Assembly (NCBI GenBank): GCA_017447645.1
Contig: JAFSNA010000095.1
Span: forward strand, 295-64,294
Length of the DNA stretch: 64,000 nt
Source of the DNA: Oscillospiraceae bacterium
Lineage (GTDB): Bacteria; Bacillota; Clostridia; Oscillospirales; Oscillospiraceae
Direction: 5' to 3'
Under the pieces are notes generated by a model. It made no database searches and had not been told where the DNA came from. It was given only the letters and a program-made list of their open reading frames with translations. The translations under genes and the position numbers were made by a program. Shown here piece after piece: positions 1 through 64,000 of this stretch; the stretch's first letter is position 1, and the number at the start of each line of letters is the position of its first letter.

Positions 1-1226
1 AGCACGGCGATGTTGTCAACGCTGTTTTCCGTCTTCCGCGTGTCGGGCTGCCCCAGGTATTTCAGCCGGAACAGCTCGTCGATGACGGCCTTCTCCACGT
101 CCTTGCACCAGAAGCGCTCGCTGTCGCAGCTGTCGGCCTTGCCGAAGCGGGCGTTGCTGGATTCTTGGGAGGAATAGCAGACCAGCTTGTGCCCCTTGTC
201 GCCCCATTTCTGATAGCGCATCTTCGCGCCGCACTCGCCGCAGTACACGAGCCCTGAGAGCAAATAGTTGGAGCTGGTGCGGTTGACGCTGCGCCGTTGC
301 AGCTCCTCCTGGGCCTCCTGCCAGGTTTCCAGGGAGATGATGGCCTCATGGTTGCCCTCGTACTCCTCGCCGTTGAAGACGATGCAGCCGGTGAGGGACT
401 TGCGCATCAGAATCTGACGGATCGCCTGGTCGCCGCTGAAATGAAAGCGCTCCGCGATCTTCTGCGGCGGCATTTTCTCTTCGATGTACAGGCGGAAGAT
501 CTCTTTTACGACCTCCGCTTCTTCGGGCACAATCTCCAGCGAAGATGTCTCCTTGTTGTAGCGGTAGCCGAAGGGCGCGTTGCCACCGCCCATCCACTTG
601 CCGGAGGCCACCCGTGCCTGCCGCCCCCGCTTGAGCTTCTCCACGATCTGGTCGCGGTCGAACTCTGCCAGTGTGGCGAAGAGCATCAGCAGGAATTTGC
701 CTTGCGGGTTGTCCTTGTCGATGCGGCAGTAGTTTTCCGCAACGGAGACAAAGTTGATGTCCTCCCGGTTGCGGTTGACGGCGCTGTTCTTGCTGTCCTT
801 TGCCGCGACGATGTAGTCCTGGATAAATTGCAGCGTGCCCAGCAGGGAGCGGCCCAGACGGTCGATCCTCGCCACCACCAGGGAGTTGACGCGGATGTGC
901 GACTTCCCGTTGTTGAAGTCCGTGATCGCGCCCATGATCTCCTGCAGAGCCGGGCGATCCATGTTGGTGCCGGTATAGCCGTCGTCGATGAAGAGCACCA
1001 GGTTCTTGTAGCCGTTGGCCGTGCACCAGCGGACAATATCGGCCTCCTGGATATCCAGTCCGAAGCCCAGATCCGCCTGCCGGTCCGTGGACACGCGGAG
1101 ATAGCCCACGTTGATGAGGAAATTGTCATCCTCGTCCAGCTCCACGGCCTCGTCGATGACGATCTTCATGTTGTGCTTGAGTTCAAGTATGTTTTTCAAG
1201 TGGTAAGTTCTCTCTGTCTTTTTCAT
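1..1226 (-). CDS. Large serine recombinase (N-terminal ~408 aa; C-terminus beyond window start)
   Basis: My own minus-strand translation from ATG 1226 (RBS AAGGAAGGTG) reads MKKTERTYHL...NVGYLRVSTDRQ, the catalytic Ser motif. Further on it reads ...LSGLVYCGECGAKMRYQKWG, a zinc ribbon. Not in the ORF track because it runs off the window. Confidence 0.9.
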   Translation of the reverse strand, partial: MKKTERTYHLKNILELKHNMKIVIDEAVELDEDDNFLINVGYLRVSTDRQADLGFGLDIQEADIVRWCTANGYKNLVLFIDDGYTGTNMDRPALQEIMGAITDFNNGKSHIRVNSLVVARIDRLGRSLLGTLQFIQDYIVAAKDSKNSAVNRNREDINFVSVAENYCRIDKDNPQGKFLLMLFATLAEFDRDQIVEKLKRGRQARVASGKWMGGGNAPFGYRYNKETSSLEIVPEEAEVVKEIFRLYIEEKMPPQKIAERFHFSGDQAIRQILMRKSLTGCIVFNGEEYEGNHEAIISLETWQEAQEELQRRSVNRTSSNYLLSGLVYCGECGAKMRYQKWGDKGHKLVCYSSQESSNARFGKADSCDSERFWCKDVEKAVIDELFRLKYLGQPDTRKTENSVDNIAV

Positions 1227-1320
1227 AAGTACACCTTCCTTGGTTTGTAATATAGCATGATTTTTCTCTGTTCTCAATAGTTTTTCAATTTTACTCGTAA
1301 GAACTGCGAAACGTAGGAGT

Positions 1321-1366
1321 GGCGAAAAACGGTATGGGACTGTGACGGTCTCATACCGTTTTCGCC
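1321..1366. terminator. Bidirectional hairpin between the 104-aa gene and the recombinase gene
   Basis: GGCGAAAAACGGTATGGGAC-tgtgacg-GTCTCATACCGTTTTCGCC. Roughly 19-bp stem with T runs on both strands. Confidence 0.6.
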
Positions 1367-1373
1367 TTTCTGT

Positions 1374-1688
1374 TTACCGCACCGATTCTCTGTGGCGCGG
1401 CCTCTTGGGCGGCGGCATCGCGTCCCGCTGCTTCACCAGCTCCTGATTCCGCTCCAGCTTTTTGAGCAACGAGGGCTTCCCCGCCGCGGGAGGCTCGTCC
1501 GGTTCCTCGTCGAGCTCGTCGGCCAGCGCGTCCAGCTCGGACCTCGTCAGCGGCCGGCGCTCATTGCGCTCATAGATCTCGTTTACGATCCTGTCCACGT
1601 CGGGACAGTTGATCCTGATCTTGTCGTAATCGGACGGGTCGATCAGCTCGTCTCCGAGAAACAGTCTCACTTTAAATTCCATTGCCAA
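1374..1688 (-). CDS. Hypothetical small acidic protein (104 aa) of the element backbone
   Basis: ORF with RBS GGAAAGGAGGGG upstream of the ATG. No recognisable domain. Confidence 0.6.
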   Translation of the reverse strand: MAMEFKVRLFLGDELIDPSDYDKIRINCPDVDRIVNEIYERNERRPLTRSELDALADELDEEPDEPPAAGKPSLLKKLERNQELVKQRDAMPPPKRPRHRESVR

Positions 1689-1775
1689 CCCCTCCTTTCC
1701 TATGGATTGTTGCCGAATCGGGCAAAAAGTAATCCCCCGCCGGGCGGCGAGGGAGAGTTGAAAACCTTATTCTGT

Positions 1776-2759
1776 TCATAAGCTCAGCTCCTTTTTCTTC
1801 TGCGGGTCGGGCAGGCTGCGCAGCAGCTCCGGCGCGTATTGGCTGACCCTGCGGTACAGGTTATAGTAATCTGCCTCCAACTGCTTCGCGGCCAGCCGCT
1901 CGGACATTTTCTTTTCCCCGGCGGCCGCCAGGTCGGCCTTCTCCTTTTCCAGGCGGCTGACCTTACCCTCCAGCGCTTTCTTGTCTTTATCCAGATCCTT
2001 GTAGGCCTTTTCGTAGCCGCTCAGCGTCTCTTTGAACTTGGTCAGCCTGGGGAAGAGCTTTTTCAGCCGCCGCTTGACCTCCTCCATGTTCTTTTTGGCG
2101 TTGAACGCGTTGGTGTCGTCCAGGATCGCCACGACCGCGCGGATCTGCTTGTCCAGGTTTTCGCTCTCCTTGAAAAGCCGCGGCGGGATGTGGGTGCGCC
2201 CGGTAATACTGGCGCTTTTGCCGCGCTCCAGGTCAGGGTACTTCTCCGCCATGTGCTGCCAGAAGCCGTCCTGCCACTCGGTCAGCTTTTTCTTGTTGCC
2301 GACGATCTCCTTGGCACTCAGCCGCCCATCCTTCGTGATCGGGACAAAAGAAACGTGCATATGGGGCGTTTTCTCGTCCATATGCACTACGGCGGATATG
2401 AAGTTTTCCGGGGCGATCCGGCTCTGCAGGAAGCTCAGCGCGTGCTCGAAGTAGGCGCGGACCTCGTCCATCTTCTTGCCCGCGAAGAACTCCGGGCTCG
2501 CGGTGACGAGCGTCTCCACCACCCGGATGCTGTTGGAGCAGACGCGGGGACACTGGCACGCTTTGATCCGGTCCTCTGCCTCCGCGCGGTACTTGTCCTG
2601 CGGCTCGATCAGGTGAATGTTGTCCTTGCTGCGGGTCAGGTCCACGTCGGGATTGCTGGCGTAGGTCTCCTTGGTGCGCTCGTTGTGGGCCTCGATGTTG
2701 CCGATCTCCGGCCCCTTGTACTTGGCGAAGCGGAGAATGCCGTACTGTGCTTTTGCCAT
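1776..2759 (-). CDS. MobV-family relaxase (Mob/Pre plasmid recombination enzyme)
   Basis: N-terminus MAKAQYGILRFAKYK plus the histidine motif VVHMDEKTPHMHVSFVPI. The ATG at 2759 follows RBS GGAAGGAGG and overlaps the upstream stop (TGATG). Confidence 0.85.
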   Translation of the reverse strand: MAKAQYGILRFAKYKGPEIGNIEAHNERTKETYASNPDVDLTRSKDNIHLIEPQDKYRAEAEDRIKACQCPRVCSNSIRVVETLVTASPEFFAGKKMDEVRAYFEHALSFLQSRIAPENFISAVVHMDEKTPHMHVSFVPITKDGRLSAKEIVGNKKKLTEWQDGFWQHMAEKYPDLERGKSASITGRTHIPPRLFKESENLDKQIRAVVAILDDTNAFNAKKNMEEVKRRLKKLFPRLTKFKETLSGYEKAYKDLDKDKKALEGKVSRLEKEKADLAAAGEKKMSERLAAKQLEADYYNLYRRVSQYAPELLRSLPDPQKKKELSL

Positions 2760-2980
2760 CAGCAGCCCTCCTTCCGCTTTTGCCACACAAGGTCGTATCC
2801 GAGCACGTCGGCCAGCTCGACGGCCTCCCGGTAGCGGAGCGAATTGCGGGCGAGCTTGTTGGAGAAGTTGGAGACGGAATCGCTCCAGCCGTAATCGTCG
2901 TGGAGCCGATCCAGCAGCTCCTGCATCGTGAATCCGGCGCGGATGATCTGCGCCTTGATTTCGTTTCTGGTGTTGGTCAT
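2759..2980 (-). CDS. Small HTH-like protein (73 aa), translationally coupled to the relaxase
   Basis: MTNTRNEIKAQIIRAGFTMQELLDRL... at the end of the 146-aa track ORF. Its stop overlaps the relaxase start. Confidence 0.55.
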   Translation of the reverse strand: MTNTRNEIKAQIIRAGFTMQELLDRLHDDYGWSDSVSNFSNKLARNSLRYREAVELADVLGYDLVWQKRKEGC

Positions 2981-3010
2981 AAGTAAATCCTTCTTTCTTT
3001 GAATTTGCAC

Positions 3011-3038
3011 GGACTTGAAATCCTCTGTTCGTTCGTAC
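3011..3038 (-). repeat. Motif copy D (GTACGAACGAACAGAGGATTTCAAGTCC), candidate oriT/RSA-like site
   Basis: Lies between the primase stop and the HTH-relaxase operon. Matches plus-strand copies at 4968-4994 (22/27) and 5199-5220 (19/22). Confidence 0.4.
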
Positions 3039-3039
3039 G

Positions 3040-4335
3040 TCATGGGATCAGCGCGTAGATGCCCATATAGCCCCGGACGCGGCGGCCGTTGACATAGAGA
3101 TTGTTCGTGGGCTCCAGGCGGTATTCCGGCGCAAGCGCGGCCATTTGATCCAGGAAGCTCTTCTTGGCCAGCGGGAAGTAGGCGTTCTCCTCGCACCACA
3201 GGACATACAACTCGTACAGGCGCTGGGAGGTAATGTCATAGTCCGCCTTGTAGCCGATATACCCCTCGGATTTAAGGAACTCCGTCACGTTGTTTCCCTC
3301 GGACACGCTCTCCTTCATATTCTCCCGGCTGCGCTCGCTGAGCGTGAACTTGTAGCCGTTTGCCAGCAGCCGGTGCAGCCCCTCCAGCGCCCAGAGGAAG
3401 ATGCTGTCGATCTCGCCGCACAGCTTTTCGGACAGGAAGGGATCGTCCACCCGGTCGGCGGGCTTGTCCTTCACCGTCAGAATGATCTGCCGGCGGAAGA
3501 AGCCGACGCTGCGGTCATAGCGGGATTTCAGCGCCCCGTTGCCAAAGCCGATGAAGCGAACATACATGGTGCCCTGGTAGCTCTGCTTGCCCTTCTTCTC
3601 CAGATCCATGGGCAACTCCGCCGTGATCAGGGTTTTCAGGATGTTCGTATCCGGCAGCGCCTCCATCTTCATGTCGTCGTCCACCATCAGCAGGCCGTAT
3701 TCCAGATCGGCGCGGGCGAAGGGACTGGTCTCCACCTTGGCGATGCTGCCGCTGTACATATTGATACCCAGCAGCGCCGACAGCACGATCCCCACACGGG
3801 ACTTGCCCTCGCCGCCCTTGCCCACCAGCATCAGCATTTTCTGCGCCTTGGTGCTGGGGATCAGGCAGTAACCCATGAACTCCTGTAGGGTCAAAATGTC
3901 CTCCGGGATCAGCAGATCATTGAGGAAGGTGATCCATTTTGTCGGGAAAGGCGCGTCCGGATCGTAGCGCACCGGCAGCCGATTCAGGCAGAAGTCCTTG
4001 CTTTGCTCAAAGTGTCCGTCCAGGAACAGCGTGCCGTTAGCCACGTGGATGCGGTCGTGGTAGATCGGCAGGGGCGGAGAGAAGCACTCCGAGCGCAGCG
4101 CCTCCAGCAGATTATTGACCTTGTTGGAGACACGGGTGCGTACATAGGGCTTGATCTGCTGATAGATCTCGCTCTTCAATCGACTCTCGTCCGTGACCTT
4201 GCCGTCCTGCGTGAAAAAAGTCTCGTGGATGCAGAGCATCGGGTGTTCCTCGCGAAAGCATTCGCAGAAGCCCACCTCGTCGATCTTTCCGTTCCCGTCA
4301 AGCCAGATCGGCGCGGGCTCAAAAGATGTCGGCAT
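3040..4335 (-). CDS. Phage/plasmid P4-type primase C-terminal / SF3 helicase family protein
   Basis: 431 aa with Walker A LMLVGKGGEGKSR. Architecture resembles D5_N/primase-helicase proteins of mobile elements. Confidence 0.8.
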   Translation of the reverse strand: MPTSFEPAPIWLDGNGKIDEVGFCECFREEHPMLCIHETFFTQDGKVTDESRLKSEIYQQIKPYVRTRVSNKVNNLLEALRSECFSPPLPIYHDRIHVANGTLFLDGHFEQSKDFCLNRLPVRYDPDAPFPTKWITFLNDLLIPEDILTLQEFMGYCLIPSTKAQKMLMLVGKGGEGKSRVGIVLSALLGINMYSGSIAKVETSPFARADLEYGLLMVDDDMKMEALPDTNILKTLITAELPMDLEKKGKQSYQGTMYVRFIGFGNGALKSRYDRSVGFFRRQIILTVKDKPADRVDDPFLSEKLCGEIDSIFLWALEGLHRLLANGYKFTLSERSRENMKESVSEGNNVTEFLKSEGYIGYKADYDITSQRLYELYVLWCEENAYFPLAKKSFLDQMAALAPEYRLEPTNNLYVNGRRVRGYMGIYALIP

Positions 4336-4894
4336 ATTCGATCACCTCCTTTTGCAGCAGCGCCTCGTAGCGATCCAGCACACCGCCTTCGGTCAGATAG
4401 GCGATCTCGTCCTCTTTCTGCTGTGCTGTGCCCCCGGAAAGCAAATCTGCCAGACCTGCGATAAAATCGTACATCTGGCAGTTCTGCGCGTATTCCGTTG
4501 TGATGGGATCGTCCATGCTCTGCGGCGCGGTTCCCCATTTTTGGTGATGAAGCCGGACCTCCAGAGCCAGCAGCACGTCATGGCAGCGCTTGGCCGGATC
4601 GGGCGGCTTGGGCGGGGCAGGCGTGTATGGGAGATCGACTCCGTTCCCGAAGTCTGCGAGCAGCTTTTCCGCCGCTTCCTTCAGCGACAGGTTGAAGTAC
4701 TTCGCCGTGAAGTCGATCACGTCTCCGTCCTCCCCGCAGCCGAAGCAGTGGAAACGCTCGTCCAGCTTCATGCTGGGGTTGTGGTCGTCGTGGAAGGGAC
4801 ACACTGCCATCCCGCGGCTGTTTACCGTCAGCCCATAGTGTTCTGCCGCCTCGCGGGCTGTGACGAGGCCTTTGATTGCTTTGAAATCAATCAT
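4319..4894 (-). CDS. CHC2 zinc-finger (DnaG-type) primase-like protein
   Basis: CPFHDDHNPSMKLDERFHCFGCGEDGDVIDF motif. Overlaps the downstream helicase gene by 17 nt. Confidence 0.8.
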   Translation of the reverse strand: MIDFKAIKGLVTAREAAEHYGLTVNSRGMAVCPFHDDHNPSMKLDERFHCFGCGEDGDVIDFTAKYFNLSLKEAAEKLLADFGNGVDLPYTPAPPKPPDPAKRCHDVLLALEVRLHHQKWGTAPQSMDDPITTEYAQNCQMYDFIAGLADLLSGGTAQQKEDEIAYLTEGGVLDRYEALLQKEVIEYADIF

Positions 4895-4934
4895 CTCTTG
4901 TACCTCCTGTATTCGATTCGGAGGCAGGAAAAGA

Positions 4935-4994
4935 AAAAGACCTGAACTCTTCCGCCCAGGTACGGTAGTACGAATGGACGGATGATTTCAGGTC
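4935..4994 (+). repeat. Hairpin module copy A (GACCTGAA...TTCAGGTC) containing a motif related to D
   Basis: The 5' end AAAAAGACCTGAACTC and 3' end GATGATTTCAGGTC resemble copies B and C. On the minus strand the hairpin is followed by a T run just upstream of the CHC2 gene. Confidence 0.5.
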
Positions 4995-5151
4995 GCTGCG
5001 TTTTTCTGTTCAGTTGTGCGTGTGATCCCTCCTTTCGCGCAGATGGAAGTTTCTTTTCTTTTTCGCTGCCTCCACCCAATTATACGAAAAAATCCCTCAC
5101 GAAAGGCTGAAATCGACACGATTGCAATTTGGCAAGCCGCTCTCGGCGGAG

Positions 5152-5169
5152 AATTGCAGATCTGCAATT
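5152..5169. promoter_or_regulatory. Perfect 18-bp palindrome AATTGCAGATCTGCAATT (candidate operator)
   Basis: Read directly. A related palindromic half-site ATTGCAAT sits at 5121-5128. Confidence 0.45.
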
Positions 5170-5178
5170 TTGGGCACA

Positions 5179-5221
5179 AAAAAGACCCGGAGTCACCGGT
5201 ACGAACGTACAGATGATTCCG
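5179..5221 (+). repeat. Module copy B, left flank of the PRTase-DprA-phosphoesterase cassette
   Basis: AAAAAGACCCGGAGTCACC ... GATGATTCCG. The first 19-mer is 18/19 identical to 8035-8053, and the terminal 10-mer is identical to 8073-8082. Confidence 0.6.
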
Positions 5222-5235
5222 TATTGCAAGCCGTG

Positions 5236-5264
5236 TTGCCATTAAACAAATCCTGGTGTATTAT
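5236..5264 (+). promoter_or_regulatory. Candidate sigma-70 promoter (TTGCCA-17-TATTAT) at the start of the AT-rich cassette
   Basis: Hexamers and spacing read directly. TATAAT is also present at 5262-5267. Confidence 0.4.
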
Positions 5265-5316
5265 AATAATAACAACTAAAGAACAGAAAGAAGGGATTAT
5301 CAAGAACTTCTTCAGT

Positions 5317-5571
5317 ATGACAGGTGAGCTTTATGATGATCAAAATCTTTTCCAAATCAAGTTCCCTGACCAACTTTGGACAAACATCAGAGTCTTTGTC
5401 CGCAATTTCAGGGACCTGCCACTATGGAAGGACCGGACAATGGCGTCAACTGTATTTGGAGGAAAGCAAGTGAGCGAATACTGGAGCACAGCCTTTCGCA
5501 CAGGAAGAACGCCAGATGGTACTATCGTTTTGTCTAAGCCCATTAACGTCGTTGATATGATCAAGTCATAA
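5317..5571 (+). CDS. Possible small protein (84 aa), uncertain
   Basis: Internal ATG of the 149-aa track ORF. No convincing RBS and no recognisable domain. Confidence 0.25.
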   Translation: MTGELYDDQNLFQIKFPDQLWTNIRVFVRNFRDLPLWKDRTMASTVFGGKQVSEYWSTAFRTGRTPDGTIVLSKPINVVDMIKS

Positions 5572-5639
5572 CCTGGCAATGGACAAGCTCTGCTTTTATG
5601 CTATAATAGATTTGATAAGGTTTTCTTGGAGGTCTCATA

Positions 5640-6230
5640 ATGGCTGTTGAAGTACATCCTATCCAGCTAAACGGGAATTGGGATATCGGCTATGCGTTGG
5701 ATCAGCATGTAATAAGAAGTGTTCATATTGCAGACGATCCGTTCGGTAATCCTGTTTTTGACAACACATACTCTGAAATCGGCGAACTGTTGACCAAATT
5801 CAAGTATAAAGGGCGATATGACAACCTGACAGAAATTGTTTCAACAATCGAAGTGTTTTTACGATCACATCCAGAAATGATGGATTTTGAGACCATTATT
5901 CCTGTTCCACCCACAAAGTTTAGACCTTATCAGCCGACATGGGAAATATGTGAGGCTTTGGCAAAGGATTTAAATCGTTTTTTTATTACTGATGTTCTTG
6001 TAAAGGAATCTGGTGTCGAGTCAAAAGGCTTATCTCTTGAGGAAAAACGCCAGCTCAGTGGTACAATTCGACAGCAACATCGGGCCAAACGGAAGCATAG
6101 TGTTTTGCTCCTTGATGACCTATATAAAACTGGGACAACCTTGACAGAGTGTGTAAGTGTTCTTCGTCGGGATCCTCTGATTGATAAAATCTACGTGCTA
6201 ACGGTCACAAAAACAAAGAACCCGAGTTAA
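5640..6230 (+). CDS. ComF-like phosphoribosyltransferase (PRTase) family protein
   Basis: PRPP-binding loop VLLLDDLYKTGTTLTE. RBS GGAGG 7 nt upstream. Extended -10 TGCTATAAT at 5599-5607. Confidence 0.8.
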   Translation: MAVEVHPIQLNGNWDIGYALDQHVIRSVHIADDPFGNPVFDNTYSEIGELLTKFKYKGRYDNLTEIVSTIEVFLRSHPEMMDFETIIPVPPTKFRPYQPTWEICEALAKDLNRFFITDVLVKESGVESKGLSLEEKRQLSGTIRQQHRAKRKHSVLLLDDLYKTGTTLTECVSVLRRDPLIDKIYVLTVTKTKNPS

Positions 6231-6250
6231 CTCTAGTGGGGAGGTGAAGT

Positions 6251-7189
6251 ATGAAAAACCAGTACCTGTTGCAGCTGATGCTCACCAAAGGAATTGGTGA
6301 TGCTGCGATAAAGAAAATACTTCACTATGCTTTTACGCATCAAGATGTTTCGCTTGAGCTCTTCTGCAAAGAGCCTTTGCAGCTGAATGCGGTGTTGAAT
6401 TGCAAGGAAGAAACCTTGCTAAGCATACTGCAGAATGAAGAGCGCGCGAAAAAGCTTTGTGGTGAAATGTTGGAAAAAGGGATCGCTGTTATTTCTGAAA
6501 TTGATAGCGAGTATCCCGAACATTTGAAAAAGGCGCTCAATGGGCAATGCCCACCTGTGCTTTTTGTGAAGGGGAACTCAGCGTTGCTCTCAACGAAGTC
6601 CGTCGGCTTCTGTGGCTCACGAAAGGTTTCTCCAAAAGGCGTAATGATTACCGGACAGTGCGCTGAGCAGCTGACCGACCGAGGAATCACAGTTGTCAGC
6701 GGGTATGCTGCAGGAACAGACTTGGCCGCGCATAGCGCAGCTTTAGCGCATGGCGGCAACACTGTGTTCGTTTTGGCGGAAGGTCTTTTGAAGAACACAG
6801 AGAAAGTCGAGATTCGGGATCTGCTCACAGAAGAGAACCACGTTTTTGTTTCTCAATTCCTTCCGGCACAGACATGGAACGTCGGGAATGCCATGCGGCG
6901 GAATGCTGTTATTATCGGGCTTTCAAGCGCAATGATCCTGGTCGAGTCAGGAAAAACTGGTGGAACATTTGCGGCAGGCGAGGAATCATTGAAACGGGGA
7001 ACTCCGTTGTTCGTGATCGACTATGAGAAGCCTGAGGTCTCTGCGGAGGCAAATCCGTACTTCATCGAAAAAGGCGGAATGCCTATCCGAGGGAAGAAGG
7101 GCGTCCCAAACCTTGAGAAAGTCTTTCGTGCTATAGACGAATCAGGCCAAACGCCTCCTTGTTCCGAGCAGTTGATGCTTGACTTATGA
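6251..7189 (+). CDS. DprA/Smf-like (SLOG-superfamily Rossmann) protein
   Basis: VGFCGSRKVSPKG...VVSGYAAGTDLAAHSAALAHGGNTVFVLAEGL...MRRNAVIIGLS...VESGKTGGTFAAG matches the remembered DprA core pattern. RBS GGGGAGGTG upstream. Confidence 0.8.
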   Translation: MKNQYLLQLMLTKGIGDAAIKKILHYAFTHQDVSLELFCKEPLQLNAVLNCKEETLLSILQNEERAKKLCGEMLEKGIAVISEIDSEYPEHLKKALNGQCPPVLFVKGNSALLSTKSVGFCGSRKVSPKGVMITGQCAEQLTDRGITVVSGYAAGTDLAAHSAALAHGGNTVFVLAEGLLKNTEKVEIRDLLTEENHVFVSQFLPAQTWNVGNAMRRNAVIIGLSSAMILVESGKTGGTFAAGEESLKRGTPLFVIDYEKPEVSAEANPYFIEKGGMPIRGKKGVPNLEKVFRAIDESGQTPPCSEQLMLDL

Positions 7190-8034
7190 AGATTTACGTC
7201 ACAGCTGACGTTCACGGCTTTTACACTGAATTTCATAATGCGCTGGATGAGGCGGGGTATTTCATCGATCCAGATCCGCACAAGCTAATTATTCTGGGCG
7301 ATATCTTCGACCGCGGTACAGAGGCAGTCGAGATGCAGCAGTTCATCTTGGAGCTCATGGAGCAGAACGCTGTCATTCTGATACGCGGGAATCATGAAGA
7401 TCTCTTCGCGGAAATGATTACGATCGACGAGGGCCTGCCTGTCCGGCATCATGTGAGCAATGGCACCTACGGTACGGCGCTGCAGCTGACCGGCTACGAT
7501 CCGACGCTGGCGCAGATCCGGCATTGGGATTTCGCCGAGAAAGCGCGGGAGACACCGTATTATCAGCGCATCATCCCCGCGACAATTGATTGGTACGAGA
7601 CGGCGCATTACATCTTCACCCATGGCTGGATCCCCTGCATCCGCGGATGGGACGGCAGCTACAGTTATGATCCCGACTGGCGCGACACCGGGCCGGAGGG
7701 CTGGCGGATGGCGCGTTGGTATAATGGGATGGACGCCGCGCAGAGCTGCACGGAAGAGAAAACGATCCTCTGCGGGCACTGGCACAGCTCCTACGGCCAC
7801 AGCAAGTATGAGGGCAAGGGCTCGGAGTTCGGCCCCGACGCCGATTTCAGCCCGTACTACGGCCCCGGCGTTATCGCGCTGGACGCCTGCACCACGCACA
7901 GCGGGAAAGTCAATGTGATCGTGATAGAAGATGATGACCTTCCCGATCAAGACGCAGAGGACGAGCGTTTCCGCGAGGTAACGCAGCGCATCCTCGAGGA
8001 GCACAAAGCAGCTTTCGTGGAGTTGGCAAAATAG
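7186..8034 (+). CDS. Calcineurin-like metallophosphoesterase (PPP/ApaH-like)
   Basis: Motifs DVHG, GDIFDRG, GNHED and CGHWHSS. The start ATG overlaps the DprA-like stop (ATGA). Confidence 0.85.
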   Translation: MKIYVTADVHGFYTEFHNALDEAGYFIDPDPHKLIILGDIFDRGTEAVEMQQFILELMEQNAVILIRGNHEDLFAEMITIDEGLPVRHHVSNGTYGTALQLTGYDPTLAQIRHWDFAEKARETPYYQRIIPATIDWYETAHYIFTHGWIPCIRGWDGSYSYDPDWRDTGPEGWRMARWYNGMDAAQSCTEEKTILCGHWHSSYGHSKYEGKGSEFGPDADFSPYYGPGVIALDACTTHSGKVNVIVIEDDDLPDQDAEDERFREVTQRILEEHKAAFVELAK

Positions 8035-8085
8035 AAAAAGACCCGGAATCACCGCATCAGTTTGATGACATCGATGATTCCGGGT
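8035..8085. terminator. Module copy C: bidirectional terminator hairpin, right flank of the cassette
   Basis: ACCCGGAATCA (8041-8051) pairs with TGATTCCGGGT (8075-8085), with an A run before and a T run after. Its ends repeat copy B. Confidence 0.7.
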
Positions 8086-8094
8086 TTTCTGTTA

Positions 8095-8958
8095 TTATGC
8101 GCCAATCAGATTCTGCGTAATCTGATCGAAGAAATCCTTCCCCCACACAGCAAGCTTGTTTGGATCCTTGATAAACGGCAAGACGTCCTGCTTTGCCTGC
8201 TCATAGTCGATCGTTGCAAAACGTGCGTGAAGAAGCTCTTTCAGTTGCCCAATATCCAATGGAGCGTCTGTGTCGAGAAATTCGGATTGCCGGAGGCGAG
8301 CTTCCAGGTGCTTCAGATTGACCGGTGTATTCATTGAGAGATAGAACACATAGTCATAGAGATCGCGGCCCTTGATGCGATTTTTCCAAGCACGGCAAAG
8401 AACAGCATGTATTTTCCCTGCAAACAGAGAAGGCGCATCATACAGGCAGATCTCATAGGGGCTGGGCAGCAGCCGATACCTATGCTCAAAGGTTGCAAAG
8501 GGCGGCGGATTTGTGTCGATCTCGAATTTGATTTTGATCAGTTCGCTCGGCGCGATGGACTGAGCAAGACGATCATCCGCGTAGAACAGCAGGATGTGCT
8601 CCTTTGTGTTCCCCTTCAGAAAGGCAGATTGGATAGCGGATTCCGCCGTCTTTACACGCCCTTCAGCTTTGAAGTTCAGCCCGTAGGATCGGATCTCCTT
8701 TTCCAGCACCGGAAGATACTCGCCCAGGTCAAAACCCTCCGGCGCCATCAGCGAAAAGTCAAGATCCTCCGAGAAACGATCCAGGCCATAGAAAATCCGC
8801 AGCGCCGTTCCGCCGTAGAAGGCTACGTGCTTGAAAAAACCGGCACGGCTCAGCCCGCAAAGCACGATCTCCTGAATGATCTCCTTGATGGCATTCTTCT
8901 TGTCGGCCGAAGTCTGTGGCTCATAGGCGCGCAGCATCTGCTCAAGTACTTGTTGCAT
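8095..8958 (-). CDS. abiEii: AbiEii/AbiGii-family nucleotidyltransferase toxin
   Basis: FYGGTALRIFYGLDRFSEDLDFSL motif. The likely start MQQVLEQ at 8958 overlaps the upstream gene end. Confidence 0.8.
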   Translation of the reverse strand: MQQVLEQMLRAYEPQTSADKKNAIKEIIQEIVLCGLSRAGFFKHVAFYGGTALRIFYGLDRFSEDLDFSLMAPEGFDLGEYLPVLEKEIRSYGLNFKAEGRVKTAESAIQSAFLKGNTKEHILLFYADDRLAQSIAPSELIKIKFEIDTNPPPFATFEHRYRLLPSPYEICLYDAPSLFAGKIHAVLCRAWKNRIKGRDLYDYVFYLSMNTPVNLKHLEARLRQSEFLDTDAPLDIGQLKELLHARFATIDYEQAKQDVLPFIKDPNKLAVWGKDFFDQITQNLIGA

Positions 8959-9544
8959 GATGGGTCTCCTTTCTGATCCAGGATCGCAGCAGCTTGTGGT
9001 TCTTCGTCTGGTACAGCGCGGCAAGCTGTTCCATCTCTGCGAGGTCAAGCCCTAAGAGCGTTTGACGGTCGATTCGCAGATTTTCAAACAGCAGCTGCTC
9101 CAGCTCCCTTCGATTTGCACAAGGCGAGAGCTTATACAACTCGTCACAGAGCGCCTTTTCCGGCGCGGCCAAGCGATAGCTGTATCCGTTCTCGACCATC
9201 GGCAGGACACCGTAGGGGAAAGCAGATTCCGGCACGTCCCGATAACTGAAGACGCCGAAGGGCGTTTCAAACTGCTTGGCCCTCTTCTTGTCAAAGCTTG
9301 CCGACGTGAATTGATGGACAGCTTCCGGGATCAGGCCATGGTGGGCAAGGGCGTATTCAAAAGACAGATAGGACGGGCCGTAAATACTCGCTGCAAGAAG
9401 ATAGCCCGGTGTATGGGGATCGGTCTCATACAACCCGCGCACGACGCGGGTCAATTCGCCGTTCTTTACCATGCTCGTAATCTTCATTGCAGGATTTCTA
9501 TAGCCATTCAGTTCATCCATAAGGACAAGATGCGTTTTTAGCAT
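8942..9544 (-). CDS. abiEi: AbiEi-family antitoxin / transcriptional regulator
   Basis: MLKTHLVLMDELNGYRNPAMKITSMVKNGELTRVVRGLYE... N-terminal wHTH pattern. RBS GGTGGTG. Overlaps abiEii by 17 nt. Confidence 0.75.
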   Translation of the reverse strand: MLKTHLVLMDELNGYRNPAMKITSMVKNGELTRVVRGLYETDPHTPGYLLAASIYGPSYLSFEYALAHHGLIPEAVHQFTSASFDKKRAKQFETPFGVFSYRDVPESAFPYGVLPMVENGYSYRLAAPEKALCDELYKLSPCANRRELEQLLFENLRIDRQTLLGLDLAEMEQLAALYQTKNHKLLRSWIRKETHHATST

Positions 9545-9563
9545 ATTTTCACCACCAGTTACA

Positions 9564-9592
9564 ATATTACTGTAATTGCTGGCAAAAATCAA
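9564..9592 (-). promoter_or_regulatory. Candidate abiE promoter (TTGATT-17-TAATAT) with overlapping imperfect inverted repeat
   Basis: Hexamers read on the minus strand. TTACA-n7-TGTAA and CCAG...CTGG lie at 9555-9582. Confidence 0.45.
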
Positions 9593-9655
9593 GCGGTTTT
9601 TGCGATTCAATTCATTCTCTTTGGGAGAGCTTCTATGTTTTCAAATAGTCTATTG

Positions 9656-9664
9656 TGATATAAT
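9656..9664 (+). promoter_or_regulatory. Extended -10 element TGATATAAT upstream of the 112-aa gene
   Basis: Read directly. No strong -35. Confidence 0.35.
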
Positions 9665-9719
9665 GGTCAACACAGAGGTTGAAAAGAATAGCATTGCTCA
9701 GCGAGAGGAGGTGAAGGGC

Positions 9720-10058
9720 ATGAGCAAGTATTCAGACGACGATATTCGTGAAATGAACCGGGTTACCATTCAAGCCGCGGCACAGTATCTTGGCATATCT
9801 GCAGCAGCGGTTACCATGGGCATGAGGAACGCATTGCTCCCAATTGGTTTTGCTGTCAAAAACGAAGAAAACCGATATTCAGATTCCTGGCATTACGTCA
9901 TTGTTCCCGAAAGACTTATTGCTTACAAGCACGGGCGAATTAATGAAATCCAAGTTAAGAACATAGAAGACAGTCTAACGACAATCGTAAAAAGTTTTGA
10001 GGAAATGAAGCACGACCTGCTTTTTCTATTAAAAGAAAACGAGGGATCGGAGGGATAA
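9720..10058 (+). CDS. Hypothetical small protein (112 aa), possible HTH
   Basis: Internal ATG preceded by GAGAGGAGGTGAAGGGC. Contains VTIQAAAQYLGISAAAVTMGMRN, a helix-turn-helix-like segment. Confidence 0.5.
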   Translation: MSKYSDDDIREMNRVTIQAAAQYLGISAAAVTMGMRNALLPIGFAVKNEENRYSDSWHYVIVPERLIAYKHGRINEIQVKNIEDSLTTIVKSFEEMKHDLLFLLKENEGSEG

Positions 10059-10111
10059 AAGTATTTGACAGCCTGTTCCAGCAAGAAGAAAAGAAGGAGG
10101 AGGTGAAAGAA

Positions 10112-11626
10112 GTGGGCGGAAAAACCGTAAGTCGGCAGGAGTTATACGATGAAATATGGACTATTTCAGCAAGTAAGGCAGCCGAGAAATATGAGATAAG
10201 CTACGCAAGGTTTCTGAAAATCTGCAGAGAGAACAGCATTCCAATCCCGCCTTCCGGCTATTGGACAAAGCTGCAATGCGGAAAGCCTGTTGAAAAGACA
10301 CCTTTGCCAGCGTCAAAAATAGATGTTGTTGTGCTTGACCCTGAAAAAGGGAAACCAAAAGAAACAGACGAAATCATAGCACAGCAGGCAGTCATCGTCC
10401 CTGATGAGGAAAAAATCGGGCTGGAGATCCGATATGAAGGCCAAACGCAAAGGTACAATCGGGAGACCTTATACCAGGAAGTATGGGAAGAGCCTATGAC
10501 GGTCGTCAGCAAGCGATATGGAATGTCTGATAATGGGCTCAGAAAAATCTGTCGTAAGCTTGATGTTCCGTTCCCTCCGGCTGGATATTGGGCAAAAGTG
10601 CGTGCTGGGAAGTCAGTATCAAAGCCTGCGCTCCCGAAAGTGAAAACACCACCTAACGAAGATAAACCCAAGACAGGAGAGCGCCGAAAACTACATGTTG
10701 AAGAAACTGCACTTTCGTTCTTAAAGGAAGAGGACCGCAGGAAAATCGTAGATGCTGCAAGTAAGCTGCGCGTTGCCGGACCTGGTGCCAAGCTGCATAA
10801 GGATATTGCCAGCCAGAAGGAAAAATGCGAAAGCTGGCTGGAACGGCAAAAAGAGCGTGGTCAAAGGTATGGCCGATATGTCGAGGAAGTGCCGGTTCTT
10901 GCCGCAGACATCTCAAAAGAGAGCTACGGTCGGGCCTTCCACATACTGGATGCTTTGCTGAAAGGCATGCTGCCCTTTGGCGCTTCTGTAACATACCAAT
11001 TCCATTTTCAGGTGAACGGCGAAGATGTTCCCTTTTCCATGTCGGAATCAAAGGATCAGATTCCTCACACGGTTACGCAAGAGGAAAAGCTGGCTTTGCT
11101 TAAATATGAAGAAGCAAAGAGAAAGAATTCTTGGGCATCAAAGCCCAATATCCCCAAATGGGAGCATCCATGGAACGGAAGACTGACGCTGACCATTAAC
11201 GGAAAATACAAATTCATGGACTGCAAATCCTATTCTCTCGAAGATCGAATCGGCGAAATCATGATCGCTTTCTATGAAGCCTCCTATGCTGTGCGGCTGC
11301 AGAGACTGGAAGCGGAAGAAAAGAGGCGCAAAGAAGAAGAGGAGCGCAGAAAGGCGGAGGAGATTCGCGCGAGATACAACAAGGAAATCGATTATACGGG
11401 AGGGCTGATCAACGCAGCAGAAGACTATGATACTGCATGCAAGCTCCGCGCCTATATCGCTGCGGTAAAGGCCTCTGGTCAGAAATCGGAAGACTGGATC
11501 GAATGGGCGAACGCGAAAGCGGATTGGTTTGATCCAACCATTCATGCAGAAGATCCATATTTTGGCGTAAGGCAGCATGCCAAGAGCGCAGACAGCAAAA
11601 TGCCAAAGCGGAAAGGATACTGGTAA
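10112..11626 (+). CDS. Hypothetical protein with two N-terminal HTH-like repeats and a coiled-coil-like EK-rich segment
   Basis: GTG at 10112 (or 10103) after AAGGAGGAGG. Repeats are ELYDEIW...LKICRENSIPIPPSGYWTKL and TLYQEVW...LRKICRKLDVPFPPAGYWAKV. Confidence 0.7.
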   Translation: MGGKTVSRQELYDEIWTISASKAAEKYEISYARFLKICRENSIPIPPSGYWTKLQCGKPVEKTPLPASKIDVVVLDPEKGKPKETDEIIAQQAVIVPDEEKIGLEIRYEGQTQRYNRETLYQEVWEEPMTVVSKRYGMSDNGLRKICRKLDVPFPPAGYWAKVRAGKSVSKPALPKVKTPPNEDKPKTGERRKLHVEETALSFLKEEDRRKIVDAASKLRVAGPGAKLHKDIASQKEKCESWLERQKERGQRYGRYVEEVPVLAADISKESYGRAFHILDALLKGMLPFGASVTYQFHFQVNGEDVPFSMSESKDQIPHTVTQEEKLALLKYEEAKRKNSWASKPNIPKWEHPWNGRLTLTINGKYKFMDCKSYSLEDRIGEIMIAFYEASYAVRLQRLEAEEKRRKEEEERRKAEEIRARYNKEIDYTGGLINAAEDYDTACKLRAYIAAVKASGQKSEDWIEWANAKADWFDPTIHAEDPYFGVRQHAKSADSKMPKRKGYW

Positions 11627-11665
11627 AGCTTTTGGTTCAGCATTCAAAAGCAGCAAAATGGTGCA

Positions 11666-11712
11666 GTTAAGAGGGCAACTTTTGCAAAAATGCAAAAAGT
11701 TACCCCCTTAAC
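11666..11712. repeat. Long imperfect palindrome downstream of the 505-aa gene
   Basis: GTTAAGAGGGCAACTTTTGCA-aaaa-TGCAAAAAGTTACCCCCTTAAC. Confidence 0.5.
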
Positions 11713-11784
11713 TCGATATTTTCATGTTGCGGCTAATGCTATACACATCGGCAAAAAATCAAAAAAATGCCGAAATGTATTTTG

Positions 11785-11816
11785 CTGAATTTGAATTCAG
11801 TGAATTTGGATTCAGT
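11785..11816 (+). repeat. Tandem 15-nt repeat GAATTTG(A/G)ATTCAGT x2
   Basis: CTGAATTTGAATTCAGTGAATTTGGATTCAGT read directly. Confidence 0.5.
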
Positions 11817-11830
11817 AAAAAGCGGTGGTT

Positions 11831-11847
11831 GCTCTCCAATCCGATAG
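11831..11847. repeat. Copy of the sigG junction core (GCTCTCCAATCCGATAG)
   Basis: Compare GCTTTTCTCCATCCGATAA at 12441-12459. AATCCGAT also recurs at 11861-11868 and 11891-11898. Confidence 0.45.
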
Positions 11848-11858
11848 ATTTCGGGTTT

Positions 11859-12422
11859 TCAATCCGATGAATTTTCGCCCTCGAAGTTATAATCCGATAT
11901 GACTCTCACCTTCAACTGCGGCGGGCTGTCCGGCACGGCGCGGTTGTTATAGATGGGGAGGCCAAGCTTCTCCAGCAGGATGCGCCAGCGGCGGGTGTGG
12001 TTGTACTTGGCGATGGCGAACCAGCCGCGGGAGGGATGGGCGCGGCGGGCGTTGTAGTCCTCGGCGCTGGTCGGCTGGATGCGCAGGTACTCCTTGATGA
12101 AGTCTTCGGTGGCCTTGGCCTGGACCTCATCGAGGGGCATTTTCTTTGTCGGGTAGTGCTGCTCCAGCCACTCCTGCAGCGTGATGCCGAAGCGGCGCTT
12201 GATGACCGTGTGCGGCGGGAGGCCGCGCTTCTTGAAATCACTGGTGGTCGGCACCCGACCGTGGTCGAGGATGAACTGCTCCACGGCGTCGAAGATCGCT
12301 TCTTCCGACCAGCTGAAAAAAGGCAGTTCCCCGGACAGCGTATGTAAGATCCCTGCGGCCTCGGTCTGGCCGGCCGCGTTCAGTGCTTCGATGGCGGCGC
12401 TCAGCGCCTGCTTGCGTGTCAT
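11859..12422 (-). CDS. Element-encoded hypothetical protein (187 aa), possible DNA-binding repeat protein
   Basis: Only the C-terminal part of the 544-aa track ORF is plausible. ATG 12422 follows AGGAGG 9 nt upstream. Two degenerate W/F..G..P....F repeats recall homing-endonuclease-associated repeats. Confidence 0.6.
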   Translation of the reverse strand: MTRKQALSAAIEALNAAGQTEAAGILHTLSGELPFFSWSEEAIFDAVEQFILDHGRVPTTSDFKKRGLPPHTVIKRRFGITLQEWLEQHYPTKKMPLDEVQAKATEDFIKEYLRIQPTSAEDYNARRAHPSRGWFAIAKYNHTRRWRILLEKLGLPIYNNRAVPDSPPQLKVRVISDYNFEGENSSD

Positions 12423-12427
12423 AGAGA

Positions 12428-12748
12428 TCAGCCTCCTGTGGCTTTTCTCCATCCGATAATCGCTGGAACGCCGTAGGTGGAGAACTGCACCTGCTGGCCC
12501 AGGTCGAAGGCATCCACCGCCTTGATCAGGCCGATCACGCCGACCTGGAAGAGGTCGTCCATGCTTTCGCCGCGGCCGGAGAAACGCTGCACCACGCTCA
12601 GCACCAGGCGCAGATTGCCCTCGATCAGCTTCTGCCGCGCCTGCATGTCGCCGCCGCGCGCTTTTTCGAGCAGCATTTTGGTCTCCGCGCTCTTCAGAAC
12701 CGGCAGCTCCGCGGTGTTCACCCCGCAGATCTCGACCTTTCCCTGCAT
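12428..12748 (-). pseudogene. sigG: 5' fragment of a sporulation sigma factor G-like gene, interrupted after codon 99
   Basis: MQGKVEICGVNTAELPVLK...GNLRLVLSVVQRF...DDLFQVGVIGLIKAVDAFD...FSTYGVPAIIG parallels B. subtilis SigG up to ...STYAVPMIIG. It then reads WRKATGG-stop instead of EIRRYLRD. Confidence 0.8.
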
Positions 12749-12784
12749 GAACATCCCCCACTTTCGGAAAAGAGAAAGTGGAGT

Positions 12785-12814
12785 TAGTATTTCCCGCCGC
12801 GGGAAAAATCATAC
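12785..12814 (-). promoter_or_regulatory. Forespore-type (sigma-F/G-like) promoter candidate GTATG-N18-AATACTA
   Basis: Read on the minus strand about 40 nt upstream of the sigG start. Resembles the remembered sigma-G consensus GHATR-N18-CATXHTA. Confidence 0.45.
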
Positions 12815-12842
12815 GGCCGCGAACCATATGCGGAAACAGCGG

Positions 12843-12869
12843 AAACGGGCGGCCGACGGCCGCCCGTTT
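12843..12869. terminator. Hairpin terminator AAACGGGCGGCC-gac-GGCCGCCCGTTT
   Basis: Perfect 12-bp stem with a T run. Lies downstream of the minus-strand gene ending at 12884. Confidence 0.7.
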
Positions 12870-12883
12870 TTCTTTTGCTTTAT

Positions 12884-13996
12884 TCAGTAGCGCATCATGT
12901 CCGAGGCGTAGAGCTGTCCGTCCTTTTCGCAGACGAAGACCCGCGCGCGGTTTTCCGAGCGCGTGGTCCCGCTCAGGCCCAGCGTGTCGACCGTGAAGCA
13001 GACGTCGCAGACATATTCGCCCTCGCTCAGGCGGATGAACGCGCGGTGCTCGACGGAGACGAGATCGTTCCGGCGGTTGTGCGACCAGAGCTGGCCGTTG
13101 CGCGCGTTGGCCGCGCGCGCGGCAAGATCGCTCTCCGGCAGCAGCAGCGTCACGATCGCGCGGTAGCCGCTCACGACCATGTCCCGGTGACAGCCCATGA
13201 ACGCGACGTAGCCCGCGCAGTAGCGGTCGATAAAGTCCTCGAGAGCCGCCTTCTCCTGCGCCGAGCAGCTGTTCAGGATGCTCTCGCGCAGCAGCGCCTC
13301 GAAATCCGTGTCGGCGCCGTATTCCCGCCCCTCGCCGTCCGTGATGCGCAGCGGCGTCTCGCCGATGCGGTCCGTGACGGTGTAGGTGACGAGCTCCGGC
13401 GGCTCCTGCGCCGTGCCGGCGAGGTAGGAAAGCTCCGGGCAGGCGGCGCGGCGCGCGGTCACATAGCTCTCGTCCAGCTCGTAGCCGCCGCATTCCACGC
13501 GGAAGCCCTCCGGCACCGTGACCGTGAGGTCGCTCTCGGCCGGGAGGAAGGAGAAGTCCAGCTCCTCGCCGCAGACTTTCCAGGGGCGGATCCCCCGGGC
13601 GGCGTTCTCGCCGCGCTCAAGCGTCAGCGAGCCGACGATCTGATCGCCGGAGAGAAGGATCCATCTCTCGTTTTCCGCGCTGCAGCCCGCCTCGTCGCGC
13701 ACGCCGCGCAGATCTCCGTGCAGCAGCGGCGCGGCATAGCGCGCAAAGATCTCCCGCGCCGGGCAGATCCGGCTGTCGAAATGCGCGAGCGAGGGCTCGG
13801 CCAGGAGGAAGGCGTGCTCGTCGTCCAGCGTGTCGATCCAGGCGTTCACGGCGCTCGGCGCGCTCGCGTCCTCATAGGCCTTCAGCCAGCGCTGCAGCAG
13901 GAAGAGCCCCGCGCCGAGCAGGATCAGAAAGACCAGCGCGTAAACGAGCATCGCGCGGCCGAGTCCGCCTTTTCTTTTTCTTTTCGCTCCGCTCAT
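12884..13996 (-). CDS. Membrane-anchored hypothetical protein (370 aa)
   Basis: Start MSGAKRKRKGG followed by TM helix AMLVYALVFLILLGAGLFLL. ATGA overlap with the upstream gene. Confidence 0.65.
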   Translation of the reverse strand: MSGAKRKRKGGLGRAMLVYALVFLILLGAGLFLLQRWLKAYEDASAPSAVNAWIDTLDDEHAFLLAEPSLAHFDSRICPAREIFARYAAPLLHGDLRGVRDEAGCSAENERWILLSGDQIVGSLTLERGENAARGIRPWKVCGEELDFSFLPAESDLTVTVPEGFRVECGGYELDESYVTARRAACPELSYLAGTAQEPPELVTYTVTDRIGETPLRITDGEGREYGADTDFEALLRESILNSCSAQEKAALEDFIDRYCAGYVAFMGCHRDMVVSGYRAIVTLLLPESDLAARAANARNGQLWSHNRRNDLVSVEHRAFIRLSEGEYVCDVCFTVDTLGLSGTTRSENRARVFVCEKDGQLYASDMMRY

Positions 13997-15057
13997 TTCT
14001 CCGTCCCTCCTTCCATCACCAGAAAGACGTCGGGGACGGGACGCGGGCGGAACAGATCGGCCTTGTCGTTGAGATACTCGCCCTTGTACCACAGCAGCGC
14101 GGAGGTCCCGCCGTCGAGGTTGCAGGCGTTGACTGCGCCGAAGTCCTGCATGACGCCGGCCATGTCCGAGACCGTCGCGCCCATGCTGACGACCTGCCGC
14201 CCGTCCACGACCAGCAGCAGGATCGCACCGTCCTCGCGCTGGCCGATCGCCGAGCGCGGGTTGAGGTCGCTGCGCAGCGTCTCGGGATCGGCGGGCACGC
14301 CGTCCCGGATCAGCACGGGCCCGAAGGAGACGCCCCAGCGGATGCCCATCTCGCTGATCTCTTCCTTGCTGAACTTGCCGACGTGAAGCTTCCCGTTCCC
14401 GTCGATGCCGGCGAAGCCCTGGCGCGTGCCGCGGTTGCCGCAGTAGATCTCTCCGTCGTAGACGACCAGGCTGTCCGGCGTCGAACCGTCGCCCTCGCCG
14501 CCCTCGTCCAGAAAGCCGCCCGCGTTGATCGCCGCCACGGCGCCGGAGGTCTCGCCGAACTGGCCGACCGTGTAGCCCCTGTTGCCGACGCGGTCCGGCA
14601 TGAAGCCGACCGTGACGCGCGAGGGGTCGAGCACGATCATCATCGTGCCGGTGAAGCCGCGGCCGTAGACCGGGCAGATGATGATGCCGTCGCCGTCGTC
14701 GTCCTCATAGCCCGAGGGGTCCGCCGCGGGCGCCGCGCTCTCCGACGGCGCGCTCGGCTCCGTCTTTTCGGGCGCGGGCGCGGCGGGCGAAGGCAGCGGC
14801 GCGCTCTCGCTTCCGCCGGCGCCGAGCTGTTCCGCCGCCAGACGGCCGAGCGTCCCCCGTTCGGAAACGAGGGCGGCGAAATCCCGCCGCGCGCTCTCCG
14901 AGGGGCCGTGGGCGACCGTCAGAAAGACGGCCCCGGCCGCCAGCGCCAGCAGAAGCAGCGTCTCGGCCAGGATGGCCAGGAGCTTTCCGAAAGGAGAGCC
15001 CCGCTTTTCTCTTTTGTCTGTTTCTCCGCCGGGAGGAGTCGTTTTCTTCATGCGCAA
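13993..15057 (-). CDS. Phosphodiester glycosidase (DUF2233/NAGPA-like) family protein, membrane-anchored
   Basis: AINAGGF...VVYDG...RSAIGQREDG..LLLVVDGRQ...GATVSDMAGVM...GAVNACNLDGGTS pattern. TTG or ATG start at 15057/15051. Confidence 0.7.
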   Translation of the reverse strand: MRMKKTTPPGGETDKREKRGSPFGKLLAILAETLLLLALAAGAVFLTVAHGPSESARRDFAALVSERGTLGRLAAEQLGAGGSESAPLPSPAAPAPEKTEPSAPSESAAPAADPSGYEDDDGDGIIICPVYGRGFTGTMMIVLDPSRVTVGFMPDRVGNRGYTVGQFGETSGAVAAINAGGFLDEGGEGDGSTPDSLVVYDGEIYCGNRGTRQGFAGIDGNGKLHVGKFSKEEISEMGIRWGVSFGPVLIRDGVPADPETLRSDLNPRSAIGQREDGAILLLVVDGRQVVSMGATVSDMAGVMQDFGAVNACNLDGGTSALLWYKGEYLNDKADLFRPRPVPDVFLVMEGGTEK

Positions 15058-15135
15058 ACCCAGACTTCCTTTTTATTTCAAATGCAGGAACAGATTACCA
15101 TAGCGCCGCCGGTTTGTAAAGCGCCGCGCGATGCG

Positions 15136-15170
15136 AAAACAGGCCGCGGTCGGGAGCCGCGGCCTGTTTC
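15136..15170 (-). terminator. mntP terminator hairpin
   Basis: AAAACAGGCCGCGG-tcgggag-CCGCGGCCTGTTTC, with a T run on the minus strand. Confidence 0.7.
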
Positions 15171-15180
15171 TTCGTGTTTT

Positions 15181-15774
15181 TCAAAAAATGCCCGTCAGGA
15201 AGATCTCGACGCCGATGCCGATGAGGATGAGCCCTCCGAGGATGGGCGCGATGCGGTCGAGCCTGCGTCCGATCGTCCGGCCGAGGAAGAGCCCGGCGAG
15301 GCAGATCGAGAGCGTGACCGCGCCAATGATCAGCGCCTCGGTCAGCGCGGCGGAAAAGGGGTATTCCTCGATCGTGAAGCCGACGGACAGCGCGTCGATC
15401 GAGGTGGCCACACCCTGGAGCAGCAGCGTGCCGTGCCCCAGCTTTTTCCTTTCCGCTTCCTCCTCGTCCTCCGTACGGCCGCGGACGCCCTCGAGCAGCA
15501 TTTTGCCGCCGATATACAGCAGCAGGCCGAGCGCGATCCAGGGGATGAAGCGCTGGAAGGCGGTAAAGCTCTCGGCGATGGTGCGGACGCAGAGCCAGCC
15601 GAGCAGCGGCATGAGGATCTGGAAGAGGGCGAAGCAGCCCGCGATGCGCAGCCGCTCGCCGTGCTTCATGTCGGGATCGGCGATCGCGTTGGCGACCGAG
15701 ACGGAAAAGGCGTCCATCGCCAGGCCCACGCCGAAGAGTATGCTGTTGAGGAAAAAGGCAAATCCGAGCGCCAT
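15181..15774 (-). CDS. mntP: Manganese efflux pump MntP
   Basis: 197 aa multi-TM protein with GLAMDAFSVS and ATSIDALSVG repeat motifs. Confidence 0.85.
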   Translation of the reverse strand: MALGFAFFLNSILFGVGLAMDAFSVSVANAIADPDMKHGERLRIAGCFALFQILMPLLGWLCVRTIAESFTAFQRFIPWIALGLLLYIGGKMLLEGVRGRTEDEEEAERKKLGHGTLLLQGVATSIDALSVGFTIEEYPFSAALTEALIIGAVTLSICLAGLFLGRTIGRRLDRIAPILGGLILIGIGVEIFLTGIF

Positions 15775-15813
15775 GGCGCGCCTCCCGCAGCGAAAAAAAT
15801 CACAGGTGCGGCC

Positions 15814-15842
15814 ATTGTAGCACCCGTCGGACGGGCTGTCAA
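15814..15842 (-). promoter_or_regulatory. Consensus sigma-70 promoter TTGACA-17-TACAAT for mntP
   Basis: Read on the minus strand. The leader is too short for a riboswitch. Confidence 0.6.
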
Positions 15843-15871
15843 CGAAGGGATGAAAAAATTGAAAAAAGGGC

Positions 15872-15900
15872 TTGACTTTGCCCCATTCATAGGATATATT
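15872..15900 (+). promoter_or_regulatory. Promoter TTGACT-17-TATATT for rplJ-rplL
   Basis: Hexamers and spacing read directly. Confidence 0.55.
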
Positions 15901-16060
15901 ATACGAGCGCTCCGAAGACAGCAGGTGGCCCGAAAGGCCGTAAATCCTGCCGAGGACAACAACAATCGAGTTCCTTCATTGTTATTGTGCCTTTGCGTCC
16001 TTTGGATGCAGAGGTTTTCTTTTTGGGCGCCATCAATCGTGTGGAGGTGAAAATACACAC
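15901..16060 (+). promoter_or_regulatory. Structured rplJ leader (probable L10 autoregulatory leader)
   Basis: About 160-nt leader with hairpins GGCC-cgaaa-GGCC and CAACAACAAT...ATTGTTATTG. The call rests on position upstream of rplJ only. Confidence 0.4.
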
Positions 16061-16597
16061 ATGCCGAACGCAAAGGTTCTCAGCGAAAAGCAGGCGATCG
16101 TCGAAGCTCTGGTCGAGCGTATCAAGTCCGCGGGCGCGGGCATCCTGGTCGACTACCGTGGCATCACGGTCCTCGAGGATACCGCTCTGCGCGCCGAAAT
16201 GCGCAAGGAGGGCATCGAGTACTCGGTCGTCAAGAACACCCTGACCAGAAAGGCTCTGGACAAGCTCGGGATGAGCGGTCTGGACGACGTGCTCAACGGC
16301 ACGACCTCTCTGGCTACCACCGCGGGCGATCCCATCGCACCTTTCCGTATCATCAGCGATTATTCCGACAAACTCAAGGAGCGCTTCAACATCAAGGCCG
16401 CCTTTATGGACGGTCAGATCCTGAACGAGTCCGAGATCGCGGAGATCGCGGCGCTTCCTTCCAAGGACGCTCTGTACGCGAAGGTCCTGGGCACCATGAT
16501 CGCACCCATCACCGGCCTGGCCGTCTGCCTCGGCCAGATCCTGGAGCAGAAGGGCGGCTCTCTCGAGTCCGCTGCTCCCGAAGCCGCTGCGGAATGA
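16061..16597 (+). CDS. rplJ: 50S ribosomal protein L10
   Basis: 178 aa. MPNAKVLSEKQAIVEALVERIKSA...VDYRGITV typical of L10. Confidence 0.95.
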   Translation: MPNAKVLSEKQAIVEALVERIKSAGAGILVDYRGITVLEDTALRAEMRKEGIEYSVVKNTLTRKALDKLGMSGLDDVLNGTTSLATTAGDPIAPFRIISDYSDKLKERFNIKAAFMDGQILNESEIAEIAALPSKDALYAKVLGTMIAPITGLAVCLGQILEQKGGSLESAAPEAAAE

Positions 16598-16633
16598 TCG
16601 CAGCAAGAAAAAACATTTTGGAGGAAAATTAAA

Positions 16634-17008
16634 ATGAGCGAAAAAATCACCGCTATGATCGAGGAGATCAAGGGTCTGACCGTTCTGGAGCTCAGCGAGC
16701 TCGTTCATGCCCTTGAGGAGACCTTCGGCGTTTCCGCCGCCGCTGTCGCCGCCGGCCCCGCCGTCGCCGCCGCCGGCCCGGTCGTCGAAGAGAAGACCGA
16801 GTTTGACGTCGTCATGACCAGCTTCGGCGCTGAGAAGATCAAGGTCATCAAGGAAGTCCGCGCCATCACCGGTCTCGGCCTGGCCGAGGCGAAGGCTCTT
16901 GTCGAGTCCGCCCCGAACGCCAAGATCAAGGAAGGCATCTCCAAGGAAGACGCCGAGGCTCTCAAGGCCCAGCTCGAAGGCGTCGGCGCTACCGTCGAGC
17001 TCAAGTAA
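16634..17008 (+). CDS. rplL: 50S ribosomal protein L7/L12
   Basis: 124 aa ending ...[23 protein letters not shown]...[15 protein letters not shown]. Confidence 0.95.
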
Positions 17009-17030
17009 GCTTGAGTCGAACGCCGACAAA

Positions 17031-17060
17031 ACAGGGATCGTTTTCGATCCCTGTTTTTTT
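17031..17060 (+). terminator. rplL intrinsic terminator
   Basis: ACAGGGATCG-tttt-CGATCCCTGT followed by TTTTTT. Confidence 0.85.
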
Positions 17061-17128
17061 ATATCCGGGCTTGGTGAAAGATGCCGAAAGCGCGGCTCCG
17101 CCGCCGCCATGTTTGGCGGGAATGACAA

Positions 17129-17158
17129 TTGCCAGCGCGCCGCCGCACAGGGTATACT
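17129..17158 (+). promoter_or_regulatory. Promoter TTGCCA-18-TATACT upstream of the purine riboswitch
   Basis: Hexamers read directly. Confidence 0.45.
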
Positions 17159-17182
17159 GAAGGCGTGGCAACAAGTTCATAT

Positions 17183-17253
17183 CCGGTATAATGGGAGCGA
17201 TAACGGGGCTCCGAGTTTCTACCGGACAGCCCTCTGATCTGTCCGACTACTGG
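17183..17253 (+). promoter_or_regulatory. Purine riboswitch aptamer, guanine/hypoxanthine type (C at the specificity position)
   Basis: P1 CCGGUA/UACUGG, J1-2 UAAU, P2 GGAGC/GCUCC, J2-3 GAGUUUCUACC, P3 GGACAG/CUGUCC, J3-1 GACUA. Confidence 0.8.
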
Positions 17254-17382
17254 TTTTCCATGCGGAGGCGCCCAAGGCGCCGCCGCAGCTTCGGTTTTTG
17301 AGGAGGGCAGGCATTTTTTGCAGCTCCTCTTCTTTTTTTGCCCCGAAAATACCGTGATCCGCAGGATCGGAAAGGAAAAAGC

Positions 17383-19182
17383 ATGATCAACAAGTTCTGC
17401 AAGGTCCCCCTTTGGGAATGCTCCGCTGTCCTGTCCTCCGTCGCGATGGGCCGCACGCCGGCCGAGACGGTCATCACCGACGCAAAGCTGGTCAACGTCT
17501 GCACGCACGAGATCCTCGAGCACGTCGACGTCGCGATCCACAGCGGGCGCATCGCGCTCGTGGGCGACGCGAAGCACTGCATCGGCGAAGGCACGAAGGT
17601 CATCGAGGCCGCGGGCGCCTACATCTCTCCGGGCATGCTCGACGGCCACATCCACATCGAGTCGTCCATGCTCTCCGCCGGCGAGTACGCCCGCTCCGTC
17701 ATCCCCCACGGCACCTCCGGCATCTTCTACGACCCGCACGAGATCTGCAACGTCATGGGCCTGCCGGGCGTCGAGCTGATGATCGCGGACGCCGCGCGCA
17801 CGCCGCTCAAGGCCATGCTGACCTCGCCCTCCTGCGTCCCCGCCGTCCCCGGCTTTGAGGATGCGGGCAGCTCGATCAGCTCCGCCGACATCGCCTCGGA
17901 GATGCGGCGCGACGAGGTCGTGGGCCTGGGCGAGATGATGAACTTCCCCGGTATCATCAATTCCGTCACCGAGACGCACGCCATTACCGGCGAGACGCTC
18001 AAGGCCGGCAAGACCGTGACGGGCCACTTCTCAATCCCGGACACCGGCGCGGCGCTCAACGCCTTCGTCGCGGCCGGCATCCGCTGCTGCCACGAGTCCA
18101 CCCGCATGGAGGACGCGCTGGCCAAGATGCGCCTGGGCATGTATGCGATGTTCCGCGAGGGCTCGGCCTGGCACGATTTGCAGGAGGTCAGCCGCTCGAT
18201 CCGCGAGCACGAGATCGACACCCGCTTTGCCGTCATGATCTCCGACGACACGCACCCCTACACCCTCGTCAACGACGGCCATCTCGACCACATCGTGCGC
18301 CGCGCGGTCTCCTTCGGCATCGACCCGATCACCGCGATCCAGATGGTGACGATCAACTGCGCGCAGTGCTTCCAGCTCGACCACGAGATCGGCTCGATCG
18401 CGCCGGGCAAGTGCGCGGACATCGTCTTTTCCGAGGACCTCAACGACTTCCGTCCCTTCCGCACGATGATCGACGGCGAGGTCGTCGCCGAGAACGGCAA
18501 AATGACCTGTGCGTTCGCGCCCTACCGCTATCCCGACAGCGCGATGCACACGATGCACGTCGGCGAGGCCATCACGGCGGAGACCTTCCGCATCCCGACG
18601 GAGAAAAAGGACGAGGCGCTGGTGCGCGTGATCGAGATCATCCCCGCGCACGTCGGCGACTACGAGCGGCATATGACGCTGAAGGTCCGAAACGGCGCGC
18701 TGGAATCCGACGTGGAGCAGGACGTGCTCAAGACCTTCGTCTTTGAGCGCCATCACGACACGGGCAAGCACGGCGTCGGCTTCGTCAAGGGCTTTGACAT
18801 CCAGTGCGGCGCGATGGCCTCGACGGTCGCGCACGACGCGCACAACCTGCTGGTCGTCGGCACGAACGACGAGGACATGGCTCTGGCGGCCAACACGCTG
18901 ATCAACTGCGGCGGCGGCATGTGCGCCGTGCGGGAAGGCAAGATCCTCGGCTGCGTCGAGCTGCCGCTCGCCGGCCTGATGAACCCGCTGAGCGCCGAGG
19001 AGATGAGCGGAAAGGTCGCCGCCCTCTCCGAGGCCTGGAAGGAGATCGGCTGCGACATCGTCTCGCCCTTCATGACGATGGCGCTCATCCCCCTGGCCTG
19101 CCTGCCGGAGCTGAGACTGACCGACCGCGGTCTCGTCGACTGCACGAAATTCTGCTTCTCATCTCTGGAAGTCGAAGAATAA
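17383..19182 (+). CDS. ade: Adenine deaminase
   Basis: ISPGMLDGHIHIESSML...IPHGTSGIFYDPHEI pattern. ATG 17383 follows GGAAAGGAAAAAGC. Confidence 0.85.
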   Translation: MINKFCKVPLWECSAVLSSVAMGRTPAETVITDAKLVNVCTHEILEHVDVAIHSGRIALVGDAKHCIGEGTKVIEAAGAYISPGMLDGHIHIESSMLSAGEYARSVIPHGTSGIFYDPHEICNVMGLPGVELMIADAARTPLKAMLTSPSCVPAVPGFEDAGSSISSADIASEMRRDEVVGLGEMMNFPGIINSVTETHAITGETLKAGKTVTGHFSIPDTGAALNAFVAAGIRCCHESTRMEDALAKMRLGMYAMFREGSAWHDLQEVSRSIREHEIDTRFAVMISDDTHPYTLVNDGHLDHIVRRAVSFGIDPITAIQMVTINCAQCFQLDHEIGSIAPGKCADIVFSEDLNDFRPFRTMIDGEVVAENGKMTCAFAPYRYPDSAMHTMHVGEAITAETFRIPTEKKDEALVRVIEIIPAHVGDYERHMTLKVRNGALESDVEQDVLKTFVFERHHDTGKHGVGFVKGFDIQCGAMASTVAHDAHNLLVVGTNDEDMALAANTLINCGGGMCAVREGKILGCVELPLAGLMNPLSAEEMSGKVAALSEAWKEIGCDIVSPFMTMALIPLACLPELRLTDRGLVDCTKFCFSSLEVEE

Positions 19183-19188
19183 TACAAC

Positions 19189-19230
19189 AAAAAGAAGGCA
19201 CAGCCCGGACTCAGGCTGTGCCTTCTTTTT
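19189..19230. terminator. Bidirectional terminator between ade and the kinase gene
   Basis: AGAAGGCACAGCC...GGCTGTGCCTTCT flanked by an A run and a T run. Confidence 0.85.
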
Positions 19231-19239
19231 GTTGCTCTT

Positions 19240-20127
19240 TTACAGCAGCTTTTCCGCGCGGAGCAGCGGGGAGGAGGCCTCCTCGCTCGCGACGGTGATC
19301 GCGCCGGCCGCGACGGCCGCGCGGGCCGCGGCGGCGAGGCCGAGCCCTCGGACCAGTGCCCAGACGACCGCGGCCGTGGCCGCGTCGCCCGCGCCGGTGG
19401 CGCTGACGATCTCCGCCTTTTCGCAGGGCAGCAGCAACCGCTCTTCGCCCGAGGCCGCCAGCAGTCCGTCCGCGCCCAACGAGAGAAAGACGCTGCCCAC
19501 GCCCGCGCGCAGCAGGGCGTCGGCGCAGTCCCCGGCGCTGTCCTTTCCCGTCAGGGCGCGCGCCTCCATGAGGTTGGGCTTGATCGCCGCGAGACGGCCG
19601 AGCACGGGCGCGAAGCGCAGGGCCTTGGCCGTGGAGACCGGGTCCGCGACGATGGGTGCGCTCAGGCGCTCGCAGAGGAAGGCGATCGTCTCGGCCGGCA
19701 GGTTGCCGTCGAGCACGACGGCGTCGGCGTCGTCGATCTCGCCGAGGATCCCGCGCAGGGCGTCGGGCGTCAGGCGCTCGATGGCCTCCATGTCGGAGAC
19801 GGCGGCGTCCATTTCTCCCTTCTCATCGCTGAGATAGAGGTACACCGGGCTGCGCGCACCGGGAATGACGCGCGCAAGGCTCATATCCACGCCGCAGCTC
19901 AAACAGCCCTCGCGCACGGAGGCGCCGAAGCCGTCGTCTCCGAGCGCGGTGACGAAGCGCGTCCTCAGGCCCAGCCGCGCGAGGTCGCAGGCGATGTTGC
20001 GTCCCACGCCGCCGTGCCGGACGCTGACGTGTCCGGGGGCGGAGTCGTGACGGACGAGCGCGTGTGCGGGCCGGCCGCAGATGTCGGTGTTGGCCCCGCC
20101 GACGACCGTTACGCGTCGAGCTTCCAT
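19240..20127 (-). CDS. PfkB-family carbohydrate kinase, pseudouridine-kinase-like
   Basis: VVGGANTDICG...DSAPGHVSVRHGGVGRNIACDLARLG resembles YeiC/PsuK. C-terminal GAGDA motif. Confidence 0.7.
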   Translation of the reverse strand: MEARRVTVVGGANTDICGRPAHALVRHDSAPGHVSVRHGGVGRNIACDLARLGLRTRFVTALGDDGFGASVREGCLSCGVDMSLARVIPGARSPVYLYLSDEKGEMDAAVSDMEAIERLTPDALRGILGEIDDADAVVLDGNLPAETIAFLCERLSAPIVADPVSTAKALRFAPVLGRLAAIKPNLMEARALTGKDSAGDCADALLRAGVGSVFLSLGADGLLAASGEERLLLPCEKAEIVSATGAGDAATAAVVWALVRGLGLAAAARAAVAAGAITVASEEASSPLLRAEKLL

Positions 20128-22514
20128 ATGTTGTCCGCGTACTCCCGGATCGCGCGGTCGGCGGCGAAGAAGCCGCTCATCGCGGTGTTCACGATCGCCA
20201 GGCGCGCGAGCTCGTTCTCGTCGGAGATGCGCTCGTAGAGGCGCTTCTGGCAGTCGGCGTAGGCGCGGTAGTCCGCGATCAGCATGTACGGGTCGCCGCC
20301 GTAGAGCAGCCCGGACACGAGGTCGGAATAGCTCTTGCCGTCCTTGAAGCCCTGGGAGAAGCGGTCGAGCACGCGCTGGATCTCCCAGTCGTTCGAGGCG
20401 ATCTTCGCCGGGTCGTAGCCCTGCTTCTTCAGCCGGGCGATCTCATCGGTGTGCAGGCCGAAGAGGAACATGTTCTCGTCGCCGAGCCGCTCGTACATCT
20501 CGACGTTCGCGCCGTCGAGCGTGCCGATCGTGACGGCGCCGTTCATCATCAGCTTCATGCAGCCGGTGCCGGAGGCCTCCTTGCCGGCGGTGGAGATCTG
20601 CTCGGACACCTGGGCCGCGGGCACGATGGCCTCGGCCGCGCTGACGCGGTAGTTCTCCACGAAATAGACCTGCAGCTTCCCCTTGCAGAGCGGGTCGTTG
20701 TCGATGTCCGCCGCCATGGACAGCAGCAGCTCGATGATGCGCTTGGCCGTCTTGTAGCCGGCGGCCGCCTTCGCGCCGAAGATGAAGGTGCGCGGCGTGA
20801 AGGGACGGTTCGGATCGTCGTGCAGCTGCAGCTGCAGCGAGGCGATGTGCATCGCGCAGAGAAGCTGGCGCTTATACTCGTGCAGACGCTTGATCTGCAC
20901 GTCCATGATGCCCTCGGGGTCGACGGCAAAGCTGTCGTTGCGGCGGGCGAAGTCGGCGAAGCGGCGCTTGTTCTCCGCCTTGATGGCGAGGACGCGGCGG
21001 CGCACCTCGGCGTCGTCGGCAAACTTCATCAGCTCGCTCAGGCGCTCGGGCTCGGTGAGGTATTCCTCGCCGCCGAGCAGCTCGCACACCAGGCCGTGCA
21101 GACCGGGGTTGATCTGCGCGAGCCAGCGGCGGTGGTCGATGCCGTTGGTGACGTAGGTGAAGTGGTCGGGGCGGAGCGCGCAGAGATCGCGGAAGAGATC
21201 GCTGCGCAGGATCTCGCCGTGCAGGCGGGACACGCCGTTGACCTTGTAGCAGGCGGCGAGGCAGAGATTGGCCATGAGCACCTGGTCGTCGCGGATGATC
21301 AGGTTGCGGCCCACGCGCTCGTCCTGGCCGAAGTTGTAGATCAGATAGCTGACCCAACGGCGGTTGATCTCGCACAGGATCTCCCAAATGCGCGGCAGCA
21401 GCTGCTGGATGATCTGCTGCGGCCAGCGCTCGAGCGCCTCGCTCATGACGGTGTGGTTGGTGTAGGCCACGCTCTTCTTGACGATCTCCCAGGCCTCGTC
21501 CCAGCCGAGAGCATGCTCGTCCATGAACAGCCGCATGAGCTCGGGGATGATGAGGGCCGGGTGCGTGTCGTTGATCTGGATGGTGTGATGCTCGCCGAAG
21601 GAGCGGATGTCGCCCCACTTTTCGATATGCTTGCGCACGATGTCCTGCGCGGTGGCGGAGACGAAGAAGTACTGCTGCTTGAGGCGCAGGATCTTGCCCT
21701 CCTGCTTTTCGTCGGCCGGATAGAGCACCTTGGTGATGACCTCGGCCATCGTGCGCTCCTCCAGGCTCTTGACGTACTCGGCGTTGGAGAAGAGGTACAT
21801 ATCCAGCTGGCTGGGGCTCTGGGCGTCCCAGAGGCGCAGCTTGTTGATCTCCTTGCCCTCGTAGCCGGCGATGAGCATGTCGCGCGGGATCGCGGTGACG
21901 GGCGTGTAGTCCGTGTGGACGGCGCTGTAATGGCCGTATTCGTCCCAGTGCGCGGAGATCTGCCCGCCGAAGCGGACCTCGACCGCGTCCGCATAGCAGG
22001 GGACGAGCCAGCCCTCGGACGCGAGACGCCAGTTGTCGGCCACCTCGGTCTGCTTGCCGTCCTTGAAGCGCTGGCGGAAAATGCCCAGCTCATAGCAGAT
22101 GGAATAGCCCGTGGCCTCCATGCCGAGCGTGGCCATGCTGTCCATATAGCAGGCGGCAAGACGTCCCAGGCCGCCGTTGCCCAGTCCCGCGTCGGGCTCG
22201 GTCTCGAAAATGTCCGCGGCGTTCTTGCCCATATCCTCGAGCGCGCCGGTCAGCGCCTCGGAGATGCCGAGGTTGAAGGCGTTCTTCATGAGGCTGCGGC
22301 CCATCAGGAACTCCATGGACATGTAATGTACTTCTTTATTCTTCGCACGCGGGCTCTCGACCGCGAGCAGCCGGCTCATGATCTCGCGGATGACCATCGC
22401 CGAGGCCTGGAAGATCTGGTCGTCGGTGGCGGTCTCGCCGGTCACGGCGAAATATGCGCAGAGGCGGTCCTCTATCGCGCTTCTGACTTCGTCTTTAGAG
22501 ATTTGGCTGGTCAT
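20109..22514 (-). CDS. glgP: Glycogen/alpha-glucan phosphorylase
   Basis: IQINDTHPALIIPELMR, EASGTGCMKLMMNGA and related motifs. ATG 22514 after GGAGGA. Confidence 0.95.
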   Translation of the reverse strand: MTSQISKDEVRSAIEDRLCAYFAVTGETATDDQIFQASAMVIREIMSRLLAVESPRAKNKEVHYMSMEFLMGRSLMKNAFNLGISEALTGALEDMGKNAADIFETEPDAGLGNGGLGRLAACYMDSMATLGMEATGYSICYELGIFRQRFKDGKQTEVADNWRLASEGWLVPCYADAVEVRFGGQISAHWDEYGHYSAVHTDYTPVTAIPRDMLIAGYEGKEINKLRLWDAQSPSQLDMYLFSNAEYVKSLEERTMAEVITKVLYPADEKQEGKILRLKQQYFFVSATAQDIVRKHIEKWGDIRSFGEHHTIQINDTHPALIIPELMRLFMDEHALGWDEAWEIVKKSVAYTNHTVMSEALERWPQQIIQQLLPRIWEILCEINRRWVSYLIYNFGQDERVGRNLIIRDDQVLMANLCLAACYKVNGVSRLHGEILRSDLFRDLCALRPDHFTYVTNGIDHRRWLAQINPGLHGLVCELLGGEEYLTEPERLSELMKFADDAEVRRRVLAIKAENKRRFADFARRNDSFAVDPEGIMDVQIKRLHEYKRQLLCAMHIASLQLQLHDDPNRPFTPRTFIFGAKAAAGYKTAKRIIELLLSMAADIDNDPLCKGKLQVYFVENYRVSAAEAIVPAAQVSEQISTAGKEASGTGCMKLMMNGAVTIGTLDGANVEMYERLGDENMFLFGLHTDEIARLKKQGYDPAKIASNDWEIQRVLDRFSQGFKDGKSYSDLVSGLLYGGDPYMLIADYRAYADCQKRLYERISDENELARLAIVNTAMSGFFAADRAIREYADNIWKLDA

Positions 22515-22544
22515 AAATGCTTGTCCTCCGATGTTTGAATAAAC

Positions 22545-22578
22545 AGCGCCCGTGAGAGCAGCCGCTTTCACGGGCGCT
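22545..22578 (-). terminator. Hairpin between glgD and glgP (possible attenuator)
   Basis: AGCGCCCGTGA...TCACGGGCGCT, followed on the minus strand by TTTATT. Confidence 0.5.
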
Positions 22579-22602
22579 TGTCCGGTCAGATATGTCTGCT
22601 GT

Positions 22603-23715
22603 TCAGATCTTCGATCCCTTCGGGACCACGAGCGGCAGCTTTTCGCAGCCCTTGAGGGCGACGTCCGCGGAGATCACGCAGTCCTTGTCGACGATCACGT
22701 TCTCAAGGCGCGCGCCCTTTTTGATCGTCGAGCTGCGCATGATAACGCAGTCCTTGACGAAGGCGCCCTCCTCCACGACGACCTCGGACGAGAGGATGCT
22801 GTCCTCGACGGTGCCGAGGATGCGGCAGTTGTCGCCGATGAGGCTGTTCGAGGAGACGGCCTTCTCGCCGTAATAGGTGCTCACGAGCGAGGCGTGGCGC
22901 GTGCGGACCGGGCGCTCGGGGCAGAAGAGATCACGGCGCTTGTCGCTCTCGAGCATGTCGCGGTTCGCGCGGTAGTACAGATCGACCGAGCGGATCGGCA
23001 TGTAATAGCCCTCGTGCACGTAGACGCCCATCTTCCCGCCGCCCGCGAGATAGGAGACGATCGCGTCGCGGTGGAAGCGGTAGAGATTCTTCGCGGAGCA
23101 CTCCTCCATCATCTTCACGAGCAGATCCTTGTTGATGATATAGCCCTCCATCGAGGTGAAGCCGCGGCTCTCGCCCTCGACATAGAAGAGCGCCTCCCTG
23201 ACGTAGCCGTCGGGGCCGACGACATAGCGGTGCTGCGGCGTCGGCGGCGCCGCGGTGCTGCAGATCGCCGTGATCGGCGCGCCGGAGTGCAGGTGCATCC
23301 GGGCGGCGGCGCGGAGATCGAGGTTGGCGCACATGCTGCCGAGCAGCAGCACGACGTATTTCTGCGGGATGCGGCGGACGTAGTCGCCCACGCCGTTGAG
23401 AGCCTCCATCGTGCCGAAGTAGTTGCCGCTGTGGTAGCCGGGCATGCCGAAGGGCGGCAGCAGTCGCACGCCGCCGTCTTTGCGGCTCATGTCCCAGGAC
23501 TTGCCGTTGCGGACGTGGTCCATCAGCGACTGATAGTCGCGCTGCATGATCACGCCGACGTCGTGGATGCCCGCGTTCATCAGCGAGGAGAGCGCGAAGT
23601 CGATCACGCGGTAACGGCCGAAGATCGGCATCGAGGCCGCGGTGCGGCGGCTGACGAGCTCACGCAGCTCGGGGGAGGCGCTGTAGGCAAAGATGATTCC
23701 ATGGAAGTCGTTCAT
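22603..23715 (-). CDS. glgD: Glucose-1-phosphate adenylyltransferase subunit GlgD
   Basis: 370 aa. SMPIFGRYRVIDFALSSLMNAGI. Positioned after glgC. Confidence 0.85.
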   Translation of the reverse strand: MNDFHGIIFAYSASPELRELVSRRTAASMPIFGRYRVIDFALSSLMNAGIHDVGVIMQRDYQSLMDHVRNGKSWDMSRKDGGVRLLPPFGMPGYHSGNYFGTMEALNGVGDYVRRIPQKYVVLLLGSMCANLDLRAAARMHLHSGAPITAICSTAAPPTPQHRYVVGPDGYVREALFYVEGESRGFTSMEGYIINKDLLVKMMEECSAKNLYRFHRDAIVSYLAGGGKMGVYVHEGYYMPIRSVDLYYRANRDMLESDKRRDLFCPERPVRTRHASLVSTYYGEKAVSSNSLIGDNCRILGTVEDSILSSEVVVEEGAFVKDCVIMRSSTIKKGARLENVIVDKDCVISADVALKGCEKLPLVVPKGSKI

Positions 23716-23718
23716 GTC

Positions 23719-24912
23719 TCAAACCTCCTCGCCGGTATAGATCATCGCCGAGGCCGGCACGACGGCGCCGGGCCGGATGGCGATGTCGGGGCCGCAGGTC
23801 GCGACGCCCCAGGCGTCCGTCCCGTCGGGGGGAGCGCCGACATGCGCGCCCTCGCCGATCGAGGTGTTCTCGCCGACGATCGCGTATTCCACGACCGCGC
23901 CGTCGCCGACGACGGCGCCGGGCATCAGCACGCTGTAGAGCACCTTCGCGCCCTTGCCGACCCTGCAGGAGGACGAGAGCACGGAGTTTTCGACCTCGCC
24001 GAAGATCTCGCAGCCCTCGGTGACGATCGAGTGGACGATCCTGGCGTCCCTGCCGGTGTAGTGCGGCGGGCAGATCGGGCTGCGCGAGCTGATGGGCCAG
24101 GCCGGATCGAAGAGATTGATCTGATCCGTCGAGAGCATGTCCATGTTCGCGTCCCACAGCGAGGTGATCGTGCCGACGTCGCGCCAGTAGCCGCTGAAGC
24201 GGAAGGCCAGCATCCGCTCGCCCGCGGCGAGCATCTTCGGGATGATGTTCTTGCCGAAGTCCTTGCTGGAGTTCGGGTCGTTTTCGTCCTCGATCAGGGC
24301 CTCGCGCAGCTTCTTCCAGTTGAAGATGTAGATGCCCATCGAGGCCAGGTCGCTCTTGGGCTGCTTGGGCTTTTCCTCAAACTCGGTGATGAAGTCGCGC
24401 TCGTCCACGCTCATGATGCCCATGCGCGTGGCCTCGGCCATCGAGACCTGCTGCACGGCGATCGTGCAGGCGGCTTCGTTGTCCAGGTGGGCGCGCAGCA
24501 TCTCGGCGTAGTCCATTTTATAGATGTGGTCGCCGGAGAGGATCAGCACGTTGTCGGGATCGTACATTTCGATGAAGGCGATGTTCTGGTAGATCGCGTT
24601 GGCCGTGCCGGAGAACCAGGAGCCCTGCTCGTGCGCGCCGAGGTAGGGCGGCAGGATGTACACGCCGCCGTCGGACACGTCCAGATCCCAGGGCTGTCCG
24701 TTGCCGATGTAGCTGTTGAGCTTGAGCGGACGGTACTGGGTCAGCACTCCGACCGTGTCGATGCCGGAGTTGGCGCAGTTGGAAAGCGGGAAATCGATGA
24801 TGCGGTATTTACCGCCGAAGGGGACGCTCGGCTTTGCCACGTCCTGCGTCAGCGCGTACAGGCGCGAGCCCTGTCCGCCGGCGAGGAGCATGGCGATGCA
24901 GCTTTTTTTCAT
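23719..24912 (-). CDS. glgC: Glucose-1-phosphate adenylyltransferase
   Basis: [43 protein letters not shown]. Confidence 0.95.
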
Positions 24913-24962
24913 CAGTCACTCTTCTTTCTTCCGTTTTTCTGCGTGGGGGTCGATCGCGGGGG

Positions 24963-25556
24963 CTACTTTTGATTATACCGGTTCATGGCCTCGTCGGGGC
25001 CTTTTTCGATGTAGCACAGCGCGGCCTCGGCGGCGCGTTCGGCCGCGTCCGAGATCAGCTCGGCGTCCCTGCCCGTGAAGCGGGAGAGCACCCAGTCGCG
25101 CATGTCGTAATCCTCGTGCGGCTTGCCGCCGACGCCGAGGCGGATGCGGGGAAAGTCCTCGCTGCCCAGGGCGGCGATGATGTCCTTGAGTCCGTTGTGC
25201 CCGCCGGCGGAGCCGGAGCGGCGCACGCGGATGCGCCCCAGGGGCAGCGCCGCCTCGTCCGAGAGAACGATGATCTTCCCGCTCGGGATTTTGTAGAAGC
25301 GCGCGGCCTCGCCTACGGCCTGGCCGGAGAGGTTCATGTAGGTCTGGGGCTTGAGAAGCAGCACGCCCTCGTCCCCGACGCGGCACAGCGCCGTGAGCGC
25401 GTGGAATTTGAGCTTGTTGATCTTCACGCCCAGGCGCTTTTCCATCGCGTCCGCCGCGAGGAAGCCGGCGTTGTGGCGGGTGTTTTCATACTCCTTCCCG
25501 GGATTGCCCAGAAAGACGATCAGCCAGGAAGCGCCGCCGCTTTTTTTGAAAAACAT
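24963..25556 (-). CDS. pth: Peptidyl-tRNA hydrolase
   Basis: GLGNPGKEYENTRHNAGF-type motif (FLGNPGKEYENTRHNAGF) and GGHNGLKDI. Confidence 0.95.
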   Translation of the reverse strand: MFFKKSGGASWLIVFLGNPGKEYENTRHNAGFLAADAMEKRLGVKINKLKFHALTALCRVGDEGVLLLKPQTYMNLSGQAVGEAARFYKIPSGKIIVLSDEAALPLGRIRVRRSGSAGGHNGLKDIIAALGSEDFPRIRLGVGGKPHEDYDMRDWVLSRFTGRDAELISDAAERAAEAALCYIEKGPDEAMNRYNQK

Positions 25557-25565
25557 GGTTTTCTT

Positions 25566-26528
25566 TCAGTCGAACAGGTTGGAGATCGAGACCTCCTCGT
25601 AGATGCGGCGGATCGCCTCGGCGAAGACCGACGCGGTGGAGAGGTAGCGGATCTTGTCGCATTTGGGCTTGTCCTTGGGGTAGGGGATCGTGTCGAGGAA
25701 GAGCAGCTCCTTGATGCAGCTGTTCTCGATGCGCTCGATCGCCGGGCCGGAGAGCACGCCGTGCGTGGCGCAGGCGTAGACCTCCTTCGCGCCGCCGATC
25801 TCGGAGATCGCCTTCGCGGCGCCGACGAGGGAGCCGGCGGTGTCGACGATGTCGTCGAGCAGGATGCACTTTTTGCCCTCGACGTTGCCGATGATGTTCA
25901 TGACCTCGGACTGGTTGGCTTTTTCACGGCGCTTGTCCACGATCGCCATGTTCACGCCCAGCTTCATCGAGAAGGCGCGGGCGCGGGCCGTGCTGCCCAC
26001 GTCGGGGGAGACGACCATGATCTCTTCGTTGTTTTTGCCGTACTGCTTGATGTAGTGCTTGGCGAACAGGTGCGCGCCCATGAGGTTGTCCACGGGGATG
26101 TCGAAGAAGCCCTGGATCTGGGCGGCGTGCAGGTCCATGGTCAGCACGCGGTCGGCGCCGGCGGCGGTGATGAGGTTCGCCACCAGCTTGGCGGAGATGG
26201 GATCGCGGCTCTTGGCCTTGCGGTCCTGCCGGGCATAGCCGAAATAGGGGATCACCGCGGTGATGCGGCCGGCGGAGGCGCGGCGCATGGCGTCGGTCAT
26301 GACCAGCAGCTCCATCAGATGATCGTTGACCGGGTTGCAGGTGGACTGGACGATGAACACGTCCTTGCCGCGGACCGGTTCTCCCACCGAGATCGAACAT
26401 TCACCGTCCGCAAACTGGGAAACCGAGGCCTCGCCGAGGCGGGTATAGAGCTGGCTGCAGATCTCCTCGGCCAGCGCGGGATTGGAATTGCCGCAGAAAA
26501 CTTTGATTTCCTTGCCGTGTGCGATCAT
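25566..26528 (-). CDS. prs: Ribose-phosphate pyrophosphokinase
   Basis: 320 aa with the C-terminal PRPP loop ILLDDIVDTAGSL. Confidence 0.95.
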   Translation of the reverse strand: MIAHGKEIKVFCGNSNPALAEEICSQLYTRLGEASVSQFADGECSISVGEPVRGKDVFIVQSTCNPVNDHLMELLVMTDAMRRASAGRITAVIPYFGYARQDRKAKSRDPISAKLVANLITAAGADRVLTMDLHAAQIQGFFDIPVDNLMGAHLFAKHYIKQYGKNNEEIMVVSPDVGSTARARAFSMKLGVNMAIVDKRREKANQSEVMNIIGNVEGKKCILLDDIVDTAGSLVGAAKAISEIGGAKEVYACATHGVLSGPAIERIENSCIKELLFLDTIPYPKDKPKCDKIRYLSTASVFAEAIRRIYEEVSISNLFD

Positions 26529-26676
26529 GTCTTTTTCTCCTCATCCAATCATTCCCCTCCGCGCGTTCGGCCGCGGCGGAAGGTCACAAATATACACAGT
26601 AATCTTATCACACTTTCCTCTTCTTGGGAAGAGAAAAGGGGAAAGTCCGCCGCAAAAAAGCAGATAAAAATAGCGA

Positions 26677-26705
26677 TTTACAACGCGGGGCTTTTTGTAT
26701 ATAAT
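26677..26705 (+). promoter_or_regulatory. Promoter TTTACA-17-TATAAT for prfB
   Basis: Hexamers read directly. Confidence 0.55.
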
Positions 26706-26742
26706 AGTAAAGCTTGAAATCTCTGCGAAAGTGGTAAAGATT

Positions 26743-27849
26743 ATGCTGGAATTCGAAGAATACAAGTCCAAACTCAACGCCGCGAAGCCGACGCTCGAGG
26801 TCCTGCGCGGCGCGCTCAAGCTCGAGGCCGCGGCGAAGGAGATCGAGGAGCTGGAGGCCATGAGCGCGCGCGACGGCTTCTGGAACGACGTGGAAAAGTC
26901 CCAGAAGGTGCAGAAGCGCCTCAAGACGCTCAAGAACAAGGTCGAGAGCTACGAAAAGCTCTGCGCGTCGTGGGAGGACATGGTCACGCTCTGCGACATG
27001 GCCATCGAGGAGGACGACGCCTCGATGCTCGACGAGCTGCAGAGCGAATACGCCCTCTTCGCCGAGAAGGCGGAGGCGATGCGTCTCTCGACGCTGCTCA
27101 CGGGCGAATACGACGCGAACAACGCGATCCTGACCTTTCACGCCGGCGCGGGCGGCACCGAGGCGCAGGACTGGGCCTCGATGCTCTACCGCATGTACAA
27201 CATGTGGGCCGAGCGCCACGGCTACAAGGTCAAGGTGCTGGACTATCTCGACGGAGACGAGGCCGGCATCAAGAGCGCCACGATCATGATCGAGGGCGAC
27301 AACGCCTACGGCTTCCTCAAGAGCGAGCACGGCGTGCACCGGCTGGTGCGCGTCTCGCCCTTTGACGCGGCCGGGCGGCGGCACACCTCCTTCGCCGCGG
27401 TCGAGGTCATGCCCGAGATCGCCGACGCCGGCGAGATCGAGCTGCGCGAGGAGGACATCAAGATGGACGTGTACCGCTCCTCCGGCGCGGGCGGCCAGAA
27501 GGTCAACAAGACCTCGTCGGCCGTGCGCCTGACGCACATCCCCACGGGCATCGTCGTGTCCAGCCAGGTCGAGCGCAGCCACTTCCAGAACCTCGAGAAC
27601 TGCAAAAACATGCTGCGCGCGCGTCTGGCCGAGATCAAGGAGCGCGAGCATCTCGAGAAGATCAGCGACATCAAGGGCGTGCAGATGAAGATCGAATGGG
27701 GCAGCCAGATCCGCTCCTACGTCTTCATGCCCTATCAGCTGGTCAAGGACCTGCGCACCGAGTATGAGACCGGCAATATCCAGAACGTCATGGACGGCGA
27801 CCTCGACGGCTTCATCAACGCCTTTCTGTCGATGAAGGCCCAGGCCTGA
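26743..27849 (+). CDS. prfB: Peptide chain release factor 2 (single uninterrupted frame)
   Basis: SPF and GGQ motifs (VSPFDAAGRRHTSFA, SSGAGGQKVNKT). No CTTTGAC shift site near the 5' end. Confidence 0.9.
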   Translation: MLEFEEYKSKLNAAKPTLEVLRGALKLEAAAKEIEELEAMSARDGFWNDVEKSQKVQKRLKTLKNKVESYEKLCASWEDMVTLCDMAIEEDDASMLDELQSEYALFAEKAEAMRLSTLLTGEYDANNAILTFHAGAGGTEAQDWASMLYRMYNMWAERHGYKVKVLDYLDGDEAGIKSATIMIEGDNAYGFLKSEHGVHRLVRVSPFDAAGRRHTSFAAVEVMPEIADAGEIELREEDIKMDVYRSSGAGGQKVNKTSSAVRLTHIPTGIVVSSQVERSHFQNLENCKNMLRARLAEIKEREHLEKISDIKGVQMKIEWGSQIRSYVFMPYQLVKDLRTEYETGNIQNVMDGDLDGFINAFLSMKAQA

Positions 27850-27869
27850 GGCGGGGATACAGTTTTCTG

Positions 27870-27906
27870 AAAAACCCGGGCGGCCCTTTCGGCCGCCCGG
27901 GTTTTT
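27870..27906. terminator. Bidirectional terminator after prfB
   Basis: AACCCGGGCGGCC-ctttc-GGCCGCCCGGGTT with a flanking A run and T run. Confidence 0.85.
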
Positions 27907-27909
27907 CAG

Positions 27910-27972
27910 CTACCGCGCGCTGACGTAGCTCTCGCAGTCCTCGAAAATGAAGTCGTCGACGTCTTTTTCCAT
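27910..27972 (-). CDS. Candidate 20-aa acidic micro-ORF (MEKDVDDFIFEDCESYVSAR)
   Basis: Strong SD GAGGAGGA 6 nt upstream of the ATG. Ends at the bidirectional terminator. No other support. Confidence 0.25.
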   Translation of the reverse strand: MEKDVDDFIFEDCESYVSAR

Positions 27973-28054
27973 GCTTCGTCCTCCTCTTTTCAACATACCC
28001 TCATGATATGCCGCGCGAAAGAGAAGTATGCGCGTTTCTTTTTTATCTTTTCTC

Positions 28055-28083
28055 TTGAACAGCGCGGGACTTTGCGTTATAAT
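28055..28083 (+). promoter_or_regulatory. Promoter TTGAAC-17-TATAAT for the PPIase gene
   Basis: Hexamers read directly. Confidence 0.55.
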
Positions 28084-28139
28084 GTTCCAGCTTGTTTCCC
28101 GAAAACGGAACCATCACACGGAAAAAAGGATGAATACCA

Positions 28140-29696
28140 ATGAGCGCATCTACCGAAAGAAAAAACCGCGCGGCCGCGCGTGAGGCCGGCACCGACAAAA
28201 AAACGCTCGCCCGGCAGGAGGCCGAGAAGACTGCCGCCCGCAGCCGCCGCCGCTGGACGATCGGGTCGATCCTGGTCGCGATCCTGCTGATCGTCATGCT
28301 CCTGACCAATTCCAGCTTCTTCTTCCGTCACACGACCGCCCTCTCGGTCGGAGAGCGGAAATACTCCCCCGCGGAGCTGAGCTATACCTACCTCAGCCAG
28401 TACAGCAACTTCCTCAGCCAGTACGGCAGCTATGCTTCCCTCCTTGGGCTGGACACCTCGGGCGGCGTACGTTCGCTCGCCTCGCAGAGCTGCCCCATGC
28501 TTGAGGAAGGCAAGACCTGGCGCGACTACTTCCTGCAGCTCGCCGAAGACAGCCTGTCGCAGAGCTCCGTGCTGACGCGCTATGCCGCGGACAACGGCAT
28601 CGAGCTCGACAAAGCCGATCTCGCCGAGATCGACAGGGATCTGAGCTCTCTTGAAGAGGCGGCCAAGGCTTACGGCTTCTCCAGCGTCAACCGCTTCCTC
28701 TCCGCGCAGTACGGCCGCGGCGTCAACGCCCGTCTCGCCCGTTCGATGATGCAGGAGAACGCGCTCGCCTCCAAGGCGCTGAAGGCCTACAGCGACGCGC
28801 TCCCGTTCAGCCGCGAGCAGCTGGACGACTACTACGCCTCGCTCGAGGGCGACAGCGATTATTTTGACTACGCCGTGTTTTCCGTGCAGGCCGCGTCCGT
28901 TCCCGCCGAGGGTGAGGACGCGCAGGACGCCCCCAACGACGAGACCCGGCTCGAAGCCCGCATGACCGCCCAGGCCATCGAGATGGCCTACAAGGACGGC
29001 TATGACATCGAGGACTGCGTCGAGCGTCTCAACGCCGCGATCGAAGCCGAGTACGACGCCTCCTCCGCCACCGTGCGCAGCGGCGTGAGCGGCGGCAGCC
29101 TGGGCGATCCGGGCGAGTGGCTGAAAGACAGCGCGCGCAAGGCGGGCGACGTCGGCGTCATCGAGGCCTCCGACGGCTCGGGCTACACCGTGGCCGTGTT
29201 TCTCGCGCGCGAAGACAACCACTATCCCACCGTCAGCGTGCGCCACATCCTGATCAAGGCCGTCGCCTCCGAGGACGGCACCTACTCCGATGAGGCCAAG
29301 GCGGCCGCGCTCGCGAAGATCAACGAGATCAAGGCCGAGTACGAAGCGGGCGAGCAGACCGAGGAGAGCTTCGCCGCCCTGGCGGAGAAGTATTCCGAGG
29401 ACAACGGCTCGAACCTGAGAGGCGGCCTGTACGAGGACATCTACAAGGGCGAGATGGTGCAGGAGTTCAACGACTTCTGCTTCGGCGGCCACAAGAGCGG
29501 CGACGTCGGCGTCGTCTACGGCGAGAGCAGCGGCTACGCCGGCTACCACCTGGTCTTCTTCGTCGGCGAGGGCGAGCTTTACAGCGACCTGATCGCGCAC
29601 GACGGTCTGGCGAGCCCGCTCGTCAACGACTTCCTTGCCGAGCAGACCGAAGGCGCCGAACCCGTGCTGCATTACTGGGCCAAGCTCGTCGGCTGA
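28140..29696 (+). CDS. Membrane-anchored parvulin-type peptidyl-prolyl isomerase (PrsA/SurA-like)
   Basis: N-terminal TM helix. C-terminal VSVRHILIK...LAEKYSEDNGS...GGLYEDIYKGEMVQEFNDF rotamase pattern. Confidence 0.8.
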   Translation: MSASTERKNRAAAREAGTDKKTLARQEAEKTAARSRRRWTIGSILVAILLIVMLLTNSSFFFRHTTALSVGERKYSPAELSYTYLSQYSNFLSQYGSYASLLGLDTSGGVRSLASQSCPMLEEGKTWRDYFLQLAEDSLSQSSVLTRYAADNGIELDKADLAEIDRDLSSLEEAAKAYGFSSVNRFLSAQYGRGVNARLARSMMQENALASKALKAYSDALPFSREQLDDYYASLEGDSDYFDYAVFSVQAASVPAEGEDAQDAPNDETRLEARMTAQAIEMAYKDGYDIEDCVERLNAAIEAEYDASSATVRSGVSGGSLGDPGEWLKDSARKAGDVGVIEASDGSGYTVAVFLAREDNHYPTVSVRHILIKAVASEDGTYSDEAKAAALAKINEIKAEYEAGEQTEESFAALAEKYSEDNGSNLRGGLYEDIYKGEMVQEFNDFCFGGHKSGDVGVVYGESSGYAGYHLVFFVGEGELYSDLIAHDGLASPLVNDFLAEQTEGAEPVLHYWAKLVG

Positions 29697-29713
29697 GCGC
29701 AGACAGAAGAAAA

Positions 29714-29747
29714 CGGACCGAAGAGAGTCTCTTCGGTCCGCTTTTTT
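29714..29747 (+). terminator. Intrinsic terminator
   Basis: CGGACCGAAGAGA-g-TCTCTTCGGTCCG followed by CTTTTTT. Confidence 0.85.
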
Positions 29748-29841
29748 CGGACGGCTCGCGAACTCCGGGAACTTTTTCCCGCCGCGCGCCGTCATAGGGA
29801 CGTAAGTGAGCTACAGCCATGAAAAAACGGAGGAACGAACC

Positions 29842-30921
29842 ATGAAAATGAAAAAGAGCTTATCCCTGATCCTCGCCCTCGTGCTGCTCTTCTCCCTGGC
29901 GGGTTGCGGAAGCGCGAAGAGCGCGAGCCGCCCCGCGGCGGCCCCGATGCCGGAACCGGCCTACGAAAGCAGCTACGCCGCAGACAGCGCCTATCCCATG
30001 GAGGCCCCCGCCGCGGCCAAAGAAGAGTCCGCGTACGGCGGCTTCTCCAACACCGCGCACAGCGATTCCGACACGAACGTGCGCGCGGACGCTCCCTCCG
30101 CCGGCGACATCGCCGTGGACAAGATCATCTACTCGGCCAGCGCCACCGTGGAGACCACGGACTTCGACGCTTCCCTTCAGACGCTGGAGGCCATGATCGC
30201 GCAGCACGGCGGCTTCATCGAGTCGAGCAGCATCAGCGGCAACAACTATTACCGCAGCACGCACGGCTACGCCTCGTCCCGCAGCGCGGAGTACCGCATC
30301 CGCATCCCCAGCCGCGACTTTGCCGCGGTGATGAACTCGCTCTCGACGCTGGGCAACGTGCCCTACAGCAACACCTACACCGAAAACATCACCAGCCAGT
30401 ACTACGACGTGCAGGCGCGTCTGAACGCATGCCGTACGCAGGAGCAGAGCCTGCTGGAGATGATGGCGAAGGCCGACAAGGTCTCCGACATGCTGGAGAT
30501 CCAGGACCAGCTCTCCGACGTGCGCTACCGCATCGAGAGCCTGCAGTCCACGCTGACGAACTGGGACCGCCAGGTCAGCTACAGCACGATCTCCCTGTCC
30601 CTGCAGGAGGTGCAGGAGTACACGCCCGAATCGAAGATCTCCTACGGCGAGCAGCTCCGTCTGGCGCTCAGCCGCGGGCTCAGGAGCGTCGGCGAGTTCT
30701 TCCGCGACCTGCTGCTGTGGCTGATCGAGGCCCTGCCCACGCTGCTGGTCCTCGGCGCGATCGCGTTCTTCATCGTCTTTCTCGTCCGCCGCATCGTCCG
30801 CCGCTCGAGAGCCAGGCGTGAAAAGGCGCGGGCCGCGCAGGCGCAGGCGCGCCAGGCGAAGGCCGCGCCGGCTCCCGCCGCCAAGTCCGACGAACAGCAG
30901 GCTCCTGCCGCGAAGGACTGA
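29842..30921 (+). CDS. DUF4349-like lipoprotein with C-terminal TM helix
   Basis: Lipobox LFSLAGCGS. ATG after GGAGGA. Coiled region ...YYDVQARLNACRTQEQSLLEMM.... Confidence 0.65.
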   Translation: MKMKKSLSLILALVLLFSLAGCGSAKSASRPAAAPMPEPAYESSYAADSAYPMEAPAAAKEESAYGGFSNTAHSDSDTNVRADAPSAGDIAVDKIIYSASATVETTDFDASLQTLEAMIAQHGGFIESSSISGNNYYRSTHGYASSRSAEYRIRIPSRDFAAVMNSLSTLGNVPYSNTYTENITSQYYDVQARLNACRTQEQSLLEMMAKADKVSDMLEIQDQLSDVRYRIESLQSTLTNWDRQVSYSTISLSLQEVQEYTPESKISYGEQLRLALSRGLRSVGEFFRDLLLWLIEALPTLLVLGAIAFFIVFLVRRIVRRSRARREKARAAQAQARQAKAAPAPAAKSDEQQAPAAKD

Positions 30922-30923
30922 GA

Positions 30924-30952
30924 TTTACATTTCCGCCCGGCCGTGATATAGT
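30924..30952 (+). promoter_or_regulatory. Promoter TTTACA-17-TATAGT
   Basis: Hexamers read directly. Confidence 0.5.
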
Positions 30953-30982
30953 AGTCTTATCCAGAAAAACGGAGGGACTGTC

Positions 30983-31585
30983 ATGAATAAATGGAAAGTG
31001 ATCGCGCCCCTGGGCCTGCTGGCCGCCGCCGGCGCGGCCGCCGCGCTGCTGCTGAAGAAGCAGGCGGAGCCCGACGAGGGCAAGAGCGCGCCGGACGGGA
31101 AGAAAAAAGCCGAGCCGGGCGAGAAGATGATGAAGACGGGCGAATACAGCTTCGTCTCCGGCTTCCGGGACGCGAAGACCGTGGAGGTCCTGCTCGACTA
31201 CGACGCGCTGCGCTTCGGCTTTGATGTGATCGGCGAGGATTTCCTCAGCTATTCCAGCGACTCGCACGTCGCCGTCGTCACCGGCGAGGACTTCGCGATG
31301 CAGATGGAATACGCCTCCTACTACAAGGGAGAGGATCTCCCGACCATCGCCGACGCGGCCGAAAAGAAGTATTCCGGCTTTGCGCGCGTGAGCTTCGGCG
31401 GCGCCGAGGGCTTCCGCTACCGCGAGGGCGACGGGATCTGCTTCTGCCTGGGCGTGGACGATTACAGCTATCTGCTGCTCACGCTGCTCAAGGCGCAGGG
31501 CTGCGACAAGACGATCGAGGAGCTCGCCGACGGCGAGGACCTCCAGGAGCTTCTCTCGACGCTCCGCGTCCGCACGAAGAACTGA
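30983..31585 (+). CDS. Hypothetical signal-anchored protein (200 aa)
   Basis: RBS GGAGGG. N-terminal hydrophobic segment. No recognised domain. Confidence 0.65.
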   Translation: MNKWKVIAPLGLLAAAGAAAALLLKKQAEPDEGKSAPDGKKKAEPGEKMMKTGEYSFVSGFRDAKTVEVLLDYDALRFGFDVIGEDFLSYSSDSHVAVVTGEDFAMQMEYASYYKGEDLPTIADAAEKKYSGFARVSFGGAEGFRYREGDGICFCLGVDDYSYLLLTLLKAQGCDKTIEELADGEDLQELLSTLRVRTKN

Positions 31586-31590
31586 TACGA

Positions 31591-31622
31591 AAACCTGACA
31601 GAACTCCTTCTGTCAGGTTTTT
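31591..31622 (+). terminator. Intrinsic terminator
   Basis: AAACCTGACAGAA-ctcc-TTCTGTCAGGTTT followed by TT. Confidence 0.85.
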
Positions 31623-31714
31623 GTATGAATATCCGGCTTTTCTCTTTGAAAGGGCCCTTCGCCGTGCGCTTCGCTCTCCTCCGCCCCGCCCGGGACGACG
31701 GGCGCCGACCGCAG

Positions 31715-31752
31715 AAAGACCCCGGGGACACGACCGTGTCCCCGGGGTCTTT
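31715..31752 (-). terminator. Terminator of the kor/CoA-transferase operon
   Basis: AAAGACCCCGGGGACAC-gacc-GTGTCCCCGGGGTCTTT. Confidence 0.75.
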
Positions 31753-31812
31753 CGCTGAGGGGCTCGGCTCGGGACTGCGCGGCGGGAGGCCGGAGCGCGT
31801 CCCGCCGCGGGC

Positions 31813-32127
31813 TCACGCCGCCCGCTTTTCCAGCGCGCGGTTGCGGAAAAAGATCACGACGCCGGCCGCCACCATGAGCGCGTTGAGCACGTAGAAGAAC
31901 ATCACGTACCAGTGCACGGTCTCATACCAGGGCGCGGGGGCGTAGTAGCGGATCAGCGTCAGCTTGGCCGCGATCCCGACCAGGTAGCCCAGCAGGATCA
32001 GGCAGTAGAACAGCACGCTGATCCCCTTCGTGCTGCGCGCCTTCCAGGCCTTGGCGATATTGATCGGCCAGGAGAAGCCGAAGCAGATCAGCATGATCAT
32101 TTCCAGAAAACTCGCCAGGTTCAGCAT
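31813..32127 (-). CDS. Small 3-TM PQ-loop/SemiSWEET-like membrane protein
   Basis: 104 aa. FSWPINIAKAWKARSTKGISVLF resembles the PQ-loop K.KST.G.S motif. Overlaps the CoA-transferase stop by 7 nt. Confidence 0.5.
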   Translation of the reverse strand: MLNLASFLEMIMLICFGFSWPINIAKAWKARSTKGISVLFYCLILLGYLVGIAAKLTLIRYYAPAPWYETVHWYVMFFYVLNALMVAAGVVIFFRNRALEKRAA

Positions 32128-33668
32128 AGGGTCTCTCCTTTCGTCTCCCGGCGCATCGAGCCCTCGCGCGCCAGGTTTTCGTGAAAGCGGAAGCTCTCGG
32201 ACAGGATGTGCGGCGTCTGCGCGCCGTGCGTGGCGGCGCAGGCCTCGTCGAAATAGGCTCTCAGCGCCGCGCGGTAGTCGGGGTGCGCGCAGTTTTCGAT
32301 GATCAGCCGCGCGCGCTCCTTCGGGCTCAGGCCGCGCAGATCGGCCCAGCCCTGCTCGGTCACGAGCACGTCCACGTCGTGCTCGCTGTGGTCGACATGC
32401 GTGACCATCGGCACGATGCAGGAGATCTTTCCTCCCTTTGCGACGGAAGGCGTCATGAAGATCGAGATGAGCGCGCTGCGCGCGTAGTCGCCCGAGCCGC
32501 CGATGCCGTTGTAGACCGTCGTGCCGTTCATCTGCGAGGAGTTGACGTTGCCGTAGAGATCGGCCTCGACGGCGGTGTTCATCGCGATCACGCCCAGACG
32601 GCGGATGACCTCCGCGCTGTTGGAGATCTCCGAATCGCGCAGCACCAGCTTGCCGCGGTATCGCTCGATGTCGGCGAAAAGCCGCTCGAGCCCCGCCCTG
32701 GACAGCGACAGCGAGGTCGCCGAGGCAAAGTCCGCCTTGCCGGCGTCGATGAGGTCGAGGATGCCGTCCTGCATGACCTCGGAATAAAAGCTCAGATGCT
32801 CGAGCGGGGAGTCCTTCAGCCCGATCAGCACGGCGTTCGCCACCGCGCCGACGCCGCTCTGCAGCGGCACGCGGTCGGCCGAAAGCCGCCCGGAATCCTT
32901 TTCGAGCAGCAGGAAGCGCACGATGTTGCGCGCGATGGCCTCGCTCACCGCGTCGGCGGGCGGGAAGGGCCGCGGCTTTTCCTCGCAGGCACAGACGACG
33001 ACGGCGGCGATCTTCTCCTTCGGGCAGCTCAGATAGGGCCTCCCGATGCGCTGGCCGGGCGCGGTCAGGGGGATGGGCTCGCGCCGCGGGGGATCGCCGA
33101 CGCGGAAGACGTCGTGGAAGCCCTCGAGCGCGGCGGGCTGGGTCTCGTTCAGCTCGACGATCACCCGCTCGGCCAGGTCGATCCAGGTCTGCGAGCAGCC
33201 CAGGGCCGTGGTCGGGACGATGTCCCCCTCCTCGGTGATCGCCGCGGCCTCGATGAGGGCGACGTCGATCTTTCCGTTAAAGCCGCAGCGCGCATTCTGC
33301 GCGAATTCGCCGAGGTGGACGTCGGTATAGGCGATCTCCTCCTCCGCTCCGCCGTTGACGGCGGCGCGCAGGGCCTTGCTCGTCATGTAGGGCGCGCGGC
33401 GCGCGATGATGCCGCACTCCGCCCAGGCGTTGTCCAGCTCCTCGCCGGTCGAGGCACCGGAGAGCAGTGTGAGGCGGAGCTTCCTCTTTCCGCTCCGCAC
33501 CTGTTCGGCCAGCGCCAGCGGCACGGCCTTGGGGCAGCCGGCGGGCGTGAAGCCGCTGACGGCGACGGTCATGCCGCTGTCGATCAGCGCGGCGGCCGCG
33601 TCGGCGCTCATGAGCCTGTCCTTCAGCTCTTCGCAGCGCAGGCGATCCGAATACGCCATGCCGCTCAC
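32121..33668 (-). CDS. Acetyl-CoA hydrolase/transferase family enzyme (succinate/succinyl-CoA:acetate CoA-transferase-like)
   Basis: 515 aa. GMTVAVSGFTPAG...GIGGSGDYARSA... pattern. Confidence 0.8.
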   Translation of the reverse strand: MSGMAYSDRLRCEELKDRLMSADAAAALIDSGMTVAVSGFTPAGCPKAVPLALAEQVRSGKRKLRLTLLSGASTGEELDNAWAECGIIARRAPYMTSKALRAAVNGGAEEEIAYTDVHLGEFAQNARCGFNGKIDVALIEAAAITEEGDIVPTTALGCSQTWIDLAERVIVELNETQPAALEGFHDVFRVGDPPRREPIPLTAPGQRIGRPYLSCPKEKIAAVVVCACEEKPRPFPPADAVSEAIARNIVRFLLLEKDSGRLSADRVPLQSGVGAVANAVLIGLKDSPLEHLSFYSEVMQDGILDLIDAGKADFASATSLSLSRAGLERLFADIERYRGKLVLRDSEISNSAEVIRRLGVIAMNTAVEADLYGNVNSSQMNGTTVYNGIGGSGDYARSALISIFMTPSVAKGGKISCIVPMVTHVDHSEHDVDVLVTEQGWADLRGLSPKERARLIIENCAHPDYRAALRAYFDEACAATHGAQTPHILSESFRFHENLAREGSMRRETKGETLC

Positions 33669-34207
33669 CCCTGTGCGATCAGCGCGGCGCCCGCGTCGAG
33701 CGCCTTCTTGTTGATCTCCTCGGTCCCGGCCGGGATGTGGCGGCGCACGGCCTCGAGAAGGCAGTCGTCGTCAAAGAGGCGCAGCGCGGCGTTGATGGCG
33801 CCCACGGCGACGATGTTCGCCGTGAAGGCCTTGCCGACGACCTCCTTCGCGGTCCGCAGGATCGCGATCTCGATCACGCGCGTCCCCTCCGGGAGCGCGG
33901 GCCGCACGAGCGAGTCGTCCATCATGACGACCGCGCCCGGCGCGAGGGTCTTTGAATAGGCGTCCAGAGAGGCCTGGGTCAGGGCCAGGAGAAAATCCGG
34001 CTTCGTGACCTTGGAATACCAGATCTGCTCGTCGCTCACGATCGTCTCGGCCTTGCTGACGCCGCCGCGCGCCTCGGGCCCGTAGGCCTGGGACTGGACG
34101 GTGTGCCGCCCCGCGATGACCGCGGCCTCGGCCAGGATCACGCTCGCGAGGATCACGCCCTGCCCGCCGGAGCCGGCAAAGCGCATTTCATATCGTTTGT
34201 TTTCCAT
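33665..34207 (-). CDS. korC: 2-oxoacid:ferredoxin oxidoreductase gamma subunit
   Basis: FAGSGGQGVILASVILAEAA pattern. Operon position. Confidence 0.85.
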   Translation of the reverse strand: MENKRYEMRFAGSGGQGVILASVILAEAAVIAGRHTVQSQAYGPEARGGVSKAETIVSDEQIWYSKVTKPDFLLALTQASLDAYSKTLAPGAVVMMDDSLVRPALPEGTRVIEIAILRTAKEVVGKAFTANIVAVGAINAALRLFDDDCLLEAVRRHIPAGTEEINKKALDAGAALIAQG

Positions 34208-34216
34208 CTTTCACCC

Positions 34217-35059
34217 TCACTTCTTCGCCTTGCGGCAAGCCGCGATGACCTTGGCATATTCCTCGGTGTACTCGGGATAGTCGTTGAACGAGAGGATGCC
34301 GATGAGCTTCTTGCCCGCGCGGTCGCCCTCGCTCATGCTGTAATAGCGGGCCGTCGGGATCAGGTTGTCCTTCTGCCATTTGAGCATCTCGACCGCGTCG
34401 CCCTTCTTGTTCTTGCGGCCGTAATAGGTCGGACAGATCGAATAGATGTCCACGAGCGAAAAGCCCTTGTGCAGGATGGCCTGCTTGATGATGTCGATGG
34501 TCTCGCGCGCGTGGTAGACGTCGCCGCGCGCGGAAAAGGACGCGCCCGCGCCGGAGGCGAGGTTGGCGATGTCGAAGGGCCGGTCGACGTTGCCGTAGGG
34601 CGCGGTCGTGGCCTTGTCGCCGTGCGGCGTGGTGGGCGAGTACTGCCCGCCCGTCATGCCGTAGATGTCGTTGTTGAAGCAGATGACCGTCAGGCCCAGG
34701 TTGCGCCGCGCGGCGTGGATCAGGTGGTTGCCGCCGATGGCGGAGCAGTCGCCGTCGCCGGTGAGGACGATGACGTGCAGCTTGGGATTGGCCATCTTGA
34801 TGCCGCTGGCGAAGGCGATCGCCCGGCCGTGGGTCGTGTGGATGGAGTTGAAATCCAGATATCCGGCCGCGCGGGACGAGCAGCCGATGCCGGAGACGAT
34901 GACGATGTCCTCGCGGTTGACGGGCCTCTCCTCGTCGTGGATCAGCTCGTCGATCGCGACGGCCACGTCGCGCATGATGACGCCGTTGCCGCAGCCGGGA
35001 CACCAGATCTGCGGCAGATGGTCGATGCGCATATACAGATGGACAAGATCGCTCGGCAT
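34217..35059 (-). CDS. korB: 2-oxoacid:ferredoxin oxidoreductase beta (TPP-binding) subunit
   Basis: WCPGCGNG and GDGD motifs. Start MPSDLV at 35059 lies just after the korA stop with RBS GAGGGA. Confidence 0.85.
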   Translation of the reverse strand: MPSDLVHLYMRIDHLPQIWCPGCGNGVIMRDVAVAIDELIHDEERPVNREDIVIVSGIGCSSRAAGYLDFNSIHTTHGRAIAFASGIKMANPKLHVIVLTGDGDCSAIGGNHLIHAARRNLGLTVICFNNDIYGMTGGQYSPTTPHGDKATTAPYGNVDRPFDIANLASGAGASFSARGDVYHARETIDIIKQAILHKGFSLVDIYSICPTYYGRKNKKGDAVEMLKWQKDNLIPTARYYSMSEGDRAGKKLIGILSFNDYPEYTEEYAKVIAACRKAKK

Positions 35060-35060
35060 A

Positions 35061-36200
35061 TCAGCATCCCTCGCTTTCTTCAAGTACGGCAAGAATGTCC
35101 GCCGGAGAGATCACGGTGCCGTCCACGCGGCCGAGGAAATCGACCGGGAGGGCGCCGGCGGCCGCGCGCTGCACCTCCAGGAGCATCTGGCCGTGGTTGT
35201 GCTCGACCATCAGGATCCTCCTGAGCTGCGGCAGGCGGGCCTTGAGCTGCTTCTCCGGGAAGGGCCAGACCGTGATGGGCCGGAACATGCCGACCTTCAT
35301 CCCCTTTGCTCTGGCCGCGTTCAGCGCGTCCATCGCGGCGCGGGCCGTGCCGCCGAAGCAGACGATCGCCGTCTCGGCGTCGTCCATGGCGACCTCCTCG
35401 ACGCGGCAGATGTCGTCCGTGTTCTTCTCGACCTTGTCGAGCAGTCGGCCGATCAGCTTGCCCGCGATCTCGTTGGAGTTGACCGGGAAGCCGGACTCGT
35501 CATGCGCAAGGCCCGTGATGTTATAGCGCTCGCCCTGGCCGAAGGGCTTCATCGCGGGGACGTACTGCCCCTCGGGCACGAAGTAGCACTGCTTGTTCGC
35601 GCCATCGTGGAAGCTCATCTTCCGCTGGTTGATGATCAGCTTGTTCGGGTCGGGCAGCTCGACGCCCTCGCGCATGTGGCCGATGATCTCGTCCATGAGG
35701 AAGATCACCGGCGTGCGGTATTTCTCCGCCAGGTTGAAGGCGCGGATGATCAGCGTATAGGTCTCCTTCACCGAGGAGGGGGAGAGCGCGATCACCGGAT
35801 GGTCGCCGTGGGTGCCCCAGCGCGCCTGCATATAGTCGCCCTGCGAGGGGCTGGTGGCCAGGCCCGTGGAGGGGCCGCAGCGCTGCACGTCCACGATCAC
35901 GCAGGGGATCTCCGCCATCGCGCCGTAGCCGATGTTCTCCTGCATCAGCGAAAAGCCCGGGCCGGAGGTGGCCGTCATGGCCTTGAGCCCGGCGGCCGAG
36001 GCGCCGAGGATTGCGGCGATGGAGGAGATCTCATCCTCCATCTGGATGAACTTGCCGCGCACCTGCGGCAGGCGGAGCGCGCTCTGCTCGGCGATCTCCG
36101 TAGAGGGCGTGATGGGATAGCCCGCGAAAAAGCGCATGCCGGCGGCGATGGCGCCCTCCACGGCGGCCTCGTTGCCCTGCATCAGTACAGTCTTTGCCAT
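35061..36200 (-). CDS. korA: 2-oxoacid:ferredoxin oxidoreductase alpha subunit
   Basis: MQGNEAAVEGAIAAGMRFFAGYPITPSTEI pattern. Confidence 0.9.
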   Translation of the reverse strand: MAKTVLMQGNEAAVEGAIAAGMRFFAGYPITPSTEIAEQSALRLPQVRGKFIQMEDEISSIAAILGASAAGLKAMTATSGPGFSLMQENIGYGAMAEIPCVIVDVQRCGPSTGLATSPSQGDYMQARWGTHGDHPVIALSPSSVKETYTLIIRAFNLAEKYRTPVIFLMDEIIGHMREGVELPDPNKLIINQRKMSFHDGANKQCYFVPEGQYVPAMKPFGQGERYNITGLAHDESGFPVNSNEIAGKLIGRLLDKVEKNTDDICRVEEVAMDDAETAIVCFGGTARAAMDALNAARAKGMKVGMFRPITVWPFPEKQLKARLPQLRRILMVEHNHGQMLLEVQRAAAGALPVDFLGRVDGTVISPADILAVLEESEGC

Positions 36201-36219
36201 ATCTGTTCCCTCAGCCTCC

Positions 36220-36420
36220 TTACTCTTCCATGTTCACCAGATAGATCGCGTAGTCCGGGCAGCGCAGCTCGCACAGCCCACAGGAAATACATTGTTCCTC
36301 GTCCTTCACGGCGACCTTTTCTTTTCGGATCTCTAAAACCTGTTTGGGGCAGAAGGCGGCGCAGATCCCGCAGCCCTTGCACCATTTGTCCTCGATCACG
36401 AGTTTCTTTCGTCCGTACAC
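36220..36420 (-). CDS. korD: 4Fe-4S ferredoxin-type delta subunit
   Basis: GTG start after AAAGGAGG. CKGCGICAAFCP and CISCGLCELRCP clusters. Confidence 0.75.
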   Translation of the reverse strand: MYGRKKLVIEDKWCKGCGICAAFCPKQVLEIRKEKVAVKDEEQCISCGLCELRCPDYAIYLVNMEE

Positions 36421-36539
36421 GACAGATCCTCCTTTTTGCCGGCCCTGCGCTCCCGCGTCCGCGGTACCGCTCCGCCGGTCGGATGCAGCTTCATTAAACA
36501 CCATTTTCCGGAAAAAGACCAACACCTTTTCCCTTGCTC

Positions 36540-36568
36540 TTGCCACAGGAAAAAAGCTGTGGTATGCT
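36540..36568 (+). promoter_or_regulatory. LysR-gene promoter TTGCCA-17-TATGCT with embedded inverted repeat CCACAG-n8-CTGTGG
   Basis: Read directly. The inverted repeat spans 36543-36562. Confidence 0.5.
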
Positions 36569-36590
36569 CTTGACAAAGGGAGGCGGAGGC

Positions 36591-37523
36591 ATGAACTTTC
36601 GAAATCTGCAGTATTTCCTGCGCGCGGCGGAGGAGAAAAACATCACCCGCGCGGCGCAGAAGCTCTATATCTCCCAGCAGTCGCTCTCGGGCCATATCGC
36701 CAAGCTCGAGGAGGAGCTGGGCGTATCGCTGTTCGAGCGCGGAGGCGAGCTGACGCTCACTTATGCGGGCGAGCGGCTGTATCTGCTGGCGCAGCGCATC
36801 TGCTCGCTCGAGCAGGAGATCCTGCGCGAGACGGGCGAGATCTCCGACCGCCGCCGCGGACGGCTGCGGCTCGGCATCTCCTACACCTGCGGCCGCGCGA
36901 TCCTGCCGCGGCTGCTGCCCGGCTTTCGCGCCGAGCATCCGCAGGTGGAGATCAGCCTCATGGAGGGCAACCACCAGAAGCTCAACGAATGGCTGGCCGC
37001 CGGGGAGATCGACGTCGTGCTGGGCTACGCGCCGATCGACGTGCCGGGCGCGGTGGTCTATCCCCTGCTGCACGAGCGGCTTTTCCTCGCCTGCCCGCGC
37101 GAGATCACCGAGCGCGTCTTCGGCCCGGAGGCGGAGCGGTACCGCCGCGAGGGCTGGCCGGAGCTGGACATCCGCGTGCTCGGCGGCTGTCCCTTCATCC
37201 TGCTCAAATCCGGCAACCGCATCCGCACGATGTTCGATTCCTATATCCAGAAGAAGGACTTCCTGCCGGAGATCGTGCTGGAGACCGAAAACATCGAGAC
37301 GGCCTTCGCCCTCGCCGGGCAGGGCATGGGCATCACGGTCTATCCCGAGCTCTTTCTCAACACGCTCCACGCGGCGGAGAGCGCGGAGATCGACCTGCTG
37401 CCGCTGCCGGCGGAGGACACGACCGGCACGCTGGCCGTAGCCTTTCTCGAAAAGGGCTACCACGCGCCGGCCGTGCTGGATTTCATCACGCTCGCGCGCC
37501 AGAGCTCCGGCGACTGGGTGTGA
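36591..37523 (+). CDS. LysR-family transcriptional regulator
   Basis: MNFRNLQYFLRAAEEKNITRAAQKLYISQQSLSGHIAKLEEELG. Confidence 0.9.
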   Translation: MNFRNLQYFLRAAEEKNITRAAQKLYISQQSLSGHIAKLEEELGVSLFERGGELTLTYAGERLYLLAQRICSLEQEILRETGEISDRRRGRLRLGISYTCGRAILPRLLPGFRAEHPQVEISLMEGNHQKLNEWLAAGEIDVVLGYAPIDVPGAVVYPLLHERLFLACPREITERVFGPEAERYRREGWPELDIRVLGGCPFILLKSGNRIRTMFDSYIQKKDFLPEIVLETENIETAFALAGQGMGITVYPELFLNTLHAAESAEIDLLPLPAEDTTGTLAVAFLEKGYHAPAVLDFITLARQSSGDWV

Positions 37524-37543
37524 GACGCATCGCGCGGTGTTTC

Positions 37544-37582
37544 AAAAATGCCCGGGCGGCCGTTTGGCCGCCCGGGCATTTT
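37544..37582. terminator. Bidirectional terminator
   Basis: AAAAATGCCCGGGCGGCC-gttt-GGCCGCCCGGGCATTTT. Confidence 0.85.
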
Positions 37583-37604
37583 CAAAAAAACAACTCCTGC
37601 GTCT

Positions 37605-37641
37605 TGATACGGATACCCGATAAGATCGGGTATCCGTATCA
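37605..37641. repeat. Perfect palindrome with 17-nt arms (TGATACGGATACCCGAT-aag-ATCGGGTATCCGTATCA)
   Basis: Read directly. The right arm overlaps the stop codon of the minus-strand gene. Confidence 0.7.
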
Positions 37642-38280
37642 GCAGCGGAACATGACCTTGTGCAGGAAATCCGCCGTCGCCTCGTCGCCCAGCATCTTGC
37701 GGAACTGGTCGACCGCCGGGCCGCCGTTTTGGATCAGGCCGTCGGCAAAGACGGCGTTCTGCTTTTTCTTCTCCGTCTCGTCACAGCGCGCGCAGCCGGC
37801 GAGCAGTTCGAAATAACGCTGCGCGTAGTCCCGCACATAGGGGTCGTACGCGCCGGCCGTTTTGCGGCCGCGCTTGTAGTCCGAGACCGCCAGGCGCATC
37901 GGATCGTACCAGTGCTCGCCCGGGTCGTAGCCGGACAGGGAAGCGTAACGCGTCCGGATCTCTTCGAGCGCGGAAAAGTCCGGGTGCGAGAGGGTAGTGT
38001 CGTACAGCTCCAGGATCAGCGTGTCTCGACCCATGGCCGAGATCGCGTCCATGCTGAAGAGCGGGCCGTCGAGCCCCGTGGGGGAAAAGACCGCCGTCTC
38101 CATTTTCATCAGTCCCGCCATGGCGCGCATCTCCATCAGGCACAGGCTGCCCGCGCCGGGAGCCTCGTAGGCCTTCACGCGGAAGTCCATGCCGCGGCCG
38201 GCGATGTGGGAAAAGGCGCCGATGTCCCGCTCGCGCAGCGGAAAGCGCGCGGCGGCGGCCGTAAAGATCCTTTCGTTCAT
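37639..38280 (-). CDS. Ferredoxin-dependent bilin reductase (FDBR)-like protein (tentative)
   Basis: 213 aa. AVFSPTGLDGPLFSMDAI aligns to PcyA-type FPEPLYGLPLFGCDIV (PLF..D). The C-terminus FRKMLGDEATADFLHKVMF aligns to the FDBR end AFGEAWAERYMSQVLF. Based on remembered sequences only. Confidence 0.45.
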   Translation of the reverse strand: MNERIFTAAAARFPLRERDIGAFSHIAGRGMDFRVKAYEAPGAGSLCLMEMRAMAGLMKMETAVFSPTGLDGPLFSMDAISAMGRDTLILELYDTTLSHPDFSALEEIRTRYASLSGYDPGEHWYDPMRLAVSDYKRGRKTAGAYDPYVRDYAQRYFELLAGCARCDETEKKKQNAVFADGLIQNGGPAVDQFRKMLGDEATADFLHKVMFRC

Positions 38281-38287
38281 GGCATCC

Positions 38288-39934
38288 TCACTTCCGGTAG
38301 CAGTTTTTGATATACTCGGCAAAGCTGGCGTCGCCCACGATCGTGTCGCCGACCATCTCCTCGGTCAGCGTCCACTTTGAGAAGCGGATGATGGCCTCCT
38401 TGCCGTTTTTCTTTTTCTTGTTGACCCAGGCCAGCACGTCGAAGAGCCACACGGGCGCGCGGCTGATATTCGGCACCTTGCCGGCGGCGGCGAAGAACAT
38501 CTTCGCCAGCTCCTCATAGCTCCAGGTCTCCTTGCCGCCGACGTTGTAGAGCTTGCCCTTGTCGTTCATGTGATCGACGATGAAGGCGGCGAAGTCCGGC
38601 GTGTCGACGACGTTGCAGTGCACCGCCTTGTCGCCCAGCAGCGTGACCTTGCCCTTTTCGATCATGGGCATGAAGACCTTCGCGATGTCGTAGAAGTATC
38701 CGCTCGGACGGAAGATGACCCAGCCGAGCCCGCTGGTCTTGAGCTTTTCTTCGAATTTGGCCTTTGCGTCCAGCATCGGGACGGAGGGGTTGCCGTCCGC
38801 CTTGAGCACGGAGACATACGCGAACTGCTTGACGCCCGCGCGTTTGGCCTCCTCGAGCAGGTTCAGGTTGCCCTGATAGTCCACGTCGTAGCAGCTCACC
38901 TCCGCGCTGGCCTTGGTCAGGCCCACGGTGGAGATCACGATGTCCGCGCCCTCGCACAGGCCGCGCAGGCTCTCGGGATCCTGCATGTCCGCCGCGACGG
39001 CGTCGTAGCCGCCCTCGCAGTCCTTCGGACGGCGGATCGTGCGCCCCGTCGCCACGACCTCATAGCCGCGCGCGACCAGCACGCGCAGGATGTCGGCGCC
39101 CAGGTGTCCGAAGGCGCCCGCCAAAACGACTTTCATGTGACCGCTCCCTTTCTCTTCGTTGTTTTCCATGCTTTTCAGCCCGCGCTCCTGCTTCGGGAAG
39201 TGGTAGCGCCGCTTGCCCTCGGTCTTGCCGCGGTACTCGACGGCCTCCTTCGGGCAGTTCGAGAGGCAGGCCATGCAGTGGGTGCAGCTCTCGCCCCAGA
39301 CGGGCCGCCCGTTCTCGAGGCGGATGTTCTTATAGGGGCAGACGGCCGCGCATTTGCCGCAGCCGATGCACGCGTCGGTCGCGTAAAAATCCTTTGCCTT
39401 GACGAAGTACTTGTAGTACAGATCGTTGACCGGGATCGTGCAGCCCAGGATCGCCTTGCTCGGCTTTTTCTCCGGGATCACGCCGTTCAGGGAGATGATC
39501 TCGGCGGCCTTGTCGATGACGGGGATCGCCTCCTCGACCAGGGCGCGGCACTGATAGTCCTCCTTGACCGTGAAGAAGATCGGATAGTTCGTCGGCATTT
39601 TTACGCTGGCGCTGCCGTGGTAGGTCATCCCCTTCTCCTCGGCCAGCTGTCTGGCAAAGTAGCCCGAGCAGCTCATCTCGCTGGCGCAGGTGAAGACGAA
39701 GAAGATGTCGCGGCTGCCCAGCAGGGGCGTCGCCTTCAGCCAGTCGCGCACGAGGCGCGGCATCTCGGCCACATACACCGGCGCGACGACGACCCAGGGT
39801 TTTTCCGAGCGCAGGGCAGAGTGGTCGTTTTCGCGGAATCTGGGCAGCAGGCTGACGGCCTCGTCACCCGTTTTTTCGGCGATCCGCTTCGCCGCAAAGG
39901 CGCAGTTCCCGGTCGCCGAGAAATAAAGGATCAT
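38288..39934 (-). CDS. Fusion protein: flavodoxin-like (EFR1-type) + 2x[4Fe-4S] + NAD(P)-binding atypical SDR/NmrA-like domain
   Basis: MILYFSATGNC..., then CIGCGKCAAVCP / CTHCMACLSNCP, then MKVVLAGAFGHLGADILRVL... from residue 267. An internal SD-like AAAGGGAG plus ATG sits at 39136. Confidence 0.75.
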   Translation of the reverse strand: MILYFSATGNCAFAAKRIAEKTGDEAVSLLPRFRENDHSALRSEKPWVVVAPVYVAEMPRLVRDWLKATPLLGSRDIFFVFTCASEMSCSGYFARQLAEEKGMTYHGSASVKMPTNYPIFFTVKEDYQCRALVEEAIPVIDKAAEIISLNGVIPEKKPSKAILGCTIPVNDLYYKYFVKAKDFYATDACIGCGKCAAVCPYKNIRLENGRPVWGESCTHCMACLSNCPKEAVEYRGKTEGKRRYHFPKQERGLKSMENNEEKGSGHMKVVLAGAFGHLGADILRVLVARGYEVVATGRTIRRPKDCEGGYDAVAADMQDPESLRGLCEGADIVISTVGLTKASAEVSCYDVDYQGNLNLLEEAKRAGVKQFAYVSVLKADGNPSVPMLDAKAKFEEKLKTSGLGWVIFRPSGYFYDIAKVFMPMIEKGKVTLLGDKAVHCNVVDTPDFAAFIVDHMNDKGKLYNVGGKETWSYEELAKMFFAAAGKVPNISRAPVWLFDVLAWVNKKKKNGKEAIIRFSKWTLTEEMVGDTIVGDASFAEYIKNCYRK

Positions 39935-40069
39935 AGTCGAAAGACCTCCTTGTCTTTATCATCCAAATCATACCATTTTGTCCTCTCAAACGCAAGAGGA
40001 ACGGCGCGGGGGAAGCTCTTGCTTTTTCCCGCGCGCGGCCTTATGATAGAAAAAAAAGGGGGCGGAGCG

Positions 40070-40546
40070 ATGAGAAGAAAAGACCGCGAGATCACCAACG
40101 CCGGAGAGATCCGCGAGATCCTCGCACGCGCGCGCGTGATGCACCTGGGCCTGTACGACGGAGAATATCCCTACGTGGTGCCGATGCACTACGGCTTTAC
40201 GTTCGAGGACGGGAAGCTGACGCTCTATGCCCATTGCGCGAAGGAGGGGCGTAAGCTCAATCTAATCCGACGCGACGGGCGCGTCTTCGTCGAGATCGAC
40301 ACGGACGAGGCGCTCGTTCCCGGAGCGGCCGCCTGCTCCTGGGGCGCCTGCTACGCAAGCGTGATGGGGCGCGGCAGGGCCGCGATTGTCGACGATGAGG
40401 ACGAGAAGTGCCGTGCGCTCGCGCTTTTGATGAAAACGCAGACCGGCAAAGAGTTTTCTTTTACGCCCGCGATGGCCGCCGCGGTGACGGTCCTGCGCGT
40501 GGATGTGGAGGCGTACACGGCCAAAGCGCGCCGACGGCCCGGATAA
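40070..40546 (+). CDS. Pyridoxamine 5'-phosphate oxidase family (NimA-like split-barrel) protein
   Basis: MRRKDREITNAGEIREILARARVMHLGL...YVVPMHYGF. Only the last 158 codons of the 658-aa track ORF are plausible. Confidence 0.75.
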   Translation: MRRKDREITNAGEIREILARARVMHLGLYDGEYPYVVPMHYGFTFEDGKLTLYAHCAKEGRKLNLIRRDGRVFVEIDTDEALVPGAAACSWGACYASVMGRGRAAIVDDEDEKCRALALLMKTQTGKEFSFTPAMAAAVTVLRVDVEAYTAKARRRPG

Positions 40547-40576
40547 GCCGGGGAAGCCGCCGCGCATAAAGAAAAG

Positions 40577-40714
40577 GGACCGCTGCAAAAACAGCCTGTC
40601 ATCCTTGAGCGCAGCGAAGGATCTTTCCTAAAAGGTTCGTAAACTCCTTCAAAGGAAGATCCTTCGTCGCTTTGTTCCTCAGGATGACACGGGGAAAGCT
40701 GTTTCGCAGCGGCC
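40577..40714. repeat. Long imperfect hairpin (about 138 nt) between convergent genes
   Basis: GGACCGCTGCAAAAACAGC / GCTGTTTCGCAGCGGCC, CTGTCATCCT / AGGATGACA and GCGAAGGATCTT / AAGATCCTTCGTC pair in order. Flanked by an A run and a T run. Confidence 0.55.
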
Positions 40715-40733
40715 TCTTTTTCTCTCCCGCTCC

Positions 40734-41720
40734 TTACCAGTCGCTGTCCCAGTCGCCGAAATCGCTGTCCCAGTCGCTGTCCCAGTCCCAGTCGTCGGAG
40801 GAATCCCAGGTGTCGTCGTCGTCCCAGTCCCAGCTCCAGGAGCTGGAGGAATCGCTGTCCCAGTCGCTCGAATAGCTCGAAGAGTCCTCGTCGTAGTAGC
40901 TGCTGTCGGAAAAGCTCTCCACGCCGTAGCCGTCGTCGTAGGAATACGACGTGTAGTAATCGCCGTAGTTCTGCGTCAGCTCGTCGTCGACCGTATAGAT
41001 CGGATACCAGCCGCCGTAATCGTCGTACAGATACCAGCTGTCATTCTGGTTGTAGTAGTACTGGTCGTTGTAGTGGTAATAGCCCGTGGAGGGCTGCAGC
41101 GGCGCATTGTGGTGGACGGCTGCTGCCGTGCGGCCGATCGTGATCGCGGCGGCGAGGGCGATGATGCCGATGAGCAGCTTGTTGCTCTTCCGCCTGCCGG
41201 CGCGGCGCGCGGCCTGCGATCCGTCCACGAAGTTGTAGGGGTTGTTGTCGTGGGCGGAGCTGGCCGGATAGCCGGGCGTCCGGGCCGCGGCGACGCGCGC
41301 GCGCTGGCCGGAGGCCTCGTCCTTGAGCTTCTGGAACAGCTCGCCGACGGCGAATGCCTCGTCCGGGCCGCGGTAGCGCACGGCGCGGCTTCCGTCGGCC
41401 TTGTTTTTATAGACGACGAAATCCCCGTTTTTGTCTTTGAAAATGCCGTAGGCCTTCGCGCCGGGGTAATCGAGCCCGATGAAAAAGCGCATTTTCGCCA
41501 GCGGCAGCTCGTGCCGCTCGCAGAAGGCCTGCAGCTCCTCGATCGTCCGCGGGGTCTGCACGCGGCGTTTTTCCCGCTCCGGCTCCGGCGCGCTCTGCAC
41601 GGCCTGCGCGGTCTGCGCCGCGGCGGCTTCGTTGTGCGGGACGAGCGCCCCGCAGTAGCTGCAGAATTCCTCTCCCGGGCTGACGGGCGCGCCGCAGGCC
41701 GGGCAAGTTCTCTTTGCCAT
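40734..41720 (-). CDS. Zinc-ribbon / single-TM protein with extreme D/S/W/Y-rich C-terminal tail
   Basis: MAKRTCPACGAPVSPGEEFCSYCG, then TM helix LLIGIIALAAAITIG, then the tail ...SDWDSDSSSSWSWDWDDDDTWDSSDDWDWDSDWDSDFGDWDSDW. Confidence 0.75.
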   Translation of the reverse strand: MAKRTCPACGAPVSPGEEFCSYCGALVPHNEAAAAQTAQAVQSAPEPEREKRRVQTPRTIEELQAFCERHELPLAKMRFFIGLDYPGAKAYGIFKDKNGDFVVYKNKADGSRAVRYRGPDEAFAVGELFQKLKDEASGQRARVAAARTPGYPASSAHDNNPYNFVDGSQAARRAGRRKSNKLLIGIIALAAAITIGRTAAAVHHNAPLQPSTGYYHYNDQYYYNQNDSWYLYDDYGGWYPIYTVDDELTQNYGDYYTSYSYDDGYGVESFSDSSYYDEDSSSYSSDWDSDSSSSWSWDWDDDDTWDSSDDWDWDSDWDSDFGDWDSDW

Positions 41721-41925
41721 GATGAAGATCCTCCTGTTTGTTTCAGGTGAATAAAGCGAAGCTCAAGCAAGCGCCGATGGGTGCGGCAAGAGCAGATTGC
41801 GAGAAAATTTGTGTTCCGGCGACGACGCTTTTTTGCAGGAATACTTTGTGTATTTCAAGAAAAAGCGGCGAGGGCGGGGCGCAAATTGCCCGCAGGATGC
41901 CGACGGCGTATCCGTCGGCGTTTGC

Positions 41926-42531
41926 TTAAGATATACACGGCCCGACGCTCGCAAGGACAAGCGTGGCCGTCAGCTCGCTGATGCTCTCGACGCTCAGATC
42001 GCGCCGGTCGTTGACCCACTCCTGGATCAGGCCGATCAGGCCGTTGATGAGAAAGGCGTTGTACATGCCGCGCTTCTCCTCGTCCGCGCCGGGGGCGAGG
42101 ATCTGCCAGAAGAAGCGGCACTGCTCGTCGATCCGCCGCTTGACCAGCTCGACAAACTTCATGTCGCCGTGCGGGGAGAGCATGATGCGGCAGAAATCGC
42201 AGTTGTCGTCGATAAAGGAGAAGACCGTGTGCAGGTAGGGCGTGCCCTCGCCGTCGAAGACGGAAAAGCCGCCGCTCTCCAGCGCGGGACGGTTTTCGCT
42301 GTTGAGCGTGCGGTCAAACTGCTCGAAGAAGTCCTGCTCCATGTCGCGCAGCAGATCGTAAATGTCCTGATAGTGGAAGTAGAAGGTGCCGCGGTTGACG
42401 TCCACCAGCTCGGTAAGCTCCTTGACCGAGATCTCGTTGATCGGCTTCTGCTCCAGCAGGCGCAGCAGCCCCTCGCGCAGGCGGCGCTTGGTGTTGCGCA
42501 CGCTGCGGTTGTCCCCGCCGGATTTGTTCAT
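41926..42531 (-). CDS. TetR/AcrR-family transcriptional regulator
   Basis: RNTKRRLREGLLRLLEQKPINEISVKELTELVDVNRGTFYFHY. ATG 42531 (alternative TTG 42564). Confidence 0.85.
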   Translation of the reverse strand: MNKSGGDNRSVRNTKRRLREGLLRLLEQKPINEISVKELTELVDVNRGTFYFHYQDIYDLLRDMEQDFFEQFDRTLNSENRPALESGGFSVFDGEGTPYLHTVFSFIDDNCDFCRIMLSPHGDMKFVELVKRRIDEQCRFFWQILAPGADEEKRGMYNAFLINGLIGLIQEWVNDRRDLSVESISELTATLVLASVGPCIS

Positions 42532-42601
42532 TTCCCCCGCCCCCTCTTCAACAGTTTTTTCCAATTTGTTGATTGTTCATCACTTTCGCGCGGATTAACG
42601 A

Positions 42602-42629
42602 TTGACAGTCCCGCGCCTCTTATTATAAT
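42602..42629 (+). promoter_or_regulatory. Promoter TTGACA-16-TATAAT for the MMPL-GLUG operon
   Basis: Hexamers read directly. Confidence 0.55.
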
Positions 42630-42653
42630 TGGACTATAAACGAAATTTCAACA

Positions 42654-42673
42654 CTTGTCAAGGATGTGACAAG
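42654..42673. promoter_or_regulatory. Inverted repeat CTTGTCA-n6-TGACAAG (candidate TetR operator)
   Basis: Read directly, downstream of the -10. Confidence 0.45.
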
Positions 42674-42704
42674 CGCTGTGGAGACCGCCTCGAAAAAGGA
42701 TACC

Positions 42705-44972
42705 ATGCATGTGATAGCCGCCGCCATCGTCAAATGGCGGGGGCTTTTCATGCTGCTTTTCCTGGCCGCTGCGGTGTACTGCGGCCTTTCGCTCTCCCGC
42801 GTGAAGGTCAACTCCGACCTGACCTTCTTCCTCGCCGCCGACACCGAGACGCGCCGCGGCATCACGATCATGGAGCAGGACTTCGTCACCTGCGCGTCCG
42901 AGGACGTGATGGTGGCGAATCTGACCTATGAGCGGGCAGAAGAGCTGGCCGAAGAGATCCGCGGCTTTGAGCACGTCTTTTCCGTGGGCTTCGACCCCTC
43001 CGACGCGCACTACACCAGCTCCGCCGCGCTCTTCACGATCGCCTTCGACGCGCCGGACGAGGATCCGGGCGTGGCGGCCGCGCGGGAAAAGATCCGCGCG
43101 CTGCTCGCGCCCTATGACAGCTACACCTATTCGATGGATCTCAAGCATTACTCCCAGCAGCTCGCGGGCGAGATGGTGGGCGTCATCGCGATCGCCGCGG
43201 CGGTCATCGCGGTGATCCTGCTGTTCACCTCGCGCAGCTATTTCGAGGTCGTGATCTTTTTCATCGTCTTTGTCTTCGCGGCGCTGCTGAACATGGGCAC
43301 GAACTTCTGGCTGGGCGAGATCTCGATGATCACGCACACGATCGCCGTGATCATGCAGCTCGCGCTGGCCATCGACTACGCGATCATCTTTTCGCACCGC
43401 TATCAGGACGAGTGCGAGCGTTTTTCCTCTCCGCGCGAGGCGCTCGAGGAGGCGCTGGCAAAATCCATCCTGGAGATCAGCTCCTCGTCCCTTACGACGA
43501 TCTCGGGGCTCGTGGCGCTGATGCTGATGCAGTTCCGCCTCGGCTACGATCTGGGCATCGTGCTCTCCAAAAGCATCGTATGCAGTCTGCTGACCGTGTT
43601 TTTGCTGATGCCGGGGCTGATCCTGCTCTTCCCGCGGGCCATCCGCCGCAGCGCCCACCGCACGCTGATCCCGGACATCACGTCCTGGGGCCGCTTCCTG
43701 ATGCGCTCGCGCTCCTGCTTCGTGTGGCTGTTCCTGCTGATCGTGCCGCTGGCCTATTACGGCGCGCGGCATGTGGACTACGCCTTTTCCGACACCACGG
43801 TCACGGAGCTGGTCTACTCCGAATCCCGCGCGGCCATGCGCAAGATCGAGCAGACCTTCCGCCGCTCCACCTCCGTCGTGCTGATCGTCCCGCACGAGGA
43901 TCTCGAAGCCGAAAAGGCGATCCTCGGGGAGATCTCCGAGATCCCGGAGGTCACGGGCGCGATGGGACTGGCCGGCATCGAGATCGGAGACGGGCATGTG
44001 CTGACCGACCGTTACAGCGCGCGCGAATTCGCCGAGCTGCTCGATCTGCCGCAGGAGACGGCCGAGCTGCTCTTCCAGGCCTACGGCGTCCGCCGGGAGG
44101 AATACCAGGCCCTCTTCTCCGCGGGCCGCGAGAACTACCGCGTGCCGCTCGTGGATCTCTTCGGCTTCGTCTTTGATCTGGTCGACCACGGGGTCGTGAC
44201 GCTGACCGGCGAGCAGAACGCGCGCCTGGGCGAGCTGCGCGAGGAGCTGAACTTCGCCCAGCGCCAGCTCAGAGGCGAGCATTACAACCGCATGCTCCTG
44301 TCCGTCGATCTGCCCGCCGAGGGCGAGCGCAGCCGCGAATTCGTCGAGCAGATCCGTTCGATCGCCGCGGCGCACTACCCGGAGGGCGAGATCCTGGTCG
44401 TTGGCGACATCACCTCCGCGCGCGATCTCGGCGACTCCTATACGGGCGACTCGCTGCTCATCAGCATCCTCACGATCGTCTTTGTCTTCACGATCCTGCT
44501 TTTCACCTTCCGCACGGTCGTGGGCGCGATGATCCTGGTCTTCGTGATCCAGGGCAGCATCTGGATCAACTTCTCCTTCCCCTATCTGCAGCACGTCAGC
44601 CCCTCGTTCGTGACCAACATGATCGTCTCGGCCATCCAGATGGGCGCGACGATCGATTACGCCATCGTGCTGATGAACCGCTATCAGTCGCTGAAAAAGG
44701 ACTTTCCGATCCGCGAGGCGATGGCGCGCGCCGTGAACCAGAGCTTTGCCACGGTGCTGACCTCCGGCTCGATCATGACGATCGCGGGCCTTTTGATCGG
44801 CCTGCGGGTCAGCGACGTGTACGTCAGCCATATCGGTCTCGCCGTCGGACGCGGCGCCTTCTGCTCGGTCGTGCTGGTGCTCAGCGTGCTGCCGCAGCTG
44901 CTGGTGCTGCTGGACGGGGCTGTGGAGAAGACCCGTTTTCGTCTGAATCTTCGGGAGGGGGATGAGCTATGA
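42705..44972 (+). CDS. MMPL/RND-superfamily membrane transporter
   Basis: About 755 aa with two blocks of TM helices separated by soluble loops. Start at ATG 42705 or GTG 42666. Confidence 0.8.
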   Translation: MHVIAAAIVKWRGLFMLLFLAAAVYCGLSLSRVKVNSDLTFFLAADTETRRGITIMEQDFVTCASEDVMVANLTYERAEELAEEIRGFEHVFSVGFDPSDAHYTSSAALFTIAFDAPDEDPGVAAAREKIRALLAPYDSYTYSMDLKHYSQQLAGEMVGVIAIAAAVIAVILLFTSRSYFEVVIFFIVFVFAALLNMGTNFWLGEISMITHTIAVIMQLALAIDYAIIFSHRYQDECERFSSPREALEEALAKSILEISSSSLTTISGLVALMLMQFRLGYDLGIVLSKSIVCSLLTVFLLMPGLILLFPRAIRRSAHRTLIPDITSWGRFLMRSRSCFVWLFLLIVPLAYYGARHVDYAFSDTTVTELVYSESRAAMRKIEQTFRRSTSVVLIVPHEDLEAEKAILGEISEIPEVTGAMGLAGIEIGDGHVLTDRYSAREFAELLDLPQETAELLFQAYGVRREEYQALFSAGRENYRVPLVDLFGFVFDLVDHGVVTLTGEQNARLGELREELNFAQRQLRGEHYNRMLLSVDLPAEGERSREFVEQIRSIAAAHYPEGEILVVGDITSARDLGDSYTGDSLLISILTIVFVFTILLFTFRTVVGAMILVFVIQGSIWINFSFPYLQHVSPSFVTNMIVSAIQMGATIDYAIVLMNRYQSLKKDFPIREAMARAVNQSFATVLTSGSIMTIAGLLIGLRVSDVYVSHIGLAVGRGAFCSVVLVLSVLPQLLVLLDGAVEKTRFRLNLREGDEL

Positions 44973-47623
44973 AAAGAAAAAACATCCTTGCCGTACTGCT
45001 TGCGGCAGCGCTGCTCTTCTCGCTCTCGCCCGCGGCCCTGGCCGCCGCTCCCGACGGCGCGTCGGAGGAGGACGTCGTCGTGCGCCGGATCTCCAGCGCG
45101 GCGCAGTTCCTCCGCTTTGCGCGCTCCTGCGCGCGGGAGAGCTATTCGACCGGCGTGCGCTTCGTGCTGGAGACGGACATCGACCTCTCCGGGACGGAGT
45201 TTGAGAGCATCCCCTATTTCGCGGGCGAGTTCGACGGCGGCGGCCACAGCGTCAGCGGCCTCTCGATCGACCGCGCGGGCTCGCGCCTCGGGTTGTTCCG
45301 CCAGATCGGCAAGGGCGCCTCGGTCCACGACCTGAAGGTCTCCGGCAGCGTCACGCCGAGCGGCACCCGGGAATACCTCGGCGGGCTCTGCGGCGTCAAC
45401 GAGGGCGCGATCAAAAACTGTGAATTTTCCGGCGAGGTGCGCGGCCTGAACGGCGTCGGAGGACTCGTCGGGCTCAACACCGGAACGGTGAGCGGCTGCC
45501 GCGTCGAGATCGTCGTGTGCGGCGAGCATCAGGTCGGCGGCGTCGCCGGGAAGAACGCCGGCGTGCTGTTCAACTGTGAGAGCGCGGGCACGGTCAACAA
45601 CGAGGAGATCACGCCCGAGGGCGAAAAACGCTTCGATCTCTCGAGCTTCTCCCGGGACGACATCGCGGATCTGAGCGACATCGCCCTCGTCGCGGGCGAA
45701 AACACGGGCGTCGTGCGCTTCTGCCGGGCCAAGGGCGCGGTCGGCTGGCGCTACACGGGCTACAACGTCGGCGGGATCGTGGGCAAGAACAGCGGCTTCG
45801 TCGACAACTGCCGCTTCGAGGGCTCCGTCGAGGGCCGCCGCGACGTGGGCGGCATCGTCGGGCAGAGCATCCCCTACGTGGCCTGGGAGCTGTCGGAGGG
45901 CAAGCTCAAGGAGCTGGAAAAGGCCATCAGCGGTCTCAGCGGCCTGCTGGGCTCGGCCTCGAAGACGATCGGCGCGATGAGCTCGACCCTCGCGTCCCAG
46001 ATGAACAGCCTGAACGGGCTCAGCTCCCAGGCCATGAGCGCGGCGAGCCAGCTGCTTGGCTCCGCCGCCGGACAGACGGCGCACTATCTCGCGGGCATCA
46101 AGGTCGACCCCGTTTCGGGCGAGATCACGCTGCCGAACGCGAACTACGCCGCGGCGGATACCTCCGCGCTCACGGCCGCGCTGGCCGGGCTTTTCTCCCA
46201 GGTCAAGACCGTCTCCGGCGCGCTCGAGGGTAGCGTCGGCGACGCGGCGGAGGACTGGCGGCGGATCACCGGACAGATGAGCTACGTCTTTCAGATCATC
46301 TATTCCATGATGGAGGAGATCGGGCAGGGGGACCTGCTCTCCGTGCGCGATCTCTCGCTCGACGAGGCCTATAAGCACGACGAGGGCGCGGTGGCGCGCT
46401 GCGACAACCGGGGCAGCGTGCGCGCCGAGGCCAACGCCGGCGGCGTCGTGGGCTGCGTCGCCTTTGAGCTGTCCTTCGACCGGGAGGGCACGCTCGACGC
46501 GGCGGACTACCTGCCCGTCCGGGCCGAGCAGATGCTCTTCGCCGTCATACGCGACAGCAAAAACAGCGGCGAGGTCTTCAGCCGCGGCGACTGCGCGGGC
46601 GGCATCGTCGGGCGCATGGACGCCGGCGCGGCCGTGGACTGCGTCAGCACGGGCGCGGTCCGCTCGCAAAACGGCAGCTACGTCGGCGGCGTCGCCGGCG
46701 AGGCGGGCGGAACGCTTGCGCGCTGCACGTCGCGCTGCCTGCTCGAGGGCGAAAAATACGTCGGCGGAGCCGCGGGCCTGGGCACGGACGTGACGGACTG
46801 CCGCGCCTGGACGCATATCGCGCGCGCCGACGAATACGCCGGGGCCCTGGCCGGCTGGTGCGAGGGCGCGGTCAGCGGCAATCTCTACGTCACGGACGGC
46901 GTGGAGGGCGTGGACGGCGTGAGCCGCATCGGCCAGGCCGAGCCCGTCACCCGTTCGGAGTTCCTCGCGACGGCCGGCCTGCCGGCCGGGCTGGAGGACG
47001 TGAGCGTGCGCTTCTACGTCGACGGCGAGCTGTACCGTACGCTCTCCGTCCCCTTCGGCGGCGCGCTCGAAACGCTGCCGCGCGTGGAGGACCGCGGCGG
47101 CGCGGCCTGGGTCTGGGACAGCTTCGACGCCTCGGCGATCTACTGCGACATGGAGGTCTCGGGCGCCTATCTCGAGCCGGTCAAGACCCTCTCCTCGGGG
47201 GAGGACTTCCCGCTCTTCCTAGTCGAGGGCGAGTTCTTCGACGGTCAGCGTCTGGACGTGCAGCCCTTCGACGGCGCGCCCGAACAGGGCGAACGCCTGG
47301 GCGGCTATACGCTGCGCGTCGAGGGCAGCGACGGTCCTCTCACGGTGCGCATGCGCTCCGAGAGCGGCGCGTCGATCTTCGCGCCGGACGGCAGCGGCGG
47401 CTGGCGCGAGCTGGAAAGCGAATGGGACGGGCGCTATCTCGTCTTCGGGCTGGAAAACGGCGGCTCCTTCGCCGTGCTGGCGGCGCAGAGGCAAAGCGGC
47501 GGCCTGCTCTGGGCGGCCGCGGGCGGCGCGGCGCTGCTGATTGCCGTGCTCGCCGGACGGGCCTTTGTGCGCAGGAAAAAGAAAGACCCGGCGCAGACGG
47601 ACGCTCCGGACACGACAGAATGA
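44969..47623 (+). CDS. Secreted GLUG-repeat protein with C-terminal TM anchor
   Basis: Signal peptide, then more than 10 periodic (V/L)GG(L/I/V)(V/A/C)G...C units, then C-terminal LLWAAAGGAALLIAVLAG. ATGA overlap with the MMPL gene. Confidence 0.8.
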   Translation: MKRKNILAVLLAAALLFSLSPAALAAAPDGASEEDVVVRRISSAAQFLRFARSCARESYSTGVRFVLETDIDLSGTEFESIPYFAGEFDGGGHSVSGLSIDRAGSRLGLFRQIGKGASVHDLKVSGSVTPSGTREYLGGLCGVNEGAIKNCEFSGEVRGLNGVGGLVGLNTGTVSGCRVEIVVCGEHQVGGVAGKNAGVLFNCESAGTVNNEEITPEGEKRFDLSSFSRDDIADLSDIALVAGENTGVVRFCRAKGAVGWRYTGYNVGGIVGKNSGFVDNCRFEGSVEGRRDVGGIVGQSIPYVAWELSEGKLKELEKAISGLSGLLGSASKTIGAMSSTLASQMNSLNGLSSQAMSAASQLLGSAAGQTAHYLAGIKVDPVSGEITLPNANYAAADTSALTAALAGLFSQVKTVSGALEGSVGDAAEDWRRITGQMSYVFQIIYSMMEEIGQGDLLSVRDLSLDEAYKHDEGAVARCDNRGSVRAEANAGGVVGCVAFELSFDREGTLDAADYLPVRAEQMLFAVIRDSKNSGEVFSRGDCAGGIVGRMDAGAAVDCVSTGAVRSQNGSYVGGVAGEAGGTLARCTSRCLLEGEKYVGGAAGLGTDVTDCRAWTHIARADEYAGALAGWCEGAVSGNLYVTDGVEGVDGVSRIGQAEPVTRSEFLATAGLPAGLEDVSVRFYVDGELYRTLSVPFGGALETLPRVEDRGGAAWVWDSFDASAIYCDMEVSGAYLEPVKTLSSGEDFPLFLVEGEFFDGQRLDVQPFDGAPEQGERLGGYTLRVEGSDGPLTVRMRSESGASIFAPDGSGGWRELESEWDGRYLVFGLENGGSFAVLAAQRQSGGLLWAAAGGAALLIAVLAGRAFVRRKKKDPAQTDAPDTTE

Positions 47624-47630
47624 CCGAAAA

Positions 47631-47664
47631 AAGAGGGAAGGCGCAGCGCGCTTTCCCTCTTTTT
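47631..47664 (+). terminator. Terminator after the GLUG gene
   Basis: AAGAGGGAAGGCGC-agc-GCGCTTTCCCTCTT followed by TTTT. Confidence 0.75.
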
Positions 47665-47684
47665 CACAAAAAAAGAAAAGACCG

Positions 47685-47713
47685 TTGACTTTTGCGATTT
47701 GTGGTGCTAAAGT
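47685..47713 (+). promoter_or_regulatory. Promoter TTGACT-17-TAAAGT
   Basis: Hexamers read directly. Confidence 0.5.
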
Positions 47714-47882
47714 ATGACCATCTCCCACGGAGGTCACGACGACATGCAGATCCGTTTCGCAGCCGCATACGCCTATTACCGCTATTTCGAAAGGAAATAG
47801 GGGTCGTTTGTGCTGCGAGCAAAGCCGGGGGTTCTTTAAGAAAAGTCGAGCCGCACAGATGACTGTGCGGCTTTTCTTTTTT
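47714..47882 (+). promoter_or_regulatory. Unclassified structured leader ending in an intrinsic terminator (attenuator / riboswitch candidate)
   Basis: Terminator AGCCGCACAG-atga-CTGTGCGGCT plus T run at 47849-47882. An upstream AGCCGCA copy offers alternative pairing. Confidence 0.5.
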
Positions 47883-47920
47883 GACGGACCCTCTGTAAAA
47901 ACAGTCTGGAGGAAAACGAC

Positions 47921-48880
47921 ATGAAAAAGATCCTTGCTCTGATCCTGGCGCTGACCATGCTCTTTGCTCTCGCCGCCTGCGGAAAGGCCGAGAGCGCCGA
48001 AAAGACCTTCACGGTCGGCGTGTGCCAGCTCGTGCAGCACCCCGCGCTCGACGCCGCCACGAAGGGCTTCGTCGACACGCTCAAGGAAAAACTCGGCGAC
48101 CGTGTGACCGTCACGGTCCTCAACGGCAGCGGCGACCAGCCGAGCTGCGCCGTCATCGCCAACCAGTTCGTCTCCGACGAGGTCGACCTGATCATGGCCA
48201 ACGCCACGCCCGCGCTGGTCGCCTGTGCGGCCGCCACGGACAAGATCCCGATCCTCGGCACTTCGATCACCGCCTACGGCGCCGCCTTCGGTCTCGACGA
48301 CTGGGACGCGCGCACGACCCAGCGCAACATCTCCGGCACCTCCGACCTCGCCCCGCTCGACGAGCAGGCCGCGATGGTCAAGACCTTCTGCCCCGACGCG
48401 AAGACCGTGGGCATCCTCTTCTGCTCGGCCGAGGCCAACTCCAGGTTCCAGGTCGACACGATCAAGCCCATGCTCGAGGAGCTGGGCTTCACGGTGAACA
48501 CGTACAGCTTTGACGACTCCAACTCCGTCGCCGCCGTGACGACGAACGCCGTGGGCGAGTGCGACGCGCTCTACATCCCCACCGACAACACCGCCGCCTC
48601 CTGCGCCGAGACGATCAACAACATCGCCAGGCCCGCCGGCGTGCCGATCATCGCCGGTGAATCCGGCCTCTGCTCCGGCTGCGGCATCGCGACGCTCTCG
48701 ATCGACTACTACGCGCTCGGCTGCGCCACGGCCGAGATGGCCCTGGAGATCCTCCTGGAGGGCAAGGACGTCGGAAGCCTGCCAATCCGCTACTCGCCCG
48801 AGTTCACCAAGATGTTCAATGCCGGGCTCTGCGAGGCGCTGGGCGTCGACGTTCCCGACGAGTTCGTCCCCATCGAGTGA
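47921..48880 (+). CDS. ABC transporter substrate-binding lipoprotein (ABC_sub_bind/PF04392-like)
   Basis: Lipobox LFALAACG. FTVGVCQLVQHPALDAATKGF pattern. Confidence 0.8.
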   Translation: MKKILALILALTMLFALAACGKAESAEKTFTVGVCQLVQHPALDAATKGFVDTLKEKLGDRVTVTVLNGSGDQPSCAVIANQFVSDEVDLIMANATPALVACAAATDKIPILGTSITAYGAAFGLDDWDARTTQRNISGTSDLAPLDEQAAMVKTFCPDAKTVGILFCSAEANSRFQVDTIKPMLEELGFTVNTYSFDDSNSVAAVTTNAVGECDALYIPTDNTAASCAETINNIARPAGVPIIAGESGLCSGCGIATLSIDYYALGCATAEMALEILLEGKDVGSLPIRYSPEFTKMFNAGLCEALGVDVPDEFVPIE

Positions 48881-48910
48881 GCTTTCCGTTTTGTGACTGA
48901 GGTGTAAAAA

Positions 48911-49867
48911 TTGTCTGTATCCGCCTATTTTGCTTCGCTGAGCCTGCTCAGGCTGCTGAAAAACATGCCCGGCGGCGTCGCCCAGGGACTGATCTGGGGC
49001 ATCATGGCGCTGGGTATCTATATCACCTTCCGCCTGCTGGACGTGGCCGATCTGACCGTGGACGGCTCGTTCACCACGGGCGGCGCGGTATCCGTCATGC
49101 TGATCCTCGCCGGCTGGCCGGCCTGGGCCTCGCTCGCCGTCGCCTTCGCGGCCGGGCTGCTGGCCGGGCTGTGCACGGGGCTGCTGCACACCAAGCTCGG
49201 CATCCCGGCGATCCTCGCGGGGATCCTGACGCAGCTGGCCCTCTTTTCGGTGAACCTGCACATCATGGGCATGGCCTCCAACAAGGCCGTGAGCGTGGAC
49301 CGCTACCGCCTTGTCCTCTCGCTGCGCCATATCCCCTCGGCGATCCTGGTCGGCACGCTGATCGCGGCCGCGCTCGTCGCGCTCATGTACTGGTATTTCG
49401 GCACCGAGCAGGGCTCCGCCATCCGCGCGACCGGCGACAACCCGGCCATGAGCCGGGCGCTGGGCATCAACATCGACACCATGAAGCTGCTCGGCCTTTC
49501 GCTCTCGAACGGCATCGTCGCCTTTTCCGGCGGCCTGATGGCGCAGTTCCAGGGCTTTGCGGACGTGAACATGGGCCGCGGCGCGATCGTCATCGGCCTG
49601 GCCGCCGTCATCATCGGCGAGGTGCTTGTGCGCGCGCTCTTCAAGCGCTATCTCAACTTCTCGATCCTGCTCGCCTTCACGGTGCTCGGCGGCGTGCTGT
49701 ATTACATGGTCATCGTCGTCGTGCTCTGGCTGAAGCTGAGCGCCAACGACCTCAAGCTCTTCACGGCCGTGGTCGTGGCGCTGTTCCTCGCCGTGCCGAC
49801 TCTCCGCGACCGGCGGCAGCACAGCTTCCGCGCGGGCGGGAGAAAGGAGGCGGACGAGCATGCTTGA
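48911..49867 (+). CDS. ABC transporter permease
   Basis: TTG start after GAGGTG. Multi-TM protein. Operon position. Confidence 0.8.
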   Translation: MSVSAYFASLSLLRLLKNMPGGVAQGLIWGIMALGIYITFRLLDVADLTVDGSFTTGGAVSVMLILAGWPAWASLAVAFAAGLLAGLCTGLLHTKLGIPAILAGILTQLALFSVNLHIMGMASNKAVSVDRYRLVLSLRHIPSAILVGTLIAAALVALMYWYFGTEQGSAIRATGDNPAMSRALGINIDTMKLLGLSLSNGIVAFSGGLMAQFQGFADVNMGRGAIVIGLAAVIIGEVLVRALFKRYLNFSILLAFTVLGGVLYYMVIVVVLWLKLSANDLKLFTAVVVALFLAVPTLRDRRQHSFRAGGRKEADEHA

Positions 49868-50660
49868 TCTGATCGACGTTTCCAAGACCTTTCACCCCGG
49901 CACGATCAACGAGAAAAAGGCGCTCGCCGCGCTCGATCTCCACCTCGACGACGGCGATTTCGTCACCGTCATCGGCGGCAACGGCGCGGGCAAATCCACG
50001 CTCCTGAACGCCGTGGCGGGCGTATGGCCGGTCGACGGCGGGCGGATCCTGCTCGGCGGCACGGACATCACCGCCTGGCCGGAGCATCGGCGCGCCGTGC
50101 ACATCGGCCGCGTGTTCCAGGACCCGATGATGGGCACCGCGCCGAACATGCAGCTGGAGGAAAACCTCGCCCTGGCGCAGCGCCGCGGGCAGAGGCGCGG
50201 GCTCAGATGGGGCGTGACGAAGCTGGAGCGCGAGGATTACCGCGCGCTGCTGGCCGACCTCGGGCTCGGGCTGGAGGACCGCATGACCGTCAAGGTTGGG
50301 CTGCTCTCCGGCGGCCAGCGCCAGGCGCTGACGCTGCTGATGGCCGCGCTGCGCCGGCCGAAGCTGCTGCTGCTCGACGAGCACACCGCCGCGCTCGACC
50401 CCGCCACCGCCGCGAAGGTGCTGGAGCTCTCGGACCGCATCGTGTCCGAGGCGCATCTGACCGCGCTGATGATCACCCACAACATGAGCGACGCGATCCG
50501 CCACGGCAACCGTCTGATCATGATGGACGAGGGGCGGATCATCCTCGACGTGCGCGGCGAGGAGAAAAAGAGGCTCACCAAGCGCGAGCTGATCGACCTC
50601 TTCGCCCAGAGCGCGGGCTACGCGCTCGAGAGCGACCAGACGCTGCTGAGCAGGAACTGA
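49860..50660 (+). CDS. ABC transporter ATP-binding protein
   Basis: Walker A GGNGAGKST, signature LSGGQRQ, Walker B LLLLDE. Confidence 0.9.
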   Translation: MLDLIDVSKTFHPGTINEKKALAALDLHLDDGDFVTVIGGNGAGKSTLLNAVAGVWPVDGGRILLGGTDITAWPEHRRAVHIGRVFQDPMMGTAPNMQLEENLALAQRRGQRRGLRWGVTKLEREDYRALLADLGLGLEDRMTVKVGLLSGGQRQALTLLMAALRRPKLLLLDEHTAALDPATAAKVLELSDRIVSEAHLTALMITHNMSDAIRHGNRLIMMDEGRIILDVRGEEKKRLTKRELIDLFAQSAGYALESDQTLLSRN

Positions 50661-50670
50661 CCCGGAAAGC

Positions 50671-50707
50671 AAAAAAAGGAACGACCCGCCGGGTCGTTCC
50701 TTTTTTT
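50671..50707. terminator. Bidirectional terminator
   Basis: AAAAAAAGGAACGACCC-gcc-GGGTCGTTCCTTTTTTT. Confidence 0.9.
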
Positions 50708-50717
50708 ATGCGTTTTT

Positions 50718-52169
50718 TCATCCGAACAGCTGTCTCAGCCACTGGCCGAAGGTGTACGTCACGTTCAGGACGCAGACGTCCGAGCAGAAGCCGTCCGCCG
50801 TCGCGGCGCGGATCTCTGCCCTGCCCCTGTCCAGCGCCGTGACGACGCCCTTTTCGTCCACGACGGCGACGGACTCGTCGCTGCTGCTCCAGCGCACGGA
50901 GCGGTCGGCGGCGTCGGCCGGCCCGACCTCCGCGCGGAGCGGGATCGTCTCGCCGGGATGCAGCGCGGCCTCATGACGGTCGAGCGCGCAGCTTTCCGTC
51001 GCGATCAGAGCCGGGAGCTCCCGCTCCTCCAGCACCGCGCCGCAGCGCGTGCAGACGCGGCGCTCCAGCCCCGCGGCGGTATAGGAGGGCGCTTCGACGC
51101 TCTCCCAGTCCCCGCTCAGATGCTCGGGGGGCGTGTAGCTGTCCGTCCAGCTGTGGCCGCAGCCGCGGCATTCGTGCCGGGTGAAGCCCCAGCTGTCGCA
51201 GCCCGGGGGCGTGATCTCCTCGGCGACGTCCGGGTCCTCGCAGCTCTCGGGGCGCAGCACGAAGCGGTAATCAAAGGTCTCGAGCCGCTGAAAATCGTTG
51301 CTGTTGCCCTCATAGCGCCGCAGGCCCGTCAGGTATTCGCCGCGGTAGGGCATGCAGTAGGCGCGCCGGTCGGTATTGGCCTCGAAGAAGCGGATGAAGC
51401 CGCCGACGTAGTTCTCGGAGACCGAGCAGTAGGGATAGTCCATGCCGCAGAGATAGTACATCCCGACCAGACCGCCGTTGTGCACATAGCCGTGGCAGGA
51501 GTCGTAGCCCTCGATCCGGACCGTGCAGCGCTCGATATCCGCCACGCCGCAGCTGAGCACGCCGCCCATGAACTGCTCGCAGCGGCGCTCGAGCAGGCGG
51601 TCCTCGAAGAAGAGCTCGACCTCGGCTTTGCAGTCCGTGATGCTGCCGCAGCCGTAGCCGGCGACCCCACCCAGACCGACCATGACCGCGCGGCCGACGA
51701 ACTCCGCGCGGCCCTCGACCGCGCAGCCCGAGATCGCGCTGTGGTCGATATAGCCCGCCAGCAGCGCGGCGAAGCAGTGCTCGTTGCTCTCGATCGAGAG
51801 ATAGGCCCCGCGCAGCGAGAGATCGCGGACCTCGGCATTTTCCAGCGTGGAGAAGAGCCCCGCGAAGACCGTCTCATAGGGCTTGAGGTTGCCGTCGCGC
51901 GTCGTGCGGACTTCCGCTCCGCAGCGCGTCACGCTCAGGTTGTAGATCGTGTGGCCGCGCCCGTCCAGCTTGCCGGAAAAGGCGACGGGCGTCCAGTCTA
52001 CGCCCGCGAGGTCGATATCCGCCGCGAGCGCGTAGCTGCCCGCGGGATCCTCCGCCATCGCGGCCAGACCCGCGGCGTCGCGGATCTCCGTCACGTCCTC
52101 CGCCCCCGCGCGGGGCGCGAGCGCGGCGAGCAGCAGCAGGCAGAGCAGGAGCGATAGAGCTTTTTTCAT
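50718..52169 (-). CDS. Secreted GLUG-like / Cys-cluster / Big_2-like protein
   Basis: Start MKKALSLLLCLLLLAAL at 52169. Contains LGGVAGYGCGSITDC and CRGCG...CTRCG. C-terminal Ig-like VVAVVDEKGVVTALDRGRAEIRA. Confidence 0.7.
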   Translation of the reverse strand: MKKALSLLLCLLLLAALAPRAGAEDVTEIRDAAGLAAMAEDPAGSYALAADIDLAGVDWTPVAFSGKLDGRGHTIYNLSVTRCGAEVRTTRDGNLKPYETVFAGLFSTLENAEVRDLSLRGAYLSIESNEHCFAALLAGYIDHSAISGCAVEGRAEFVGRAVMVGLGGVAGYGCGSITDCKAEVELFFEDRLLERRCEQFMGGVLSCGVADIERCTVRIEGYDSCHGYVHNGGLVGMYYLCGMDYPYCSVSENYVGGFIRFFEANTDRRAYCMPYRGEYLTGLRRYEGNSNDFQRLETFDYRFVLRPESCEDPDVAEEITPPGCDSWGFTRHECRGCGHSWTDSYTPPEHLSGDWESVEAPSYTAAGLERRVCTRCGAVLEERELPALIATESCALDRHEAALHPGETIPLRAEVGPADAADRSVRWSSSDESVAVVDEKGVVTALDRGRAEIRAATADGFCSDVCVLNVTYTFGQWLRQLFG

Positions 52170-53017
52170 CAGGTGGCCTCGTTCTTTTCTTGTTTTTTCT
52201 CGCCGTCGGGCGCGCGGCGGCGGTGCGGCAGGGGAAGGCTCGCGCCGACGTCTATGCCCGTGAGCTGCTTGATGACCCACAGGAAAAACAGCAGCACCAG
52301 CAGCGGGATCACGCAGGAGGTCACGATCATCACGGCCAGGGTCTCGACGAAGCGGTTGATCGCGTCGACGGCCTTGTCGGTCAGCGAGGTCGCGGTCTCG
52401 GAGATCCGGTCGAGGATCGAGGCGATCAGCCCCTCGTCCCCGGCGGCGTCCGCCAGCGGGGCCGTCTCCTCCGAGAGCGCCTCGGCCGTGCTGATCGTCG
52501 TATCGATCGTTTCGCTGTAAGCGCCGTAGATCATGTCCGAGACCTTGAAGCTGACCGGGACGACCAGATACAGCGCGACGCCCACGATCACGAGCTTGAA
52601 GGCAAGGCGGCGCAGCAGCGCGCCCTCGCGCCAGACCGAGAGGATGCCCAGGCCGCAGGCGCAGGGGATCAGCACCTTGAACACGCCCGCGCCGATGACG
52701 CCGAGCAGATACTTTTCCGAATAGAGCACGCAGAGGATCAGCAGGAAGTATTCCGAGAAATCCGCGAGCTTGGCCGCGATCGGCGTGGCCGTGTCGCCCG
52801 GGATGGCCGACACGCCGATGGAGGCCAGCGAGGCCGAGGCCGTCAGCGTGAGCACGTCCTCGGTCTTCTGGTCGATCACGCTGACGGTCGCGGCGTGCGT
52901 CGCGGGCGAGGACGCCTTGTCCGCGAGAAAGAGGAAGGAAAAGACCGCCAGCAGGAGCAGCAGCCCCGTGTACAGCAGCTTTTTGAGCGTGGCTTCCGAA
53001 ATCGACAGGTTTCTCAT
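52169..53017 (-). CDS. Multi-pass membrane hypothetical protein
   Basis: 282 aa with several TM segments. Its stop overlaps the downstream start by 1 nt. Confidence 0.65.
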   Translation of the reverse strand: MRNLSISEATLKKLLYTGLLLLLAVFSFLFLADKASSPATHAATVSVIDQKTEDVLTLTASASLASIGVSAIPGDTATPIAAKLADFSEYFLLILCVLYSEKYLLGVIGAGVFKVLIPCACGLGILSVWREGALLRRLAFKLVIVGVALYLVVPVSFKVSDMIYGAYSETIDTTISTAEALSEETAPLADAAGDEGLIASILDRISETATSLTDKAVDAINRFVETLAVMIVTSCVIPLLVLLFFLWVIKQLTGIDVGASLPLPHRRRAPDGEKKQEKNEAT

Positions 53018-53018
53018 C

Positions 53019-53720
53019 TCATCCCTCCGTATGCCCGAACACCAGCCGGTACTCGCTCAGATCGCAGAGCGTGCCGACCACGTTGTACACCAGCGTGCGC
53101 GCGTTGTCGTCCGCGCGCGTGAGCACGTCGCGGTCCAGAGCCTTTTCGCGCGCGCCGTTCTCCAGCTCGATGAGCGAGTTGTTGAAATCCGCCGCGGAGA
53201 TCGGATTGCCGAGCCCGGCCTTTTCGGAGTAGAGCTTGAAGCTCTCCGGGTCGATGTCTATGTCCGTGATGACGGCCTCGGGCAGGGTGACGGTGATCAG
53301 CTTCGCCTCGTCGTCCTTGACGATCGAGGCCCCGGACAGATCCACGCCCGCGCGCACGACGCCGTCATAGCTCACGAGATAACTCGATTCGGTAAAGGGC
53401 AGGTCGAGCTTCCAGAGCTTTTTCACGCTCGAATAGCTGACGACCTCGGTGAAGTAGTACTCCTCCGTGACGAGCAGGCCCAGCTCGCGCACGCCGTCGG
53501 TCAGCATGGCGGAACTGATCTCCTTTTCCACGGTGACGATCTTCTCCACTTCCTTTTCGCGCACGACGACCTCCTGCGCGGGCCGCGGCGAGACCGTGAC
53601 CGGCGTCTTCGGCCGGCCTGCGCTTCTGACCGCGTAGACGATCAGCAGTACGGCGATCGTCAGAAGCACCAGCGCGATGAGCACCATGAGCAGCTTTGTT
53701 TTCTTTTTGTCCGTGACCAT
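53019..53720 (-). CDS. DUF4230-like membrane-anchored protein
   Basis: N-terminal TM helix. LVTEEYYFTEVVSYS...SYLVSYDGVVRAGVDL pattern. Confidence 0.65.
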   Translation of the reverse strand: MVTDKKKTKLLMVLIALVLLTIAVLLIVYAVRSAGRPKTPVTVSPRPAQEVVVREKEVEKIVTVEKEISSAMLTDGVRELGLLVTEEYYFTEVVSYSSVKKLWKLDLPFTESSYLVSYDGVVRAGVDLSGASIVKDDEAKLITVTLPEAVITDIDIDPESFKLYSEKAGLGNPISAADFNNSLIELENGAREKALDRDVLTRADDNARTLVYNVVGTLCDLSEYRLVFGHTEG

Positions 53721-53786
53721 GGCCGTCCCTCCCGACTGTTGAGATGAAGCTTGAAGGATCAGAATACAGTTATCCTATCACACGAC

Positions 53787-53815
53787 TTGTTTTTCGACAA
53801 GAAAAACTATATAAT
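53787..53815 (+). promoter_or_regulatory. Promoter TTGTTT-17-TATAAT for iorAB
   Basis: Hexamers read directly. CTTGT-n6-ACAAG overlaps the -35. Confidence 0.5.
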
Positions 53816-53869
53816 GGGAAACGGTAAAATCCGGAAAATGCAAAACCGGAAAAGGAGGATTGGTGTACC

Positions 53870-55624
53870 ATGGAAAAGCATCTGCTCTCCGGCAACGAGG
53901 CGATCGCACGGGGAGCGTATGAGGCGGGCGTCAAGGTCTGCTCCGCCTATCCCGGCACCCCCAGCACCGAGATCTTCGAGTCGCTGCCGCAGTACGGCGG
54001 CGCGCTTTACTGCGAGTGGGCGCCGAATGAAAAGGTGGCCACGGAGGTGGCCTACGGCGCGTCGATCGGCGGCGTGAGGAGCCTGTGCGCGATGAAACAC
54101 GTGGGGCTCAACGTCGCGGCCGACCCGCTGTTCACCGCGGCCTACAACGGCGTGCGCGGCGGCTTCGTGATCGTCACGGCCGACGACCCGAGCATGCACT
54201 CGTCCCAGAACGAGCAGGACAACCGTTATTACGCCAGAAGCGCAAAGGTCGCCCTCGTCGAGCCGAGCGATTCGCAGGAGTGCATCGACTTCATGAAGGA
54301 GGCCTACCGCATCTCCGAGACCTTCGACATGCCGGTCATCTTCCGCACGACGACGAACATCTCGCACTCGAAGAGCCTCGTCACCTTCTCGGAGCGCGAG
54401 GAGCATGCGTGCGGGAGCTATGTGCGCGACCAGCGCAAATTCAACTGCGCGCCGGCCAACGCATACCGCAACCACCCGAAGGTGGAGGCGAACCTCAGGG
54501 CCCTGGCCGAGTACGGCGAGACCTGCCCGATCAACAAGGTCGAGCTCCGCGGCGGCAAGGTCGGCGTCATCACGGCCTCGATCGCCTATCAGTACGCCAG
54601 GGACGTCTTCCCGGAGGATACGTCCTTCCTGAAGCTGGGGCTTACGAACCCCCTGCCGATGAAGCTCATCCGCGACTTTGCCTCGAAGGTGGAGAAGCTC
54701 TACGTCATCGAGGAGCTCGAGGGCTTCATGGAAGAGCAGATCAAGGCCGCCGGCATCCCCTGCGTCGGCAAGGAGCTGGTCAGCAATCTCTATGAGCTCA
54801 ACCCCGAGCGCCTGCGCGAGATGCTCTTCTCCGTCAAGCCGGAGGTGAAGGAGCTCCCCGTCAAGGCCGTGCCGCGCCCGCCGGTGCTCTGCCCCGGCTG
54901 CCCGCACCGTGGCTTCTTCTACACGATGTCGAAGGGAAAGGACTTCGTCATTGCCGGCGACATCGGCTGCTACACGCTCGGCGGCGCGGCGCCGTTGGAC
55001 GCGATGGACACCTGCGTGTGCATGGGCGGCGGCTTCTCGATCGCGATGGGCCTGTCCAAGGCCTTTGAGGCCACGGGGGAGAAGAAAAAGATCTTCGGCG
55101 TGGTGGGCGATTCCACCTTCTTCCACAGCGGCATGACCGGCGCGGCCGAGATCCTGTACAACAAGGGCCGGGTCATCCCCGTCGTGCTCGACAACCACAT
55201 CACCGGCATGACCGGCCACCAGGACAACCCCGGCTCCGGCTACACGCTGCAGGGCGAGGTCGCCGCGGCGATCCGGATCGAGGACGTGCTGCGCGCCTAC
55301 GGCTATGAGAACGTGATGATCGTCGATCCGCAGGACCTCGCGGCCATGCAGAAGGCCGTGGACGACGCGCTCGCCTCCGAGACGCCCGCGGCGATCATCT
55401 GCCGCAGGCCCTGCCTGCTGATCAAGCGCATCCGCCACGAAAAGGCGCTGTGCGTCGTCGACCGCGACAAATGCATCGGCTGCAGGAAGTGCCTGAAGGT
55501 CGGCTGTCCGGCCGTGATGATCAAGGACAAAAAGTCCACGATCGACCCCAATCAGTGCGTGGGCTGCACGGTCTGCGCGCAGGTTTGCCCCGTCGGGGCG
55601 ATCTCCAGAAAGGAGGGCAAGTGA
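53870..55624 (+). CDS. iorA: Indolepyruvate:ferredoxin oxidoreductase alpha subunit
   Basis: 584 aa. GNEAIARGAYEAGV..., GDIGCYTLG, and C-terminal 2x CxxCxxCxxxCP. Confidence 0.9.
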   Translation: MEKHLLSGNEAIARGAYEAGVKVCSAYPGTPSTEIFESLPQYGGALYCEWAPNEKVATEVAYGASIGGVRSLCAMKHVGLNVAADPLFTAAYNGVRGGFVIVTADDPSMHSSQNEQDNRYYARSAKVALVEPSDSQECIDFMKEAYRISETFDMPVIFRTTTNISHSKSLVTFSEREEHACGSYVRDQRKFNCAPANAYRNHPKVEANLRALAEYGETCPINKVELRGGKVGVITASIAYQYARDVFPEDTSFLKLGLTNPLPMKLIRDFASKVEKLYVIEELEGFMEEQIKAAGIPCVGKELVSNLYELNPERLREMLFSVKPEVKELPVKAVPRPPVLCPGCPHRGFFYTMSKGKDFVIAGDIGCYTLGGAAPLDAMDTCVCMGGGFSIAMGLSKAFEATGEKKKIFGVVGDSTFFHSGMTGAAEILYNKGRVIPVVLDNHITGMTGHQDNPGSGYTLQGEVAAAIRIEDVLRAYGYENVMIVDPQDLAAMQKAVDDALASETPAAIICRRPCLLIKRIRHEKALCVVDRDKCIGCRKCLKVGCPAVMIKDKKSTIDPNQCVGCTVCAQVCPVGAISRKEGK

Positions 55625-56202
55625 TGGCCGTCAAGCATGCGATTTTGGTCGGCGTCGGCGGTCAGGGCGCGATCCTGACGGCAAAGGTGCTGGTGAACGG
55701 CCTGATGAAGGCCGGCTACGACGTCAAAATGTCCGAGGTCCACGGCATGAGCCAGCGCGGCGGCAGCGTCTCGACCCAGGTGCACTGGGGCGAGAAGGTC
55801 TACTCCCCGCTGATCGGCCCGGGCGCGGCGGACATCCTCGTCGCCTTCGAAAAGATGGAGGCCGTGCGCTACGCAAGCTTCCTCAAGCCGGACGGCGTGG
55901 CCGTCATCAACGACTACGAGCAGCCCTCCGCCACGATCGCGGCGGGCCTGGCCGAATACCCGGCGGGCTGTCTCGAGGCCATGCAGGCGAACTTCAAATG
56001 CTGCACGCTCGACGCGGCGAAGATCGCCGAAGAGCTGGGCAATCCCAAGTGCATGAACATCGTGCTCTTCGGCGCGCTGACGCATGCACTGGGGCTGGAG
56101 GATATCGACTGGGAAGAGGTCATCCGCGAGACCGTCCCGCCGAAGTTCCTCGAGCTGAACCTGAAAGCCTACCGCGCCGGCCGCGCCGCCGCGGCGGAGT
56201 GA
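55624..56202 (+). CDS. iorB: Indolepyruvate:ferredoxin oxidoreductase beta subunit
   Basis: ILVGVGGQGAILTAKVL. ATGA-type overlap with iorA. Confidence 0.85.
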   Translation: MAVKHAILVGVGGQGAILTAKVLVNGLMKAGYDVKMSEVHGMSQRGGSVSTQVHWGEKVYSPLIGPGAADILVAFEKMEAVRYASFLKPDGVAVINDYEQPSATIAAGLAEYPAGCLEAMQANFKCCTLDAAKIAEELGNPKCMNIVLFGALTHALGLEDIDWEEVIRETVPPKFLELNLKAYRAGRAAAAE

Positions 56203-56217
56203 TCCGAAACAAAACGA

Positions 56218-56250
56218 AGAGGGAAGCCGTTTCCGGCTTCCCTCTTTTTT
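56218..56250 (+). terminator. iorB terminator
   Basis: AGAGGGAAGCCG-tttc-CGGCTTCCCTCT followed by TTTTT. Near-identical to the hairpin at 59995-60024. Confidence 0.85.
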
Positions 56251-56300
56251 GCTTTTCCGGCGCGAAACGCTCTCTTCACGATTCTTAAGAATTCCGGTGG

Positions 56301-56347
56301 TTGACAATTGTAGTCTGCAGCGTTATGATGCGCTTGTACAGACTACA
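56301..56347 (+). promoter_or_regulatory. Promoter TTGACA-17-TATGAT with flanking inverted repeat TGTAGTCTG ... CAGACTACA (candidate BlaI-type operator)
   Basis: Read directly. Half-sites at 56309-56317 and 56339-56347. Confidence 0.6.
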
Positions 56348-56376
56348 CGTGTAATCTCTTTAAGGAGGAAACGACC

Positions 56377-56754
56377 ATGTCTCATGTGCCGGCCGACAAG
56401 ATCTCCGATTCCGAGCTGGAGGTCATGAAAGTGCTTTGGCGGGCGGAGGACGCTCTGCCTGTCAACGTGATCCGCGAAACGCTGCAGAAGGACCGCGGCT
56501 GGGAGCCCACCACGGTCAAAACGCTGATCGGGCGTCTCGTTTCCAAGGGCGCGATCCGGCAGGAAAAGCGAAACGTCTTCTACTATTCCCCGCTGATCGG
56601 CGAGGAGGAGTATAACGCCTGGGCCACGGACAGCCTGATCCGCAAACTCTATCACGGCAGCGCCCGCGACCTCGTCGCCGCGCTCGTCCAGTCGGAAGGA
56701 CTGAGCCGGGAGGACATCGAGGAGCTGCGGAACATGTTCCGCGTGGAGGAATAA
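56377..56754 (+). CDS. BlaI/MecI/CopY-family transcriptional repressor
   Basis: ISDSELEVMKVLW...TVKTLIGRLVSKGAI.... Confidence 0.85.
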   Translation: MSHVPADKISDSELEVMKVLWRAEDALPVNVIRETLQKDRGWEPTTVKTLIGRLVSKGAIRQEKRNVFYYSPLIGEEEYNAWATDSLIRKLYHGSARDLVAALVQSEGLSREDIEELRNMFRVEE

Positions 56755-56760
56755 AAAAGC

Positions 56761-59700
56761 ATGGACCTGCTGCTGTACATGACGCTCGGCGGCAGCGCGC
56801 TGGCTCTTTTGCTGCTGGCTCTGCGCTATCTGATCTTCCGCAAAATGCCGAGCACGGTGTATTACTACGCCTGGCTGCTGGTGCTGCTTCGCTTCGCGCT
56901 GCCGCTGCCCGGGCTGGTGCCGACGGAGGCGCGGAAAGCGGAGAGCCTTCCCGCCGCGCCGGCGTATTCCGCCGCGCCCTTTGAGGGAGATACGGAGCCA
57001 TACGCCTTCACCATGCCGGAAAAGACGGCGGCGCCCAAAGCTCCGGCGCCGACGGGAACGGAGGCAGCTCAGGCCGAGGCCGTTCCCGCCGCCGTCAGCC
57101 CCGCGGCGCCCCGTGCCTCGATCAGCTTTGACTGGCGTTCTCCCGCGCTGTGGCTGTCGGTCTGGGCCGTGGGCGCGGTATTCTGCCTCGGCATCACGGT
57201 CTGCGCCTACCTCACCTTCACGCGTCGGCTGAGCCATACGCTTCGCCGGCCCGATCCCTTTACGGCCGCGCTCTACGGCGCCATCCCGGGCAAAAAGCCG
57301 TCGCTTTGGCGCAGCCGTGCGGTCGGGACGCCGCTGATGTACGGTCTCCTTGCGCCGAAGATCGTTCTGCCGGACCGGGACTGGAGCGAGGAACAGCTCG
57401 GCAACATCCTGCGCCACGAGCTGACGCACTGGCGCCGCCGCGACACGGCGTACAAATGGCTGGCGGTGCTCGTCCTCAGCGCGCACTGGTTCAATCCGCT
57501 GAGCTGGCTTGTCCGCCGCGAGATCTCCCGCGCCTGCGAGCTGAGCTGCGACGAGACGCTGCTGCGCGGCATGTCGCGCAGCGAAAAGCAGAGCTACGGC
57601 CATACGCTTCTGAATATGGCGGCCTCCGGCGCGCTCCCCGCCGGCGTCGTCGCCACGACCTTCTCGACCGAGAAGAAAAACCTCAAAGAAAGATTGGAGC
57701 AGATCATGACTTATAAGAAAAGCGCGGGGCGCGTGATCGCCGCCGTGCTGACGCTTGCGCTGCTCGCGGGCTGCGGCGCGGCCGCCGGACCCGCCGCGGG
57801 GAAGACGGAGGACGTCTCCGTCCCCGAGGGCACCGACGCCGTCCGCGTGAGCAGCATCGATGAATTCCTGGCGGCAGTCGCGCCGCACACGCTCATCCTC
57901 CTCGACGAGGGCGAATATGACCTTTCCTCCGCCGCGGACTACGGCGAGAGCGACAGCCCCTACTATTCCTGGACGCTCGTGGAAAATGCGAACGGCCGTC
58001 CCGGCTACGAGCTCGTGATCCACGACGTCGACGAACTGAGCATCTTCGGCTCCGGCATGGACAAAACGACGATCTCCGCCGGGCCGCGCTATGCCAACGT
58101 CCTGAAATTTGCGGGCTGCCGCGGGCTCACCCTCTCCGAGCTGACCGCCGGGCACACGAAGGAGCCCGGCTTCTGCCGGGGCGGCGTGGTCGCCCTGGAG
58201 AACTGCGGCGAGGTCTCCGTACTGTACTGCGGTCTCTACGGCTGCGGAACGGTAGGCGTGAACGCCGCCGACTGCAGCGATCTGAGCGTGGCGGGCTGCC
58301 GCATTTACGAGTGCAGCAATTTTGCCGTCAACGCCGCACGCTGCCTCAACGTGCGCGTGACGGACAACGAGGTATACCGCCACGGTGTGCGCGAGGGGCA
58401 GGGTTCCGCGGTAGCGCTCTTCTGCGCCGCCAATACCGACGGCTTCGTAATCAGCGGGAACAGCGTGTACGAAAGCGCCGCGCAGTATCTGCTGGCGAGC
58501 GCCTATACGAAAAACGCCTTTTTCCTGACGAACGACGTGCACGACAACCGCTTTGAATCCGCCGTGTTCAGCTTCGGCCAGTACCCCGGCGTCGTGGACG
58601 GCTGCGTCTTCCGCAGCAACAGCGGCGCAGACGGCGGCGAAAAGCCGCTCTGGACGCCGAGCCGCGAGTTCGATATCGTCGACCGGAACGGCGAATCGCT
58701 CTCCGACGCCGCGCTCGAGGCGATGACGCTCGAGGAGATCGACCCCAACAGCGTTTTTCCGCCCGTTCAGGCGGAGCAGGCCGCCGTGGTCCCCACGGGC
58801 GAGGAGATCCCGGTCTCGACGGCGGACGAATTCCTCAAGGCCATCGGGCCGGACCGCACGATCGTGCTCAAGGGCGAGCTCTTCGACCTCTCGGAGGCCG
58901 CGAACTACGGCTCAAAGGGCGGGGAGTATTACTACTGGAAGCAGACCTTCGACGGGCCCGGGCTGGTGATCAAGGGCGTGAAGGGCCTCGCGATCCGGGC
59001 GGAATCGGACGCGCCGCGAGAGACGACGATTTCCGCCGTGCCGCGCTACGCCGACGTGCTGAGCTTTGTCGACTGTGAGGACATCACGCTCTCCGGCTTC
59101 ACCGCGGGCCACACGAAGGAGCCCGGCGCCTGCTCCGGCGGCGTGCTGCTGTTTGAAAACTGCAGCGGCGTGCTGATCGAGCGCTGCCGTCTCTTCGGCT
59201 GCGGCATCCTCGGACTGCATACGCGGAACTGCCGGGATCTGCGGGTCGAATCGACCAAAATCTACGAGTGCTCGCAGGGCGCGGGCGCCTTCTACGGTAC
59301 CGACGGGATCGCCTTCTCCGGCTGCGTCGTTACGGACGTGCCCTCGCCCGCGTTTTACTTTGAAGGATGCAGCAGCGTGAGCTGGAACGGCGAGGCGCTC
59401 GTCGGCACGCGCTTCGATATCGGCGAGAACCAGACGCCCGTCGACCCGGCGTCCGGCCTTGCGGCGGAGGAAGCACTGCGGGCGCGGAAGCGGGAGGTGG
59501 ATCTGGCCTCTCCCGCGTCGATCGCGGAGCTGGAAAACCCTCACTTTTACGACCCGGCCCATTCCTATGATCCGAACAGCCCGACCATGCTCTTTGCCGA
59601 AGAGATCCGGCGCCTGATCGCGGACGGCGACTGGGAGGCCCTGTCGAAAAAGATGTATTACCCGCTGGCGGTCTATTCCGGCGAGAACAGCTTCCACCTC

Positions 59701-59979
59701 TGGACGGAGACCGAGTTCGTCAACTCCATGCGGGATGAGGGTTTTTGCGAAAAGAACGGGATCGAGGGCTTCCGGCAGCGCGTCGCCGCCGCGTCGCTCG
59801 ACGAGTTCGGCGAATGTATCTACGGGGACACCTTCTGCGACCATCTGATCGCCCTTTTCCCCGTTGGAGATCCTACGGACCCGGGGAATCTCCGCGTGAG
59901 CTGCCTGTCCCTGCAGACGCCGCTCTGGCCCGGCAACCCCGCCCATGCTGAGGCCGTGCTGCCGACGCCCGGACCCTGA
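56761..59979 (+). CDS. BlaR1-like M56 metallopeptidase signal transducer with large non-canonical extracellular region
   Basis: The RHELTHW zinc motif lies within the first ~315 aa. It is followed by MTYKKSAGRVIAAVLTLALLAGC and two homologous ~180-aa Cys-rich modules. Confidence 0.8.
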   Translation: MDLLLYMTLGGSALALLLLALRYLIFRKMPSTVYYYAWLLVLLRFALPLPGLVPTEARKAESLPAAPAYSAAPFEGDTEPYAFTMPEKTAAPKAPAPTGTEAAQAEAVPAAVSPAAPRASISFDWRSPALWLSVWAVGAVFCLGITVCAYLTFTRRLSHTLRRPDPFTAALYGAIPGKKPSLWRSRAVGTPLMYGLLAPKIVLPDRDWSEEQLGNILRHELTHWRRRDTAYKWLAVLVLSAHWFNPLSWLVRREISRACELSCDETLLRGMSRSEKQSYGHTLLNMAASGALPAGVVATTFSTEKKNLKERLEQIMTYKKSAGRVIAAVLTLALLAGCGAAAGPAAGKTEDVSVPEGTDAVRVSSIDEFLAAVAPHTLILLDEGEYDLSSAADYGESDSPYYSWTLVENANGRPGYELVIHDVDELSIFGSGMDKTTISAGPRYANVLKFAGCRGLTLSELTAGHTKEPGFCRGGVVALENCGEVSVLYCGLYGCGTVGVNAADCSDLSVAGCRIYECSNFAVNAARCLNVRVTDNEVYRHGVREGQGSAVALFCAANTDGFVISGNSVYESAAQYLLASAYTKNAFFLTNDVHDNRFESAVFSFGQYPGVVDGCVFRSNSGADGGEKPLWTPSREFDIVDRNGESLSDAALEAMTLEEIDPNSVFPPVQAEQAAVVPTGEEIPVSTADEFLKAIGPDRTIVLKGELFDLSEAANYGSKGGEYYYWKQTFDGPGLVIKGVKGLAIRAESDAPRETTISAVPRYADVLSFVDCEDITLSGFTAGHTKEPGACSGGVLLFENCSGVLIERCRLFGCGILGLHTRNCRDLRVESTKIYECSQGAGAFYGTDGIAFSGCVVTDVPSPAFYFEGCSSVSWNGEALVGTRFDIGENQTPVDPASGLAAEEALRARKREVDLASPASIAELENPHFYDPAHSYDPNSPTMLFAEEIRRLIADGDWEALSKKMYYPLAVYSGENSFHLWTETEFVNSMRDEGFCEKNGIEGFRQRVAAASLDEFGECIYGDTFCDHLIALFPVGDPTDPGNLRVSCLSLQTPLWPGNPAHAEAVLPTPGP

Positions 59980-59994
59980 TACGAACAAAAGCAA

Positions 59995-60030
59995 GAAGAG
60001 GGAAACCGTTGGGCTTCCCTCTTCGTTTTT
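59995..60030. terminator. Bidirectional terminator
   Basis: GAAGAGGGAA-accgttgggc-TTCCCTCTTC followed by GTTTTT. Confidence 0.8.
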
Positions 60031-60036
60031 CTTTTT

Positions 60037-60654
60037 TCAGTTTTTGTCCGGCGGGAAGAAGCCCTCGACGGAGAGCTGGCCGGCCTGGGCGCGGATCTTC
60101 TTTTTCCAGCAGCGGTGGCACATCGCGACGTAGCTGTCGTTGCCGCCGAGCAGGATCTGGCCGCCGCTCGTGACGATGCGGCCGGACGCGTCGATGCGGG
60201 CGTTGACCGTGGCCTTGCTGCCGCAGGAACACACGGTCTTGATCTCGGTCAGCGAATCGGCCAGCTCCATGAGGCGCTGCGAGCCGGGGAAGAAGCGCGT
60301 CAGAAAATCGGTGCGCAGCCCGAAGCAGAGCACGGGGATGTCCTCCTCGTCGACGAGGGCGCGCAGCTGGTCGATCTGCGCGGGGGTGAAGAACTGGGCC
60401 TCGTCGGAGATGATCACGTCGTAGGCGCCGATCTTCCGGTATTCCGCGGCGATGTCCTGCTCGGGCGTGATGATCTGCGCGTGGGCCTCGAGCCCAATGC
60501 GGCTGCGGATCAGGTCCGCGCCGTCGCGGGTGTCGACGCTGGGCTTGATGAGCCAGACGCGCATGCCCTTTTCCTCGTAATTGAATTTGGTGATCAGCGC
60601 TTGGGCCGACTTGGACGAGCCCATCGCGCCGTATTTGAAATACAGCTTCGCCAC
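60037..60654 (-). CDS. tdk: Thymidine kinase
   Basis: GTG start gives VAKLYFKYGAMGSSKS (compare E. coli MAQLYFYYSAMNAGKS). RBS GAGGAG inside the udk end. C-terminal Cys cluster. Confidence 0.85.
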   Translation of the reverse strand: MAKLYFKYGAMGSSKSAQALITKFNYEEKGMRVWLIKPSVDTRDGADLIRSRIGLEAHAQIITPEQDIAAEYRKIGAYDVIISDEAQFFTPAQIDQLRALVDEEDIPVLCFGLRTDFLTRFFPGSQRLMELADSLTEIKTVCSCGSKATVNARIDASGRIVTSGGQILLGGNDSYVAMCHRCWKKKIRAQAGQLSVEGFFPPDKN

Positions 60655-60661
60655 TCTTTTT

Positions 60662-61288
60662 TTACTCCTCTTCGCCGAAAATGTGGGCACGGACGCGGGA
60701 GACGACCATGCGCATCGCGACCTGGTTGTGCCCGCCCTCGGGGATGATCAGGTCGGCGTAGCGCTTGCTGGGCTCGACGAACTGCTCGTGCATGGGCTTG
60801 ACGGTCATGAGATACTGGTCGATCACGCTCTCGAGGCTGCGGCCGCGGTCGCGCACGTCGCGCCGGATGCGGCGCAGGATGCGCACGTCGGCGTCGGTGT
60901 CGACGTAAAGCTTGATGTCCATGAGCTCGCGCAGCTCCGGCACGGCGTAGATGAGGATGCCCTCGACGATGACGACCTTCGCGCTCTTGACGACGATCGT
61001 CTTGTCGCTGCGGTCGTGGATCGAGTAGTCGTAGATCGGGCAGACGACGTCCTTCCCCGCCTTGAGGTCGCGCACGGCCTGAACGAACAGCTCGTTGTCG
61101 AAGGCGTCGGGATGGTCATAGTTGAGCTTGGCGCGCTCCTCATAGGGCATGTCGTGGTGCGCCTTGTAGTAGTTGTCGTGGTAGATGACGGAGACCTCTC
61201 CGCCGAAGCGCTGCATCAGCTTTTTGGTGATCGTGGTCTTGCCGCTGCCGGTGCCGCCGGCCAGGCCGATGATCATGACGTCGCTCAT
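60662..61288 (-). CDS. udk: Uridine kinase
   Basis: IGLAGGTGSGKTT P-loop. YDHPDAFD motif. Confidence 0.9.
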   Translation of the reverse strand: MSDVMIIGLAGGTGSGKTTITKKLMQRFGGEVSVIYHDNYYKAHHDMPYEERAKLNYDHPDAFDNELFVQAVRDLKAGKDVVCPIYDYSIHDRSDKTIVVKSAKVVIVEGILIYAVPELRELMDIKLYVDTDADVRILRRIRRDVRDRGRSLESVIDQYLMTVKPMHEQFVEPSKRYADLIIPEGGHNQVAMRMVVSRVRAHIFGEEE

Positions 61289-61356
61289 ATCGCATTTCCT
61301 CCCGCGCGTGTTTCTGTTTTCGCCTTATTCTATCACAGCTCCGCCGCCGTTTCAAT

Positions 61357-61385
61357 TTGACTTTTATATTTTGTCCCATTATAAT
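61357..61385 (+). promoter_or_regulatory. Promoter TTGACT-17-TATAAT for deoD
   Basis: Hexamers read directly. Confidence 0.6.
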
Positions 61386-61428
61386 TGCAGACAAGAAAGC
61401 TCATTTTTTCTCAACGGAGGTATAAGCC

Positions 61429-62160
61429 ATGTCCATCCCCACCCCCCATATCAACGCCAAGGCCGGCGAGATCGCCAAGACCGTGCTGATGCCGGGCGAT
61501 CCGCTGCGCGCGAAATTCATCGCCGAGACCTTTCTGACCGATCCGAAGCTCGTCAACAACGTGCGCGGCGTGCAGGGCCACACCGGCACCTGGAAGGGCG
61601 TGCCCGTCACGGTCATGGCCTCCGGCATGGGCATCCCCTCGATCAGCATCTACAGCTGGGAGCTGTATCACTACTACGACGTGGACAACATCATCCGCAT
61701 CGGCTCGGCCGGCGCGCTGAGCGACGAGCTCGACGTCATGGACATCGTTATCGGCCAGGGCGCCTGCACCAACTCAGTCCTCCCCAGCACCTTCGGCACC
61801 CCCGGGCTCTACGCTCCGATCGCGGACTACACGCTGCTGCAGAAGGCCGTCGAGGCCGCCGAGGAGCATAAGGCGAAATTCCTGGTCGGCAACATCCTCT
61901 CCGCGGACAACTTCTATTCCGCCGAGGGGCAGAACCCCAACGACGCGTGGAAACGCATGGGCGTGCTCGCCGTCGAGATGGAGGCGGCGGGGCTCTATGC
62001 CAACGCAGCCTACGCGAAGAAGCGCGCGCTGTGCATCTGCACGATCTCCGACCATCTCTACAAGCATCAGTACCTCTCGGCCGAGGAGCGCCAGACCTCC
62101 TTCACGCAAATGATGGAAATTGCCCTCGATACGGCCGTGAAAATGGCAGAGATCAAATAA
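61429..62160 (+). CDS. deoD: Purine nucleoside phosphorylase, DeoD type
   Basis: TPHINAKAGEIAKTVLMPGDPLRAKFIAE...MASGMGIPS. Confidence 0.95.
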   Translation: MSIPTPHINAKAGEIAKTVLMPGDPLRAKFIAETFLTDPKLVNNVRGVQGHTGTWKGVPVTVMASGMGIPSISIYSWELYHYYDVDNIIRIGSAGALSDELDVMDIVIGQGACTNSVLPSTFGTPGLYAPIADYTLLQKAVEAAEEHKAKFLVGNILSADNFYSAEGQNPNDAWKRMGVLAVEMEAAGLYANAAYAKKRALCICTISDHLYKHQYLSAEERQTSFTQMMEIALDTAVKMAEIK

Positions 62161-62163
62161 GAA

Positions 62164-62200
62164 CAGATCCGCAGCCCAGCCGCGGGCGGGTGCGGATCTG
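62164..62200 (+). other. Hairpin after deoD (CAGATCCGCA...TGCGGATCTG), no T run
   Basis: 10-bp perfect outer stem read directly. Confidence 0.5.
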
Positions 62201-62249
62201 AAAGGAAAAACAAGGTCGGCGGTCGATCGCGCCGGGGAAACAAGGCGCG

Positions 62250-62324
62250 ATGACCTCACGGCCGTGTTTTGACGCGATGGAGATCGCGCTGGATACGGCC
62301 GTGAAAATGGCGGAGCTCAAATAA
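62250..62324 (+). pseudogene. deoD: Relic 3' end of a second deoD allele (encodes ...MEIALDTAVKMAELK-stop)
   Basis: 62277-62361 repeats 62113-62197 (last 15 deoD codons plus hairpin). Five of the six differences within those codons are synonymous (one Ile to Leu). Confidence 0.65.
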
Positions 62325-62372
62325 AATAACAGATCCGCAGCCCGGCCGCGGGCGGGCGGATTCCGCACGAAA

Positions 62373-62406
62373 CGGGCAGGACGACGAAAAAGTCCCGCCC
62401 GCTTTT
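62373..62406 (+). terminator. Intrinsic terminator after the deoD relic
   Basis: CGGGCAGGAC-n9-GTCCCGCCCG followed by CTTTT. Confidence 0.6.
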
Positions 62407-62454
62407 CCTTTCCTGCACAGTTTTTTCAAATCCGTACAAATCCGAGGATAACGC

Positions 62455-62483
62455 TTGATTTGACGCTCCGGGAATGATATAAT
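62455..62483 (+). promoter_or_regulatory. Promoter TTGATT-17-TATAAT for the BMP/ABC operon
   Basis: Hexamers read directly. Confidence 0.55.
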
Positions 62484-62545
62484 GTCCTGCGGTATGTGAA
62501 AACACACCGATGGGACAAAACAAAAATTTTAATGGAGGAACAAAC

Positions 62546-63664
62546 ATGAAAAAGATTCTCGCACTCGTCCTCGCGCTGTGCATGATCTTCGCGCTCGCCG
62601 CCTGCGGCAAAAAGGCTGAGGCTCCTGCCAGCTCCAACCCTGCCGACGCGATCGCCGACGAAATGACGTCTAAAGACGGCAAGTACACCGTCGCCTTCGT
62701 TACCGACGTCGGCCAGCTGAAGGACAAGTCCTTCAACCAGGGCACCTATGACGGCGTCAAGCTCTTCGCGGCCGATGCCGGCGTGAGCTACAAGTACTAC
62801 CAGCCCGCCAACGGCGATCAGGCCACCGACGACGACCGCTACAACGCCATGAAGGCCGCTGTCGACGGCGGCGCCTCCGTCATCGTCTGCGCCGGCTTCA
62901 TGCAGGGCGGCGCTCTCGAGAGAGCTGCGAAGGACTTCCCCGAAGTCAAGTTCGTCTTCATTGACGGCTGGAGCCTCGGCCTGCCCAACGTCGTGGGCAT
63001 CGCCTTCAAAGAAGAGCAGTGCGGCTTCCTCGCCGGCTACGCGGCCGTCATGGAAGGCTACACCAAGCTCGGCTTCTGCGGCGGCGGCGGCGGCACGAAC
63101 CCCGCTGTCAACCGTTACGGCTACGGCTACGTTCAGGGCGCCGAGGCGGCTGCTGCCGTCAAGGGCGTGAACGTCGAGATGAACTACACCTTCCTCTACG
63201 GCGCTTCCTTCCAGGCTTCCCCCGAGCTGCAGACCCTCGTCTCCGGCTGGTATGAGAACGGCACTGAGGTCGTCTTCTCCTGCGGCGGCTCCATCTTCTC
63301 GTCCATCACCGCTGCCGCCTCCGCCAACGACGGCAAGGTCATCGGTGTCGACGTTGACCAGTCCGGCCAGTCCGACACCGTCATCACCTCCGCCCTCAAG
63401 GGCATCGGCGAGGCTGCCAAGCTCGCGCTCGAGGCCGCTATGAACGGCAAGTGGGAAGAGTTCGCCGGTGCTGACGGCGCCAAGACCCTCGGCGCTGCCG
63501 AAGGTGCCGTGGGCCTGCCCACCGCCACCTGGTCCCTCAAGAACTGGACCGTTGACGAGTACAACAAGATGTTCGAGGACATCAAGTCCGGCGCTCTCGC
63601 CATCGACGACAACTTCGAGAACCTCGCCTCCACCGAGCACGTCGCTCTGAACATCGTCGAGTAA
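62546..63664 (+). CDS. BMP-family (PnrA-like) nucleoside-binding ABC substrate-binding lipoprotein
   Basis: Lipobox FALAACG. VAFVTDVGQLKDKSFNQGTYDG pattern. ATG after GGAGGA. Confidence 0.85.
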   Translation: MKKILALVLALCMIFALAACGKKAEAPASSNPADAIADEMTSKDGKYTVAFVTDVGQLKDKSFNQGTYDGVKLFAADAGVSYKYYQPANGDQATDDDRYNAMKAAVDGGASVIVCAGFMQGGALERAAKDFPEVKFVFIDGWSLGLPNVVGIAFKEEQCGFLAGYAAVMEGYTKLGFCGGGGGTNPAVNRYGYGYVQGAEAAAAVKGVNVEMNYTFLYGASFQASPELQTLVSGWYENGTEVVFSCGGSIFSSITAAASANDGKVIGVDVDQSGQSDTVITSALKGIGEAAKLALEAAMNGKWEEFAGADGAKTLGAAEGAVGLPTATWSLKNWTVDEYNKMFEDIKSGALAIDDNFENLASTEHVALNIVE

Positions 63665-63682
63665 TTTTTCTCGAATCCAACC

Positions 63683-63715
63683 AAAAAAAGAAGCCCCGCC
63701 GGGGCTTCTTTTTTT
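63683..63715 (+). terminator. Intrinsic terminator / attenuator between the SBP and ATPase genes
   Basis: AAAAAAAGAAGCCCC-gcc-GGGGCTTCTTTTTTT. Confidence 0.85.
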
Positions 63716-63796
63716 ATTCTCTTTTATTGTCTTTTTCTTGCAAAAAGACCGCGTTCCCTTTATAATGAAAAAAGATTGATAAAGGCAGGTGAGCTC

Positions 63797-64000
63797 ATGG
63801 AGAACAGCCCCGAATACGTGATAGAAATGCTTCATATCACGAAGATCTTCCCCGGCATCGTCGCCAACGACGACATCACGCTCCAGCTCCGCCGCGGCGA
63901 GATCCACGCCCTGCTCGGTGAAAACGGCGCCGGCAAGTCCACGCTCATGAGCGTGCTCTTCGGCCTGTACCAGCCCGAGGCGGGCGAGATCCGCAAGAAC
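63797..64000 (+). CDS. ABC transporter ATP-binding protein (N-terminal fragment, continues beyond window)
   Basis: [25 protein letters not shown]...[16 protein letters not shown]. Confidence 0.85.

Follow-up and report, generated by a model that had tools for sequence, protein, structure and literature searches.

A predicted mobilizable element encoding a large serine recombinase splits a sigG gene in an Oscillospiraceae bacterium

We found that the coding sequence of sigG in an Oscillospiraceae bacterium is interrupted by a 12,867-bp element, which encodes a large serine recombinase (LSR), a MobV relaxase, a primase, and two anti-phage systems and is bounded by perfect 17-nt inverted repeats, and that the same sigG codon is targeted in dozens of species of gut and rumen Clostridia. 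We consider this element anatomy and the site specificity for sigG almost certain. Whether excision coupled to sporulation restores sigG is, in our judgment, evenly balanced, and re-integration after excision is offered more tentatively. SigG is specific to the forespore, as established in B. subtilis and C. difficile, and because the target is a forespore factor, the chromosome that would need repair is the inherited one. An interrupted sigG is not described in the literature that we searched, in which the described sporulation-gene intervening elements all interrupt mother-cell genes, as a sequence-only reading of this DNA had stated (PMC4191935, PMC5595907, PMC6957869, PMC10747680, and the 2026 review PMC13492144). 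The insertion in sigG differs from every described case in that those genes serve only the disposable mother cell.

The window, which is the whole stretch of 64,000 nucleotides that was analysed, contains one end of the split gene and the junction next to it:

12465..12748, minus strand: 5′ part of sigG, codons 1-94 and the first two bases (CC) of Pro95
12785..12814, minus strand: sigG promoter-like motif GTATG-N15-GGAAATACTA, 36 nt upstream of the start codon
12465..12470, minus strand: attL core CGTTCC, common to attR, from junction comparison
12446..12462, minus strand: 17-nt terminal inverted repeat CGATTATCGGATGGAGA, an attP-type arm

The SigG-like reading frame that had been recognised at 12428-12748 was borne out as part of a minus-strand ORF (12754..12428) that comprises the first 95 SigG codons and a short tail encoded by the element, into which the frame runs before it stops at 12430..12428. 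Residues 3-101 match positions 2-100 of 258 in the NCBIfam SigG equivalog NF006071 (E 5e-45, 154 bits, versus 98 bits for the SigF model) and are 63 % identical to B. subtilis SigG. At 154 bits the 108-aa window ORF alone falls below the NF006071 cut-off of 372, and the 106/108-aa product, which covers only those positions, is not a full-length family member. The edge of the window cuts the recombinase gene, and its continuation is found in metagenome contig L001, which is 99.97 % identical to the window over an overlap of 14,335 nt with 5 mismatches. The 3′ half of sigG, which is absent from the 64 kb of the window, was found where the sequence-only reading had placed it, beside the recombinase end, in both L001 and L002. 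In L001 it lies 50 nt past the recombinase stop, comprises regions 2.4-4.2, and starts ...MIAGELRRFLRD; together with the recombinase remainder and attR, it falls 0.1-0.9 kb outside the window start (L001 14336-15231). Joining the halves at the common CGTTCC core yields 777 nt in frame that encode 258 aa, and this composite scores 386.5 bits against the NF006071 cut-off of 372 and is matched end to end. It reaches 378 with TIGR02850, under the stricter cut-off of 457 of that model, and 278 with the SigF model, under the cut-off of 321. By equivalog score, the interrupted target is predicted to be SigG.

The window alone holds only a truncated 5′ fragment, which could also be left by a decayed sigG paralogue or an assembly chimera beside an unrelated mobile element. 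That explanation is refuted by the L001 continuation, the in-frame join, and an intact orthologue in L097, and we assign it a negligible probability: the 3′ half is found at the opposite end of the element with an exact join, independent assemblies from several samples agree, and dozens of species share the break point. Twelve contigs from several samples encode the identical 106-aa fragment product, and a collection of 15 billion proteins lacks the exact intact SigG protein, which suggests that the integrated state is the norm in this species. We take the motif upstream of sigG, by consensus, to be of the forespore sigmaF/sigmaG type. Motifs of this class occur upstream of both the intact (L097) and split alleles; of 72 upstream regions, 17 fit the strict pattern, versus 0.08 % of shuffles.

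Comparison of the two junctions, as had been proposed earlier, gave attL and attR with CGTTCC as their common core and an inferred crossover dinucleotide CC at 12466-12465, which belongs to the Pro95 codon and coincides with the dyad centre of the reconstructed attP. The crossover thus sits in the conserved Tyr-Gly-Val-Pro-Met-Ile stretch of sigma region 2.4. The split perceived in the sequence-only reading is real, but the true junction follows Val94-Pro95, four codons earlier than it was placed there, and the 'AIIG' after the junction is element DNA (attP-type arm) that mimics the 'MIAG' of the host. The perfect partner of the 17-nt repeat, TCTCCATCCGATAATCG, is located at the opposite element end, outside the window. 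In the sister lineage represented by L097, sigG is intact and syntenic, has the same junction DNA as the joined halves, and contains the predicted attB, identical over 51 nt. An un-integrated relative has the order LSR-attP-terminal gene with an attP core that mimics sigG (GTTCCCATGAT). The exact attP pattern expected of an excision product had 0 matches in assembled metagenome contigs.

Could the interrupted copy be redundant, with a second intact sigG, or a sigF/G-like sigma factor borne by an element or phage, elsewhere in the genome? We consider this improbable. The genome sequence at hand is limited to 64 kb, and phage-encoded homologues of sigF/sigG are known from work cited in PMC13492144. 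However, the sister lineage has a single intact sigG that is syntenic and orthologous to the split locus, no second sigG-like sequence occurs in the 64-kb window or the element, and a full sigG beside the element was found in 0 of 72 informative loci. Furthermore, sigG is normally a single-copy gene.

The remainder of the element within the window is organised as follows:

1..1226, minus strand: LSR, codons 1-408 of 525, truncated at the window edge
1249..1277, minus strand: LSR promoter TTGAGA-17 nt-TATATT with TG extension (L001 13059-13087), 10 of 12 matches
1374..1688, minus strand: small ORF (MEFKVRLFLG...), directly upstream of the LSR
2786/2759..1776, minus strand: MobV relaxase (NCBIfam MobV, 161.9 bits, cut-off 100)
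2980..2759, minus strand: 73-aa ORF, a gene call in L001
4335..3040, minus strand: P4-family primase/helicase (NCBIfam TIGR01613, 108.5 bits versus a cut-off of 108.7)
4894..4319, minus strand: DnaG-type zinc-ribbon protein (NCBIfam TIGR01391)
5640-6230, plus strand: PRTase-like member of a Shosta/PsyrTA-like defence pair (PADLOC, Pfam)
6251-7189, plus strand: DprA-like member of the same pair (PADLOC, Pfam)
7186-8034, plus strand: metallophosphatase (Pfam)
9048..8095, minus strand: AbiEii (PADLOC E 1e-105; Pfam AbiEii)
9610..8942, minus strand: AbiEi (PADLOC E 5e-66)
9576..10058, plus strand: 160-aa cargo ORF (PHROG 6058)
10103..11626, plus strand: 507-aa cargo protein with a weak RWP-RK-like match, below cut-off
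11859..12422, minus strand: terminal element gene, 187 aa (Pfam PF18780)

These assignments confirm the mobile-element backbone that had been proposed to the left of the sigG fragment. With an integrase and a relaxase, accompanied by primase, defence, and genes without an assigned role but by no conjugation (type IV secretion) apparatus, the element is predicted to be an integrative mobilizable element. AbiEi and AbiEii probably constitute an abortive-infection or toxin-antitoxin pair, and the Shosta/PsyrTA-like pair was recognised by PADLOC through PsyrA (E 2e-63), ShosA (E 2e-43), and PsyrT (E 2e-9). The cargo block between 5 and 12 kb is low in G+C (42-51 %), with a single 1-kb interval (7-8 kb) up to 56 %.

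The LSR contains the Resolvase (PF00239), Recombinase (PF07508), and Zn_ribbon_recom (PF13408) domains, all over their cut-offs, and residues R44-V45-S46-T47-D48 and Q50 of its RVSTDRQ motif are invariant among 24 relatives. Its dN/dS of about 0.05 indicates strong purifying selection, and about 50 nt separate its stop from attR. The promoter of the LSR, which is preceded by a hairpin with a T-run, is of the vegetative sigmaA type and is kept in 17 of 18 upstream regions read, those of more distant relatives included. No sporulation-type promoter was recognised upstream of either the LSR or the small ORF.

Two genes are candidates for the factor that would direct the LSR toward excision. The terminal gene, a candidate excision or directionality factor, encodes two HNH-associated repeats without a nuclease domain, and the protein showed no fold or family link to known directionality factors. 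It has its own RBS (AGGAGG) and starts 42 nt past the sigG junction, with neither promoter nor terminator separating it from the sigG fragment; in L001 1400-2700 we detected no sigma70-type promoter or plus-strand terminator. The lack of its own promoter and its position behind the sigG fragment suggest that excision is triggered from the sigG promoter. Of 80 metagenome loci, 55 have a homologue of the terminal gene that follows a sigG 5′ fragment on the same strand at a distance of 30-40 nt. The second candidate for a directionality or regulatory factor is the small ORF upstream of the LSR, which has no family match in NCBIfam or PHROG. By tblastn across loci, its N-terminal ~45 residues are conserved at the same position in relatives with LSR identity down to ~46 %; it is also conserved in L084 (61 % LSR identity), and its position is seen in the maps of L030 and L036.

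The sigG fragments might instead act as proteins, either as a two-piece sigma factor or through binding of SigG(1-95) to core RNA polymerase, which would modulate forespore transcription. Many relatives encode in-frame fusions of 289-295 aa between the sigma region-2 fragment and the terminal HNH-repeat protein, and the native Met96 codon opens the sigG 3′ half. However, these fusions cluster in one lineage (71-74 % identity), and their frequency (22 %) is about that expected from frame and stop-codon chance. The break interrupts the -10 recognition helix (region 2.4), the post-junction tail varies among elements, and no RBS is seen before the 3′ half, so that we regard this explanation as very improbable.

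We also examined the LSR family and its target across genomes. A sigG fragment lies at the element edge in 68 of 72 informative species-representative genomes and is broken at the same Val-Pro-Met codons, and the break point was identical in every family member examined, with LSR relatives at the break ranging down to 33 % identity. The attachment site is used in many Oscillospiraceae, Acutalibacteraceae, Lachnospiraceae, and relatives, by elements that range from minimal ones of 3.6 kb to a phage-like element of 62 kb. About 20 % of the relatives have the element in the opposite orientation (13 of 68 loci in genomes and 14 of 80 in metagenomes); there the terminal gene is unreadable from the sigG promoter, and promoter capture is therefore not universal. 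All 29 of the sigG 3′ halves checked are open to the natural stop, and sigG dN is lower than that of five of six downstream neighbours and on a par with the sixth. At least 10 species have LSRs of 94-98 % identity together with sigG halves of 70-85 % identity, and the recombinase dS of 0.25-0.38 compares with values from 0.57 to saturated for the sigG halves, which suggests that the elements are younger than their hosts. The intact halves may consequently reflect recent arrival rather than maintained function.

This pattern bears on a serious rival explanation, which we regard as quite possible though not probable, that the element uses sigG as a safe harbour with no developmental programme, the LSR family being drawn to sigG only by a highly conserved site in a gene that growing cells can do without. 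Until the element leaves by transfer or stochastic excision, carriers would then be sporulation-defective, and elements of this kind may account for some of the asporogeny of gut and rumen Clostridia. The dominance of horizontal spread, the vegetative type of the LSR promoter, and the occurrence of both orientations are consistent with a safe harbour, and the MobV relaxase and primase give the element its own reasons to excise. LSRs are also known to converge on conditionally dispensable genes, e.g., competence genes (PMC10083194), and a preprint (10.1101/2022.02.25.481979) describes Oscillibacter, a carrier genus that includes the isolate L073, as non-spore-forming. On the other hand, a sporulating cell that lacks sigG dies with its element, as established by the genetics of B. 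subtilis and Clostridium, which would place both partners under selection to excise in time. In 12 contigs, the split allele appears to be the sole allele of the species, all sigG halves and promoters examined are intact, and the promoterless terminal gene follows the sigG fragment by 30-40 nt in about 80 % of cases, each of which argues against a mere safe harbour.

Under excision coupled to sporulation, sigG would be unable to yield a functional sigma factor while the element is integrated, which would cost growing cells nothing, as only the developing spore uses sigG. The LSR would be produced continuously but would not by itself recombine attL with attR. In the orientation found here, the terminal gene, without its own promoter, would be transcribed only when the sigG promoter fires in the forespore, and the directionality function would be supplied by its product or by the small ORF. 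The element would then excise precisely at the first transcription of sigG, which would restore the gene; the circle would stay in the non-dividing forespore and may re-integrate once the sigG promoter is silent after germination. We infer support for coupled excision from the intact halves, the kept forespore-type motif, the purifying selection on the LSR and its sigmaA-type promoter, the promoterless terminal gene, the prevalence of the split allele, and the precedent of SPbeta. We set against it the 0 attP matches, both orientations, the lack of a recognised sporulation-type promoter upstream of the small ORF or the LSR, the absence of a link between the terminal protein and known directionality factors, the youth of the elements, and the non-spore-forming Oscillibacter. 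A further point against it is that no other sporulation gene was recognised in the window among the roughly 30 ORFs scanned out of 41.

Like the described intervening elements (skin, SPbeta, vfbin, vrin, gin, and yin), the sigG element interrupts an ORF whose parts rejoin intact, but its target is forespore SigG rather than a mother-cell gene. As in those elements, a recombinase is encoded at the edge, and both junctions have a short core (here CGTTCC) and inverted repeats. Skin elements of 2.6-48 kb split sigK into two ORFs and have the LSR at one edge, in most cases next to the C-terminal gene fragment and just upstream of it (preprint 10.1101/2022.02.25.481979), and the sigG element has this layout. 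By analogy, the element may have a skin-like function: skin/SpoIVCA in sigK (B. subtilis, C. difficile, and others) likewise combines a split sporulation sigma gene, an edge LSR, and a precise in-frame junction. Skin, however, leaves the chromosome only in the terminally differentiated mother cell, so that the spore retains it, and spoIVCA has a sporulation promoter, whereas the sigG-element LSR has one of the sigmaA type. In SPbeta, inserted in spsM, the integrase SprA is made constitutively, and excision is timed by SprB, a directionality factor under sporulation control (PMC4191935); this logic resembles what we propose for the sigG element. SPbeta, too, has a short core flanked by inverted repeats (PMC4191935, PMC5499854). 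In contrast to the candidate terminal gene, which would borrow the promoter of the interrupted gene, sprB has its own mother-cell promoter; furthermore, SPbeta is a phage, and the sigG-element LSR shows only a distant relationship to SprA (E 5e-7 to PDB 9dxh across about 70 residues). The gin element in gerE of B. cereus ATCC 10987 is likewise non-phage, uses serine recombinases, and interrupts a small sporulation regulator gene (PMC5595907), but gerE is mother-cell specific and gin has three recombinases rather than one LSR family. An element in a germ-line gene would need the 'reversible active lysogeny' of Listeria phi10403S in comK and SpyCIM1 in mutL, which excise, restore the gene, persist as episomes, and re-integrate (PMC13492144), although these are unconnected with sporulation and re-integration is hypothesised for the sigG element.

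Its combination of an LSR with a Mob/Pre (MobV) relaxase is found in Tn4451/Tn4453 (TnpX and TnpZ) and streptococcal serine-integrase IMEs, which are small non-conjugative Firmicutes elements. TnpX/TndX-type enzymes, however, use many sites and usually contain DUF4368 (PMC10083194), the domain of the multi-target clade, which Pfam did not find in the sigG-element LSR with its one conserved target. The best NCBIfam match of the LSR is XisF of the Anabaena fdxN element, and its identification as XisF (NF041201) was rejected at 98.8 bits versus an equivalog cut-off of 375. The fdxN element is also developmentally excised, in the terminally differentiated heterocyst, and it differs from the sigG element in target and organism.

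The truncated, minus-strand SigG-like ORF that the sequence-only reading had recognized is indeed present in the window and encodes 108 aa from its first ATG (106 aa in public-assembly calls). The best-scoring model is the NCBIfam SigG equivalog NF006071 (258 positions), whose positions 2-100 match residues 3-101 of the product (E 5e-45, 154 bits, compared with 98 bits for SigF, 75 for SigK, and 64 for SigE). These residues are 63 % identical to residues 3-101 of B. subtilis SigG, which served solely as a probe. A tblastn search across the 64-kb window for a second sigG-like sequence or a 3' half returned the 5' fragment only. The DNA to the left of this ORF had been read as mobile-element backbone, and we identified there a relaxase of the MobV family (161.9 bits; cut-off 100) together with a DnaG zinc-ribbon protein and a primase of the P4 family.

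The element runs off the window start inside the gene for its large serine recombinase (LSR). Using an exact-protein look-up with the element primase, we retrieved L001, a 29.7-kb ENA contig that shares a 14,335-nt overlap with the window (5 mismatches), extends 7 kb beyond it, and encodes the complete LSR of 525 aa. The sigG 3' half that had been expected next to the recombinase end lies ~50 nt past the LSR stop in L001, as a 163-aa ORF that starts MIAGELRRFLRD and comprises sigma regions 3 and 4. One junction reads ...TACGGCGTTCC/AGCGATTATCGGATGGAGA and the other TCTCCATCCGATAATCGTTCC/GATGATCGCC..., with CGTTCC common to both, and the element is bounded by perfect inverted repeats of 17 nt. 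Joining the halves at this core yields a composite sigG of 777 nt that is in frame, encodes 258 aa, and matches NF006071 from positions 3 to 257 with 386.5 bits (cut-off 372); its score against the SigF model is 278, under the cut-off of 321. Because the halves share CGTTCC and join in frame, the real junction lies after Val94-Pro95, which is earlier than the departure from SigG originally placed at EIRRYLRD. The residues AIIG belong to the element arm rather than to SigG and resemble the host MIAG; attP arms often look like attB.

Split sigG and attachment sites of the 12,867-bp element
12754..12428, minus strand: sigG 5' ORF
attL (element junction): ...TACGGCGTTCCAGCGATTATCGG
attR (element junction): CCGATAATCGTTCCGATGATCGCC
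attB (empty sigG site): TACGGCGTTCCGATGATCGCC
attP (circle site): CCGATAATCGTTCCAGCGATTATCGG

We conclude that this is a site-specific integrative mobilizable element, and that the attB of its LSR family is one sigG codon pair. Judging from these sites, excision at CC would restore sigG exactly.

The nearest intact SigG (P0122, 258 aa, 95 % identical) is encoded at a locus that shares its six downstream genes with the split one (encoding two alpha/beta-hydrolases, two zinc-ribbon proteins, an MFS transporter, and a FakA-like kinase), and for 51 nt across the junction the DNA of the intact locus is identical to the composite. Between the split and intact lineages, sigG shows a dN of 0.031 and a dS of 0.245, and among the six flanking genes, five have a higher dN (0.05-0.21) and the sixth, an 83-aa ORF, has a similar one (0.027). 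We found the split allele on 12 contigs, which come from several samples and all show one host context, and the exact composite protein had no match in a 15-billion-protein collection. Samples that contain the allele include ENA ERZ28655079, ERZ28654336, and ERZ28019071 and SRR12529030, SRR12529036, and SRR12529043, and the source MAG includes MBR0208308.1 and MBR0208682.1. An NCBI MAG annotates the halves as two separate "sigma-70 family" proteins, and with such calls sigG may be mis-scored as present or absent in MAGs. A scan of ~30 of the 41 host ORFs in the window for other sporulation genes found housekeeping or metabolic genes throughout, which gives no information on host sporulation.

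Gene order of the element on the sigG strand
attL
12422..11859, minus strand: terminal gene, 187-aa protein with two HNH-associated repeats and without a nuclease domain
10103-11626: 507-aa protein
160-aa ORF
AbiEi/AbiEii
metallophosphatase
Shosta/PsyrTA-like pair
primase genes
73-aa ORF
MobV
small ORF (MEFKVRLFLG...)
LSR
attR

Three of these genes are also seen in relatives, namely the terminal HNH-repeat gene, the LSR gene, and the small ORF that immediately precedes the LSR gene. Two neighbouring anti-phage systems occupy 5640-9610, namely the Shosta/PsyrTA-like pair (PRTase-like and DprA-like, then the metallophosphatase) and AbiEi/AbiEii. G+C content in the cargo block at 5-12 kb is 42-51 % in six of seven 1-kb windows and 56 % in the seventh, compared with 55-60 % in the element backbone and ~58-71 % in host DNA, and the low-G+C anti-phage block looks like separately acquired cargo. 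The 507-aa protein contains an internally duplicated segment of ~60 residues (...EIWTISASKAAEKYEISYARFLKICRENSIPIPPSGYW... and ...EVWEEPMTVVSKRYGMSDNGLRKICRKLDVPFPPAGYW...), and its sole family match is a weak, sub-threshold one to RWP-RK. Beyond Pfam HNH_repeat, the terminal protein belongs to no NCBIfam, PHROG, or PADLOC family. Its AlphaFold model (pLDDT 76) is all-helical and returned nothing significant from the PDB; the best E-value was 1.2, which renders its structural matches to sigma factors meaningless. The small ORF had no family match.

In many relatives, SigG residues 1-95 are fused in frame to the HNH-repeat protein (proteins P0279-P0360; 7527-8432 in the L036 locus), and the resulting proteins of 289-295 aa are named "sigma-70 family" in databases, with 99 member sequences in the cluster of P0305. 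We rejected the idea that this fusion is a selected chimera, as chance within one lineage could account for how often such fusions occur and how they cluster. A chimera that retains core-binding region 2 of the sigma factor could be of importance.

Homologues of the LSR form hundreds of clusters. To survey their targets, we used an alignment of 24 LSR homologues to scan a single genome from each species, which found 369 relatives, and the best 80 were fetched. Among these 80, 72 loci had enough flank, and a sigG fragment borders the element in 68 of them; a full sigG at the element edge was seen in none of the 72.

Layouts of the sigG fragment and LSR
51 loci: LSR then 3' half, same strand (as in the window)
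13 loci: element inverted, LSR and 5' half tail-to-tail
3 loci: 5' half then LSR (Roseburia, Agathobacter)
1 locus: odd case

Carriers include the isolate Oscillibacter sp. GMB15532 and the complete chromosome OY763424.2, and sigG is also targeted by LSRs that are only 33-35 % identical to that of the window. All junctions fall within GTN-CCN-ATG-AT (Val-Pro-Met-Ile), and the element arms are inverted repeats. The dyad centre of the reconstructed attP is the CC of the Pro codon, as in TT[CC]AG for the window element and GTCATT[CC]AATGAC for the relative at locus L030; a 2-bp staggered cut by a serine recombinase is expected at such a dyad centre. The family offers dozens of natural LSR/attP/attB sets with one common crossover dinucleotide. 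Four loci depart from the general pattern. In L070 (~11383-11640), DNA other than sigG comes after the usual arm and ATCCC, as would result from a deletion or from another insertion; L076 and L027 lack a sigG fragment within reach; and the L064 LSR converges on the end of a sigG 3' half.

Element size ranges from ~3.6 kb (L036) through 4.7 kb (L030) and 6.7 kb (L079) up to a contig of at least 62 kb (L084). Cargo and accessory genes differ across parts of the family: in L079 (3000-9700), from the 33 % LSR branch, a BlaI/BlaR1-like regulator pair, a glycosyltransferase, and a Thr/Ser-rich repeat protein replace the HNH-repeat gene. A 61 % LSR relative lies at the end of L084 (UViG_3300032167_000130, 62.6 kb), which is listed as viral in IMG/VR and was the one 61 % relative that this database yielded. 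The 11.6 kb examined encode ribonucleotide reductase, thymidylate synthase, guanylate kinase, a transposase, and an HNH endonuclease, and terminate in a sigG 3' half. The LSR-sigG 3' junction also appears in a human-faecal "Bacteriophage sp." record, and among cultured phages and plasmids no LSR relative exceeds 34 % identity. Some sigG-targeting elements may be large, perhaps SPbeta-like, prophages.

We also scanned metagenome contigs with the terminal protein, which yielded 80 loci from rumen, termite gut, and fermenters. The terminal-protein gene lies 30-40 nt behind a same-strand sigG 5' fragment in 55 of these loci and abuts an antisense sigG 3' half in 14. None of the 80 is in the attP state, and a search of metagenome contigs for an exact or near-exact attP pattern, as in an excised circle, gave 0 matches. 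The genome scan contained one un-integrated locus, L031, in which the LSR is followed by an intact attP, TTTCGACTTCCAAATATCGTTCCCATGATATGCGAAAGTCGAAA, and then the terminal gene. This locus (9998-12190 of CALCUH010000010.1, 130 kb, from a MAG binned as Bacteroidales) encodes an LSR 58 % identical to that of the window and has no sigG nearby; its large contig may be a plasmid, a phage, a larger element, or mis-binned.

The recombinases are under strong purifying selection (dN/dS ~0.05). In three groups, recombinase dS was 0.25, 0.25, and 0.38, compared with 0.68, 0.57, and saturation for the adjoining sigG halves, which indicates that the elements move between species. Vertical co-divergence was rejected as proof of maintained function, as recombinase dS is below host dS in all three groups. 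A natural stop was reached in 29 of 29 sigG 3' halves checked; given recent transfer, open 3' halves are no proof by themselves of continued sigG use.

The layout is skin-like: the LSR lies at the edge, and the C-terminal part of a sporulation sigma gene follows immediately (10.1101/2022.02.25.481979). The compartment differs, because the described cases (sigK, spsM, spoVFB, spoVR, gerE, yabG) are mother-cell genes, whereas sigG belongs to the forespore. Published accounts attribute the survival of known elements to excision confined to the mother cell, where the rearranged chromosome is discarded while the spore retains the element (PMC4191935, PMC6957869). One of these papers places "almost all" intervening elements in mother-cell genes, which leaves room for an unlisted exception (PMC6957869), a 2026 review names only sigK and spsM under sporulation (PMC13492144), and Durrant et al., in their large survey of LSRs, draw attention to competence genes and a Mg-chelatase rather than to sigG (PMC10083194). 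Our full-text searches of openly accessible papers found no report of an interrupted sigG. A large, old, widespread LSR family specialised on sigG departs from the mother-cell-gene rule.

With sigG required in the forespore alone, the insertion should go unnoticed in growing cells. Any cell entering sporulation without sigG would be lost along with its element, so timely excision would benefit both partners. The LSR has a sigmaA-type promoter with an extended -10 (TTGAGA-17-TGcTATATT, 10/12 matches), preceded by a hairpin with a T-run, and equivalents were present in 17 of 18 upstream regions examined, including those of more distant relatives. The terminal gene starts 42 nt past the junction with its own AGGAGG, and neither a sigma70-type promoter nor a same-strand terminator was found between the sigG promoter region and its end, which implies that, in the window orientation, its transcription has to come from the sigG promoter. 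The region 5' of sigG retains the motif GTATG-N15-GGAAATACTA, which fits the forespore sigmaF-type consensus (GYATA-N15-GGnnAnAHTR). A strict forespore-type motif occurs in 17 of 72 sigG upstream regions, compared with 0.08 % of shuffles, and near-matches occur in most of the others, including that of L097, a sister-lineage locus with intact sigG. Transcription of the terminal gene from the sigG promoter would be the element's only visible link to sporulation in the window orientation, and in the inverted orientation this link is absent. A search of 25 relatives for a sporulation-type promoter within 170 nt 5' of the small ORF found only a conserved GTCAATAAT-like box, which is not known to match any sigma consensus.

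For elements in the window orientation, we give an even chance to a model by analogy with SPbeta, in which the LSR is constitutive and a directionality factor sets its direction; the twist here is the borrowed sigG promoter. SigmaF-RNA polymerase would fire the sigG promoter in the forespore and read through into the promoterless terminal gene, which would encode the directionality factor, and this factor together with the LSR would excise the element and restore sigG. Excision would hit the inherited forespore chromosome, and the element, which also carries a primase module, could then be maintained only as a circle within the non-dividing spore and through re-integration. More tentatively, the circle would ride in the dormant spore until the LSR re-integrates it after germination, when the sigG promoter is silent. 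The main rival, a real possibility that we rate short of even, is unprogrammed insertion, in which carriers are simply sporulation-defective until the element leaves; one carrier genus, Oscillibacter, is described as non-sporulating (10.1101/2022.02.25.481979). These elements would then be common, transmissible sporulation knock-outs, with bearing on gut Clostridia that have full sporulation gene sets yet do not sporulate, on transmission of gut anaerobes between hosts, and on MAG annotation. If the preferred model of forespore excision holds, circle survival and re-integration are required; this would be a reversible rearrangement in the germ line and also a naturally occurring recombinase switch that resets itself. 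We consider it rather doubtful, at present, that these are the first developmentally excised "germ line" intervening elements, with forespore excision, a spore-borne circle, and re-integration forming such a switch across hundreds of gut, rumen, and termite-gut Clostridia.

Two further features were observed at the LSR end. A sigma70-like promoter match (TTGAAA-16-AATAAT; L001 14661-14688, 0.3 kb past the window start) lies in the last LSR codons and faces outward over attR into the sigG 3' half; in the circularised element it would face the terminal gene. This match is not kept in the 80 %-identity group. In the 30-60 nt that follow the LSR stop, ahead of the attP-type arm, each subgroup has its own version of a hairpin (L001, L013-L017, L041-L054), for example CCTGAAATC-CGAC-GATTTCAGG, which may act as a terminator insulating the att site or serve as an accessory site for the recombinase.

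Follow-up and report, generated by a model that had tools for sequence, protein, structure and literature searches.

Organization of the locus

The window, i.e., the whole stretch of DNA that was analyzed, comprises 64,000 nucleotides from an Oscillospiraceae bacterium. At positions 5317-8034 it contains four open reading frames (ORFs; g0, g1, g2, and g3), all of which are located on the plus strand. These genes, their signals and their surroundings are arranged as follows:

1..1226, minus strand: large serine recombinase, running past the left window edge; left part of the island
1776..4894, minus strand: island backbone, consisting of the next three genes
1776-2786, minus strand: MobV relaxase
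3040-4335, minus strand: P4-type primase
4319-4894, minus strand: DnaG-type zinc-finger protein
5317-5571, plus strand: g0, ORF of 84 aa
5580..5607, plus strand: promoter of the g1-g2 module (TGGACA, 16-nt spacer, TG-extended TATAAT), a sigma-70 match
5640-6230, plus strand: g1 (196 aa), stand-alone ComF-type phosphoribosyltransferase (PRTase), putative toxin of the ShosT/PsyrT PRTase class
6251-7189, plus strand: g2 (312 aa), DprA-like protein, putative antitoxin of the PsyrA/ShosA class
7182..7195, plus strand: recombination junction between the g1-g2 module and the phosphatase cassette, with the ATGA overlap inside
7186-8034, plus strand: g3 (282 aa), lambda NinI-like metallophosphoesterase of the PPP family
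8041..8086, either strand: bidirectional terminator-like hairpin with the stem CCCGGAATCA / TGATTCCGGG, between g3 and AbiEii
8095..9610, minus strand: AbiEii/AbiEi abortive-infection pair
12428..12754, minus strand: sigG, cut short after its N-terminal 101 residues; the island was apparently inserted here at its right-hand end

The ORFs, the 20-nt spacer between g1 and g2, the 4-nt overlap of g2 and g3 (CTTATGAAG, ATGA), the catalytic motifs and the AT-richness of the first two genes were all found as described in the original prediction. The GC content of g1 and g2 amounts to 0.41 and 0.49, respectively, as compared with 0.58 in the upstream 5 kb and 0.64 in the host chromosome. A GGAGG Shine-Dalgarno sequence precedes g1. 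The promoter is the top sigma-70 match within positions 4800-9800 (11/12 positions), it is kept in the sister locus L021, and its start is the exact onset of DNA homology to the sister loci L020-L024. This onset at 5580 lies 3' of the g0 stop codon, and g0, which had been considered as a possible part of the cassette, was therefore rejected as a member of the operon. Neither profile searches (Pfam, PADLOC, NCBIfam) nor tblastn of related loci yielded a match for g0, which probably is not a conserved gene. The CCCGGAATCA / TGATTCCGGG stem was also found at module borders of sister elements. A role as a general cassette-boundary site is doubtful, as only ~6 independent contexts exist, all of them close relatives of the element, and the hairpin may be just a common terminator. 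An Rfam search of positions 1-13000 returned no known RNA.

The island in which the cassette is situated measures ~12.4 kb, encodes a serine recombinase and a MobV relaxase, and appears to interrupt sigG. In NCBIfam searches, the recombinase matched XisF-like (3.5e-28) as well as CcrB/CcrA-like models (4.7e-27 and 7.4e-26), and the backbone genes matched MobV (1.8e-47), primase_Cterm (2.9e-31), and dnaG (2.7e-16). The sigG fragment aligns with profile positions 2-100 of 258 (SigG, 5.3e-45) and its frame ends seven codons later; literature searches found no description of a sigG-intervening element. The earlier assignment of the genes to mobile-element cargo was supported, with the cargo located in a defence island, and the AbiE neighbor was correctly recognized as well, with PADLOC identifying AbiEii (1.3e-105) and AbiEi (4.8e-66) downstream on the minus strand. 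This pair is a neighboring, independent defence module, and the 3' end of AbiEii is common to the window, L021, and L125.

The PRTase and DprA-like genes

The PsyrTA/RqlHI toxin-antitoxin system was treated in Sberro 2013 and in Russell and Mulvey 2015 (PMC4670107), and ShosTA, considered here in its E. coli APEC O1 form, is covered in Millman 2022, in Rousset 2022 (as “DprA-PPRT”), in Pu 2025 (PMC11961720), and in Yang 2026 (PMC12961424). The first two genes of the locus were found to resemble both systems.

Profile searches with g1 yielded a weak match to Pfam Pribosyltran (E 1.1e-3), a match to TIGR00201 comF (4.8e-12) whose 46.2 bits fall far under the curated cut-off of 233.55, and matches to the PADLOC models PsyrT (1.8e-9, profile positions 537-685 of 689) and ShosT (6.3e-6). 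Among 40 relatives of g1, all matched PsyrT (best 1.8e-23) and 36 matched the short, 237-position ShosT model. The PRPP loop VLLLDDLYKTGTT is intact, with D159, D160, and G165 being invariant in 40 sequences, and in the family alignments the catalytic motifs of g1, g2, and g3 alike occupy columns that are invariant or nearly so. The AF2 model of g1 (pLDDT 89) consists of a single PRTase domain and a 45-residue, beta-rich N-terminus. Its top structural match in the PDB is H. pylori ComFC (7p0h, E 6e-7, Foldseek rank 1), with ShosT (8zvc) at rank 32 (E 3e-4, TMq 0.54). ShosT was not retrieved in a g1 profile search of PDB sequences, and phmmer of g1 against PDB sequences gave nothing at E up to 1.

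For g2, the best PADLOC match is PsyrA (1.9e-63, 213 bits, profile positions 66-306 of 398), and the ShosA model (2.3e-43) covers the full length of the protein. Pfam DNA_processg_A was matched with 8.4e-42 and 143 bits, and TIGR00732 with 120.8 bits, at a curated cut-off of 191.15. The top PDB sequence match of g2 is ShosA (9vzo_A, 1.2e-16). The Rossmann core carries the motifs GSRKVSPKG, GYAAGTDLAAH, and ESGKTGGT.

Comparison with PsyrTA/RqlHI indicates that g1 aligns with the active part of the toxin, a ComF/PurF-like PRTase domain that needs its PRPP pocket, and that g2 corresponds to the DprA-like antitoxin (PsyrA/RqlI). In the RqlH PRTase domain, toxicity requires the aspartate of this pocket (PMC4670107). 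However, g1 represents the PRTase domain alone and lacks the N-terminal RecQ-like helicase domain of PsyrT/RqlH, and g2 is devoid of the C-terminal HTH region of RqlI, since the PsyrA profile is matched only up to position 306 of 398.

With ShosTA, the pair shares the organization as a two-gene operon, in which a PRTase toxin gene is situated 5' of a DprA-like antitoxin gene, the location in defence islands and mobile elements, and the intact acidic pair of the PRPP-binding loop. E. coli ShosT is a protein of 424 aa in which an N-terminal PPase-like hydrolase domain (residues 1-164) is fused to the PRTase and raises its toxicity (PMC11961720). This domain is missing from the 196-aa g1. The ShosT PRTase is of an APRT-like type in which the PPi and flexible loops are elongated, and g1 seems closer to ComFC by structure.

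The earlier survey correctly pointed to a DprA-like and PRTase anti-phage pair: Rst_DprA-PPRT is ShosTA. Its remark on a missing mechanism is outdated, as both mechanism and structure of ShosTA have been characterized and published (PMC11961720, PMC12961424). Homologous DprA and PRTase pairs were shown by experiment to exert toxin-antitoxin and anti-phage action (PMC9122126, PMC4670107, PMC11961720). Gene order is conserved, as the PRTase gene lies directly 5' of the DprA-like gene in 68 of the 71 related loci. These pairs cross phyla, show gaps of 8-30 nt or overlaps of 4 nt, and elsewhere are found beside restriction-modification genes and further defence genes, in elements whose backbones differ. 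The g1 and g2 alleles shuffle freely among the loci compared, which fits the finding that toxin and antitoxin of ShosTA do not bind each other. By sequence, g1 and g2 are thus assigned to the known anti-phage toxin-antitoxin family ShosTA/PsyrTA, with the corresponding activity predicted.

The homologues of g1 (~100) are all 190-210 aa in length. This documents a coherent subfamily of predicted toxins, ~196 aa in size and ComFC-like, with neither helicase nor hydrolase domain, whose partners, in lineages ranging from Clostridia to Nitrospirae, are predicted DprA/SLOG antitoxins. The PRTase domain would accordingly be the minimal toxic unit that ShosT and PsyrT have in common.

The NinI-like phosphatase

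g3 matches Pfam Metallophos (1.8e-15) and carries the motifs DVHG, GDIFDRG, GNHE, and GHWH. In the family alignment, H10, G38, D39, D42, R43, N69, H70, and H198 are invariant, and D8 and H200 are nearly so. The AF2 model (pLDDT 92) adopts a calcineurin-like fold, for which Foldseek returned the lambda Ser/Thr phosphatase (1g5b, E 6e-11) as the top PDB match, and phage relatives of g3 carry a NinI-like annotation. Sequence and model together identify g3 as a predicted PPP-family phosphatase similar to NinI of phage lambda. With NinI and the bacterial PPP relatives (PrpA/PrpB, PrpE, ApaH, and the phosphatase domain of PnkP) it shares the DxHG, GDxxDRG, and GNHE motifs and the downstream histidines. 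It differs from them in an identity of just ~21-24%, in a helical insert at ~69-132, and in a C-terminal helical hairpin (residues 255-281), which is present in the 282-aa forms.

The PADLOC candidate single-gene system PDC-S10 was matched, albeit weakly, by 22 of 26 members of the g3 family (best 2.1e-7). In g3 itself, however, the match (E 9.5e-7, profile positions 10-138 of 223) is confined to residues 1-135, the N-terminal metal-binding half, and by this comparison g3 is to be regarded as a relative of the PDC-S10 model, not as a member.

The gene has neither a Shine-Dalgarno sequence nor a promoter of its own. Its GC content climbs from 0.48 to 0.65, a rise that had been taken as a sign of mosaic assembly. 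Since homologues from unrelated contexts show the same gradient, the rise represents a family trait rather than a recombination scar, and the real junction was located at 7182-7195 instead.

Members of the g3 family reside on mobile elements spanning phyla, and the family recurs as the final gene of various defence operons, sometimes together with a HipA-like kinase. Literature searches returned no paper that describes a defence function for members of this phosphatase family; the family offers a way to test what NinI-type phosphatases, whose role has long been unexplained, do on mobile elements. Most likely, g3 acts in defence islands as a protein phosphatase in its own right. A possible, though on balance unlikely, alternative is that it is an anti-defence or anti-kinase gene of the mobile element, encoding an orphan phosphatase that neutralizes Ser/Thr kinase toxins, or signals, from the host, phages, or competing elements, and that it accompanies defence islands only as fellow accessory cargo. 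Such a function would be in line with the phage NinI-like relatives, with the distribution on mobile elements, and with the translational coupling of homologues of 76-78% identity to a HipA/CtkA-like kinase at eight loci, which resembles a kinase-toxin/phosphatase-antidote pair. However, a kinase gene is not found close to most members of the family, and many close bona fide defence operons as the last gene. Parsimony does not favour an origin of the orphan g3 genes from a kinase-phosphatase pair, as the kinase is found only in the 76-78% identity sub-clade.

Association of the phosphatase with the pair

A translationally coupled phosphoesterase had originally been envisaged as an obligatory third partner, with the three genes forming a candidate new defence system. 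Neighborhood comparisons argue against both an obligatory partner and a conserved triad. A g3-family gene was found in only one of 52 DprA-like loci, and no DprA-like gene was present within 6 kb of any of 99 g3-family loci. The closest g1-g2 pairs, whose g2 genes are 96%, 90%, 84%, and 83% identical, are devoid of g3, and among six distinct contexts with a g2 of at least 82% identity, g3 exists only in the window and in L124. Conversely, g3 homologues of 83-91% identity follow unrelated cassettes, i.e., ApeA plus NucS_C-like genes, PglZ, or small unknown genes. The tight upstream neighbors of g3 homologues belong to at least 27 unrelated gene families or clusters, including HsdR, GajB, BrxA, DolB, PDC-S11, and HEPN/Toprim, and many of these neighbors are terminal genes of known defence systems. 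In 19 loci, the homology was confined to the g3 ORF with neither flank conserved in any of them. The idea of g3 as a conserved backbone gene beside a hotspot was rejected on these grounds and because g3 itself is the variable element in L021 and L125.

The boundary between the two parts is sharp. Homology to loci that contain only the ShosTA-like pair stops at 7182, and homology to loci that contain only g3 starts at 7172-7204. In L021, the terminator hairpin is located directly 3' of the g2 stop codon. Sister elements carry another defence-type gene in the slot between the ShosTA-like pair and AbiE, which encodes a STAND-like ATPase in L021 and a GmrSD-type enzyme in L125. As g1 and g2 belong to an already described family and g3 moves independently among defence operons, the three genes are, on this comparative evidence, not a new three-part system, and g3 is not an obligatory partner.

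The diverged locus L124 likewise has all three genes, joined by an identical g2/g3 junction, g1 and g3 being only 57% and 81% identical to those of the window, and a block of high identity crosses the junction from 6235 to ~7280. Its survival through divergence and relocation shows that the fusion is not recent, and the triad has persisted in one sub-lineage. Selection for joint function may account for the retention of g3 with the pair in L124, and an accessory, facultative role of g3 in the window/L124 sub-lineage is conceivable.

A three-component variant of this sub-lineage, in which g3 would intervene in the ShosTA reaction or its trigger, is nonetheless considered improbable. [quoted passage not shown] The ATGA coupling and the missing Shine-Dalgarno sequence, which link the expression of g3 to that of g2, would be consistent with such a variant, as would the identical junction in L124, with a terminator of its own after g3, and the absence of the toxicity-enhancing PPase-like domain from g1. 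Besides the rare co-occurrence, the allele relationships argue against it: the g3 of each triad is nearer (91%) to g3 alleles from non-ShosTA contexts than to the g3 of the other triad. Moreover, an in-frame stop codon removes the C-terminal tail of g3 in L124, and in L016, L054, and L075 the same ATGA overlap is formed by g3 homologues and upstream genes that are unrelated. As a general rule, a substitution of the ShosT PPase domain by g3 in trans was rejected, as the closest short-PRTase pairs lack g3 and PPP enzymes are not known to be inorganic pyrophosphatases.

Little credence is given to the related idea that g3 is a portable defence-island accessory with a phospho-reset or anti-kinase function, tuning or protecting the ShosTA-like pair here and in L124. 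The ATGA start would allow a promoterless ORF of this kind to plug into the 3' ends of unrelated defence operons, and phage Ser/Thr kinases such as T7 Gp0.7 would be an example of its targets.

A probable composite of two modules on one transcript

The locus is thus likely to consist of two independent modules, which share one transcript by chance. Module 1 (5580-7189) would be a toxin-antitoxin, abortive-infection defence pair of the ShosTA/PsyrTA class. In this pair, g1 would be the counterpart of the PRTase domain of RqlH/PsyrT, which is genotoxic and depends on PRPP, and of that of ShosT, and g2 would be a DprA-like antitoxin binding ssDNA and RecA which, by analogy with ShosA, would counter the damage indirectly and be turned over fast. 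By homology, a phage-induced shut-off of host expression or a flood of ssDNA is predicted to result in the loss or titration of g2, upon which the PRTase toxin would kill or arrest the cell. Module 2 (7186-8034) would be a lambda NinI-like PPP phosphatase gene travelling as a promoterless, single-ORF cassette, which was presumably inserted exactly between the stop codon and the terminator of g2. The ATGA start of g3 provides the TGA stop codon of g2, so that g3 would be expressed through translational coupling, while the g1-g2 pair would have no need of g3. Both modules would occupy the variable defence slot of the mobilizable ~12.4 kb island. The proposal of a triad that makes, senses, and erases a nucleotide signal is regarded as a false lead, produced by the juxtaposition of a known toxin-antitoxin pair with an independently moving gene.

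That g1 and g2 instead form a ComFC/DprA-type ssDNA-handling module, serving the establishment or recombination of the island after transfer rather than defence, is very unlikely: folds are shared with the natural transformation proteins (ComFC is the nearest solved structure of g1, DprA models match g2) and a mobilizable island with a MobV relaxase arrives in new cells as ssDNA, but both proteins score far under the curated cut-offs (ComF 46 vs. 233 bits, DprA 121 vs. 191 bits), g2 scores higher with PsyrA than with Pfam DprA, g1, which aligns with the comF profile only from position 45 onward and has no cysteines in its N-terminus, lacks the N-terminal zinc finger of ComFC, related pairs adjoin other defence genes across differing element backbones, and homologous DprA and PRTase pairs act as toxin-antitoxin and anti-phage systems in experiments. 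The non-competence setting had been noted at the outset, and the 64-kb window indeed contains no com genes and no further ComF, DprA, or g3 copy.

Besides the junction shared with L124, two observations form a counterpoint to the two-module reading. g1 is structurally nearer to ComFC than to ShosT and, with the fused hydrolase domain of ShosT absent from g1, a phosphohydrolase supplied in trans is conceivable.

Gene organization

The original prediction proposed that a phosphoribosyltransferase (PRTase), a DprA-like and a metallophosphoesterase gene (g1, g2 and g3) constitute a new, nucleotide-centered defense system. Its ORF positions, 20-nt gap, ATGA overlap and catalytic motifs, as well as the AT-richness of g1 and g2, were all confirmed. 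The ORFs are arranged as follows:

5317-5571, small ORF of 84 aa (g0)
5640-6230, ComF-type PRTase of 196 aa, the inferred toxin (g1)
6251-7189, DprA-like protein of 312 aa, the inferred antitoxin (g2)
7186-8034, metallophosphoesterase of 282 aa (g3)

A spacer of 20 nt separates g1 from g2, and g2 and g3 overlap by the sequence ATGA. Profile searches matched g1 weakly to Pribosyltran and TIGR00201 comF, g2 to DNA_processg_A (8.4e-42) and g3 to Metallophos (1.8e-15), and placed an AbiEii/AbiEi pair on the minus strand after g3. In the family alignments of this analysis, the catalytic motifs coincide with columns that are invariant or nearly so. The GC contents of the island backbone and the host chromosome are 0.58 and 0.64, against only 0.41 for g1 and 0.49 for g2.

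A minimal member of the ShosTA/PsyrTA class

ShosTA, which Rousset et al. named "DprA-PPRT" (PMC9122126), is a toxin-antitoxin pair active against phages. It is triggered by T7 Gp0.7; toxicity of ShosT requires PRPP binding, and ShosA is an unstable protein that binds ssDNA and RecA and does not bind ShosT (PMC11961720; PMC12961424). For RqlHI/PsyrTA, toxicity was located in the PRTase domain and the PRPP-pocket aspartate (PMC4670107).

The g1-g2 pair is a new member of this class and belongs to a minimal, ComF-type subfamily. PADLOC models of PsyrA (1.9e-63) and ShosA (2.3e-43) matched g2, whose best PDB sequence match is the ShosA crystal chain 9vzo_A. For g1, the PsyrT model (1.8e-9) was matched only in its C-terminal PRTase part (positions 537-685 of 689), together with the short ShosT model (6.3e-6); at the family level, 40 of 40 g1 relatives matched PsyrT and 36 of 40 matched ShosT. 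In structure, the closest match to the AF2 model of g1 (pLDDT 89) is ComFC, a competence protein (7p0h, E 6e-7), with ShosT at rank 32. Unlike ShosT, which has a 164-residue PPase-like domain, and PsyrT, which has a RecQ helicase, g1 carries neither. Every one of about 100 g1 homologues measures 190-210 aa, and these short PRTases are a coherent subfamily of minimal inferred toxins. The earlier interpretation was partly supported: the PADLOC and PDB matches assign the pair to the known DprA-PPRT kind, whereas its obligatory phosphoesterase did not hold up.

Conservation of the pair and exchange of its alleles

The g2 homologues with 96, 84 and 83% identity are each located 20-22 nt 3' of a g1 homologue of 194-196 aa and adjoin restriction-modification systems, and no downstream phosphoesterase was found at these loci. 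DNA homology to the nearest pair-only locus extends from 5580 to 7182. The first position is the -35 element of a promoter that is conserved and close to consensus (TGGACA, 16 nt, TG-extended TATAAT), and the second lies 7 nt 5' of the g2 stop codon; g0 falls outside this block. Among 80 metagenomic loci fetched by the g2-family profile, 71 had upstream room, and 68 of these carry a PRTase directly upstream. Even a g1 relative of only 33% identity retains its DprA-like partner. On a Nitrospirae groundwater contig (L117, 5001-6187), a short PRTase with 40% identity to g1 shares a 4-nt overlap with a minimal, SLOG-looking protein of 196 aa, which exhibits a SLOG-like GGS...GDANGVD motif, has no Pfam match and stands in place of the full DprA-like gene.

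The two genes do not share a common degree of divergence. Across 5640-7189, comparison with five loci (L021, L025, L031, L124 and L125) yielded 83-96% identity for g2 and only 55-76% for g1 (for example, 96 and 74% in L021, 92 and 57% in L124), making the g1/g2 boundary a breakpoint of allele shuffling. This decoupling fits an inferred toxin and antitoxin that need not bind each other.

In human-gut metagenome loci (L150-L176), distant g2 relatives (about 54% identical) overlap by 4 nt with a preceding PRTase gene whose product is longer (about 290-300 aa) and carries an N-terminal extension. In two human-gut contigs, the ShosA-like gene is followed after about 215 nt by a HipA-like ORF (L152, 2257-2940; L172, 2218-2901), which matched the kinase profile at E 1.6e-13.

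The phosphoesterase gene is a separate mobile cassette

Homologues of g3 number more than 3,300, most of them about 249 aa long, and only the closest carry its 33-residue C-terminal tail. The nearest homologues are found behind different genes:

91% identity, downstream of a NucS_C-like gene
91% identity, downstream of an AAA/PglZ cassette, here too with a 4-nt overlap
85% identity, about 800 nt from a small unknown ORF upstream
83% identity, downstream of ApeA-HEPN and NucS_C-like genes
77% identity, downstream of DUF2513 or small ORFs

DNA homology between the window and these g3-homologue loci, 19 of 19, is limited to the g3 ORF (about 7172/7204-7920/8035). A survey of 99 g3-family loci, 80 of them taken from reference genomes, revealed no DprA-like ORF within 6 kb and a PRTase in only two cases, at a distance of 5.5 kb. 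The tight upstream neighbors of the family form 27 unrelated clusters, including defense-type (HsdR, GajB, BrxA, DolB, PDC-S11, PDC-M37B, HEPN/Toprim and a Schlafen-type helicase) and non-defense genes (a CHAP-domain protein, GNAT and a serine recombinase). Conversely, a g3-family gene follows the DprA-like gene in one of 52 loci with downstream room. Two sister elements resemble the window in having both the pair and AbiEii but lack g3 in the intervening slot, which is occupied instead by a 1,529-aa P-loop/STAND-like ATPase with a weak PDC-M54A match (L021, 3396-7985, minus strand) or a 668-aa GmrSD_N (DUF262) type IV restriction-like protein (L125, 2235-4241, minus strand). The g3 gene is a separate mobile gene, a promiscuous cassette, and not an obligatory third component.

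The overlap with g2 does not show a partnership. Shine-Dalgarno sequences precede g1 and g2, and none was found before g3. The ATGA start of g3 supplies a stop codon to any upstream gene, and the same overlap therefore recurs with unrelated genes in three other loci (L016, L054 and L075). The GC rise within g3, originally read as mosaic assembly, was considered as a junction and rejected, as the same gradient is a family trait.

One metagenomic contig (L124) contains a second g1-g2-g3 triad with the same junction, GCTTGACTTATGAAG, flanked by unrelated sequences and its own terminator. Its g3 is 81% identical to that of the window and has lost the tail through an in-frame stop codon. DNA identity amounts to 0.85-0.9 from 6235 through the junction to about 7280 and 0.74-0.8 thereafter, indicating that the g2/g3 junction has a single origin and was kept through the exchange of g1 and most of g3. 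For the g3 of each triad, alleles of 91% identity occur outside ShosTA contexts. In L124, g3 reads as a passenger that has persisted and is harmless or of mild use; that it is facultatively linked to the function of the pair seems improbable.

A NinI-like phosphatase family

The closest structural match to the AF2 model of g3 (pLDDT 92) is the Ser/Thr phosphatase of phage lambda (1g5b, E 6e-11), followed by the PnkP phosphatase domain, PP5 and ApaH. Phage relatives, about 24% identical, bear the annotation NinI-like phosphatase, and the PADLOC candidate PDC-S10 is a weak, partial relative of g3 only. A sub-clade of g3 homologues (76-78% identical, 249 aa) is represented in eight loci, where the next gene begins at -4 to +21 nt and encodes a protein of about 385 aa with a HipA/CtkA catalytic loop (LVGNTDRHWGNWGFL); the family profile of this protein matched CtkA (3akj, E 5.5e-4). 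Examples of this kinase-like gene are:

L005, 3531-4682
L039, 3449-4609
L041, 4438-5595
L044, 6772-7914
L049, 6772-7944
L051, 6747-7904

The g3 homologue and this HipA/CtkA-like Ser/Thr kinase gene are translationally coupled and located downstream of various defense genes. Because of this coupling in eight loci, it is suggested that the g3 family acts on phosphoproteins, and the couple might represent a kinase-phosphatase toxin-antidote module. The most interesting remainder is the phosphatase family itself, which is NinI-like and repeatedly plugs into the ends of defense operons, sometimes with a HipA-like kinase.

Genomic island and further cargo

The pair and g3 are cargo of an island of about 12.4 kb, which also contains a MobV relaxase, a P4-type primase and the AbiE pair. 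Its ends are marked by:

1-1226, minus strand, large serine recombinase at the left island end, continuing beyond the window
12428-12754, minus strand, sigG truncated after residue 101, adjoining the right island end

This arrangement is reminiscent of skin-like elements that disrupt a forespore sigma-factor gene; no account of a sigG-intervening element turned up in a literature search. A hairpin whose stem is conserved (CCCGGAATCA / TGATTCCGGG) and whose loop varies (15-25 nt) occurs at module borders in otherwise non-homologous DNA, with a single copy in the 64-kb window (8041-8086) and further copies in L015 (2777-2817), L020 (6970-7015), L021 (3342-3387 and 8094-8134), L031 (7489-7530) and L037 (6854-6897). 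It may serve as a bidirectional terminator common to these modules or mark a hotspot of recombination. No known RNA families were found in window positions 1-13000. The island also encodes a 507-aa protein (10103-11626, plus strand) with repeated motifs SGYWTKLQCGKPV and AGYWAKVRAGKSV and a weak RWP-RK match, which adjoins a 160-aa ORF with a faint mad1-like HTH match.

Follow-up and report, generated by a model that had tools for sequence, protein, structure and literature searches.

The accepted reason why elements that interrupt sporulation genes target the mother cell is a simple one: the mother cell dies, so excision there costs the element nothing. In the passages cited here (PMC6957869, PMC4191935), every described element in a sporulation gene does lie in a gene of the mother cell. 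SPbeta of B. subtilis (with SprA and SprB) occupies spsM, a mother-cell gene, and the spore genome is spared (cited part of PMC4191935); skin (SpoIVCA and Skr in B. subtilis, CD1231 and CD1234 in C. difficile) splits the gene of a mother-cell sigma factor, sigK; and gin, a non-phage serine-recombinase element of Bacillus cereus ATCC 10987, lies in gerE (as outlined in PMC5595907), also a mother-cell gene. Here we describe an element that departs from this pattern. Like SPbeta, it is a large serine recombinase (LSR) element inside a sporulation gene and, like skin, it splits a sporulation sigma-factor gene; that gene, however, is sigG (spoIIIG), a forespore gene read from a forespore-type promoter. 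A literature search found no published description of a split sigG.

The window that we analysed is a 64,000-nt (64-kb) stretch of a 1.92-Mb Oscillospiraceae assembly, and the locus discussed below, the truncated sigG and the element gene that follows it (P187), lies entirely on its minus strand (Table 1). The element measures 12,867 bp (12.9 kb) and is inserted at about codon 95 of sigG. Beyond the window it extends through the first 294 nt of contig C76, which overlaps contig C102 by 141 identical nt; there, some 48 nt separate the end of the LSR from the P arm of the attachment site, after which comes the 3' part of sigG. The P' arm and this far-end P arm form a perfect 16-bp inverted repeat around TTCCAG, and the rebuilt attP junction is a perfect 18-bp hairpin. 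When the whole element is excised in silico at the CGTTCC shared by attL and attR, the reading frame is restored: the rebuilt SigG is 258 aa long, aligns with 0 gaps to two intact SigG proteins of the same genus, and is identical to them on both sides of the junction (FSTYGVP before it, MIAGELRR after it).

The recombinase carries the domains of its class on one protein (PF00239, 95.4 bits; PF07508, 47.2; PF13408, 43.7). With this LSR, a Mob_Pre relaxase and a primase and helicase, the element is an integrative mobilizable element; no transfer-apparatus family was found among the 16 element ORFs scanned, all of at least 90 aa. Its AbiEi/AbiEii cargo is common to many related elements. It is also an intervening element, inserted inside a sporulation coding sequence of which both parts are intact.

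Table 1. Features of the sigG element and its junction, in window positions.
Feature	Position	Strand	Basis
Element portion inside the window	1..12464		contig joining
LSR, about 525 aa, 3' end off the window	3..1226	-	Resolvase, Recombinase and Zn_ribbon_recom domains
LSR promoter, sigma-70-like: TTGAGA, 17 nt, TATATT with TG	1249..1277	-	10/12 matches
p104, small conserved protein directly upstream of LSR	1374..1682	-	neighbourhood comparison
Terminator-like site upstream of p104	1754-1733	-	terminator scan
Mob_Pre relaxase	1776..2786	-	167 bits
D5/DUF5906-type helicase	3040-4335	-	domain scan
CHC2 zinc-finger primase-like protein	4319-4894	-	domain scan
AbiEi/AbiEii toxin-antitoxin cargo	8095..9610	-	domain scan
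(T)ATCGGAT(T), three P'-arm-like copies	11837..11899	-	motif search
P187, first gene of the element, 187 aa, all-helical	11859..12422	-	ORF, Pfam, AF2 model
Shine-Dalgarno (SD) AGGAGG of P187, overlapping the last codons of truncated sigG	12432..12437	-	9 nt before ATG
P' arm of the attachment site, AGCGATTATCGGATGGAG...	12440..12464	-	att comparison
Crossover zone CGTTCC, common to attL and attR	12465..12470	-	att comparison
sigG (spoIIIG) 5' part	12428..12754	-	SigG equivalog match, relatives' starts
Hairpin in sigG 5' leader, CCACTTTC...GAAAGTGG	12758..12781	-	inverted-repeat listing
sigG promoter, sigma-F (forespore) type	12785..12814	-	sequence motif, conservation

Both pieces of the interrupted gene score higher on SigG than on SigF models. 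The N-terminal part covers positions 2-100 of the NCBIfam SigG equivalog NF006071 with 154 bits (149.7 bits on TIGR02850) against only 98-106 bits on SigF models, and the C-terminal part, on C102, reaches 225 bits for SigG (profile positions 84-253) against 178 for SigF; whole-protein SigG cut-offs are out of reach for either piece alone, and intact SigG relatives themselves score about 400 bits, below the TIGR02850 cut-off of 457. The truncated ORF (12754/12748..12428, 108 aa) is likely to start at the ATG at 12748 (MQGKVE...), to judge from relatives, which begin MQGK. Its product would consist of SigG residues 1 to about 94 followed by 11 element-encoded codons, and it ends at a TGA (12430-12428), just where a preliminary description of this DNA had placed the end of the gene.

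The gene is preceded by a promoter of the sigma-F type, whose consensus is GYATR-N14-16-GGNRANAHTR. On the minus strand, a -35 GTATG (12814-12810) is followed by a 15-nt spacer, in which lies the palindrome TTTCCCGCGGCGGGAAA, and by the -10 GGAAATACTA (12794-12785). This site is the single match of the strict motif on both strands of the 64-kb window, and the whole assembly holds six. Upstream sequence of 400 nt or more is available for 35 related loci, and in 28 of these the motif recurs about 336 nt before the junction between sigG and the element. The preliminary description had read the same site as GTATG-N18-AATACTA; these letters are present (12814-12810; 12791-12785), but they are better taken as a sigma-F-type promoter with the shorter spacer and the longer -10. 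Promoters of sigG are described as sigma-F-type, with a G upstream of the -10 (cited part of PMC3789822). A sigma-G reading, GHATR-N17-18-CATNNTA, fails as a strict match and fits only if the first base of the -10 is relaxed. Downstream, the leader hairpin adjoins the sigG ribosome-binding site on its upstream side, and most related loci have an equivalent one, CACCACTC...GAGTGGTG, followed by TTTTT.

The next gene on this strand is P187. As had been claimed at the outset, its ATG (12422) lies 5 nt past the truncated sigG, whose TGA ends at 12428, it is preceded by an AGGAGG, and no terminator intervenes. The AGGAGG (12437-12432) stands 9 nt upstream of that ATG, and a minus-strand scan from 12810 to 11859 found no terminator-like site. 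Because the ATG is just 42 nt inside the element, directly past the P' arm, P187 receives a ribosome-binding site from the element but no promoter. No sigma-70-like site was found on the P187 strand between 11000 and 13200; a promoter of its own within the 42-nt arm was considered and dropped, such a site being absent there. The wiring of P187 to the sigG promoter is real and conserved. At its other end, the P'-arm-like copies of (T)ATCGGAT(T) stand at the 3' end of P187 and just beyond, and sequence conservation among close relatives ends right past the last copy; for each P'-arm motif, three of the four matches in the window fall within 11837-12458 on the minus strand.

Dozens of gut bacteria show the same arrangement. 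In 16 of 20 genome loci, the N-terminal part of SigG lies directly upstream of P187 with both on one strand. When metagenome loci were collected with an attL pattern that excludes P187, the gene followed the junction in 25 of 27, and in the other two the sequence stops 5 and 70 nt past the pattern. P187 is a core gene, since it is present at all 25 informative junctions, and the sigG 5' part precedes it on the same strand at every informative related junction. In 28 of 41 junctions, 41-43 nt lie between the crossover and the ATG, and all 41 have an SD-like motif before P187; among the longer spacers, two examples were scanned and neither holds a terminator or a same-strand sigma-70-like promoter. 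On the far side, the SigG C-terminal part comes next after the LSR in all five other genomes tested. Promoter capture is well supported as architecture, because the layout is a conserved trait of the family; across close relatives, the co-orientation is a single inherited trait, not many independent events. One distant relative (26% identity) adjoins the sigG 3' part but points the other way, and hence does not stand behind the sigG promoter. In a same-family sample of 201 genomes, P187 occurs in three (our own genome, a relative with 26% identity and a fragment) and a close LSR in our own genome only, a sample too sparse for co-occurrence.

What kind of protein is P187? Of the two DNA-binding-type repeats first ascribed to it, one is found: Pfam HNH_repeat (PF18780) matches residues 39-79 with 28.2 bits against a cut-off of 26, and each half of the AF2 model (pLDDT 77.5) weakly resembles small helix-turn-helix domains in a wide VIA-align search (Z 3.5-5.8). 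A second HNH_repeat copy was seen neither in the Pfam scan nor by BLASTP of the halves against each other, which gave no alignment. Foldseek with the model against PDB and BFVD returned nothing at E <= 0.001, an ESM Atlas search returned P187's own family only, PHROGs gave one unnamed family (E 0.0015), and two alignments detected no relatives in viral_contigs. P187 matched none of the known directionality factors, and the single HNH_repeat is its sole family match; the directionality factors of LSRs are described as having no common sequence family (cited part of PMC11795197). The predicted complex of LSR residues 200-506 with P187, both given as alignments, scored 0.01 and 0.05, values that count neither for nor against an interaction.

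To account for this arrangement we tentatively favour, at somewhat under an even chance, the reading that P187 is a core gene of the element placed behind a captured sigG promoter, made in the forespore and most likely timing excision. In the integrated state, P187 would be the second cistron on the truncated sigG mRNA; when sigma-F fires the sigG promoter, it would be made in the forespore, a source, cell type and moment of expression that we infer from the promoter. Expression of the LSR would be constitutive, from a sigma-70-type promoter of its own, a site for which shuffled sequence gives a mean of 0.3 matches. P187 might then act as the recombination directionality factor of the LSR, or as a DNA-binding cofactor or regulator at the element ends; timing excision is its most likely role. 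For a directionality factor the argument is positional and by analogy, P187 and the LSR flanking attP. Excision at CGTTCC would rebuild sigG and, simultaneously, cut P187 off from the sigG promoter. As a counterpoint to this mechanism, excision in the forespore takes the element out of the germ-line chromosome.

We also envision, as an unlikely extension, a germ-line cycle of excision and reintegration timed by the borrowed promoter. Sigma-F would bring about P187, P187 would switch the LSR to excision, and sigG would be rebuilt with P187 disconnected. The non-dividing forespore would retain the circle, with its own primase and helicase, within the spore, and the circle would re-enter sigG upon germination.

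The circle also suggests a different role for P187, one that we consider possible but rather doubtful. LSR, attP and P187 would form a unit read from the LSR promoter in the circular form, following transfer or excision, P187 would serve establishment, replication control or integration, and p104 would be the directionality factor; P187 would have come to lie behind the sigG promoter incidentally, through the fixed orientation of insertion, with a vegetatively silent target keeping it off. In fact, the LSR has a good sigma-70-like promoter, and in the rebuilt circle the P187 ATG is 93 nt downstream of the LSR stop with no canonical (U-tract) terminator between them. A distant relative (28% identity) on a phage-like contig shows exactly such an order, with an LSR C-terminus, its stop, a 14-bp inverted repeat, an SD and a P187-like gene on one strand. 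In addition, p104, as conserved as P187, stands immediately before the LSR in 5/5 complete LSR loci and in L071, the place that Skr has in skin (cited part of PMC6957869), and a directionality factor would be made together with the integrase in the circle and could therefore hinder integration. However, the rebuilt attP, with its 18-bp hairpin, is the LSR binding site and may block read-through, and P187 is a core gene, not a dispensable one. The candidacy of p104 is weakened as well: it has no evident promoter, it is flanked by a terminator-like site and a hairpin, and its AF2 model is of too low a confidence (pLDDT 60.7) to be used in a fold search, which leaves p104 without a link to any known directionality factor.

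It is quite unlikely, in our estimate, that we are looking at a conventional site-specific insertion which inactivates sigG without developmental excision, the link between P187 and the promoter being functionless. Carriers would be asporogenous, or the element would move by occasional excision and mobilization, with P187 as a regulator or cargo. The integrated form is indeed the only one seen: neither attB nor attP forms were found in the assembly itself, and the attP pattern had 0 matches in viral_contigs. The public runs X1, X2, X5 and X6 were compared with window positions 1-14000 as assembled contigs, which show the integrated form only and are not evidence on excision. Contigs of X1 and X2, the runs from which this DNA probably comes, cross attL in that form with 0 differences, those of X5 and X6 begin inside sigG, at 12722, and of 336 loose contig ends none of the 24 listed lies at the junction. 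Public RNA runs contained at most 0.09 of the sampled words.

The relaxase and replication genes of the element fit such a knock-out too, as do six of 18 same-genus genomes without any SigG-level match, at completeness of 65-95%. LSRs that are 95-98% identical occur in hosts whose SigG C-terminal parts are 72-82% identical, so the insertions may be recent, spread horizontally; the sigG halves have perhaps not decayed yet, and their intactness therefore need not prove continued use. Yet the family as a whole is old and diverse, identity falling to about 55% for P187 and about 57% for the LSR, and its insertion site is always the same. Both sigG parts are open and full-length in every locus examined, excision is exact to the codon in silico, and the host retains SpoIVA (above cut-off), a SigF-like gene and other sporulation sigma genes. 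Moreover, the serine-recombinase elements described in sporulation genes all excise in sporulation, in the parts cited of PMC4191935 and PMC6957869. Finally, it is very improbable that the truncated SigG (core-binding regions 1.2-2.x) and P187, fused or in trans, make a new forespore RNA-polymerase-binding factor: P187 has helix-turn-helix-like modules, nine of 41 junctions are in frame and 27 among 120 homologues listed are 289-295-aa in-frame fusions of the SigG N-terminal part to P187, but the fusion looks incidental because the majority of junctions, 32 of 41, are out of frame, with stops or frame changes at varied places, while the SD and ATG of P187 are conserved throughout and sigma-factor fold matches are not significant.

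By splitting the gene of the late forespore sigma factor, this widespread family breaks the rule of mother-cell targets. The wiring of P187 to the sigG promoter offers a concrete possible answer to how excision is timed, and it may explain how the element survives its excision in the germ line. If our preferred reading of P187 as a forespore-made timer of excision is true, this would be a clear example from nature of a mobile element ceding the regulation of a gene to the promoter of the gene that it interrupts, a useful design for recombinase-based genetic switches. The germ-line cycle, if it takes place, would make this the first intervening element to edit the genome of the future spore and not that of the disposable mother cell. 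Should the wiring prove idle, the family would still be a frequent reason why sigG is split in rumen and gut Oscillospiraceae genomes, of which annotators should be aware.

How does the element compare with the known systems? In SPbeta, sprA and sprB occupy opposite margins and stand on either side of attP in the circle (cited part of PMC8270828), as the LSR and P187 would here. The SPbeta integrase gene is constitutive, with a sigma-70-like promoter of its own, and the second gene is controlled by sporulation (cited part of PMC6957869); we predict the same for the LSR and P187. Whereas sprB is driven by a sigma-E/K promoter and a stress promoter that lie within the phage, P187 would borrow that of the interrupted gene, and whereas SprB is a directionality factor, P187 has no significant sequence or fold match to solved proteins. 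As in skin, where the recombinase stands at the edge adjoining the 3' gene part (cited part of 10.1101/2022.02.25.481979), the LSR adjoins the 3' part of sigG. Skin, however, is a prophage remnant, whereas the sigG element is a mobilizable island with a relaxase and a primase/helicase, and unlike skin it has an extra core gene, P187, at its far edge behind a host promoter. For gin, the cited outline describes no element gene wired to the host promoter. In Tn4451/Tn4453 (TnpX), the joining of the circle ends creates a promoter that drives the recombinase. Both there and in the sigG element, the joining or separation of the ends changes the promoter of an end-proximal gene; in Tn4451/Tn4453 the joined ends drive the recombinase, whereas in the sigG element the gene concerned is not the recombinase and would be read from a host promoter while the element is integrated.

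A 12,867-bp mobile element splits sigG, and its first gene, P187 (encoding a 187-aa protein), follows the truncated sigG in the arrangement that the preliminary description had reported. We confirm that the truncated frame ends at 12428, that the P187 ATG lies 5 nt further on (12422) behind an AGGAGG, and that no terminator intervenes; in fact, a scan of the minus strand from 12810 to 11859 listed no terminator-like site. The truncated ORF scores 154 bits against the NCBIfam SigG equivalog profile and only 98-106 bits against the SigF models. Its SigG homology stops at ...FSTYGVP, after which come 11 element-encoded codons and a TGA (12430-12428). Because the P187 ATG lies only 42 nt into the element, directly past the P' arm, the element provides a ribosome-binding site but has too little space for a promoter, and once it is integrated the closest same-strand promoter to P187 is that of sigG. 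As an architecture, this promoter capture is real and conserved, and it would seldom arise by chance.

Features of the sigG junction and of the element, running from P187 toward lower coordinates; element genes were named by Pfam and NCBIfam
Feature	Coordinates	Strand	Basis or position
sigG N-part ORF, 108 aa	12754..12428	minus	NCBIfam SigG equivalog NF006071, positions 2-100
AGGAGG	12437-12432	minus	9 nt ahead of P187 ATG
P187 ORF, 187 aa	ATG 12422, end 11859	minus	5 nt past TGA of truncated sigG
507-aa protein	10103-11626		
AbiEi and AbiEii			next after 507-aa protein; Pfam/NCBIfam
Metallophosphatase	within cargo block 5640-8034	plus	
DprA-like (DprA/SLOG-like) protein	within cargo block 5640-8034	plus	
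Phosphoribosyltransferase-like protein	within cargo block 5640-8034	plus	
CHC2 zinc-finger primase-like protein			Pfam/NCBIfam
D5/DUF5906 helicase			Pfam/NCBIfam
Mob_Pre relaxase			Pfam/NCBIfam
p104, ORF of 102-104 aa			between relaxase and LSR
Large serine recombinase (LSR), ~525 aa	extends off window		Pfam/NCBIfam

The cargo block (5640-8034) has a G+C content of 42-56%, below that of the host, and may serve in defence or nucleotide modification; its metallophosphatase also occurs in the related elements L014 and L016. The 507-aa protein, common to L016 and L031 (89-93% identity), has a short motif in duplicate, ...RKICRxxxIPxPPxGYW, with weak hits to Pfam RWP-RK and to the C-terminal end of an HNH-endonuclease PHROG.

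The sequence GTATG-N18-AATACTA, pointed out earlier as the sigG promoter, is present (12814-12785). A sigma-F-type reading fits it better (GTATG, a 15-nt spacer and GGAAATACTA), under the consensus GYATR-N14-16-GGNRANAHTR. The C. difficile sigG promoter is described as nearer to the sigma-F type and as having a G upstream of the -10 (PMC3789822). In its strict form, the motif matches once in the window on both strands, at the sigG promoter, nowhere inside the element, and six times in the whole 1.92-Mb assembly. A block GTAT[CG]A..TTTCCCnnnnCGGGAAATACTA is visibly conserved across related loci, and of the 35 loci with at least 400 nt upstream, 28 have the promoter motif, located by regular expression, ~336 nt before the junction; the other seven have variant letters in the -35 or -10. 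The sigG leader also holds a conserved hairpin (12758-12781, and at the equivalent place in L013-L027) that either base-pairs with the ribosome-binding site of sigG or lies right next to it; in relatives it reads CACCACTC..GAGTGGTG followed by TTTTT. It resembles a leader structure that reportedly limits sigG translation in Bacillus.

How widely is this wiring shared? The search for P187 homologues yielded 207 at E <= 0.001, and scanning species-representative genomes produced 20 loci, mostly in rumen or gut MAGs of Oscillospiraceae or Ruminococcaceae, with the SigG N-part directly upstream of P187 on the same strand in 16; the exceptions are a contig that begins inside the gene (L011), two partial matches (L023 and L025) and a relative of 28% identity (L028). 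All five of these genomes that were searched carry one LSR (77-98% identity) with p104 upstream and the sigG C-part ~60-80 nt beyond. The dispensability of P187 was tested by searching metagenome contigs with a pattern for attL, the P187-side junction, that excluded P187 itself: P187 came next on the same strand in 25 of 27 loci, and the other two contigs end 5 and 70 nt past the pattern. P187 is thus a core gene in this sigG element family.

We then surveyed the junctions of the window and all 47 loci, 41 of which were measurable. The distance from crossover to ATG is 41-43 nt in 28 junctions, 92 nt in one, 203-206 nt in ten and 273 nt in two; an SD-like motif precedes the P187 ATG in all 41. 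Two long-spacer junctions were scanned and contain neither a terminator nor a same-strand sigma-70-like promoter. Among the 120 homologues listed, 27 are proteins of 289-295 aa with Sigma70_r2, in-frame fusions of the SigG N-part, a short linker (GWRKA.....) and MTRKQAL.... The sigG frame is in frame with P187 in 9/41 junctions and otherwise ends at varied places or continues in another frame. Fusion therefore seems incidental, and as a rule P187 seems to be initiated on its own, at the conserved SD and ATG.

attL reads TACGGCGTTCC|AGCGATTATCGGATGGAG and attR, the LSR-side junction, CTCCATCCGATAATCGTTCC|GATGATCGCC; both share CGTTCC. On either side of TTCCAG the two element arms are a perfect 16-bp inverted repeat, the pattern expected for a serine-integrase attP. 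The window begins 294 nt into its contig (C76), and another contig, C102, carries the SigG C-part at its end (profile positions 84-253, 225 bits). Over exactly 141 nt this end of C102 equals the C76 start in reverse complement, so the two contigs join, and the LSR then stops ~48 nt short of the element end. A scripted cut at the common hexamer releases 12,867 bp and rebuilds a 258-aa SigG. This protein shares 75.6% and 73.3% identity with the intact SigG from two same-genus genomes, both alignments being free of gaps, its junction FSTYGVP|MIAGELRRFLRDH being identical to theirs. We found no second sigG in this genome, which has SpoIVA over the cut-off and a SigF-like gene. The assembly break falls within the 3' end of the LSR gene, not at an att site, and is probably due to strain variants of the element; the public runs X1 and X5, seen as contigs, hold several variants over the LSR and neighbouring genes. 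Besides its place in the P' arm (12449-12458), the motif (T)ATCGGAT(T/G)G has three copies at the P187 3' end and just past it (11837-11899, minus strand). For each of two versions of the motif, 3/4 window matches fall within a 620-nt stretch, and in close relatives conservation ends right past the last copy, ...ATCGGATTGGA. These copies could be additional binding sites for LSR or P187, or could mark where the element once ended.

Ten of 18 same-genus genomes have an intact sigG and two a split one, while in six (65-95% complete) none was found; G224, from the same order and a different family, also has a split sigG, over two contigs, C15 and C10 (N-part positions 2-96, C-part 92-253). In the two same-genus cases, the LSRs are 98% and 95% identical to ours while the SigG C-parts share only 72% and 82% identity with it, indicating that the element spreads horizontally, in agreement with its relaxase. 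Intact sigG halves may therefore mean recent arrival rather than selection, which weakens one argument. A MAG contig (L012) carries two sigG 5' parts 3.3 kb apart, of which one (6168-6703) has a frameshift and runs into the C-terminal half of a P187 homologue, whereas a full P187 follows the other (9509-10555); the arrangement looks like a remnant of earlier insertion or aberrant recombination.

P187 is all-helical (AF2 mean pLDDT 77.5), and its model has no convincing match among solved and viral structures. Of the two degenerate DNA-binding-type repeats proposed before, one Pfam HNH_repeat match exceeds the cut-off, and the halves only weakly resemble small helix-turn-helix domains (Z up to 5.8). 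P187 and the LSR, which has its own sigma-70-like promoter (TTGAGA, 17 nt, TATATT with TG; 10/12 matches), sit at opposite element margins and would flank attP in the circle, as sprB and sprA do in SPbeta (PMC8270828). It is this position that makes P187 a candidate for a role in excision. That its link to the sigG promoter would time excision is a reasonable inference, one that faces two serious rivals.

A rival candidate for the directionality factor is p104, conserved directly upstream of the LSR. Its N-terminus (MEFKVRLFLGD..DPSDY...DRIVNEIYERN) is conserved, its predicted structure model is of poor quality, and its position is like that of Skr, the small protein upstream of the skin recombinase (PMC6957869). 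P187 may also be expressed from the LSR promoter in the circular form. Rebuilding the circle puts the LSR stop 93 nt ahead of P187, with only an 18-bp attP hairpin, which has no U-tract, in between. Unless read-through is stopped by this hairpin or by integrase bound there, a directionality factor would be made together with the integrase and hinder integration. The phage-like Lachnospiraceae contig L028 (1-3207) has, on one strand, a serine recombinase end, a 14-bp inverted repeat (CACCTTGCATACGC / GCGTATGCAAGGTG), an SD and a P187-like gene (229 aa, 28% identity), with lysin and holin genes after it on the opposite strand. The LSR-attP-P187 unit therefore predates the sigG link. In L030 (G014:C92, 2800-4004), a P187-like gene (221-236 aa, 26% identity) starts ~40 nt from the start of the sigG 3' part on the opposite strand; being divergent, it is not behind the sigG promoter, and a second element family therefore uses the same sigG region in opposite orientation. 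No sigG 5' part was found in that genome. Close relatives inherited their uniform orientation as a single trait, which also counts against promoter-timed excision.

Known intervening elements include skin in sigK, SPbeta in spsM, vfbin in spoVFB (spoIVFB in the list of PMC6957869), vrin in spoVR, gin in gerE and phi3T in kamA, all described as residing in mother-cell genes, with retention explained by mother-cell-only excision (PMC4191935, PMC6957869, 10.1101/2022.02.25.481979). No published description of a split sigG was found in the mainly open-access literature searched. SPbeta sprB, encoding the directionality factor of the integrase SprA, has its own sigma-E/K promoter (PMC6957869), whereas P187 would borrow the promoter of the very gene that it interrupts.
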